DNA of 13,974 bases. Source: Bacteroidota bacterium. GTDB taxonomy: Bacteria; Bacteroidota; Ignavibacteria; Kapaibacteriales; DASPKH01. Within the stretch, counting starts at the first letter, position 1, and the number at the start of each line of letters is the position of its first letter. Below are positions 1-13,974 of the stretch, piece after piece. Made by a program: the position numbers and the translations under genes. The DNA lies in assembly GCA_040386315.1 (NCBI GenBank), contig JAZKFS010000113.1, positions 1 through 13,974 of the forward strand. The letters are read 5' to 3'. The notes below the pieces were generated by a model, which searched no databases, was not told the origin of the DNA, and saw only the letters and a list, made by a program, of their open reading frames with translations.

Positions 1-326
1 AAGACCGAATGCATCACAAACCGAATGAACTTTCCGGCGGGCAGCGCCAGCGTGTAGCAATTGCCCGTGCGCTTGTTACAAAGCCATCTATCATTCTTGC
101 CGATGAACCAACGGGAAACCTGGATTCCAAAACAGGTGTGGAGATCATGCGCCTTTTTGAAAATATCTGGCGTCAGGGAAATACGGTAATTCTCGTAACG
201 CACGAAGAAGATATTGCGCGTCACGCACACCGTATTGTTCGCCTGCGCGATGGTTTGGTAGAATCTGATACGATAAATCCTGATCCGGTTACATTTGCGC
301 CGATTGATGAAAGTATTGCGCTATAG
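1..326 (+). CDS. ABC transporter ATP-binding protein, C-terminal part (MacB/LolD-like); 5' end lies outside the window
   Basis: The translation contains the ABC signature [15 protein letters not shown], the Walker B motif [11 protein letters not shown] and the H-loop VTHEED. The ORF-track Met at 9 is internal, so the reading frame is open from base 1. Stop TAG at 324-326. Two FtsX permease genes follow on the same strand. Confidence 0.9.
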
Positions 327-370
327 TTTTTAAAAAGTATTTTAAAAAACTATATAGAATTTAGTTCTTA

Positions 371-405
371 TCCCCCTTATTAAGGCGGACAAAGGGGGAC
401 TTTCA
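371..405. repeat. G/C-rich hairpin repeat (CCCCCTT-loop-AAGGGGG followed by ACTTTC) in the ATPase-permease spacer
   Basis: The 7-bp stem 372-378 / 392-398 encloses a 13-nt loop. The sequence is closely related to the reverse complement of 5813-5849 (tcccccttgataagggggacaaaggggattcc). It also resembles the H1 module (tctccctt..aagggagactttc) of the larger repeat at 1736-1986. Confidence 0.5.
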
Positions 406-475
406 AGAAAACTTTTAAAGTATCTTCTTTAATCTTTAAAAGAATATACTTTTAAAAACAAAAATAACTACCCAA

Positions 476-1711
476 ATGAAATTCAGCGAACTCATAGAAT
501 CTATCCGCATTGGCTTCGACTCGCTCCGGGCGAACCTGATGCGCTCGCTGCTGGCGATGGGCGGTATCATGATCGGTATTACTGTCGTTGTGCTGATGGG
601 ATGGGCGCTCCAAGGTTTGGATAAATCACTGGAAGACACTATCAACCTACTCGGAACCGATATGCTTTATGTAGATAAATGGAATTGGGCAGGCGGAAAT
701 AACTGGGAAACGGAACGCGCGCGTAAAAACATCACACTGCAGCAGGCGAATGAGCTTGCAGAGCGGCTGACGAGCGCCGAGCTTGCTATTCCGCTTTCAC
801 AGCAATGGGGAAAGACGATCACGTATGGTGATGAAAAGCTGGCGGGAATTATGATAACGGGTACGCGCAGCGAATATTCCCTCACGCCCGCCGGAACAGT
901 AACTGAAGGACGATTTTTCTCTGCTGTGGAGGATAGATACAGCGCTAATTCCGCCGTGATAGGTTATGGAGTTTCATCAGTTCTCTTTCCAAAAGGAGAT
1001 GCGATCGGGCAGACGATTAAAATTACTGGGCATCCTTTTAAAATCATTGGCGTGATCGAAAAACGCGGTACAATGTTGCTCGATTTTGTGGATAACCAGA
1101 TATTTATTCCTCTCTCCTCCTCTATCGGATTATTCGGTAACGGCAAAAGTCTCTCAATTGCTGTAAAAGCAGGAAGCGAGGCGCGTTTAGATGAAGTGCG
1201 CATGGAAACTATCGGTCTGATGCGCTCTATCCGCAATGTCGCGCCCGGACAAAAAGAAGATTTCTCCATAAATGAATCCGAAGCTTTTAAAGAGCAGTCG
1301 GCTACCTTGCGTTTATCAGTATGGGGAGTTGGTATCGGTCTTACCTTAATTTCTTTTCTTGTGGGAATTATCGGTATTATGAATATAATGTTCGTGTCGG
1401 TAACAGAAAGAACAAAAGAAATTGGTATCCGCAAAGCTATTGGAGCGCGGCGAAGCTCCATCCTGCTACAATTTATCGTAGAATCCGCTGCATTATGCTT
1501 TGCAGGAGCTATTGTAGCATTTGTGATAAGTTCATTTTTCACGTTTGCTGTTACGAAAGCGATGGATATTAAATTCCTCACGCCGTATGTACCGCCGCAG
1601 CTTTTACTTATAGCAACATTGGTTTCTATTTTTGTTGGTATTATTGCGGGAATTATCCCGGCATTCCGTGCAGCAAAGCTTGATCCGGTTGAAGCTTTGC
1701 GGTATGAGTAG
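476..1711 (+). CDS. ABC transporter permease, FtsX/MacB family (N-terminal TM helix, periplasmic domain, C-terminal 3-TM FtsX domain)
   Basis: 411-aa ORF. It has an N-terminal TM helix (LLAMGGIMIGITVVVLMG), the conserved FtsX box ERTKEIGIRKAIGA, and hydrophobic C-terminal helices ending ...AKLDPVEALRYE. It is a paralogue of the next gene. Confidence 0.9.
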   Translation: MKFSELIESIRIGFDSLRANLMRSLLAMGGIMIGITVVVLMGWALQGLDKSLEDTINLLGTDMLYVDKWNWAGGNNWETERARKNITLQQANELAERLTSAELAIPLSQQWGKTITYGDEKLAGIMITGTRSEYSLTPAGTVTEGRFFSAVEDRYSANSAVIGYGVSSVLFPKGDAIGQTIKITGHPFKIIGVIEKRGTMLLDFVDNQIFIPLSSSIGLFGNGKSLSIAVKAGSEARLDEVRMETIGLMRSIRNVAPGQKEDFSINESEAFKEQSATLRLSVWGVGIGLTLISFLVGIIGIMNIMFVSVTERTKEIGIRKAIGARRSSILLQFIVESAALCFAGAIVAFVISSFFTFAVTKAMDIKFLTPYVPPQLLLIATLVSIFVGIIAGIIPAFRAAKLDPVEALRYE

Positions 1712-1735
1712 TTTTTAAAAAGATTTTAAAACCAA

Positions 1736-1986
1736 GAGAATCCCTCTGTCCTTCGGACATCTCCCTTCCTAAGGGAGACTTTCTGTATGATTGTCATTCC
1801 TGCGGAGGCGGGAATCTCACTACAGTTAGACGCGTTGGGGATTTTCCTTTTTTTTAACAATACTTTTTAAAAACTCACAACATCATGTAGTCTCTTTCGG
1901 AGTGAGATTCCTGCCTCCGCAGGAATGACCACAGAAGAAAAAAAGTCTCCCTTAGAAAGGGAGATGCCGCAGGCAGAGGGATTCTC
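1736..1986. repeat. 251-bp composite imperfect palindrome: two inverted ~86-bp copies of a hairpin-bearing repeat unit flanking a 79-bp AT-rich centre
   Basis: The left arm is 1736-1821 (gagaatccctctgtccttcggacatctcccttcctaagggagactttctgtatgattgtcattcctgcggaggcgggaatctcact). The right arm is 1901-1986 (agtgagattcctgcctccgcaggaatgacc...agtctcccttagaaagggagatgccgcaggcagagggattctc). The right arm is the near reverse complement of the left, with a few mismatches and indels. Each arm carries hairpin H1 (tctccctt/aagggaga) and hairpin H2 (attcc/ggaat). A second copy of the unit is at 10915-11113. Confidence 0.75.
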
Positions 1987-2016
1987 TTATACTTTTAAAA
2001 GACTTTTTAAAACCCC

Positions 2017-3246
2017 ATGAACATCCTCGAATCTATAATGATCGCCCTCGAAGCTGTTCGCAGCCAGAAACTGCGGTCTGCGCTGACGCTGCTGAGTATC
2101 GCTATCGGTATTTTTGCTATTATCGGCGTGGGAACGGCTATCACGTCGCTTGATGGTGCTATCACGGGGCAGCTGGCGAGTATGGGCGAGAACTCGTTTG
2201 TTATAAAACGTACGCCGAGCATCCAGACAGGAAATTCGTGGCGTAAATACAGGAAGCGCAAGCCCATCACCTATTCGCAGGGAGAGGATTTTAAAAGGCG
2301 GATGGAGTCCACCACGCAGATCAGCATGAGCAATTCCACAGGTGGAATGACAATAAAGGCGGCTACGCTCTCCACCAATCCTGATGTATCTCTCACCGGC
2401 TGCGATGATGTATATTTCAGCAATAATAGTATTGATGTTTCCGAAGGGCGGCCTTTCGCGGCGGATGATATTTCTCTCAACCGTCCGGTGGCGCTGATCG
2501 GGAATGATGTGGTGGTAAAACTTTTCCCTTATTCCACTCCCATCGGGCAGAGAATTACCATACAAAATCAATCTTATACTATCATAGGACTTTTAAAAAC
2601 AAAAGGGGCGATGCTGGGACAGAGCCAGGACAATCAGGTACTGATCCCCATCTCACACTTCATGCGGTACTTTACCAATGAGTGGGAAGAGTCCATTGAT
2701 ATAATGGTGCGGGCGGATAATCGCCAGGCATTGCCGGAAACGTTAGATGAAGCGATCGGTACGCTACGCGCCCTGCGCAATGTAAAGCCCTGGGAAGAGA
2801 ATAATTTTGAAATAGAAACGGGCGAATCCCTTGCCGAACAGTTCGCGGGGTTTACCGGGTTTTTGTCGAACTTTGGTCTGCTGGCGGGGGGATTTGCGCT
2901 GGCGGCGGCGGGGATCGGCATTATGAATATTATGCTCGTCACCGTCAAGGAACGCACCCGCGAGATCGGTATCCGCAAGGCAATAGGCGCGCGCAGCACA
3001 TGGATACTCACGCAGTTTATCGTGGAGGCCATCACGCTATGCCAGCTGGGGGGTATTATTGGTATTATCCTCGGTATTTTTGGCGGCTGGGGCCTGAGTT
3101 CGCTTATGTCGCTCCCGCTTTCACTTCCCGTGGGGTGGATAGTAGGCAGCGTGGTGATCTGTACGCTTATCGGCCTCTGCTTTGGGGCATATCCCGCGTG
3201 GAAAGCTGCTAAGCTCGACCCGATAGAAGCTCTACGGTATGAGTAG
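2017..3246 (+). CDS. ABC transporter permease, FtsX/MacB family (second paralogue)
   Basis: 409-aa ORF. N-terminal TM helix (LTLLSIAIGIFAIIGVG), FtsX box ERTREIGIRKAIGA, and a C-terminus ...AKLDPIEALRYE that is almost identical to the end of the preceding permease. Confidence 0.9.
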   Translation: MNILESIMIALEAVRSQKLRSALTLLSIAIGIFAIIGVGTAITSLDGAITGQLASMGENSFVIKRTPSIQTGNSWRKYRKRKPITYSQGEDFKRRMESTTQISMSNSTGGMTIKAATLSTNPDVSLTGCDDVYFSNNSIDVSEGRPFAADDISLNRPVALIGNDVVVKLFPYSTPIGQRITIQNQSYTIIGLLKTKGAMLGQSQDNQVLIPISHFMRYFTNEWEESIDIMVRADNRQALPETLDEAIGTLRALRNVKPWEENNFEIETGESLAEQFAGFTGFLSNFGLLAGGFALAAAGIGIMNIMLVTVKERTREIGIRKAIGARSTWILTQFIVEAITLCQLGGIIGIILGIFGGWGLSSLMSLPLSLPVGWIVGSVVICTLIGLCFGAYPAWKAAKLDPIEALRYE

Positions 3247-3271
3247 CAGCTCCCTACAATATATAATGCAG

Positions 3272-3314
3272 AAAGGCGGAAAAGTTTTAAAGCTCTTCCG
3301 CCTTTTTGCGTTTT
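3272..3314. terminator. Rho-independent terminator (bidirectional geometry) downstream of FtsX permease 2 and of the convergent PIN gene
   Basis: The sequence aaaggcggaa-aagttttaaagctc-ttccgccttt forms a perfect 10-bp GC-containing stem. It is followed by tttttgcgtttt and preceded by an A-run on the opposite strand. Confidence 0.65.
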
Positions 3315-3330
3315 AAAGAGATACTATATT

Positions 3331-3729
3331 CTAACTACGTTTAAATTCATCAATTTTCTTAACCTGCACGGTTTTATCTATTCCCTGAAAATCATCCCAA
3401 TCATCAGTTATTAAATCCGCACCTAAACTTTTGGCTGTCGCTAATATAATTGCATCAGGTAATTTAATTTTTCTGAGTGTATTTTTCCTGTACTCAATTA
3501 CCTGTTCGGCAATAGCAGCATGGACTTCTACTATATCCAGATTATTAAACATTTCATCAATTAAGCCCTTTTCGCTCTCCTCCGAAAAATTATAGCCATA
3601 TACTTCCATAAAGCTAATAATGGAAATATATACCTCATCATATATAGAAAGCAACCGCTCAATATCTATCTTTTGTTTAGAAGCAAAAATGATAACATTC
3701 GTATCCAGTACTACTTTATTCCCACTCAT
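3331..3729 (-). CDS. vapC: PIN-domain ribonuclease, VapC-like type II toxin
   Basis: The N-terminus MSGNKVVLDTNVIIF has the PIN signature. The usual conserved acidic positions appear to be present (D in LDTNV, E in SFMEV, D in DAIILATA, D in LITDDWDD). I use the second ATG (3727-3729) rather than the ORF-track start at 3762. This puts a PIN-typical N-terminus on the protein and leaves only a 14-nt overlap with the upstream small gene. Confidence 0.85.
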   Translation of the reverse strand: MSGNKVVLDTNVIIFASKQKIDIERLLSIYDEVYISIISFMEVYGYNFSEESEKGLIDEMFNNLDIVEVHAAIAEQVIEYRKNTLRKIKLPDAIILATAKSLGADLITDDWDDFQGIDKTVQVKKIDEFKRS

Positions 3730-3955
3730 CGCGCACCTTTCGCTGCCAGCCGGTAGGATCATCTATAGACGAAAACATATCATGCCCTTCCATTTTTTTA
3801 AAAGCGGTCAGCAGCGCTTTCTTCTTTGAAAGAAGATCATCAGGCACATCCAGGAGCACAATAATACGGGCATACGTATTCTCGTATTTATTATACTGCT
3901 CAGGCAGCCGGATCATGCCTTTCTCTATCTTGGTTGAGAATTCTAATGCATTCAT
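3716..3955 (-). CDS. Putative antitoxin partner of the PIN toxin (80 aa, family not recognised)
   Basis: A small ORF lies immediately upstream of vapC on the same strand and overlaps its start by 14 nt, which is typical type II TA architecture. The start is taken at MNALEFSTKIEKGMIRLPEQ... (ATG complement at 3953-3955). The longer ORF-track start at 4021 is possible but adds a hydrophobic, non-conserved-looking leader. An ACGT-rich near-palindrome (tttacgtaacgtaaa, 3981-3995) sits ~30 nt upstream and could be an operator. Confidence 0.5.
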   Translation of the reverse strand: MNALEFSTKIEKGMIRLPEQYNKYENTYARIIVLLDVPDDLLSKKKALLTAFKKMEGHDMFSSIDDPTGWQRKVRDEWE

Positions 3956-4032
3956 ATTATTTCTCTCGTAGTGTGATTTCTTTACGTAACGTAAAAATAT
4001 ACAAAGAATTTCATTTTGCATAGAAGGCTATT

Positions 4033-4067
4033 AAGCCTGACCCGATAGAAGCTCTGCGCTACGAGTA
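4033..4067 (+). other. Duplicated 3'-terminal fragment of an FtsX permease gene (encodes ...KPDPIEALRYE*), direct repeat of 3211-3246
   Basis: aagcctgacccgatagaagctctgcgctacgagtag (4033-4067) compares with aagctcgacccgatagaagctctacggtatgagtag (3211-3246) at 30 of 35 identical positions. The differences are mostly synonymous third-position changes, and the in-frame stop is retained. The two copies bracket the vapBC-like insert. Confidence 0.7.
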
Positions 4068-4098
4068 GGTTTTAAAACTTTTATTCTTTAAAAGAATA

Positions 4099-4130
4099 AA
4101 CGCCACCTTTTAAAAAGAGCGGCGTTTTAG
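4099..4130 (-). terminator. Probable rho-independent terminator downstream of the flotillin gene (minus strand), also 3' of the FtsX-remnant/TA region
   Basis: aacgcc (4099-4104) pairs with ggcgtt (4121-4126) around a 16-nt loop. On the minus strand the stem is followed by a T-rich tract (tttattctttt). An adjacent AT-rich hairpin ttattcttTAAAagaataa sits at 4081-4099. Confidence 0.4.
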
Positions 4131-4157
4131 TTTTAAAATGGGTTTGGTTTAAAAACC

Positions 4158-5693
4158 TTAATCCACCATCGTCCCATTGCCTTTTACTTCCTTTGCTTCT
4201 ACAATAGTCTCCGCCGCACTTTTTAAAACCGGCTGTGCATCGCTATTAGAAGAAAGGTGATTGAAAATATTAATACCGGTAGCATTTTCAATTGTTTCGG
4301 CAAGTGACAGGACCGCTGACGGCATCTGGTTGACGAGTCTGCCAAAGCTTCCACCGTTCGTACCGCCCTGATCTATCACGCTCATTTTATCAATATTGAT
4401 CTTATTGACCGTCGAGGTAAGCTGGGTGATAATTTCCGGCAGCATATTGAGGATAAATACTTTTTCGGCGTCTGTTCCGGCAGATTGATAGGTTTCGATC
4501 ATCGTTTTGATAACGCTCAGGCGGGCCTGTCCGCTTTCATTGATGGCAGCTGCTGCTCCCTGCGCTTCTAGTTCGGCTGCTTCTTTTTTCGCGCGGGCGG
4601 GTTCGATCACATCAGCCTGTAGTTTCTGCTGCTGGAGAATTACACGCGCGCGCTGTACTTCCTGCTCAAACTGTACGCGGGCTTTTTCGCCGGATGTGCT
4701 GGCTTCCTGTTCTTTTACGATAGCGATCTTGTCTAGTTCAGCTTTGCGCACACGCAGATTGTTATTTTCATTTTCCACCTGCTGCTGTGCTATTGCCTGT
4801 GCTACACGGAGTTCGCGGTCTGATTCGATATGCGCGGCCTGGATAGTTTGCTGTGCGCGTGTTTTGGCAACTTCTGCGCGTTGATGCGCTTCGGCCTGGG
4901 CTTCATCGGCAAATGCCTGCGCGGCTGACTGCGCTTTCTTTACTTCGCGCTCTGTATCAATTTGCGCTGATTTAATTCCCTGCTCCGATCTTGCTTTGGC
5001 AACTTCCACACGCAGGCGTGCTGTAGCTTCTGCTTCTTCTGCTTCGGCAGCTTTTTCGGCTTCTGTAGTACGTGCGGCGGCAATTACCTCGGCAGTTTTA
5101 CGGCGGCCGATGGAATCTAAATATCCCGACTGGTCGGAAATATTCTGAATTTTAAAAGTATCAAGGCGAAGGCCCAGTTGTTTTAGATCTTCATCAGCTT
5201 CTTCCATTAGACTGTGAGCAAATTTAAGGCGGTCTTCGTTAATTTCTTCCGGTGTAAGCGATGCGAGAACCCCGCGAAGGTTTCCTTCAAGCGTATCTTT
5301 TGCAATTTCATGTATTCCCTCCAACGGCTTACCCAGAAAACGCTCTACAGCATTTCCAAATGTCGGCTCGGTAGAATCAATTTTCACGTTGGCAATTGCT
5401 TCCACGCCAAGAGGAATTCCCCCTTTGGAATACGCATTATGCACACTCAGCTCGATGGGAATAGTTTCCAGCGACATCTTAGCCGCCTTCTCTAAAATAG
5501 GGATCCGCACCGCGCGACCACCACGAATGATCCTGTAACCGACTGTTGTCCCGTCCGTCAGCGTACGCGAACGCCCCGAAAGGATCATCACCTCATTCGG
5601 GTGAACGATAAACAAGAACCTGCTGATGAAAAACATCACGACAACCAAAGCCAGCAGGATAATTCCGCCGACACTGAATATAAATTCGACCAT
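4158..5693 (-). CDS. Flotillin-like SPFH/band-7 protein (YqiK/FloT family)
   Basis: N-terminal hydrophobic anchor (MVEFIFSVGGIILLALVVVMFF), an SPFH-like region, then a long Ala/Glu-rich coiled coil (AEAEEAEATARLRVEVAKARSEQ...) typical of flotillins. It lies directly downstream of an NfeD-like gene. The start is placed at the ATG with a GGAGG Shine-Dalgarno 8 nt upstream (ATG complement at 5691-5693), not at the longer ORF-track start 5771. Confidence 0.85.
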   Translation of the reverse strand: MVEFIFSVGGIILLALVVVMFFISRFLFIVHPNEVMILSGRSRTLTDGTTVGYRIIRGGRAVRIPILEKAAKMSLETIPIELSVHNAYSKGGIPLGVEAIANVKIDSTEPTFGNAVERFLGKPLEGIHEIAKDTLEGNLRGVLASLTPEEINEDRLKFAHSLMEEADEDLKQLGLRLDTFKIQNISDQSGYLDSIGRRKTAEVIAAARTTEAEKAAEAEEAEATARLRVEVAKARSEQGIKSAQIDTEREVKKAQSAAQAFADEAQAEAHQRAEVAKTRAQQTIQAAHIESDRELRVAQAIAQQQVENENNNLRVRKAELDKIAIVKEQEASTSGEKARVQFEQEVQRARVILQQQKLQADVIEPARAKKEAAELEAQGAAAAINESGQARLSVIKTMIETYQSAGTDAEKVFILNMLPEIITQLTSTVNKINIDKMSVIDQGGTNGGSFGRLVNQMPSAVLSLAETIENATGINIFNHLSSNSDAQPVLKSAAETIVEAKEVKGNGTMVD

Positions 5694-5768
5694 TATTGAG
5701 CCTCCGAAAAAAAATATGAAAAGTTTTAAGAAACTGTATATTTGAATTTTCTTAAAAGTCCCCCTTAT

Positions 5769-5849
5769 CAAGGGGGATTTAGGGGGATTTCTTTTGACGC
5801 GGAATCCCCTTTGTCCCCCTTGATAAGGGGGGGGATAAGATTCTTTAGT
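5769..5849. repeat. Cluster of two poly-G/C hairpins (tcccccttatcaaggggga and cccccttgataaggggggg) in the nfeD-flotillin spacer; relative of the 371-405 repeat
   Basis: Perfect 7-8-bp C5TT/AAG5 stems with 3-nt loops lie at 5770-5788 and 5825-5847. The reverse complement of 5813-5849 closely matches 371-405. These hairpins sit in the spacer between the nfeD stop and the floT start. Confidence 0.55.
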
Positions 5850-5894
5850 TGTTTTTTTTATATACTTTTTAAAAGCAAAATAGAATCTCCTGCT

Positions 5895-6476
5895 TTAAAG
5901 ATTCTCCCCATCACGCTCAATAACGAGCGCCATACCATCTTCCATTTCTACGATCAGTACATTCTCACCGTAATGAAAATCATTGCGAACGGCTACTTCG
6001 GAGACTTTAGCCGGAATTTGCAGGACTCTCCCGTTTACATCCACGCTGATTTTCCCTTTTTGTCCCCGCGAAATATCTACGAGTACACGGGCAGTAAATC
6101 CTTTTAGCGACTGCGTATGAAGTTCGGCGCCGGATTGGGATTTTGTGAGATATTTCATGGAATTATACATCAGCCCCGCTGAGAAAAAACCAAGTACTAC
6201 AGCCATAGTAAGCGTGAGCGAGGTAGAAAAACCCAGCCAGGTGAGCGTAGCCCCGGTCAAACCAAAAAAAGCGGCAAAGAAAATAAGATTACGCAAGCTG
6301 AACCACTGCGCTACTTCGGAAAAACCCGAACCCGTATGGGCGTGCGCAGGTAGATCAATATCATCGTGAGGTATATGAATATCCGTATCGTGCCCGATAT
6401 CATGGTGCCCGCCAAAAAGGGTAAACCCGATCAGGATACTTCCGGCAAGGAGACACATGAGGTAAATTTCCAGCAT
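5895..6476 (-). CDS. NfeD-like membrane protein (short NfeD/YuaF/YqiJ type) with C-terminal OB-fold; flotillin partner
   Basis: 193 aa. TM1 (LMCLLAGSILIGFTLFGG), a His/Asp-rich loop (HHDIGHDTDIHIPHDDIDLPAHAH), two further TM helices, then a β-rich C-terminal domain (GKISVDVNGRVLQIPAK...VLIVEMEDGMALVIER) typical of the NfeD OB-fold. Gene order nfeD then flotillin on one strand matches the widespread nfeD-SPFH operon. Confidence 0.8.
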   Translation of the reverse strand: MLEIYLMCLLAGSILIGFTLFGGHHDIGHDTDIHIPHDDIDLPAHAHTGSGFSEVAQWFSLRNLIFFAAFFGLTGATLTWLGFSTSLTLTMAVVLGFFSAGLMYNSMKYLTKSQSGAELHTQSLKGFTARVLVDISRGQKGKISVDVNGRVLQIPAKVSEVAVRNDFHYGENVLIVEMEDGMALVIERDGENL

Positions 6477-6592
6477 GGCGCGTTTTACGTTTTTTGTGGT
6501 GTGGAGTTTTAAAACGAACTTGCTGTAAATTAGGCAAAAGTATTTTAAAAATCAAGAACTTAATTTTGGCGTGATCATTTTTAAAAAGAAAA

Positions 6593-6627
6593 AAGCGGAG
6601 TGAAAAATATTCACTCCGCTTTTAAAA
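6593..6627. terminator. Rho-independent terminator (bidirectional geometry) between the protease/small-ORF unit and the nfeD-floT unit
   Basis: aaaaagcggagtgaa-aaatat-ttcactccgctttt forms a perfect 10-bp stem gcggagtgaa/ttcactccgc with a 6-nt loop, flanked by an A-run and a T-run. Confidence 0.7.
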
Positions 6628-6647
6628 GAATTTTATTACCAGCTTTT

Positions 6648-6785
6648 TTACCGTTTACGAATGAAAAGCGACGTTTGCTTTTTCTCTTTTAAACGTTTTA
6701 AAAGTGATTTGCCAAAAGTTGTAATTTCATCCTGCGATTTTTTCTCAGCATCTATCCGCTCAAAAAGTGTTTTTGAATCTTTCAT
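6648..6785 (-). CDS. Possible small basic protein (45 aa: MKDSKTLFERIDAEKKSQDEITTFGKSLLKRLKEKKQTSLFIRKR); speculative
   Basis: This is the inner Met of the 94-aa ORF-track entry. The longer version would overlap the 3' end of the protease gene by 70 nt. The ORF ends 20 nt before the strong terminator at 6593-6627, so it is at least part of that transcript. No recognisable domain and no clear RBS. Confidence 0.25.
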   Translation of the reverse strand: MKDSKTLFERIDAEKKSQDEITTFGKSLLKRLKEKKQTSLFIRKR

Positions 6786-6861
6786 TAAAAAAATCCCGAC
6801 TCTATAATTAATAAGAAAAGTATGCTGTGTAAACTCTCTTATCTTGTTAATTGTTCCTGAC

Positions 6862-8157
6862 TTAGCGTGCGCCTCCTGCAATATCCTGCTCGTCATCTTC
6901 GCTGAATACATCGGGATTTTCCTCGATCTCACTTTCGGTAGTATCGCCGATCTTCGAGCGCAGCTCTAAATAACCATTGATATTTTTCAGATCTACCATT
7001 CCGATATACTGCCAGTTATCTACCACCATTAAGTGATTGCGCTCCGTTATTCTCATAATTTCAAGGGCATCATACGCGGGAGCATCAGGAGAAATAATGG
7101 TGGCTTCTCCAAAATCCTGCATAAAATCCTTTACTTTCTTGCCGCGCCATTTATTGGGAGGAATTCCCTGTATAGACTCCAGCGATATATAGCCAAGGGT
7201 TTTATCGCCGTCTATCACAGCGTAGAAATCATAAAAATGCTTATACGAATGCTCGTGAACAAGGTCGTATATATTCATGTCCGGCGTCACGGCCATACTG
7301 TTTGGATTTAAAAACTTCCGCACGGTATCATCTTTTAAAACCCGCCGCGACATTAAATGCCCGTACGACATCCGGGAAGCAATACGCACCGACAGCCCGG
7401 CTACAAACCACCACATACCTTCTACAAAGTCGGTATGGAGAAATTTATAAAATCCCAGCACCATCAAAGCAATACCCAGGATCGAACCGACATTTGCCGC
7501 AATACGCGTGGCATAGGCAATATTACGCCGCCATACCCAGATCAGCGCCCGCACCACACGCCCGCCATCAAGCGGGTATGCCGGAATAAGATTAAACGCA
7601 CAAAGCGCCAGGTTTGCCGTGGACAAAAACCGTAAAACTTCGACTGATGGCGCCGGCCAGTCATTATCACTGCCCTTCCCTTCAAGTATGGAAAATACAA
7701 ACCATAATATCAAACTAACCGCCGGCCCGGCCAGCGACAGCAGTATTTCTGATTTTGCCGTTTCGGGTTCATCTTCCTGCTCGGCTATCCCGCCAAAAAG
7801 GAAAAGAATGATCCGGCTCATCGGTGTTCCGACACTCCGCGCGGCAGCAATGTGCGCTACTTCATGCAGCAGCAGTGAGACAATATATCCTACCGCTCCT
7901 GCTAGTCCCATCATCCAGAATGTTCCGGTGGTAAATGTCGGCAACCTCTTCGGAAAAAGCTGTGTGGAAAGCGACCACATCATCAGAAAGATCAGCACGA
8001 TCCAGTACATATCCACGCGTATCTCCGCGCCAAGTATTTTCAATGTACGGAATGTCTTAAATATCGGTAGTGAACTGGTAACCATGGGCAATATTTTTTT
8101 AAAAGTGGATCGTGATGCGGTTTGGATTGCTTTTAAAAACATTTCAGCCAGCGGCAA
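6862..8157 (-). CDS. M50-family (site-2-protease-like) zinc metalloprotease with C-terminal tandem CBS domains
   Basis: HExxH motif in a TM helix (LLHEVAHIAAA), the second zinc-ligand/LDG motif (NLIPAYPLDGGRVV), multiple TM helices, then a CBS pair (…DLVHEHSYKHFYDFYAVIDGDKTLGYISLESI… / …ALEIMRITERNHLMVVDNWQYIGMVDLKNI…). The true start may be the internal Met giving MVTSSLPIFKTFRTLKILGAEIRVD (ATG complement at 8083-8085), which matches typical N-termini of this family. The longest ORF is reported here. Confidence 0.85.
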   Translation of the reverse strand: MPLAEMFLKAIQTASRSTFKKILPMVTSSLPIFKTFRTLKILGAEIRVDMYWIVLIFLMMWSLSTQLFPKRLPTFTTGTFWMMGLAGAVGYIVSLLLHEVAHIAAARSVGTPMSRIILFLFGGIAEQEDEPETAKSEILLSLAGPAVSLILWFVFSILEGKGSDNDWPAPSVEVLRFLSTANLALCAFNLIPAYPLDGGRVVRALIWVWRRNIAYATRIAANVGSILGIALMVLGFYKFLHTDFVEGMWWFVAGLSVRIASRMSYGHLMSRRVLKDDTVRKFLNPNSMAVTPDMNIYDLVHEHSYKHFYDFYAVIDGDKTLGYISLESIQGIPPNKWRGKKVKDFMQDFGEATIISPDAPAYDALEIMRITERNHLMVVDNWQYIGMVDLKNINGYLELRSKIGDTTESEIEENPDVFSEDDEQDIAGGAR

Positions 8158-8253
8158 CGTTCCGGCAATGAAATGTGAAACTTCGCTTTTAAAACCGCGT
8201 ATTTTTAAAGAATAACTTCAAACTTTTTTTAAAAGACTTTATTTCCCTTTCAC

Positions 8254-9237
8254 ATGAATATCCTCATCATCGGCGGAACGGTTTTTCTCGGACGCCACAT
8301 CGCAGAAACTGCTTTACAAGCCGGACACAAAGTTACGCTATTTAATCGTGGCATTCACAATCCCGAACTTTTTCCCGAAGCAGAGAAAATTCACGGCGAT
8401 AGGCGAAAAGATGTTTCACTTTTAAAAAACAGGAAATGGGACGCGGTGATCGACACGTCAGGATATTTCCCGAAAGATGTGAGCACGCTGGCGGAGGTTT
8501 TAAAAGGAAGTATTTCGCAGTATATTTTTATTTCCACAGTTTCCGTTTACTCAAATTTTGACAAACCGAATGATGAAAATTCCGAACTGGCGCAATTGCC
8601 TGAAGGCGCAGATGAAACGAAAATAACCGGTGAAACATACGGCGCATTAAAAGTTCTCTGCGAGCAGGAAGTTTTAAAAGCTTTTAAAAATGAAGCGCTG
8701 ATAATTCGTCCGGGTTTGATTGTCGGGCCGCACGATCCGACGGGACGATTTACGTATTGGCCGCGCAGAATTGCGCGTGGAGGAAATATCCTTGCGCCCG
8801 GAAATCCAGCCGCGCCAGTGCAGTTTATTGATGTTCGCGATCTTGCTGAATGGACAATTCGCCTTGTGGAGGCTCGCACGACGGGAATTTTTAATGCGAC
8901 GGGGCCAAAAGAGCTTTTAAAAATGGGTGAGTTTTTAAAAGAATGTAAAACAGTTTTAAAAAGTAACGCAGATTTTACGTGGGTAAGCGAGGATTTTCTT
9001 TTAAAAAACGACGTCGCTGCGTACACGGAAATGCCGCTGTGGATTCCCGCGCAGGCGGAAGATATGAGCCGCACGGATATTTCAAAAGCAGTTGAAAATG
9101 GTTTGACATTTCACGATTTAAAAACGACAATTGAGGATACTTTAGATTGGGATAAAACTATTATCGAGAAATTCCAGCAGGACGCCAGCATGACTACAGA
9201 GCGTGAGCAGGAGCTTTTAAAAGCGTGGAATCCGTGA
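8254..9237 (+). CDS. NAD(P)-dependent epimerase/dehydratase-family protein (extended SDR)
   Basis: N-terminal Rossmann dinucleotide-binding motif MNILIIGGTVFLGRHIA. Length 327 aa and overall pattern are typical of the NAD-dependent epimerase/dehydratase family. No specific substrate can be assigned from sequence alone. Confidence 0.8.
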   Translation: MNILIIGGTVFLGRHIAETALQAGHKVTLFNRGIHNPELFPEAEKIHGDRRKDVSLLKNRKWDAVIDTSGYFPKDVSTLAEVLKGSISQYIFISTVSVYSNFDKPNDENSELAQLPEGADETKITGETYGALKVLCEQEVLKAFKNEALIIRPGLIVGPHDPTGRFTYWPRRIARGGNILAPGNPAAPVQFIDVRDLAEWTIRLVEARTTGIFNATGPKELLKMGEFLKECKTVLKSNADFTWVSEDFLLKNDVAAYTEMPLWIPAQAEDMSRTDISKAVENGLTFHDLKTTIEDTLDWDKTIIEKFQQDASMTTEREQELLKAWNP

Positions 9238-9264
9238 TTTTAAAAAATCCTTTTTAAAAACAAT

Positions 9265-9975
9265 TTACTTCACAGCGTCAAGTACAGGTTTTAAAATTGC
9301 CCACACATTTTCAGCAACGATACGGTGTCCTTCCGCCGTCGGGTGAATGCCGTCCTGCTGATTCAATTTTACTACACCGCCAACTTTTTCAAGAATAAAC
9401 GGAATAAACGCAAGCCCGTTTTTCTGCGCTAAATCGCTGTACATATTTTTAAAATCTGCCGTATACTTCTGCCCGAGATTCGGCGGGAGCTGCATTCCCG
9501 CGAGAATTATTTTTACATCGGGATATGTGGATTTTGTTCTGTCAATTATTGCCTGAAGATTTTTTCGTGTATCCTCCACCGGAACGCCGCGCAGACCGTC
9601 ATTTGCGCCAAGCTCCAGCACCATGATGTCTATTTTTTCTTTTAAAAGCCAGTCAATTCTGCGTAAACCTCCGGCTGAGGTTTCGCCGCTCACGCCTGCG
9701 TTGATACTTTTAAAAGGAAGTTTTAAAGAATCAATTTTCTGCTGGATCAATGCCGGGAATGCTTCGGAAAGCTCCACGCCGAAACCTGCCGTAATGCTAT
9801 TGCCAAGAAAGAGAATGTTTTTAAAAGAAGTCGTTTGATCTGAATTTTGCGTTGCTGCGGGCGCGGATGTTTCAATCGTTGCAGTTGTGTTTTCAGGAGC
9901 TTTTTTGCAGGAGGAAAATAGCGTTACAGCTATTAATAATGCTGCCGGAAAATGTTTCGGGAAACTTGTTCTCAT
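9265..9975 (-). CDS. tesA: SGNH/GDSL hydrolase, TesA-like (acyl-CoA thioesterase I / lysophospholipase L1-type) lipoprotein
   Basis: Lipoprotein signal peptide with lipobox (LIAVTLFSSC). GDSL block ILFLGNSITAGFG, block III MVLELGANDGLRG, and catalytic block V DGIHPTAEGHRIV. It lies divergent to a ybbA-like ATPase gene exactly as tesA does to ybbA in E. coli. Residue-level similarity to E. coli TesA is recalled from memory. Confidence 0.9.
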   Translation of the reverse strand: MRTSFPKHFPAALLIAVTLFSSCKKAPENTTATIETSAPAATQNSDQTTSFKNILFLGNSITAGFGVELSEAFPALIQQKIDSLKLPFKSINAGVSGETSAGGLRRIDWLLKEKIDIMVLELGANDGLRGVPVEDTRKNLQAIIDRTKSTYPDVKIILAGMQLPPNLGQKYTADFKNMYSDLAQKNGLAFIPFILEKVGGVVKLNQQDGIHPTAEGHRIVAENVWAILKPVLDAVK

Positions 9976-10068
9976 ACTTCGCCGTATAGTTGGGTAAATG
10001 TTTTTAAAAGAAATTATTTTTTAAAGGATACTTCGACTAGCTCAGTATGAAAATTCGGTGAGCTTTTT

Positions 10069-10104
10069 AAAAACTCAAAACTCAGAATTCAAAACTCAAA
10101 ACTA
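10069..10104 (+). promoter_or_regulatory. Tandem AAAACTC heptamer repeats (x4, interrupted by GAATTC) immediately upstream of the ybbA-like start
   Basis: aaaactcaaaactcagaattcaaaactcaaaactac ends 8 nt before the ATG at 10112. It sits in the tesA/ybbA divergent promoter region. Function unknown; it could be an operator or UP-like element. Confidence 0.35.
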
Positions 10105-10111
10105 CTTAGAA

Positions 10112-10798
10112 ATGAACGTACTCGATATTCGCAACGTCAGCAAAACCTACCGCAGCGGAAAAACTAATCTCACCGTGCTTAAAGATATAGACTTTTCGCT
10201 TCCCGAGGGCGCCAGCTGCTCGATCGTTGGCCCATCGGGTTCGGGAAAATCCACTCTTCTGGGTTTGTGCGCCGGGCTGGACAGTCCGACCACGGGAACA
10301 GTCGCCATTAACGACGTGATATTGAACAAGCTAAACGAAGACAAGCGCGCACAAGTTCGCAATCAGTTCGTTGGGTTTATTTTTCAGAATTTCCAGCTCG
10401 TGCCGACGCTCACCGCGCTTGAAAACGTGATGGTTCCGCTGGAGCTGCGTGGTGAAAGCGGCAGCAAGCCGTTTGCACAGGAGCTGCTTAAGATGGTGGG
10501 GCTTGAGGCGCGCATGGGGCATTATCCGGTGCAGCTTTCCGGCGGTGAGCAGCAGCGCGTGGCGATTGCGCGGGCGTTTATTAATAAGCCGAAAATCCTT
10601 TTTGCTGATGAGCCGACGGGAAATTTGGACGGCGAAACAAGTGAGATCATTGCGAAGCTGCTTTTCGACCTGAATGCCACGCAGGGAACGACGCTTGTGC
10701 TGGTGACGCATGATCTTGACCTTGCGCGGAATACGCAGCGGATTATCCGGTTGAAGAGTGGGATGATTGTTTCGGATGAGATGAATGTGGCGGTGTGA
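10112..10798 (+). CDS. ybbA: ABC transporter ATP-binding protein, YbbA-like
   Basis: Walker A GPSGSGKST, signature [15 protein letters not shown], Walker [14 protein letters not shown]-loop VTHDL. Block-by-block similarity to E. coli YbbA from memory (e.g. [14 protein letters not shown]..I..LLFxLN...GTTL..VTHDL.LA). I choose the start MNVLDIRNVSKTY (10112), giving 228 aa, rather than the ORF-track 10058, because the upstream 18 codons are derived from the AAAACTC repeat. Confidence 0.9.
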   Translation: MNVLDIRNVSKTYRSGKTNLTVLKDIDFSLPEGASCSIVGPSGSGKSTLLGLCAGLDSPTTGTVAINDVILNKLNEDKRAQVRNQFVGFIFQNFQLVPTLTALENVMVPLELRGESGSKPFAQELLKMVGLEARMGHYPVQLSGGEQQRVAIARAFINKPKILFADEPTGNLDGETSEIIAKLLFDLNATQGTTLVLVTHDLDLARNTQRIIRLKSGMIVSDEMNVAV

Positions 10799-10914
10799 TT
10801 TTGTCTGAACTAGGATTTCTGGGATTTGAGGATTGAAGGATTTCTTTTAAAAGTTAGATTTTAAAAGGCTTCACGCAAAGGAAATGCGAAAAGCTGACGA
10901 TTTCCTGTTGACGT

Positions 10915-11113
10915 GAATCCCTCTGCCCTACGGGCATCTCCCTTAATAAGGGAGACTTTCTTCTGATGTGTTTTTTTAATTGTCATTCCCTTGAAAAAGG
11001 GAATCAACATCGGACGTTGCTTTAAAGCTTTTTGCCGTGAAGCAGAGTTTTTAAAAGCATTTTGCTTTTTGGCAACTGTTGGAGGAGATTCCCGCTTTCG
11101 CTGGGAATGACAG
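10915..11113. repeat. Second copy of the hairpin-repeat family: full left unit plus H2-type inverted partner; right outer arm absent
   Basis: 10915-10960 gaatccctctgccctacgggcatctcccttaataagggagactttc matches 1739-1790. 10981-11008 tgtcattcccttgaaaaagggaatcaac is module H2. 11084-11113 ggagattcccgctttcgctgggaatgacag is H2 in inverted orientation. The element lies inside the 573-bp ybbA-ybbP spacer. Confidence 0.7.
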
Positions 11114-11371
11114 TTTAAAAAAATACTTTTTAAAAGTTTAGATGATTGAATTAGTTTTTAAAGAAAATCCTTTAATCCTGAAATCCTATAAATCATAGTT
11201 CAGACGAAAATAAACAGGTGCTATTGACGGCAAGGGTGACCGCCCACTGCTGGTGGAATGATGTACGACCGGACACAAATAATTTCCTGATATTCTTTTT
11301 AAAAGTCTTTTAAAAGCTGGTGTTTTTAAAAACTTTTTCAATTTTACTTTTACCTTTTTACTTTTCAATAA

Positions 11372-13918
11372 ATGAATTTTCTCCGCGCACTTTTTGCTTC
11401 ATGGACGTATAAGATGGCGTGGCGCGACAGCCGCACGCATCGCCGGAAACTGCTGATGTTTATGTCGAGCATTGTGCTGGGCGTAGCGTCGCTGGTGGCG
11501 ATTGACGGGTTTGGCGAGAGTATGCAGGCGTCAATTGCGACGGAGTCGAAGTCGCTGCTGGGGGCTGACCTGGCGCTGGATAGTAAGCAGAAGTTTTCTG
11601 AGGATGCGGAGCGGCTGATTGATTCGATCGGGAGGACTTTTAAAGGTGAGCAGGCGCGGCAAACGAGCTTTACGTCGATGATCTACCTGCCGAAAAGTGA
11701 AAGTGCGAGGTTTGCGCAGATACGCGCGCTGGAGGGAAATTTCCCGTTTTACGGTGATTTTGAAACGGAACCGGCGGGTGTGACACGGCTTTTTAAAAAC
11801 AGTGAATTTGCGGTGATCGATGAGAGTTTTTTAAAAGAAGAGGGCGGCGTGATCGGCGATACGTTGCAGGTTGGCGCGGCAAAACTGATCATTAAAGGGC
11901 TTTTAAAAAAGGCGCCGGGCGAGGCATCGGTTGTGGCGATGGCTGCGCCGCGCGTGTATATTCCGGTTTCTGTCCTGGAAAAAACGGGTCTGCTTCAGCA
12001 AGGCAGCCGTATGCAGTATAAAGTGTTTTTTAAATTTCCGGAGAATGTTCGCGGGAAAGCGATCGGCGATTCACTGGATGTAAAGCTGACGAAAAATCAA
12101 ATTGATTACGAAACGCCGGAGTCACGGCAGCAGGCGCTGGAACTCGTTCTTGATAATGTCAACCGGTTTTTAAAACTTCTGGGTTTTATTGCGTTGCTGC
12201 TGGGCGGCGCGGGTGTGGCGAGCGCGGTGTATGCGTACATCCGGCAGAAACTTCCGACGATCGCGGTGCTGCGTTGCCTTGGCGCGACGGCTTCTCAGAC
12301 GTTTGCGGTGTATTGCGTGCAGGCGATCGCGATGGGATTTATTGGTTCGGTGGCGGGCGCGCTTGTCGGTGTGGCAATTCAATATTCCCTTCCCGCGATT
12401 TTTAAAGACCTCATTCCGTCTGACCTTTCGATGGTTTTGCCGCTGCGCTCAATTGGACGCGGAATCCTGACGGGCGTGGGAATGTCGCTGCTTTTTGCGA
12501 TGCTGCCGCTGCTTTCCATTCGTAAAGTTGAACCGTTTTCTGCGCTGCGTGCTTCGTTTGAGGAAGGCTTGCAAAAGCCTGATCCGCTGCGGTTTGTGCT
12601 ATATGCGGTGATCGCTGTTGCGGTGTATTTTTTCGCGTATGCGCAGACTGAAAATTACATTGCAGCAGCTGTGTATTCGGTTTCGCTTGCAGTTGTCTTT
12701 GGCGCACTGGCGCTGGCGGCGATTGTTTTACGAAAGCTTTTAAAAGCATTTTTCCCGGGTAGTTTTCCGTATGTGTGGCGGCAGGGTTTGGCGAATCTTT
12801 TTCGTCCGAATAACCAGACGCTGACGCTGATGGTAAGCCTGGGATTTGGTACGTTTTTAATTTCCATGCTGTATATTGTGCAGAGCAATCTTTTAAACCA
12901 GCTTTCCGTGGCGGGTTCGGCGGGGCAACCGAATTTCATACTTTTTGATGTGCAGAAAGACCAGCGTACGGGCGTTCTGGACATTTTAAAAACTAATAAA
13001 GCAATCATTGTAGATGAAGCGCCGATAGTTTCTATGCGCCTTGAAACGATCAAAGGCAAAACTATTGACGAAAATTCCGCTAACCCGAATGAGCGAATGA
13101 AAGTGATGCAGCGCGAATACCGCGTTACGTACCGCAATAAGCTCGCCGACAATGAAGAATTAACACTCGGAACGCTTCAAAAACGAGCGCCGGATTTGCA
13201 GCATGTACAGATCTCGCTGGCTGACCGGCTGGCAGAATTGTGGGAAGTGAAGATCGGCGATGAGATTCGTTTTAATGTGCAGGGGCTGATAATTAACGCG
13301 AAAGTGGGCTCGCTGCGCAAGGTGAATTTCAGGAAAGTGCAGACGAGTTTTCAGATCGTTTTTCCGCCGGGAGTTTTGGAAGATGCGCCGCAATTCTACA
13401 CGGTTATTATTAAAACGCCTAATAAAAACGGCGCCCAAATCCAAAGCCAGCTTGCGCAGAAATACCCGAATGTTTCCGCGATTGACCTCGGGCTGATCCT
13501 GGAAACGGTAGATAAGATCTTACAAAAGGTTGCCTCCATCATTCGCTTTATGGCGCTTTTCAGCGTGGTGACAGGGCTAACGGTACTGGCTTCAAGCATT
13601 ATCATTAGCCGCTACCAGCGCTCCCGCGAAAATGTCCTACTGCGGACGCTTGGCGCGACTGGCCGGCAGATCACGCTTATCACGCTGGCAGAATATTTCC
13701 TGCTCGGGCTACTTGCTGCGCTGACTGGAATGCTGCTCTCCTATCTCGGCTCGTGGCTGATGGTCACACAGGCGTTCCGTCTGGAATATAAACCGGAATG
13801 GGCTCTTGGGCTGGTTATTGCGCTTTGCGTAGCGCTACTTGTGATGATCATGGGATTTTTAAACAGCCGGAGTTCTTTAAAAATGCCGCCGTTGGAGGTT
13901 TTGCGGAGCGGGGTGTAG
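11372..13918 (+). CDS. ybbP: YbbP-like ABC transporter permease with two FtsX domains (848 aa, predicted ~10 TM)
   Basis: Large permease with two hydrophobic FtsX-type TM clusters (approx. aa 270-460 and 700-848), each following a soluble domain. The N-terminus (MNFLRALFASW…RRKLLMFMSSIVLGVASLVAIDGF) resembles E. coli YbbP. It follows a ybbA-like gene and is divergent to tesA, reproducing the tesA-ybbA-ybbP synteny. Confidence 0.9.
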   Translation: MNFLRALFASWTYKMAWRDSRTHRRKLLMFMSSIVLGVASLVAIDGFGESMQASIATESKSLLGADLALDSKQKFSEDAERLIDSIGRTFKGEQARQTSFTSMIYLPKSESARFAQIRALEGNFPFYGDFETEPAGVTRLFKNSEFAVIDESFLKEEGGVIGDTLQVGAAKLIIKGLLKKAPGEASVVAMAAPRVYIPVSVLEKTGLLQQGSRMQYKVFFKFPENVRGKAIGDSLDVKLTKNQIDYETPESRQQALELVLDNVNRFLKLLGFIALLLGGAGVASAVYAYIRQKLPTIAVLRCLGATASQTFAVYCVQAIAMGFIGSVAGALVGVAIQYSLPAIFKDLIPSDLSMVLPLRSIGRGILTGVGMSLLFAMLPLLSIRKVEPFSALRASFEEGLQKPDPLRFVLYAVIAVAVYFFAYAQTENYIAAAVYSVSLAVVFGALALAAIVLRKLLKAFFPGSFPYVWRQGLANLFRPNNQTLTLMVSLGFGTFLISMLYIVQSNLLNQLSVAGSAGQPNFILFDVQKDQRTGVLDILKTNKAIIVDEAPIVSMRLETIKGKTIDENSANPNERMKVMQREYRVTYRNKLADNEELTLGTLQKRAPDLQHVQISLADRLAELWEVKIGDEIRFNVQGLIINAKVGSLRKVNFRKVQTSFQIVFPPGVLEDAPQFYTVIIKTPNKNGAQIQSQLAQKYPNVSAIDLGLILETVDKILQKVASIIRFMALFSVVTGLTVLASSIIISRYQRSRENVLLRTLGATGRQITLITLAEYFLLGLLAALTGMLLSYLGSWLMVTQAFRLEYKPEWALGLVIALCVALLVMIMGFLNSRSSLKMPPLEVLRSGV

Positions 13919-13974
13919 CGGTTTTTAAAAACTATAATTTTTGGATACTTTTCCTTAATGTAATTGAACGTTCC

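Follow-up and report, generated by a model that had tools for sequence, protein, structure and literature searches.

The octamer TTTTAAAA occurs about once per 250 bases in an uncultured Kapabacteria-related soil bacterium and its close relatives; highly iterated palindromes have until now been reported from cyanobacteria alone, and this one appears to be a second, independent instance. Copies originate by point substitution rather than insertion and are present wherever the DNA tolerates them: intergenic spacers are almost saturated, copies in genes sit at variable protein positions in two stop-free frames, and a copy, once established, is better conserved than the silent sites around it. The reading that we hold with moderate confidence is that TTTTAAAA is a lineage-specific HIP-class element of an isolated, ~45% GC Kapabacteria-related clade, whose likeliest role is that of a self-DNA tag for uptake or recombination; by analogy with known systems, this tag may be coupled to methylation.

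In the window, that is, the whole 13,974-bp stretch analysed here, an exact search finds 60 copies, and TTTTAAAA is the commonest octamer; the earlier note had arrived at about 60 by hand, with example positions correct within 1-3 nt. Base composition (45.7% GC, not the ~50% supposed earlier) predicts 0.4 copies, within the chance range of 0.2-0.5 first put forward, whereas other expectations are higher, with a mean of 1.8 and a maximum of 6 in 200 dinucleotide-preserving shuffles of the window, and 3.3 copies from a Markov model of order 2. The proposed Markov comparison gives a clear excess at order 3 (8.0 expected), while orders 4, 5 and 6 expect 28, 52 and 59 copies; the suggested order-4 and order-5 nulls are circular for TTTTAAAA, since the motif itself accounts for most of its sub-words. 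TTTAAA occurs 84 times in the window, 74 times as TTTTAAA and 67 times as TTTAAAA, and the reverse arrangement AAAATTTT has 0 copies there. The enrichment is not local to the window, as the comparison with related genomes that had been called for makes plain: the window and the regions of three relatives together carry 281 copies in 77.3 kb (3.64 per kb), with observed/expected ratios of 16 under an order-2 Markov model and 54 against a motif-masked background. This ~77 kb data set represents related genomes in five independent assemblies; the relatives carrying TTTTAAAA come from JGI, Logan and ENA/NCBI SMAG_U12031 (two contigs), and all are positive. Conversely, 0 copies occur in the Kapabacteria that are closest in SerS sequence (about 71% identity, 62-64% GC). 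A search of the ~77 kb from the window and relatives for a methyltransferase, including the orphan type that the earlier note had suggested looking for, a competence gene or a candidate binding protein found none.

The specificity of the motif is narrow. Across the 77 kb, TTTAAA is flanked by T..A 281 times, by T..G 51 times and by C..A 38 times, and with neither the T nor the A flank it occurs 23 times against 28.5 expected; the bare hexamer is not enriched, and the octamer is therefore the unit that is read. The abundant one-off variants remarked on previously are real and concentrate at the two outer positions: observed/expected is 3.3 at positions 1 and 8 versus 1.07 at positions 2 and 7, transitions to C at the first position and to G at the eighth are the most frequent, and inner one-mismatch variants stay at background level. 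Other AT-only octamers are likewise at background (AAAATTTT, 14 versus 13.9-25.5 expected in the 77 kb), and sequence conservation around the copies ends at positions -2 to +2. We infer a sharp, two-fold symmetric specificity, in which the inner TTTAAA is strict and the outer positions tolerate Y/R. It suggests a reading of double-stranded DNA by a symmetric, lineage-specific and probably homodimeric protein rather than composition, RNA signals or a mobile element as the source of the motif. In the proposed mechanism, selection on the sites or a biased-conversion drive would hold the abundance of TTTTAAAA, which, as for HIP1 and uptake sequences, would favour the uptake and/or recombination of conspecific DNA, and a methyltransferase acting on the TTTAAA core would probably mark the tag. 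The earlier argument that a DraI-type core makes a cognate restriction activity very unlikely does not follow, because a methyltransferase of the same specificity would shield the sites, and cyanobacterial HIPs occur together with methyltransferases.

In the gene model of this analysis, the coding share of the window holds 28 copies in 11.9 kb (1 per 425 bp). They lie in the genes for MacB1 (1036..1043, + strand, frame NNT-TTT-AAA-A, Phe-Lys), MacB2 (2289..2598, +; 2289, Phe-Lys, and 2591, Leu-Leu-Lys), SPFH/flotillin (4221..5157, -; 4221 and 5150) and an M50/CBS protease (7333..7340, -), in a small antitoxin-like ORF adjoining a PIN toxin gene (3796..3803, -), and in an uncertain 94-aa ORF at 6648-6932 (6696..6703, -). 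The SDR/epimerase gene has nine (8420..9222, +; 8420, 8498, 8672, 8682, 8915, 8933, 8954, 8999 and 9215; 9.2 per kb), the GDSL lipase gene five (9289..9826, -; 9289, 9447, 9640, 9708 and 9819) and the 848-aa FtsX/MacB permease gene six (11791..12991, +; 11791, 11829, 11901, 12168, 12738 and 12984). Nineteen copies are read as NTT-TTA-AAA and nine as NNT-TTT-AAA-A; the avoidance of the TAA frame, which had been noticed before, is indeed seen in every in-gene copy, but it is automatic because the copies lie in open reading frames. As for codon choice, 19 of the 21 [FLIV]-Leu-Lys tripeptides of the window are spelled NTT-TTA-AAA. Of the 423 Leu codons, 58 are TTA, and TTTTAAAA contributes 19 of these; TTA is not so rare elsewhere (39/404, 9.7%) that the earlier impression of a codon rare outside the motif holds more than in part. 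In the codon-shuffle comparison that the note had recommended, the 28 copies compare with 3.4 in synonymous-codon shuffles (maximum 9 among 500), an 8-fold excess, and with 1.0 in codon-order shuffles.

The comparison of orthologues points in the same direction. Between orthologues whose nucleotide identity is 66-91%, for the most part near 80%, 31 of 63 sites are kept versus 18% of control octamers (p = 2e-8), and where both orthologues have the identical peptide, the 8-mer is unchanged in 25 of 35 cases (71%) versus 29% of controls (p = 3e-7), a silent-site conservation 2.5-fold above that of control silent sites. Specifically, five of the nine epimerase copies are kept in each of two relatives, and four of the six permease copies in an 81%-identical orthologue. 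In-gene copies align to their orthologues without indels, and the Leu-Lys or Phe-Lys dipeptides that they encode are common to 4% of outgroup orthologues versus 36-51% for control dipeptides; for the epimerase, the core dipeptide is common to 0-11% of 114 outgroup homologues. In the SerS and epimerase families, members of the lineage have 5-9 motif-type peptides each versus at most 2 in ~230 homologues, some of which have a more AT-type amino-acid composition. Compared with the outgroup orthologues, the encoded residues are the derived state, and the motif has changed amino acids in genes. The synonymous-shuffle excess, the silent-site conservation and the derived residues bear out the view, already expressed in the note, that selection acts on the DNA rather than on the protein.

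The non-coding share of the window holds 32 copies in 2.07 kb. One doublet (328 and 340; 328..347) lies 1 nt past the stop of a 5'-truncated ABC ATPase gene, and a copy at 450..457 is 18 nt upstream of the MacB1 start codon. The doublet at 1713 and 1724 (1713..1731), 1 nt past the MacB1 stop, bounds a palindromic REP/MITE-like spacer of 303 bp (1711-2013) on the left; this spacer also has a copy near its centre (1865..1872) and a doublet at 1993 and 2005 (1993..2012), 4 nt upstream of the MacB2 start. Three copies (4070, 4108 and 4131; 4070..4138) separate a duplicated MacB 3' remnant from the SPFH stop codon, one (5867..5874) lies between the SPFH start and an NfeD-like stop, and of four others (6507, 6543, 6579 and 6620; 6507..6627) the last merges with the T-tract of a terminator-like bidirectional hairpin with a 14-bp stem (6591-6623). 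The divergent spacer of the M50 protease and epimerase genes has four copies (8097, 8131, 8187 and 8227; 8097..8234), and that of the GDSL and ABC ATPase genes has two (10002 and 10065; 10002..10072). A doublet (9238 and 9252; 9238..9259) accounts for 16 bp of the 27-bp spacer on which the epimerase and GDSL genes converge, beginning directly past the TGA stop. Lastly, a 573-bp spacer holds seven copies (10845, 10859, 11049, 11128, 11297, 11308 and 11324; 10845..11331) and a MITE-like element with 54-nt inverted ends (10799-11209), and one copy (13923..13930) lies 4 nt past the stop of the permease gene.

These 32 copies amount to 1 per 65 bp, so that the two densities closely match the ~1 per 70 bp between genes and ~1 per 400 bp in ORFs estimated earlier. 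Overall, TTTTAAAA reaches 12.7-12.8 per kb between genes versus 2.4 per kb within them, a roughly five-fold difference. The density exceeds descriptions of HIP1 or uptake sequences, as do the doublets 9-17 bp apart (25 versus 14.5 expected, p = 0.001) and the crowding at gene ends (28 copies within 7 nt versus 19 expected, p = 0.006), and the three features fit a gene-boundary DNA-binding array at least as well as an uptake tag. It is possible, if considerably less probable than a self-DNA tag, that TTTTAAAA is bound by an abundant nucleoid-associated or boundary protein, one homodimer per site, and serves to structure or insulate the chromosome rather than to exchange DNA; a spacing of about one helical turn between neighbouring sites would allow cooperative coating of intergenic DNA, and in-gene copies would even out the coverage of the chromosome. 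The palindromic specificity and the occupancy of 46 of 51 spacers of at least 20 bp, with two copies possible in just 27-41 bp, agree with such an array, and Xu et al. favour a nucleoid-structure role for HIP1. However, the spacing, which the note had proposed to examine for periodicity, has no significant helical period (global p = 0.18), the doublet and edge excess is also expected if just parts of each spacer can change, the ~77 kb yielded no candidate protein, and a binding array has no evident need for an exact in-gene octamer that costs amino-acid changes.

It is improbable that TTTTAAAA has no reader and no function and arose neutrally, through a mutation or repair bias peculiar to the lineage or as GC content shifted from ~63% to 45%. 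The GC content of the clade is far below that of its sisters, the commonest variants are transitions and sites turn over (42 of 73 are found in just one of two orthologues), as a bias would have it, but neither the background level of other AT-only octamers and inner one-mismatch neighbours nor the 2.5-fold positional conservation is accounted for, and the protein footprint is missing from homologues of more AT-type composition. Slightly less credible still is a punctuation of gene expression read on RNA or by RNA polymerase, with in-gene copies as spill-over; the signal could serve in termination as a T-tract, in transcription initiation as an AT-rich promoter or UP-like element, or in Shine-Dalgarno-free translation initiation as an unstructured, A/U-rich leader. 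The non-coding excess fits this, as do the copies that merge with terminator T-tracts (6591-6627, for example) and those that directly follow stop codons, a frequent arrangement according to the note and found within 7 nt in 18 of 58 genes versus about 10% expected (p = 9e-6). A Shine-Dalgarno sequence is absent from most genes. Against it, 162 of 280 copies (58%) across the 77 kb are in genes, evenly distributed along their length, in excess of synonymous shuffles and paid for in amino-acid replacements; spacers that are promoter-only and terminator-only are equally dense (by class, tandem spacers have 12.6 per kb, convergent ones 25.5 and divergent ones 10.4), the distance to start codons is not constant, scans for promoter-like and terminator-like signals give counts at shuffle level, and an RNA signal would give no reason for such strict two-fold symmetry.

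Direct selection on DNA mechanics, with no dedicated reader, is very unlikely; in this reading T4A4, a straight tract whose central TpA step is flexible and unwinds easily, would tune supercoiling or melting. TTTTAAAA is far preferred to AAAATTTT (281 versus 14) and enriched in intergenic DNA, where strand opening matters, and Hagerman reportedly found in 1986 that A4T4 repeats, unlike T4A4 repeats, are curved; yet TTTAAA and tracts of the TTTATAAA and TTTTTAAA type would be mechanically nearly equivalent and are not independently enriched, and use by one clade only is left without explanation. An origin from a MITE/REP mobile element, with the copies as its ends, fragments or target-site duplications, as their bracketing of the hairpin modules at 1711-2013 and 10799-11209 might suggest, is contradicted by the alignments and can practically be dismissed, since conservation stops at positions -2 to +2, repeat families are the motif plus chance flanks at 72-80% identity, in-gene copies show no indels and the modules are rare in equally motif-rich relatives.

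Among known systems, the Dam site GATC, read in methyl-directed mismatch repair and origin sequestration, is also palindromic and similarly spaced (~1 per 240 bp in E. coli), and a methylation-read function of TTTTAAAA is conceivable; GATC, however, is near chance frequency for a 4-mer in E. coli, whereas the 8-mer exceeds its expectation 16- to 54-fold. REP/BIME and MITE-like extragenic palindromes share the abundance of short intergenic palindromic DNA, and hairpin modules co-occur in the window, but REP elements are imperfect 20-40 bp hairpins, extragenic only, that spread as units, while TTTTAAAA lacks conserved flanks, forms no hairpin by itself and has more than half of its copies in genes. 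Its strict inner hexamer is the DraI/AhaIII-type recognition sequence, so that the reader could plausibly descend from a methyltransferase or endonuclease fold that recognises TTTAAA; genomes normally avoid restriction sites, whereas TTTTAAAA is amplified and bare TTTAAA is not. The USS of Pasteurellaceae and DUS of Neisseriaceae, over-represented thousands-fold genome-wide, resemble it in over-representation, in accumulation by point substitution and in enrichment in non-coding DNA, often adjoining terminators. Uptake sequences prefer poorly conserved amino-acid positions, inflate the encoded tripeptides and co-evolve with the proteome (PMC2817400), and TTTTAAAA shares these habits. They are asymmetric, 9-12 nt long and present ~1 per kb, about four times sparser than this perfect palindrome at 3.6 per kb, a difference that speaks against an uptake tag.

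The closest parallel is cyanobacterial HIP1 (GCGATCGC), with its alternates GGGATCCC, TCGATCGA and CAGGCCTG. [quoted passage not shown] TTTTAAAA differs in its host, from another phylum (FCB group), in being AT-only in a 45% GC genome, without a GATC or CG core, and in its strong intergenic excess and doublets; it is also denser than the published maximum for HIP1 (0.2-2.73 per kb, observed/expected 16-317; PMC5861425). The methyl-cytosine mismatch-repair route proposed for HIP1 is inapplicable because the site has no C, and adenine methylation of an AT-only site gives no comparable deamination-repair path. According to PMC4390886, one-nucleotide deviations of HIP1 favour the first and last positions, as do those of TTTTAAAA its outer ones. 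The note's assignment to the same kind of phenomenon agrees with every signature tested: both are lineage-specific palindromic octamers, hyperabundant in coding and non-coding DNA, at least 16-fold above a second-order Markov expectation and kept above background at orthologous sites. TTTTAAAA has the features that characterise the HIP class: it is a duplex site, to be read by a symmetric protein and maintained by DNA-level selection or drive.

The window spans one entire contig of a MAG that NCBI labels 'Bacteroidota bacterium' (P0001) and contains 60 exact matches to the AT-only palindrome TTTTAAAA in 13,974 bp, confirming the count of about 60 in the earlier note, whereas 200 dinucleotide-preserving shuffles of the same DNA give a mean of 1.8 copies and a maximum of 6. 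At a GC content of 45.7%, TTTTAAAA is the most frequent octamer, the full octamer contains 60 of the 84 TTTAAA hexamers, and the reverse arrangement AAAATTTT has no copy in the window. Markov models of order 1, 2, and 3 predict 1.9, 3.3, and 8.0 copies, respectively; orders 4 to 6 were discarded, since TTTTAAAA dominates its own sub-words and the expectation circularly climbs to the observed count, and were replaced by a masked background and codon shuffles. The window genes, assigned via Pfam and reading frames, code for MacB/FtsX permeases, ABC ATPases, a PIN toxin module, SPFH and NfeD-like proteins, an M50-CBS protease, an SDR/epimerase, and a GDSL lipase. Under these gene calls, the 11.9 kb of coding DNA holds 28 copies and the 2.07 kb of non-coding DNA holds 32, in agreement with the densities that the earlier note estimated for the two compartments.

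The in-gene excess of TTTTAAAA is more than an effect of codon or amino-acid usage. Specifically, the 28 copies in the window's genes exceed those of codon-shuffled CDSs, a comparison that the earlier note had proposed: shuffling of synonymous codons per gene leaves 3.4 copies (maximum 9 in 500 shuffles), and shuffling of codon order leaves 1.0. The copies are read as NTT-TTA-AAA (19) or NNT-TTT-AAA-A (9), and the exact motif spells 19 of the 21 [FLIV]-Leu-Lys tripeptides of the window, while TTA accounts for only 9.7% of the Leu codons outside the motif. The 19 NTT-TTA-AAA copies (e.g., 8420, 8672, 8915, and 11829) put U_UUA_AAA in the X_XXY_YYZ register, which is that of the classical -1 ribosomal frameshift slippery heptamers, so that they may carry a translational-fidelity cost or be tolerated by the lineage.

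Exact look-ups of two window proteins retrieved no record, and the lineage was reached via a genome-collection scan and protein homologues, with the relatives (approximately 83-85% protein identity) coming from independent assemblies and their gene models being the collection's own calls. Copies number 91 in 21.0 kb of a 252-kb JGI contig (L020), 40 in 9.6 kb of a Logan assembly (L021), 61 in 21.0 kb and 69 in 21.3 kb of two contigs of SMAG_U12031 (contig 1, L022; contig 2, L025), and 21 in 6.0 kb of a second JGI sample (L024). This sampling covers four separate regions from three species-level genomes plus two overlapping assemblies, for five independent assemblies, and all of them carry 2.9-4.3 copies per kb. 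The pooled 77.3 kb of non-redundant DNA holds 281 copies (3.64 per kb) against an expectation of 17.3 under an order-2 Markov model and of 5.2 with T/A tracts masked, corresponding to observed/expected ratios of 16.2 and 54. Separate order-2 calculations put the ratio at 16-19 for coding DNA and at 9-10 for non-coding DNA, in which the motif itself inflates the background. The enrichment is thus found in related genomes, where the earlier note had suggested looking for it, and it is shared by all sampled assemblies; confinement to the window or to a local repeat family, which the same note had named as contrary to its proposal, is not what these assemblies show.

The distribution of the motif is phylogenetically narrow. 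The loci of 18 distant homologues of the 848-aa permease contain no copies, and SerS identity, which is 93% inside the clade, is approximately 70-72% to the next matches, namely Kapabacteria, Kapaibacterium, and 'Chlorobi' MAGs; three sister genomes (62-64% GC) have no TTTTAAAA in 21 kb each. The presence of the motif in a clade of about 45% GC and its absence from the sisters therefore mark an isolated clade. GC content is 44-46% in the motif-bearing clade (window and L020-L026) and 62-64% in the nearest SerS relatives (L027-L029); a large change in base composition accompanies the first presence of the motif, which itself makes up only about 3% of bases. The neighbouring genes in the relatives' loci encode T9SS Por_Secre_tail domains. 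Assembly GCA_035628175.1 (SMAG_U12031; loci L001, L022, L023, L025, and L026) is recorded as 'Patescibacteria group bacterium', a label that looks wrong in light of these T9SS Por_Secre_tail proteins and of a SerS closest to Kapabacteria/Chlorobi MAGs.

The flank preferences of TTTTAAAA are symmetric (not-A at -2, not-T at +2), and no flank conservation is found past position ±2; therefore, TTTTAAAA is not part of a longer repeat. In the pooled DNA, TTTAAA is observed 281 times with T..A flanks (17.3 expected), 51 times with T..G (6.9), 38 times with C..A (6.6), and 23 times with flanks that are neither T nor A (28.5), hence the repeated unit is the octamer, the DraI hexamer alone showing no enrichment. 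The observed/expected ratio of one-mismatch variants is 3.3 at positions 1/8, 1.07 at 2/7, and 1.8 at 3/6, with inner-position single mismatches near background (1.07 at 2 and 7), and other AT-only palindromic octamers occur at background level only. This two-fold symmetry and sharp specificity suggest that TTTTAAAA is read by a protein as duplex DNA.

Non-coding DNA is far denser in copies than coding DNA (12.8 vs 2.45 per kb), with at least one copy in 46 of the 51 spacers of at least 20 bp and a copy beginning no more than 7 nt past the stop codon in 18 of 58 genes. Spacer density is 12.6 per kb between tandem, 25.5 between convergent, and 10.4 between divergent genes; inside genes, placement is uniform along the gene (KS p = 0.25), with overdispersed counts that range among genes from 0 to 9 per kb. 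Scans for promoter-like and terminator-like elements gave counts no higher than those of shuffles, and Rfam returned no match. Since density is high in all spacer types and placement uniform in genes, the motif fills unconstrained DNA generally and corresponds to no single type of signal. Doublets 9-17 bp apart (25 vs 14.5 ± 2.9 expected) and copies at gene edges (28 vs 19.2 ± 3.1 expected) are in excess within spacers, and this excess is partly unexplained. No helical or other short-range periodicity is significant in intergenic DNA (global p = 0.18), and the sole feature of the spacing across all copies is a cluster at 10-14 bp. The sequence (T)ATAC stands before the copies of one intergenic sub-family, as in ATACTTTTTAAAA (444-457, 1857-1872, 1987-2000, 5858-5874, and 11121-11135). 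The Bacteroidota -7 promoter box is TAnnTTTG, which these copies resemble with T replacing G, in inconsistent orientation to the downstream genes. Moreover, a Shine-Dalgarno sequence is absent upstream of most start codons of the window (e.g., 476, 2017, 8254, and 11372), as is typical of Bacteroidota, and the SPFH gene (5693) has a clear GGAGG.

The evolution of the copies was followed in codon alignments of 15 orthologue pairs of 66-91% nucleotide identity. Of 63 motif sites, 31 are conserved, compared with 18% of frame-matched control octamers (p = 2e-8). Restricting the comparison to peptides that both species share exactly leaves 35 cases, in 25 of which the motif 8-mer is identical too, compared with 29% of controls (p = 3e-7); these tests rest on as few as 63 and 35 sites. 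There is also turnover of sites, 42 of which occur in one partner only; some orthologue differences require 3-5 substitutions, for example CTG-CTT-AAG vs CTT-TTA-AAA, a wholly synonymous change. The copies align without indels, with one 3-nt exception, and therefore originate by substitution. The encoded residues are derived relative to outgroup orthologues, as in SerS, in which VVxL became VLKL, AAK/R became AFK, LRKE became LLKK, and VLRP became VLKP. Of the outgroups compared for SerS and the epimerase, 4% share the core dipeptide, while the value for control dipeptides is 36-51% (Mann-Whitney p = 5e-6). In these two protein families, each lineage member has 5-9 motif-type peptides, and at most 2 are present in any of about 230 homologues, even those with a more AT-type amino-acid composition. 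A short DNA word can thus reshape proteins, adding 5-9 Leu-Lys/Phe-Lys sites per conserved clade protein in these two families, and the same proteome co-evolution is described for uptake sequences (Findlay and Redfield, PMC2817400). Overall, a lineage-specific and sequence-specific pressure at the DNA level makes TTTTAAAA by substitution where it is tolerated and then retains it; selection or drive may underlie this pressure.

Other repeated elements accompany the motif in the window. Hairpin modules of a nested, REP/MITE-like kind occupy intergenic DNA at 1711-2013, 10799-11209, 365-400, and 5755-5835: the first is a palindromic spacer of 303 bp that has arms of 72 nt and, inside them, arms of 29 nt with 97% complementarity (GTCATTCCTGCGGAGGCGGGAATCTCACT), the second is 411 bp long and has inverted ends of 54 nt, and the modules GAATCCCTCTG..CATCTCCCTTnnTAAGGGAGAC and CCCCCTTATCAAGGGGG are common to the hairpin elements. 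The related genomes have few or none of them, Rfam gives no match, and their patterns were discarded as a lineage-specific probe because they are too rare in the relatives. On the minus strand, a PIN toxin gene at 3331-3729 and a small antitoxin-like ORF at 3716-3955 lie in a region (3247-4068) between the true 3' end of MacB2, which ends at 3246, and a 51-nt duplicate of it (4018-4068, 80% identical), of which the end of MacB1 (1661-1711) is a third copy; this arrangement resembles the insertion of a toxin-antitoxin cassette, with the gene end duplicated in the process. In scans of viral contigs with two motif-cluster patterns, the matches listed are chance ones in AT-rich DNA or terminators, and the few enriched contigs among them (L122, L180, and L193) hold local iteron-like arrays, distinct from the genome-wide motif. 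Specifically, L122 (574-733) has GGTTTTAAAAA(A)G repeats containing TTTTAAAA, mostly 12 nt apart, and L180 (3574-4320) has AGCTTTTAAAAGCTTTTA-type repeats containing it, which look like iterons or operator arrays.

About three decades of work on the cyanobacterial palindrome HIP1, GCGATCGC, have left competing views of its function, namely methylation-linked repair, nucleoid structure, and DNA uptake. [quoted passage not shown] By analogy, the favoured reading is that duplex TTTTAAAA, probably recognised by a symmetric protein, would act as a methylation-coupled self-DNA tag for uptake and/or recombination. The main rival is the binding of TTTTAAAA by an abundant boundary or nucleoid protein. 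Among all ORFs of the window and L020-L026 (about 77 kb non-redundant), none encodes a (D/N/S)PP(Y/F/W) methyltransferase, the sole match to a methyltransferase catalytic motif being a spurious ORF over a REP module, and no competence genes are found in the DNA examined from this uncultured lineage. A broader proposal, which we advance tentatively and regard as rather doubtful, is that TTTTAAAA is read by an undescribed FCB-group protein system, independent of HIP1, either as a palindromic tag for uptake or recombination of self-DNA or by a site-specific chromatin-like protein. If true, the tag version would have no precedent beyond Proteobacteria and cyanobacteria and would be denser than any known tag, the chromatin-like version would imply that essentially every gene boundary is marked, and HIPs (highly iterated palindromes) would be a recurrent, convergent form of genome organisation and no cyanobacterial peculiarity. 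A gene-content comparison between the clade and its sister Kapabacteria, which lack the motif, could indicate the reader or a methylase, and the motif offers a sharp k-mer and peptide signature for clade binning, for dating gene acquisition, and for spotting mobile elements.

To our knowledge, all known HIP examples are GC-rich and cyanobacterial, and no report of hyperabundance of TTTTAAAA or TTTAAA in any prokaryote was found in the literature searched. The HIP class of Xu et al. 2018 and Elhai 2015 has minimum values of 0.2 copies per kb and, with second-order Markov expectations, an observed/expected ratio of 16 (PMC5861425). A cognate orphan DNA methyltransferase in the genome and a periodicity of 10-90 kb along the chromosome are further HIP features, the stretches analysed here being of 21 kb or less. 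On all five points tested, TTTTAAAA behaves as a HIP: it is a perfect palindromic octamer; its density and order-2 ratio (3.64 per kb and 16.2) exceed the thresholds; it is shared by four regions of three species-level genomes, with no local repeat family; its orthologous sites are conserved above background (31/63 vs 18%); and its single-nucleotide deviations are biased to the first and last positions, the pattern that Elhai (PMC4390886) gives for HIP1. Uptake sequences (USS/DUS), which a competence machinery takes up preferentially, are likewise over-represented, reshape peptides, and occupy poorly conserved residues (PMC2817400), but they are asymmetric words of 9-12 nt at about 1 per kb, whereas TTTTAAAA is an 8-bp palindrome that, at 3.6 per kb, is about four times denser. 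It is not HIP1 proper, from which it differs in sequence (the latter has a GATC/CGATCG core), in the lack of C or G, in phylum, with a non-cyanobacterial host that has T9SS Por_Secre_tail proteins and a SerS nearest Kapabacteria/Chlorobi MAGs, and in density, which surpasses the published HIP1 maximum of 2.73 per kb (PMC5861425). A REP/MITE extragenic repeat, a longer conserved unit that is confined to extragenic DNA and spreads by insertion, is rejected by the unconserved flanks, the 58% of copies in genes, and the alignment without indels. TTTTAAAA constitutes an independent replicate of the HIP1 problem, in another phylum and with an unrelated, AT-only, and denser sequence, so that a general explanation of HIPs must hold without cytosine methylation or a GATC core.

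Follow-up and report, generated by a model that had tools for sequence, protein, structure and literature searches.

The 251-bp palindrome between two genes for MacB-type FtsX permeases is a mosaic of two known kinds of small inserted repeat. The best explanation, and a probable one, is that it is built like the BIMEs of E. coli and the NIMEs of Neisseria, from two cosmopolitan kinds of small non-coding repeat that were inserted into the AT-rich TTTTAAAA spacers of a Kapabacteria-like genome. The inner ~150 nt would represent a NIME/MITE-like element whose ends are inverted dRS3/NTS-type hairpins. Each flank would carry a triplex motif of the BoxC/PIT/TM kind, composed of a pyrimidine tract, its purine complement, and a mirror third tract, with a G+C hairpin in loop 2. 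The window analyzed is one whole contig of 13,974 bp, and all window counts refer to this contig.

Architecture and folding of the palindrome

The stop codon of FtsX1 (1711) and the start codon of FtsX2 (2017) are separated by a gap of 305 nt. The gap is filled, as stated in a preliminary description, by two inverted copies of ~86 bp: the arms 1736-1821 and 1901-1986 are reverse complements with 77/90 = 86% identity in a gapped alignment, the inner 29 nt of the arms are 97% complementary, and 79 nt lie between them. The whole 305-nt spacer folds into a single hairpin, both as RNA (-154.7 kcal/mol, compared with -70.9 +/- 5.1 for shuffles; z = -16.6) and as DNA (z = -17.3). The folding check proposed in the preliminary description thus confirms a real composite palindrome, with a 79-bp core, that can fold as one long hairpin. 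The palindrome reaches further than first given (1711-2013), as the TTTTAAAA motifs on its flanks are palindromes too. The ~30 nt preceding each start codon are undisturbed. Since the ubiquitous TTTTAAAA motif makes up both flanks of the element, no target-site duplication can be called.

When folded alone, one arm gives three local hairpins: H0, H1, and H2. The two hairpins described earlier for each unit, H1 and H2, are both there, but H0 and the upstream tract ATCCCTCT had been overlooked. Moreover, each arm consists of two independent modules, namely a three-tract triplex motif, which holds H1, and a dRS3/NTS-like hairpin, H2. The "86-bp unit" is therefore not a single unit, the two modules being unrelated, known, and also found apart. 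Between the two arms there are indels as well as compensatory changes in H0, so the arms are not a recent single unit. The positions of these modules, their related copies, and the genes of the window are listed in Table 1.

Table 1. Repeat modules and genes of the window, in order of position
Feature	Position	Strand	Description
ABC ATPase, C-terminus	9-326	+	
Triplex module M6, decayed	371-400	-	On +: TCCCCCTT / ATT / AAGGCGGA / CAAA / GGGGGA
MacB_PCD+FtsX permease, FtsX1	476-1711	+	
Composite palindrome	1736-1986	.	TM module, NTS-like hairpin, core, inverted NTS-like hairpin, inverted TM module
Triplex module M1	1740-1778	+	C-rich strand on +; class IV on +, class II (purine motif, 8 canonical triples) on -; ATCCCTCT 1740-1747; H0 GTCCTTCGGACA 1748-1759; TCTCCCTT 1760-1767; CCT 1768-1770; AAGGGAGA 1771-1778
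H2-left	1792-1819	+	TGTC-ATTCCTGC-GGAG-GCGGGAAT-CTCA; dRS3 pattern with 1 mismatch, 1796-1815
Inner-element core	1820-1902	.	AT-rich, TTTTTAAAAA motif; subterminal blocks homologous to L117 13762-13914 and L133 4097-4249
H2-right, inverted	1903-1930	-	24 nt GATTCCTGCCTCCGCAGGAATGAC; dRS3 pattern with 2 mismatches, 1907-1926
Triplex module M2	1946-1982	-	C-rich strand on -: ATCCCTCT / hairpin GCCTGCGGCA / TCTCCCTT / TCT / AAGGGAGA
MacB_PCD+FtsX permease, FtsX2	2017-3246	+	
PIN gene	3331-3762	-	
Flotillin-like Band_7 gene	4158-5771	-	
Triplex module M4, CCCCC subfamily	5759-5788	-	ATCCCCCT / AAA / TCCCCCTT / GAT / AAGGGGGA
Triplex module M5	5804-5832	+	Head-to-head with M4; 1 mismatch in stem, 1 in third tract
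193-aa ORF	5895-6476	-	
M50 peptidase	6862-8157	-	
Epimerase	8254-9237	+	
GDSL lipase	9265-9975	-	
ABC ATPase	10058-10798	+	
Triplex module M3	10917-10955	+	ATCCCTCT / GCCCTACGGGCA / TCTCCCTT / AAT / AAGGGAGA
Second inner element	10981-11112	.	NTS-like hairpin, ~80-nt core, inverted NTS-like hairpin
848-aa FtsX permease	11372-13918	+	

The triplex-motif module

H1 is the duplex part of the arrangement 5'-ATCCCTCT-(linker or small hairpin H0)-TCTCCCTT-loop-AAGGGAGA. In this arrangement, the first tract ATCCCTCT is the mirror of the second tract TCTCCCTT; the upstream TCCCTCT, for example, is the mirror image and not a copy of the stem strand TCTCCCT. On the G-rich strand, the order is TCTCCCTT-loop-AAGGGAGA-H0-AGAGGGAT, where AGAGGGAT is the third tract, and all eight triples follow the purine-motif rules (G.G-C, A.A-T, T.A-T). 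Nearest-neighbor folding, which considers Watson-Crick pairs only, leaves the third tract unpaired.

The H1 core TCYCCCTT-N3-AAGGGRGA has six matches in the window with at most one mismatch and none in 200 shuffles. Perfect eight-triple modules number four in the window and zero in 300 dinucleotide shuffles: M1-M4 have 8/8 canonical triples, while M5 and M6 are imperfect. M4 differs from M1 by a covariation T>C, T>C, A>G, with all three changes at one triple, and M6 is 92% complementary to 5806-5831. Loop 1 is 3 nt long in all copies. Loop 2 measures 3 nt in M4 and 2-4 nt in M5 and M6, and it is occupied by H0 in the remaining copies, in the forms GTCC-ttc-GGAC, GCC-tgc-GGC, and GCCC-tac-GGGC. 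Across copies and phyla, H0 varies in a compensatory manner (GTCC/GGAC, GCC/GGC, GCCC/GGGC, GTCAC/GTGAC, GTCT/AGAC).

The published ITxF definition comprises stems of 6-15 nt, loops of 1-6 nt, and at most one mismatched triple (PMC4666352). Three consecutive tracts with stems of this length and no more than one mismatched triple are present in M1-M5, but the requirement that both loops be 1-6 nt long excludes M1, M2, and M3, whose loop 2 spans 10-12 nt. The TMECO consensus CCCTCNCCC-N3-6-GGGNGAGGG-N3-GGGNGAGGG has no match in the window; it is present in contigs L072 and L121, in the latter beside a window-type module and an H2 hairpin. Judged by its sequence, the H1-bearing module belongs to the known BoxC/PIT/TM kind of intrastrand-triplex motif, and its folding into a triplex is predicted.

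The further copies claimed in the preliminary description are present, with some corrections. The second copy in the ybbA-ybbP spacer (element B, 10915-11113) is real: its 47-nt left part is 89% identical, and after it come H2, a core, and an inverted H2. Only one side of this element bears a triplex module. The copies in the nfeD-floT spacer occupy about 5755-5835 (M4 and M5) and not 5769-5849, as had been given. The copy at 371-405 also exists, as a decayed module with its C-rich strand on the minus strand.

Spread and three-way covariation of the module

A scan of the collection with a 4-nt loop, in place of the 3 nt found in the window copies, returned more than 116 loci. These belong to CPR groups, Binatia, delta-proteobacterial and Thermodesulfobacteriota MAGs, Acinetobacter species, Alistipes/Rikenellaceae, Balneolaceae, and others, and their consensus is AAATCCCTCT-AAA-TCTCCCTTT-NN-AAAGGGAGA-CTTT. 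The upstream flank was unconstrained in the query and is nevertheless common to ~90% of the matches, and the module was therefore recognized as one of three tracts. A metagenome scan with the window-type loop yielded seven contigs (24-44% G+C) with a small hairpin in place of AAA. The triplex module is thus found in CPR, Binatia, Acinetobacter, and Bacteroidota alike.

The relation between the third tract and the duplex was assessed in a mirror test on ~194 hairpins with all-pyrimidine stems across 130 loci. An exact mirror of the stem core lies no more than 40 nt upstream in 148 of the ~194 hairpins; the controls gave 9 for a direct repeat and 9 for a mirror downstream, and shuffled upstream flanks, scored with a looser match that allows A for T, gave 9.3. 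When the linker was limited to 6 nt and no more than one mismatch was allowed, the mirror was found 113 times and the direct repeat 12 times, while shuffled flanks gave 2.7. Many of the counted modules represent one family and not independent events, so the covariation argument rests on the distinct core types rather than on raw counts. Eighteen distinct asymmetric stem cores each have their own mirror tract (core/mirror: CCTCCC/CCCTCC, CTCCCC/CCCCTC, TTTCCC/CCCTTT, CCCCTCT/TCTCCCC, TCTCCCC/CCCCTCT). The third tract thus covaries with the duplex as a mirror repeat and not as a direct repeat. The most frequent deviation is A replacing T opposite an A-T pair, which on the G-rich strand reads as the canonical T.A-T triple and agrees with the antiparallel purine-motif rules (G on G-C, A/T on A-T).

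Three other interpretations of the module were dropped. Alternative Watson-Crick pairing, of the terminator/antiterminator type, would require a direct repeat upstream and was rejected, since the tract found there is a mirror repeat. An outer "P1" helix (GAGAATCCC / GGGAATCTC) with a multi-branch RNA was abandoned, single modules without a partner being common. TTGACA occurs in many 4-nt loops but was not retained as a -35 box, as it is absent from the window loops and its spacing to TATAAT-like sites is inconsistent.

Related modules occur in diverse contexts, including positions after single genes, the interior of the tsaE coding sequence, and the interior of a MITE bounded by terminal inverted repeats (TIRs). 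In the tsaE case, a related module is read in frame in two CPR contigs (...TSPTFVIYNEYET[NPSKSPFDKGDF]KKFLHFDLYR...). In Binatia and delta-proteobacterial MAGs, two modules stand tail to tail in a ~180-nt element with the TIRs CAGGGTCTCGTCAAAGTC...GACTTTGACGTTGCCCTG. Triplex modules without partner elements are found in many genomes, and viral contigs have H2-type hairpins beside a triplex-like module of the CCCCCC type. The triplex consensus had no match in IMG/VR, the whole element had none in plasmids, and a literature full-text search with the raw sequences as query returned nothing relevant.

The three-way covariation, the A/T ambiguity that fits the purine motif, and the conserved loop-2 hairpin would point to a selected ssDNA triplex. 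A further proposal is that the module is one cosmopolitan family, nearly identical in CPR, Binatia, Thermodesulfobacteriota, Acinetobacter, and Bacteroidota, whose ssDNA triplex is selected and recognized in vivo as the substrate of a structure-specific ssDNA enzyme; taken as a whole, this is rather doubtful. By analogy with RAYT-REP and Ssn-NTS, such an enzyme would spread the modules and would explain their clustering with NTS-type hairpins.

H2 hairpins and the inner element

H2, which can be written as TGTCATTCC-N10-GGGAATCTCAC, is a dRS3/NTS-like hairpin of the CGTC-REP type. The dRS3 pattern with at most two mismatches has five matches in the window, compared with 0.82 expected, and the pattern ATTCCC-N8-GGGAAT is exact at 10985-11004. 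The fourth H2 copy is a palindrome with an N9 loop at 11088-11108. The 24-nt sequence of H2-right is identical in contig L121, of metagenome origin (34% G+C), and in three IMG/VR contigs, one of which has a dozen such hairpins.

The longer 28-nt NTS consensus CGTCATTCCCGCGMAVGCGGGAATCYRG has no match in the window, even at up to three mismatches. By eye, the window hairpins retain GTC upstream and C downstream of the palindrome, and their tag is TGTC/GGTC instead of CGTC. The H2 copies of a relative match 25 of the 28 NTS positions. No GIY-YIG domain or motif occurs in the 14-kb contig, and a regular-expression search for the GIY-YIG motif, which is a weak test, was negative in all loci collected.

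The inverted H2 pair and its core form a unit of their own, the inner element of ~150 nt (about 1787-1935), which has the architecture of a NIME or MITE. It aligns at 71% with positions 13762-13914 of L117, including the subterminal blocks ACGCGTCyAACyGkAGTGAG, and can also be aligned to positions 4097-4249 of L133. L117 and L133 are contigs of the same relative, and both inner elements lie at non-orthologous loci of its genome. This relative has two inner elements and no triplex module in 43.8 kb.

Orthologous spacers in related genomes

The preliminary description had also proposed a comparison of orthologous loci. JGI and ENA metagenomes are the source of the nearest relatives (74% identity), while the more distant ones (~60%) are named Kapabacteria/Kapaibacterium. 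The two closest relatives have the same operon, with outer-membrane factor, adaptor, ATPase, and two permeases. Their FtsX1-FtsX2 spacer measures 67 bp (L117) and 44 bp (L119), compared with 305 in the window, and the ATPase-FtsX1 spacer of L117 measures 89 bp; G+C hairpins are absent from all three of these spacers. The 848-aa permease is 85% identical in L133. The ATPase-permease spacer (ybbA-ybbP) there is 330 bp long, compared with 573 bp in the window, and it lacks the whole of element B as well as the 54-nt inverted repeat around it. The L133 spacer has other small hairpins and shares with the window a ~55-nt conserved block nearer the start codon.

The relatives' spacers are thus without the element, and related copies occur elsewhere, which upholds its earlier description as a dispersed REP/BIME/MITE-like repeat. 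The sequence comparison indicates that the element is an insertion into gene spacers of this lineage.

Competing explanations

Among the explanations that differ from an inserted mosaic, a selected cis-acting operon RNA is an unlikely one. In this case, the long hairpin would be cut by RNase III, protect the upstream mRNA, or attenuate read-through, and would in this way set the permease ratio; the other three spacers would act likewise. The stability of the spacer RNA (z = -16.6) is in favor of such a role, and so are the intact last ~30 nt ahead of the start codons. All window copies are intergenic and lie between co-oriented genes, and four of the roughly five co-oriented spacers of the window carry modules, so that selection on operon mRNAs is possible. 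In addition, the MITEs of Neisseria known as NEMIS are RNase III substrates according to a reference cited in PMC3733652, and H1 hairpins with T-rich tails were flagged as terminator-like in a consensus scan. However, the count of terminator-like sites in the window is not above that of shuffles (24 vs 19.1 +/- 4.5), and neither are the consensus scans for promoters. PIT/BoxC elements have likewise been found to lack terminator and promoter activity (PMC4666352).

The distribution of the modules also argues against a regulatory origin. The element is missing from the same spacers of the nearest relatives, which have the same operon. The triplex modules of the window have no strand bias with respect to transcription, three being C-rich and three G-rich in the mRNA sense. 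Outside operons, these modules are also found, in frame in tsaE and in a MITE, and H2-type hairpins occur in viral contigs. No Rfam family matches: Rfam 15 gave only spurious, sub-threshold miRNA-like matches in the window at E <= 1, caused by the long hairpin, and at E <= 0.1 seven related loci gave no family, with spurious miRNA-like matches and a weak L20-leader match elsewhere. No tRNA or tmRNA was found in the window.

The earlier suggestion of a role tied to genes whose products assemble stoichiometrically is not supported: in view of these contexts, the 3:3 orientation, and the inactivity of PIT/BoxC elements as promoters or terminators, the placement of the copies does not look like design. 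The element is probably not a purpose-built operon regulator; the regulatory reading is weakened by the empty sites of the relatives, by the occurrence of both orientations, and by the wide variety of contexts. A secondary effect on the operon is possible, for example if the ~110-bp RNA hairpin is cut by RNase III or protects a 3' end.

It is very unlikely that the 251 bp are one unit of a classical MITE, that is, a deletion derivative of an insertion sequence (IS) moved in trans by a transposase, with the arms as its terminal inverted repeats. Of the traits of a MITE, inverted ends and dispersed homologous copies are present; the arms are long, the sites of the relatives are empty, and the same triplex module occurs inside the ~180-nt TIR element of Binatia and delta-proteobacterial MAGs. 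However, the arms consist of separable modules. In element B just one side bears a triplex module, in the relative the inner element occurs with no triplex module in 43.8 kb, and triplex modules stand alone in many genomes. The compensatory changes in H0 and the indels also indicate that the arms are not a recent single unit, and neither a target-site duplication (the flanks are the ubiquitous TTTTAAAA) nor a parent IS is seen. As described earlier, the element is non-coding and no transposase is in view; Ssn, RAYT, and transposase genes are all absent from the 14-kb window.

A REPIN, a REP doublet mobilized by a RAYT (an IS200/IS605-like tyrosine transposase), is hardly credible: the element is an inverted, intergenic doublet of short G+C hairpins with mosaic organization, but no GTAG tag adjoins H0, H1, or H2, and the window holds no RAYT or HUH transposase. 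H2 is a hairpin of the CGTC/dRS3 type; this type is not known to have a RAYT of its own (PMC3733652) and has been connected with Ssn nucleases (PMC11893778).

Proposed mode of action and significance

In the mosaic of inserted repeats favored here, both modules would act as ssDNA structures, exposed during replication, repair, or DNA uptake, as the cited studies of related elements suggest. The NTS-type hairpins may be sites for an Ssn-like nuclease or a site-specific recombinase, and the triplex modules may be polymerase obstacles or recognition structures. This scheme supposes that the triplex would form in vivo, and that the genome would have an Ssn-like partner and a means of spread. Any effect of the ~110-bp RNA hairpin on the permease operon would be a by-product.

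For annotation, the consequence is that the FtsX1-FtsX2 spacer contains inserted selfish or domesticated repeats, and a regulatory-RNA annotation is unwarranted. More generally, a single intrastrand-triplex module is kept across very distant phyla, with a covariation attributed to the triplex alone. The module accepts a structured second loop, and the published triplex finder would miss such copies. Finally, it travels with hairpins of the dRS3/NTS type; their partner enzyme, Ssn, was not known before 2025. The conserved module, the structured loop, and the company of dRS3/NTS hairpins together offer a concrete route to the missing partner of BoxC/PIT elements. If the ssDNA triplex were indeed an enzyme substrate, these elements would gain a function, a question open since the 1990s.

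Comparison with known systems

BoxC of E. coli, "potential intrastrand triplex" (PIT), and TM/TMECO are successive names (Holder et al. 2015, NAR, PMC4666352); intrastrand triplex motifs are credited there to Hoyne & Maher 2000. Four classes of TM motif (I-IV) are defined, a class II motif being class IV on the complementary strand. PIT/TM elements are intergenic, have no strand bias, and often form inverted (palindromic) pairs. In vitro, they form very stable triplexes and stall DNA polymerase, and they are associated with variable, unstable loci, while in vivo footprinting in E. coli did not detect the triplex (all PMC4666352). The window modules resemble this group in having a pyrimidine tract, its purine complement, and a mirror third tract on one strand, with class II triples G.G-C, A.A-T, and T.A-T on the G-rich strand and class IV opposite. 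They are likewise intergenic and multi-copy, have no strand bias, and occur in inverted pairs with variable loops and conserved stems. However, the window modules consist of TCTCCCTT/AAGGGAGA/AGAGGGAT or the CCCCC variant, with 8 triples, whereas TMECO consists of CCCTCNCCC/GGGNGAGGG/GGGNGAGGG, with 9. Three window copies have a G+C hairpin of 10-12 nt with compensatory changes as loop 2, beyond the 1-6 nt of ITxF. The host also differs, being an uncultured Bacteroidota lineage, and the variant is common to CPR, Binatia, Acinetobacter, and others.

The second kind of module is comparable to dRS3, the palindromic core of the 28-nt NTS repeat. The Neisseria GIY-YIG nuclease SsnA binds and cuts NTS solely as ssDNA; the positions critical for it are the bases that immediately precede the palindrome and the C that directly follows, and dRS3 is also described as a phage recombinase target. 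Membership in the NTS family is defined by at most one mismatch to the consensus and by an ssnA gene (GIY-YIG, cd10448) in the genome, often flanked by the repeats (all PMC11893778). CGTC-tagged REPs, which include dRS3 and RPE-4/6, occur in Proteobacteria, Chlorobi, Bacteroidetes, and other phyla and have no dedicated transposase (PMC3733652). The window shares the exact dRS3 pattern at one site and the retained GTC and C, and its inverted pairs enclose a segment of 50-150 bp, as in NIMEs. In contrast to NTS, the window copies fail the 28-nt consensus at three mismatches and carry TGTC/GGTC in place of the CGTC tag.

The mosaic of short G+C hairpins in inverted pairs within operon spacers is reminiscent of REP/BIME elements; unlike REP/REPIN-RAYT systems, the window has neither GTAG tag nor RAYT, and the H1 module has a mirror third tract that REPs lack. 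Small palindromic repeats at sites that are empty in relatives are also typical of RPEs and Correia/NEMIS elements, and the related module in frame in tsaE parallels the RPEs inside Rickettsia genes. The window copies differ from both in that all are intergenic, with no TIR/TSD pair or parent IS identified, and by their layout they are comparable to the BIMEs of E. coli and the NIMEs of Neisseria.

Repeats and proposed insertions around the permease genes

The last 51 nt of FtsX2, the second of the co-oriented permease genes, recur 770 nt downstream with 80% identity. The copies flank a PIN-domain gene that overlaps an ORF of 101 aa, the two forming a toxin-antitoxin-like pair. In L117, a metagenome contig with a related FtsX2, ychF is found directly 3' of this gene. 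Taken together, the repeated 3' end, the enclosed gene pair and the uninterrupted FtsX2-ychF order suggest that the 3' end of FtsX2 served as the integration site of a small cassette.

The second composite element, located ahead of the 848-aa permease gene, is enclosed by a 54-nt inverted repeat. This repeat is absent from the corresponding spacer of L133, a contig from the same organism as L117 that encodes an 85%-identical permease; consequently, it is probably a further nested repeat element. The two permease spacers share only a near-identical block of about 55 nt (GACGGCAAGGGTGACCGCC..CTGCTGGTGGAATGATGTACGACCG) located 5' of the gene, and do not align outside it. The block has no Rfam match and is a possible leader or operator. 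A sub-threshold Rfam match to L20_leader on the minus strand (39.1 bits versus a gathering score of 58.7, E = 8e-5) overlaps a strong terminator-like hairpin and probably reflects merely that hairpin.

Coordinates of the features in the window and in related contigs
Feature	Contig	Position	Strand	Remarks
FtsX2 3'-end repeat	window	3196-3246 and 4018-4068
PIN-domain gene and 101-aa ORF	window	3331-4021	-	putative cassette between both 51-nt copies
L20_leader match	window	6581-6692	-
Terminator-like hairpin	window	6591-6623
54-nt inverted repeat	window	10799-10852 and 11156-11209		85% complementary, four GGATTTnn units
Block of about 55 nt	window	11226-11275
Block of about 55 nt	L133	about 9851-9900
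Tandem triplex modules	L039	249-725
tsaE triplex module	L126	1573-1618
tsaE triplex module	L007	about 6150-6190

Triplex modules and NTS-like hairpins in other contigs

Triplex modules, composed of a pyrimidine tract, its purine complement and a mirror-image third tract, occur in several genomic settings. A Rikenellaceae MAG (L039) carries four of them in tandem units, spaced by 181, 91 and 181 nt and each preceded by GGCTTTGCCATTGACATTTAC. In three Acinetobacter spp. contigs (L023, L070, L082), a single module is kept at one orthologous spacer, and that of A. junii has a hairpin in the linker. Because the purine tract AAGGGAGA is located 4 nt ahead of the ATG of the downstream gene, it may double as a sequestered ribosome-binding site.

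In two CPR (Shapirobacteria-like) contigs, L126 and L007, tsaE (fused Sua5-TsaE) carries an in-frame module at an identical position, with the linker AAA in one and the H0 hairpin in the other. This arrangement is an RPE-like intragenic insertion. NTS-like hairpins adjoin triplex-like modules (AAATCCCCCCTCGCTCCCCC...GGGGGGA) in L129 and L131, and 12 such hairpins are found within 11.7 kb of L130 (IMGVR_UViG_3300036760_001528), which is classed as viral.

Iterated octamer

The most frequent octamer in the window, as well as in L117 and L133, is TTTTAAAA. The window contains 60 copies (4.3 per kb), whereas dinucleotide shuffles predict 1.9; half are in coding sequence and half in the window's 2 kb of non-coding DNA. 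Its density is 4.0-4.6 per kb in the relative's genome (L117, L133) and 0.7 per kb in L119, another contig with FtsX relatives. The octamer appears to be a highly iterated palindrome specific to this lineage, and can be compared with the cyanobacterial HIP1.

Follow-up and report, generated by a model that had tools for sequence, protein, structure and literature searches.

The window, by which is meant the whole stretch of DNA that was analysed (13,974 nt, one strand, from a Bacteroidota bacterium), carries an efflux operon that ends in a second MacB-type ABC permease gene, FtsX-2. This gene is followed by a short block with two small genes on the opposite strand, by a second copy of the FtsX-2 gene end, and by a spacer that separates this copy from a convergent SPFH/Band_7 gene (Table 1).

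Table 1. Features at and beside the FtsX-2 gene end, in window coordinates
Feature	Position	Strand	Description
FtsX-2	2017..3246	+	Intact second MacB-type ABC permease gene, last of the efflux operon; Pfam MacB_PCD 2.6e-34, FtsX 3.9e-20
Upstream repeat copy	3196..3246	+	Functional FtsX-2 3′ end (..AWKAAKLDPIEALRYE-stop); ends exactly at stop TAG 3244-3246
Hairpin segment	3247..3330 (84 nt)		Strong hairpin 3265-3312, then T-run on + strand
VapC-like PIN toxin gene, 132 aa	3331..3729	-	Pfam PIN 1.3e-15, above cut-off
Putative antitoxin gene, 79 aa	3716..3955	-	14-nt overlap with toxin start; independent gene calls give the same product
Putative cassette promoter/operator region	3956..4019	-	Perfect palindrome TTTACGT-A-ACGTAAA at 3981-3995
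Downstream repeat copy	4018..4068	+	Probable displaced, decaying original FtsX-2 3′ end (A-stop-KAIKPDPIEALRYE-stop); final stop 4066-4068
Native FtsX-2/Band_7 spacer	4069..4157		TTTTAAAA motifs and original bidirectional terminator hairpin ~4099-4126; fold z -4.2, -4.1
SPFH/Band_7 gene	4158..5771	-	Convergent; context only, outside the insert; Pfam Band_7 2.8e-21

The two copies of the gene end form a direct repeat of 51 nt, with a spacing of 822 nt, in which 41 of 51 positions (80%) are identical. An exact 17-mer common to both has a chance expectation of 0.006 per window, and a degenerate 30-nt pattern, GACCCGATAGAAGCTCTNCGNTAYGAGTAG, matches the window only at 3217-3246 and 4039-4068 and not once in 200 shuffles; the repeat pair is real and not a product of chance. 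A first-pass annotation of this DNA had recognized that the terminus recurs, which is confirmed, and had drawn the remnant as 35 nt at 4033-4067. That end falls one base short, because the stop codon of the remnant occupies 4066-4068; the core is one of 36 nt (4033-4068), and the homology reaches further in the 5′ direction, to 4018. The accompanying description of the differences as mainly synonymous is correct for the 36-nt core only, whereas over the full 51 nt the copies differ by five synonymous third-base changes and three altered codons (W>stop, A>I, and L>P), the nonsense change being an in-frame TGG>TAG at 4021-4023 inside the downstream copy. Of this copy tblastn detects only 14 codons (E 3e-4). 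A Logan contig from a separate assembly (L001, run SRR26324626) that covers window positions 2651-5775 shows 100% identity over both junctions, which argues against mis-assembly. This contig, from the same strain, was also the sole result of an exact look-up of the two small-gene products; the corresponding look-up of the FtsX-2 protein returned no record.

Between the copies lie 771 nt (3247-4017) that contain only a hairpin and two minus-strand ORFs, the PIN gene and a 79-aa gene; the proposal in the first-pass annotation that this segment holds nothing but a terminator and a minus-strand toxin-antitoxin (TA) pair is borne out by ORF, Pfam, and fold scans. The hairpin folds with a dG of -28.7 kcal/mol (z -6.0) on the plus strand and -28.1 kcal/mol (z -4.2) on the minus strand; folding was used here since a consensus terminator scan missed both this hairpin and that of the native spacer. 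The 84-nt segment that carries it probably now serves as the FtsX-2 terminator and would insulate the convergent PIN gene. The segment has no homologue in any fetched locus or in the nearest relative, L082.

The predicted toxin matches solved VapC ribonucleases (7by2_B, 4e-9), and its acidic residues D9, E42, D92, and D110/D113 vary little or not at all among 54 homologues. Its gene has a GC content of 0.33 and a GC3 of 0.29, against 0.44-0.52 and 0.41-0.61 in the native genes. The 79-aa product has no match in Pfam or NCBIfam, even at E = 10, whether to an antitoxin DNA-binding fold (AbrB, RHH, Phd/YefM, HTH) or to any other family; its C-terminal motif, W-Q-(R/K)-K-x-R-D-E-W-(E/D), is common to the partner genes of homologous PIN genes, and the pairing of a small gene with a PIN gene is present in every homologous locus inspected. 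Beside the hairpin segment, the insert appears to hold an intact, AT-rich, foreign VapC(PIN)/antitoxin operon, for which a TA function is predicted. With type II TA modules of the VapBC kind this operon shares the conserved acidic residues of the PIN toxin, the small overlapping gene before it, and a palindromic putative operator. It departs from them in that its antitoxin matches no described family.

An independent occurrence of the same cassette (L153, ~80% nucleotide identity), which sits at another site in a second TTTTAAAA-rich genome, locates the promoter-side end. DNA homology with it begins at GCAAAATGAAATTCTTTGTATATTTTTACGTT, at about 4019 and no more than 2 nt from the edge of the FtsX remnant, and the 84-nt segment lies outside the core that the two cassettes have in common. 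The comparison suggests that the cassette is a discrete, mobile unit. No recombinase was found among the 11 window ORFs scanned against Pfam, in agreement with the earlier observation that the window holds no integrase, and the insert is too small to encode one. Unlike a transposon or insertion sequence, the insert has no transposase ORF, and no terminal inverted repeats join the ends of 3247-4019; the internal hairpin (3262-3315) is the one strong inverted repeat there. An attC-like structure is likewise absent, the single-stranded folds of the repeats of the window, of the FAD-oxidase loci described below, and of loci L101 and L093 having z values of only -0.3 to -1.5; Rfam and tRNA scans of the window were empty.

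In six related lineages the ABC, FtsX-1, and FtsX-2 genes occur in the same operon, with OEP and MFP genes upstream in four. The FtsX-2 orthologues are 57-71% identical to that of the window, measure 409-413 aa, and close the operon in every case. At their ends no third FtsX gene, TA pair, or remnant was found; both arrangements that the first-pass annotation had named as evidence against insertion, a third full-length FtsX gene ending in the fragment and a TA pair universally present at the site, are absent from all six lineages. Among 105 FtsX-type termini in ~1 Mb of related loci, the only remnant is the window copy. No same-species empty site was found, the best FtsX-2 relatives being at most 71% identical and having other downstream genes; in L082, FtsX-2 is 70% identical and the downstream gene differs. 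The DNA that follows the remnant is recognizable in L082: the 4069-4157 spacer and the spacer behind its FtsX-2 gene are each other's best match (74% over 69 columns, E 2e-5), and in both the match begins at the first base 3′ of the stop codon, although its lead over other TTTTAAAA-rich spacers is modest (35 bits versus 26-30). The spacer 3′ of the present FtsX-2 stop codon, in contrast, matches nothing. The absence of a TA pair, remnant, or third FtsX gene from the relatives, together with the L082-like spacer behind the remnant, indicates that the remnant is the displaced original gene end and the block an insertion.

Comparisons of the two copies themselves are less telling. Codon usage gives a mixed signal from five codons only. 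In this short and highly conserved repeat, the remnant agrees with the present end at 41 of 51 positions and with the best of 103 other FtsX ends at 40 of 51. Against the nearest relative, the present gene end scores 43/51 and the remnant 38/51. A comparison of FtsX-2 with L082 shows no signal of mosaicism, and this test is uninformative because third positions are saturated. Third codon positions account for 12 of 19 repeat differences, which departs from a uniform distribution (p = 0.007) and is compatible with the proportion of 0.45 expected under in-situ decay (p = 0.09).

The arrangement recurs with other members of the cassette family. Flanking direct repeats accompany 15 of 35 homologous cassettes but only 13 of 384 pseudo-cassettes placed at random (Fisher p = 5e-11); these controls were random positions rather than matched gene pairs. 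Seven of the 15 positive loci represent one site, and when the FAD-oxidase site is counted once the figure is 9 of 29 (p = 3e-6); 20 of the 35 cassettes have no detectable flanking repeat. The repeat, which varies from 26 to 205 nt across these loci, is often the 3′ end of the neighboring gene, cut at the stop codon. The genes whose ends are duplicated include an MmeI gene (L093), a Laminin_G_3 gene (L101), xisI (L150), and, in L102, L104, L109, L111, L115, L117, and L122, an FAD-oxidase gene. In three independent genes (those of the window, the FAD-oxidase group, and L101) the repeat ends exactly at the stop codon, and in L150 it ends 4 nt beyond. In L093 and L115 the repeats are fully identical; in L115 amplification is seen, the repeat continuing into a second copy of the cassette. 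The recurrence of gene-end brackets across the family supports the idea of 3′-end gene targeting put forward in the first-pass annotation. A 9-mer, TCGACCCGA, that the FtsX repeats share with those of the FAD-oxidase gene (post hoc p ~0.01) was considered as a common core and set aside as a codon coincidence, as it is missing from the other repeats.

At the FAD-oxidase gene, TA or defense cassettes are arranged in arrays with a copy of the gene end after each. Among the arrays seen, that of L111 begins with the gene end, after which come VapBC, a DUF6036 pair, and RelBE, each with a copy behind it; L109 has three gene-end copies; and in L113 a ThsB-TIR, a caspase, and a DUF6036 gene with a preceding ORF are followed by a 78-nt copy, VapBC, and a decayed copy.

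These observations are very probably explained by the insertion of a selfish cassette with duplication of the gene end. In the explanation proposed here, a foreign 771-nt block, composed of the 84-nt hairpin segment and a discrete vapBC-type TA cassette of ~690 nt, would have been placed, along with another copy of the last 51 nt of the gene, directly behind the FtsX-2 stop codon. The upstream copy would keep FtsX-2 at full length, with the hairpin of the block terminating its transcription, and the downstream copy would be the original end, now displaced but with the native terminator still attached, and in decay, with one nonsense and two missense codons. The reconstructed empty site would then read ..GGTATGAGTAG or ..GCTACGAGTAG joined to GTTTTAAAACTTTT. 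As an addiction module, with a PIN RNase toxin, a labile antitoxin, and a palindromic operator, the cassette would resist loss once in place. The family to which it belongs, and other TA and defense cassettes, would recurrently enter chromosomes between direct repeats of a neighbor's 3′ end, following a life cycle like that proposed for restriction-modification (RM) units: first arrival at a new site, where a long stretch of the target is duplicated; recombination of repeat with repeat, by which the cassette is amplified or leaves as a circle with a single repeat copy; and Campbell-type re-entry into related genomes by crossing of the cassette-linked gene-end copy with the chromosomal gene end, so that cassettes would pile up in arrays beside the gene. 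The recombination steps, and the step that made the window locus, are what we infer from this anatomy; no circular form, excision product, or recombinase was observed at these loci. Insertion and life cycle taken as a whole stand at roughly even chances. The first-pass annotation is upheld in placing a TA cassette at the FtsX-2 3′ end between two copies of its terminus, while its more specific reading, attL/attR-type junctions of an element that brought its own replacement gene end, is not distinguishable from a target-derived duplication. At the window locus the upstream copy may be either target-derived or cassette-borne. A target-derived duplication leaves the stop-codon-exact boundary unexplained, as breaks at the level of DNA should not sense stop codons; a cassette-borne copy leaves unexplained how one cassette family gains a different gene end at each site.

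Several known systems resemble parts of this picture, the nearest being the RM insertions with long target duplications. In integron gene cassettes and Xer-dependent pdif modules, compact promoter-proximal cassettes, often encoding TA pairs, are each followed by a recombination site and gather in arrays at one chromosomal position. Here, unlike in these systems, the repeated site is a copy of the coding 3′ end of a host gene, with no attC-like hairpin, and neither IntI nor a 28-bp dif-like core was seen. Insertion accompanied by a long duplication of the target has been on record for RM gene complexes since 2000 (Nobusato et al. 2000, Gene 259:99; Furuta, Abe & Kobayashi 2010, PMC2853133); the duplications of these units often overlap gene 3′ ends and are single-copy at the empty site, and a cycle of insertion, amplification, and release has been proposed for them, the insertion itself having no known mechanism (PMC2853133). 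The window cassette is likewise a small post-segregational-killing unit of foreign composition with no mobility gene, and the 771-nt insert agrees with the description by Furuta et al. (2010) of a complete addiction unit of less than 20 kb with no other mobile-element gene. As in the RM cases, the flanking direct repeats exceed 30 bp (here 51 nt, 41/51), often overlap the 3′ end of the neighbor, and may drive amplification. With respect to the single-copy state at the empty site, the six related lineages have one gene end and no insert, all of them being distant relatives (FtsX-2 at most 71% identical). The present cases differ from RM units in their type II TA cargo, in the stop-codon-exact end of the repeat in several independent genes, in arrays with one gene-end copy for each cassette, and in their hosts, which are uncultivated Bacteroidota, Kapaibacteria-like MAGs, here without a same-species empty site. 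Searching the literature for long target duplications, or homology-facilitated illegitimate recombination (HFIR), in connection with TA cassettes brought up nothing specific. Elements that are flanked by att sites but have no integrase, and tandem accretion at the 3′ ends of genes, have been described as CIMEs (PMC5704250) and tycheposon islands (bioRxiv 10.1101/2020.12.28.424599). As in integrative elements and CIMEs, the window repeat comprises a gene 3′ end, here running to the stop codon; as in CIMEs and tycheposon islands, the element-proximal copy restores the gene, and later arrivals displace older units, leaving partial gene copies between them. Unlike these, the units are only 0.5-1 kb long, carry nothing but a TA or defense operon, and have no integrase remnants, and one cassette family occurs at many gene ends with repeats of variable length.

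Other routes could have led to the same arrangement. The cassette might have arrived in a single step, as a free linear molecule joined into a staggered double-strand break with nicks 51 nt apart, gap filling then duplicating the target, with neither a cassette-linked gene end nor a circle involved. That the repeats are specific to the local target at at least five sites, that no extra bases separate the cassette end from the remnant, the two meeting at a 2-nt GC microhomology, that fresh, identical repeats occur in L093 and L115, and that variable repeat length goes together with the lack of mobility genes, as in the RM cases (PMC2853133), all suit such an event. It leaves unexplained, however, the repeated use of one gene end with one copy per cassette and the boundary at the stop codon; the 84 nt beside the PIN end lie outside the conserved cassette; and the L102 remnant starts with CATCAAAAAAG, as do the remnants of L111, where the L102 gene itself has GATATTAAAAAGG. 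As the sole process, it is a rather doubtful possibility. Site-specific integration, with a copy of the FtsX-2 3′ end in attP, attL and attR as the two repeats, an integrase that acted in trans or was deleted (as in a CIME), and an addictive TA pair that alone could not be lost, would account for direct repeats that include a gene 3′ end and stop at the stop codon, like those of islands that target tRNA genes or gene ends. The single gene-end copy of 55-78 nt for each cassette in the arrays resembles tandem accretion (PMC5704250; tycheposon islands), and the preference of copy differences for third codon positions (12/19) also fits. Yet no integrase or fragment of one occurs in the insert, in the 11 Pfam-scanned window ORFs, or in the scanned cassette ORFs of L109, L111, and L113, and three unrelated TA types are maximally compact, with the toxin stop 0-25 nt from the next repeat, which would not be expected from random decay of an island. 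One cassette family is moreover found at several gene ends, and also at sites with no repeat, and repeat length ranges from 26 to 205 nt, so that an integrase appears unlikely to have made the window locus.

HFIR after DNA uptake would have brought the FtsX-2 3′ part, the terminator, and the TA pair from a related donor, with the homology anchor in FtsX-2 and the far end joined illegitimately 51 nt before the recipient stop. The stop-codon boundary would follow, since lineages lose their homology at the point where coding stops; so would the variable 5′ edges of the remnants and the extra 84-nt terminator segment, which would be donor DNA. The lineage has a hyper-abundant 8-mer reminiscent of uptake sequences, and the RM cases are mostly from naturally competent species (PMC2853133), but competence is only presumed in this lineage. 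A random fragment would not be expected to end precisely where L153 places the cassette end, as the far junction does; the present gene end is, if anything, nearer to the closest relative than the remnant is (43/51 versus 38/51); and FtsX-2 gives no mosaic signal, its third positions being saturated. Such an origin is decidedly unlikely. Gene decay, offered as an alternative in the first-pass annotation, is highly improbable; here a third FtsX paralogue would have lost its body to the TA cassette and left only the fragment at 4018-4068. FtsX genes are indeed multi-copy here, with FtsX-1 and FtsX-2 in tandem and a fused FtsX gene at 11372-13918, and the C-terminal motif is generic to the family. 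The operons of the relatives nonetheless end with FtsX-2, none of the six lineages has a third gene at this position, and tblastn finds no other FtsX-like coding trace in 3247-4017. The fragment is closest to the end of FtsX-2 itself (41/51, though another FtsX end reaches 40/51) and is followed by a native FtsX-2-type spacer, and the same architecture occurs at unrelated single-copy genes; a third paralogue was accordingly rejected.

Insertion with gene-end duplication bears on the question of how addiction and defense genes that lack an integrase enter gene-dense chromosomes without breaking host genes. The bracketing of related cassettes at other genes points, on sequence comparison, to a recurrent and poorly understood route of insertion. 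It would widen the long-target-duplication phenomenon from RM units to type II TA and other defense cassettes, with a repeat boundary that tends to fall exactly at the stop codon, and the loci, some of them multi-cassette arrays at a single gene end, offer natural replicates by the dozen for testing the target-derived against the cassette-borne model. In annotation, a short gene-end fragment that ends in a stop codon beside a TA pair would be read as an insertion scar rather than as a pseudogene of a paralogue. More tentatively, the 3′ end of an ordinary chromosomal gene in these Kapaibacteria-like Bacteroidota lineages might be the recombination site of an integron-like mode of acquisition that has no dedicated integrase, in which TA and defense cassettes linked to 50-80-nt gene-end copies enter at the stop codon, build arrays, and pop out or amplify through their repeats. 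The stop-codon boundary would then reflect coding homology between lineages, or breaks where translation ceases to protect the transcript (R-loop), and the lineage-specific flood of TTTTAAAA might mark the natural DNA uptake that feeds the system.

The window is a complete MAG contig of 13,974 nt, labelled 'Bacteroidota bacterium', whose left part carries an ABC ATPase tail and the permease genes FtsX-1 and FtsX-2. In a repeat search, the last 51 nt of FtsX-2 matched a second copy downstream at 41 of 51 positions. The first-pass annotation had reported that a 36-nt terminus (3211-3246) recurs at 4033-4067; this recurrence stands, although the homology in fact spans 51 nt and the second copy ends one base later, at 4068. 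An exact 17-mer is common to both copies (chance expectation 0.006), and a degenerate 30-mer derived from both had no further match in the window and zero occurrences in shuffles. The downstream copy, or remnant, is in frame and terminates in TAG. Its differences had been described as mainly synonymous, which is true of five of them; over the full 51 nt, there are also a nonsense change (TGG>TAG at 4021-4023) and the replacements A>I and L>P. Both junctions are identical in a separate Logan assembly (contig L001).

The segment between the copies, 3247-4017, is AT-rich (GC 0.36 against 0.46 in the rest of the window) and holds a hairpin segment and a vapBC-type pair. The PIN protein also matches VapC structure 7by2 (4e-9), its acidic residues are conserved, and its gene has a GC3 of 0.29; family searches found no family match for the upstream partner. 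The perfect palindrome TTTACGT-A-ACGTAAA, upstream of the antitoxin gene, is plausible as a putative autoregulatory operator. No further ORF, terminal inverted repeat or recombinase gene was found in this segment, and no recombinase match among the 11 window ORFs scanned against Pfam, which bears out the earlier statement that no integrase is present. The VapBC pair is in itself ordinary.

Coordinates of features in the window
Feature	Position	Strand	Remarks
ABC ATPase tail	9-326		left part of window
FtsX-1, MacB-type permease	476-1711		left part of window
FtsX-1/FtsX-2 spacer hairpin	1713-2012		dG -154.7 kcal/mol, z -15.3
29-nt, 97% inverted repeat	1793-1821 / 1901-1929		within this spacer
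FtsX-2, MacB-type permease	2017-3246	+	left part of window
FtsX-2 end, upstream copy	3196-3246	+	51 nt
Hairpin, then T-run	3265-3312	+	in 84-nt segment; dG -28.7, z -6.0
PIN protein, 132 aa	3331-3729	-	Pfam PIN 1.3e-15
PIN partner (antitoxin position), 79 aa	3716-3955	-	overlaps toxin start by 14 nt
Perfect palindrome	3981-3995		
Remnant	4018-4068	+	51 nt
Spacer after remnant	4069-4157		89 nt
TTTTAAAA examples	328-347, 1713-1731, 1993-2012, 4070-4138, 9238-9259, 11297-11331		
GC-rich palindromic repeats	372-397, 5760-5785, 5806-5831; 1939-1968 and 10933-10962		
54-nt, 85% inverted pair	10799-10852 / 11156-11209		

A second gene end of this kind could mark either an insertion or, as the first-pass annotation had also considered, the residue of a decayed FtsX paralogue. 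The comparison with related loci that it had proposed covered six related lineages (L002, L003, L082/083, L084/085, L086-088); the closest FtsX-2 homologues are only 71%, 70%, 65% and 64% identical. The order ABC, FtsX-1, FtsX-2, with FtsX-2 last, is found in all six, with OEP and MFP genes upstream of the operon in four and unrelated genes 3' of FtsX-2, and none of the six has a third FtsX, a toxin-antitoxin (TA) pair or a remnant at the FtsX-2 end. About 1 Mb of related loci yielded 105 FtsX-type termini, of which the remnant is the sole orphan fragment, and tblastn detected no other FtsX-like coding trace beneath the cassette. Because relatives lack a third FtsX, the orphan terminus stands alone and no such trace was found, a decayed paralogue is very unlikely.

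In the nearest relative (L082), FtsX-2 is followed by an 80-nt spacer; this spacer and the one after the remnant are reciprocal best matches. Their alignment (74% over 69 columns, E 2e-5) begins at the first base past the stop codon in both, and they share a hairpin whose loop is TTTTAAAAA; none of the compared spacers matches the 84 nt past the present FtsX-2 stop codon. As the score of 35 bits exceeds the 26-30 of other TTTTAAAA-rich spacers by a modest margin, the match is supportive rather than conclusive evidence for native DNA after the remnant. Taken together, the operon ends of the relatives, the paralogue tests and the spacer match identify the remnant and its terminator as the place where the FtsX-2 region originally ended, and 3247-4017 together with one 51-nt repeat as inserted. 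That a selfish cassette was inserted with duplication of the gene end is highly probable.

This spacer is about 74% alignable with its counterpart (L082 9231-9310) though nucleotide identity between the two FtsX-2 genes is just 69%, their third positions are saturated and different genes lie downstream (Band_7 versus ychF); it is either under selection or a member of a dispersed terminator-repeat family. The 8-mer palindrome TTTTAAAA occurs 60 times in the window (4.3 per kb) versus 1.8 expected, half of the copies lying in the non-coding 15%, often paired directly after stop codons or within terminator loops. It is equally dense in L082 (74 in 17.2 kb), while other related lineages have 0-0.3 per kb; no other AT-only 8-mer palindrome is enriched in the window. 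TTTTAAAA has the look of a lineage-specific motif, either uptake-sequence-like or associated with terminators. At 305 nt, the FtsX-1/FtsX-2 spacer is unusually long (relatives have no spacer or up to about 70 nt); it forms a single giant, nearly perfect hairpin and looks like a foldback, MITE-like insertion within the operon. Small GC-rich palindromic repeats of the CCCCCTTATyAAGGGGG and GTCTCCCTTAnnAAGGGAGA types in several intergenic regions, and the 54-nt inverted pair, are REP-like elements.

Judged by its sequence, the cassette appears to be a discrete, mobile unit. The closest one (L153) comes from another genome rich in TTTTAAAA, where it occupies a different site, and its PIN protein is 74% identical. 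At the nucleotide level, the two cassettes are about 80% identical over a stretch bounded by GCAAAATGAAATTCTTTGTATATTTTTACGTT on the promoter side and by the PIN stop codon at the other end. In the window, this homology ends (~4019) within two bases of the 5' edge of the remnant (4018), so that cassette end and target adjoin directly. The 84-nt hairpin segment lies outside the shared part, and none of the loci fetched contains a homologue of it.

Bracketing by repeats is a habit of the cassette family. In a census of loci with PIN-gene homologues, direct repeats between the two 600-nt flanks were found for 15/35 cassettes versus 13/384 random 650-nt pseudo-cassettes (Fisher p = 5e-11), and for 9/29 when the commonest site was counted once (p = 3e-6). 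In several positive loci, the repeat is the 3' end of a neighbouring gene: an MmeI-type RM gene (L093, about 115 nt, 95-100% identical), a Laminin_G_3 gene (L101, 79 nt, 92%), an FAD-linked oxidase gene ending ..FDPNGILNPGKMFV* (L102, L104, L109, L111, L115, L117 and L122, various lengths) and, bracketing a HepT/MNT pair, xisI (L150, 81 nt, 96%). Intergenic or REP-like repeats take this place in L092, L096, L099, L106 and L121. The window, L101, L117 and further FAD-oxidase loci have repeats that stop precisely with the stop codon of the host gene; the repeat overshoots this point by 4 nt in L150 and by 38 nt in L093. With respect to the host gene, the TA pair can face either way: the window has it convergent, the FAD-oxidase, MmeI and Laminin_G_3 sites co-directional. 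In L093 (4443-5692 and 5725-6348), the MmeI-end cassette adjoins an array of at least 6 copies of a 27-30-nt REP-like unit, AGGTGCGTAGCACCRCAACATTTGTAG, beside a Y1 (RAYT/IS200-like) transposase gene. L150 1-6432 is a dense TA island of three PIN pairs, three XisH/XisI pairs and one HepT/MNT pair, in which a 333-nt, 87% repeat (891-1223 / 4095-4416) covers an antitoxin-like gene.

The FAD-oxidase gene end is present several times per locus. It is a hot spot (L111 1-2420, L109 116-4502, L113 1060-4420) for VapBC, DUF6036 nucleotidyltransferase pairs, RelBE, AIPR with D12 methyltransferase, and ThsB-TIR with a caspase-like protease, each cassette being followed by a 40-78-nt gene-end copy. L111 reads gene end (TAA), VapBC, 55-nt copy (TGA), DUF6036 nucleotidyltransferase pair, 62-nt copy (TGA), RelB/RelE-like pair, 62-nt copy (TGA) and native gene, with 0-25 nt from each toxin stop codon to the next copy. 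Three copies in L109 separate VapBC, an AIPR/D12 block and a further cassette; besides the AIPR and D12 methyltransferase genes, the block includes another antitoxin-like gene from the same family, for which a partner PIN gene is assumed. L113 has ThsB-TIR, the caspase-like protease and a DUF6036 gene with a preceding ORF, then a 78-nt copy, VapBC and a decayed copy; L122 has two remnants. Past the PIN gene of L115 (417-1209), the direct repeat extends beyond the gene end into the start of a second cassette copy, as far as the contig end; this points to repeat-driven tandem amplification of gene end and cassette as one unit, or else to an assembly loop. Remnants carry frameshifts and substitutions and are thus decaying. 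Measured from the stop codon, the copies start at 26-78 nt, with a cluster at 50-62 nt, and the repeats, having no significant secondary structure (fold z -0.3 to -1.5), are therefore not attC-like.

The closest described phenomenon is the 'insertion with long target duplication' of restriction-modification (RM) units, small addiction units without mobility genes and with foreign GC content, whose direct repeats of >30 bp occur once in the empty site and frequently overlap the 3' end of a gene; these units undergo repeat-mediated amplification, and an insert-amplify-release cycle has been proposed, the mechanism being unknown (PMC2853133). Overall, the match to the TA cassettes is close. The arrays also resemble the tandem accretion of att-flanked, integrase-less CIMEs (PMC5704250) and tycheposon islands, where new arrivals displace older units behind partial tRNA copies.

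First entry of a cassette would involve a target-derived duplication, toward which point the separate repeat at each site, the same cassette at different sites, a junction without extra bases and the 100% identity of some repeats. A later step would be recombination through a cassette-linked gene-end copy, as the one copy per cassette in arrays, the similar copy lengths, the L102 remnant (which starts like those of L111 and unlike L102's own gene) and the differing stop codons (TAA next to the cassette versus TGA in remnants) suggest. Since the data favour both, a combined life cycle is adopted as the best explanation, with roughly an even chance that the full cycle holds. At the window locus, codon usage, similarity to other FtsX ends, mosaicism and the codon-position spectrum of the differences favour neither step over the other. 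The stop-codon-exact boundary remains the least explained feature; random staggered breaks would not be expected to produce it. Alleles of different lineages, with homology that stops where the coding sequence does, would give such a boundary naturally, and copies of that origin would be compatible with either homology-facilitated illegitimate recombination or a cassette-borne copy.

For the host operon, FtsX-2 would remain full length, its transcription would now stop at the imported hairpin, which may also shield the convergent PIN gene, and the old gene end and terminator would serve the Band_7 side only. The TA pair is probably self-stabilising through post-segregational killing. The scar architecture is of a known but rarely documented kind, extended here to TA and defence cassettes, for which no description of arrays or of the stop-codon boundary was found in the literature searched; with many natural replicates, an old mechanistic question becomes testable.
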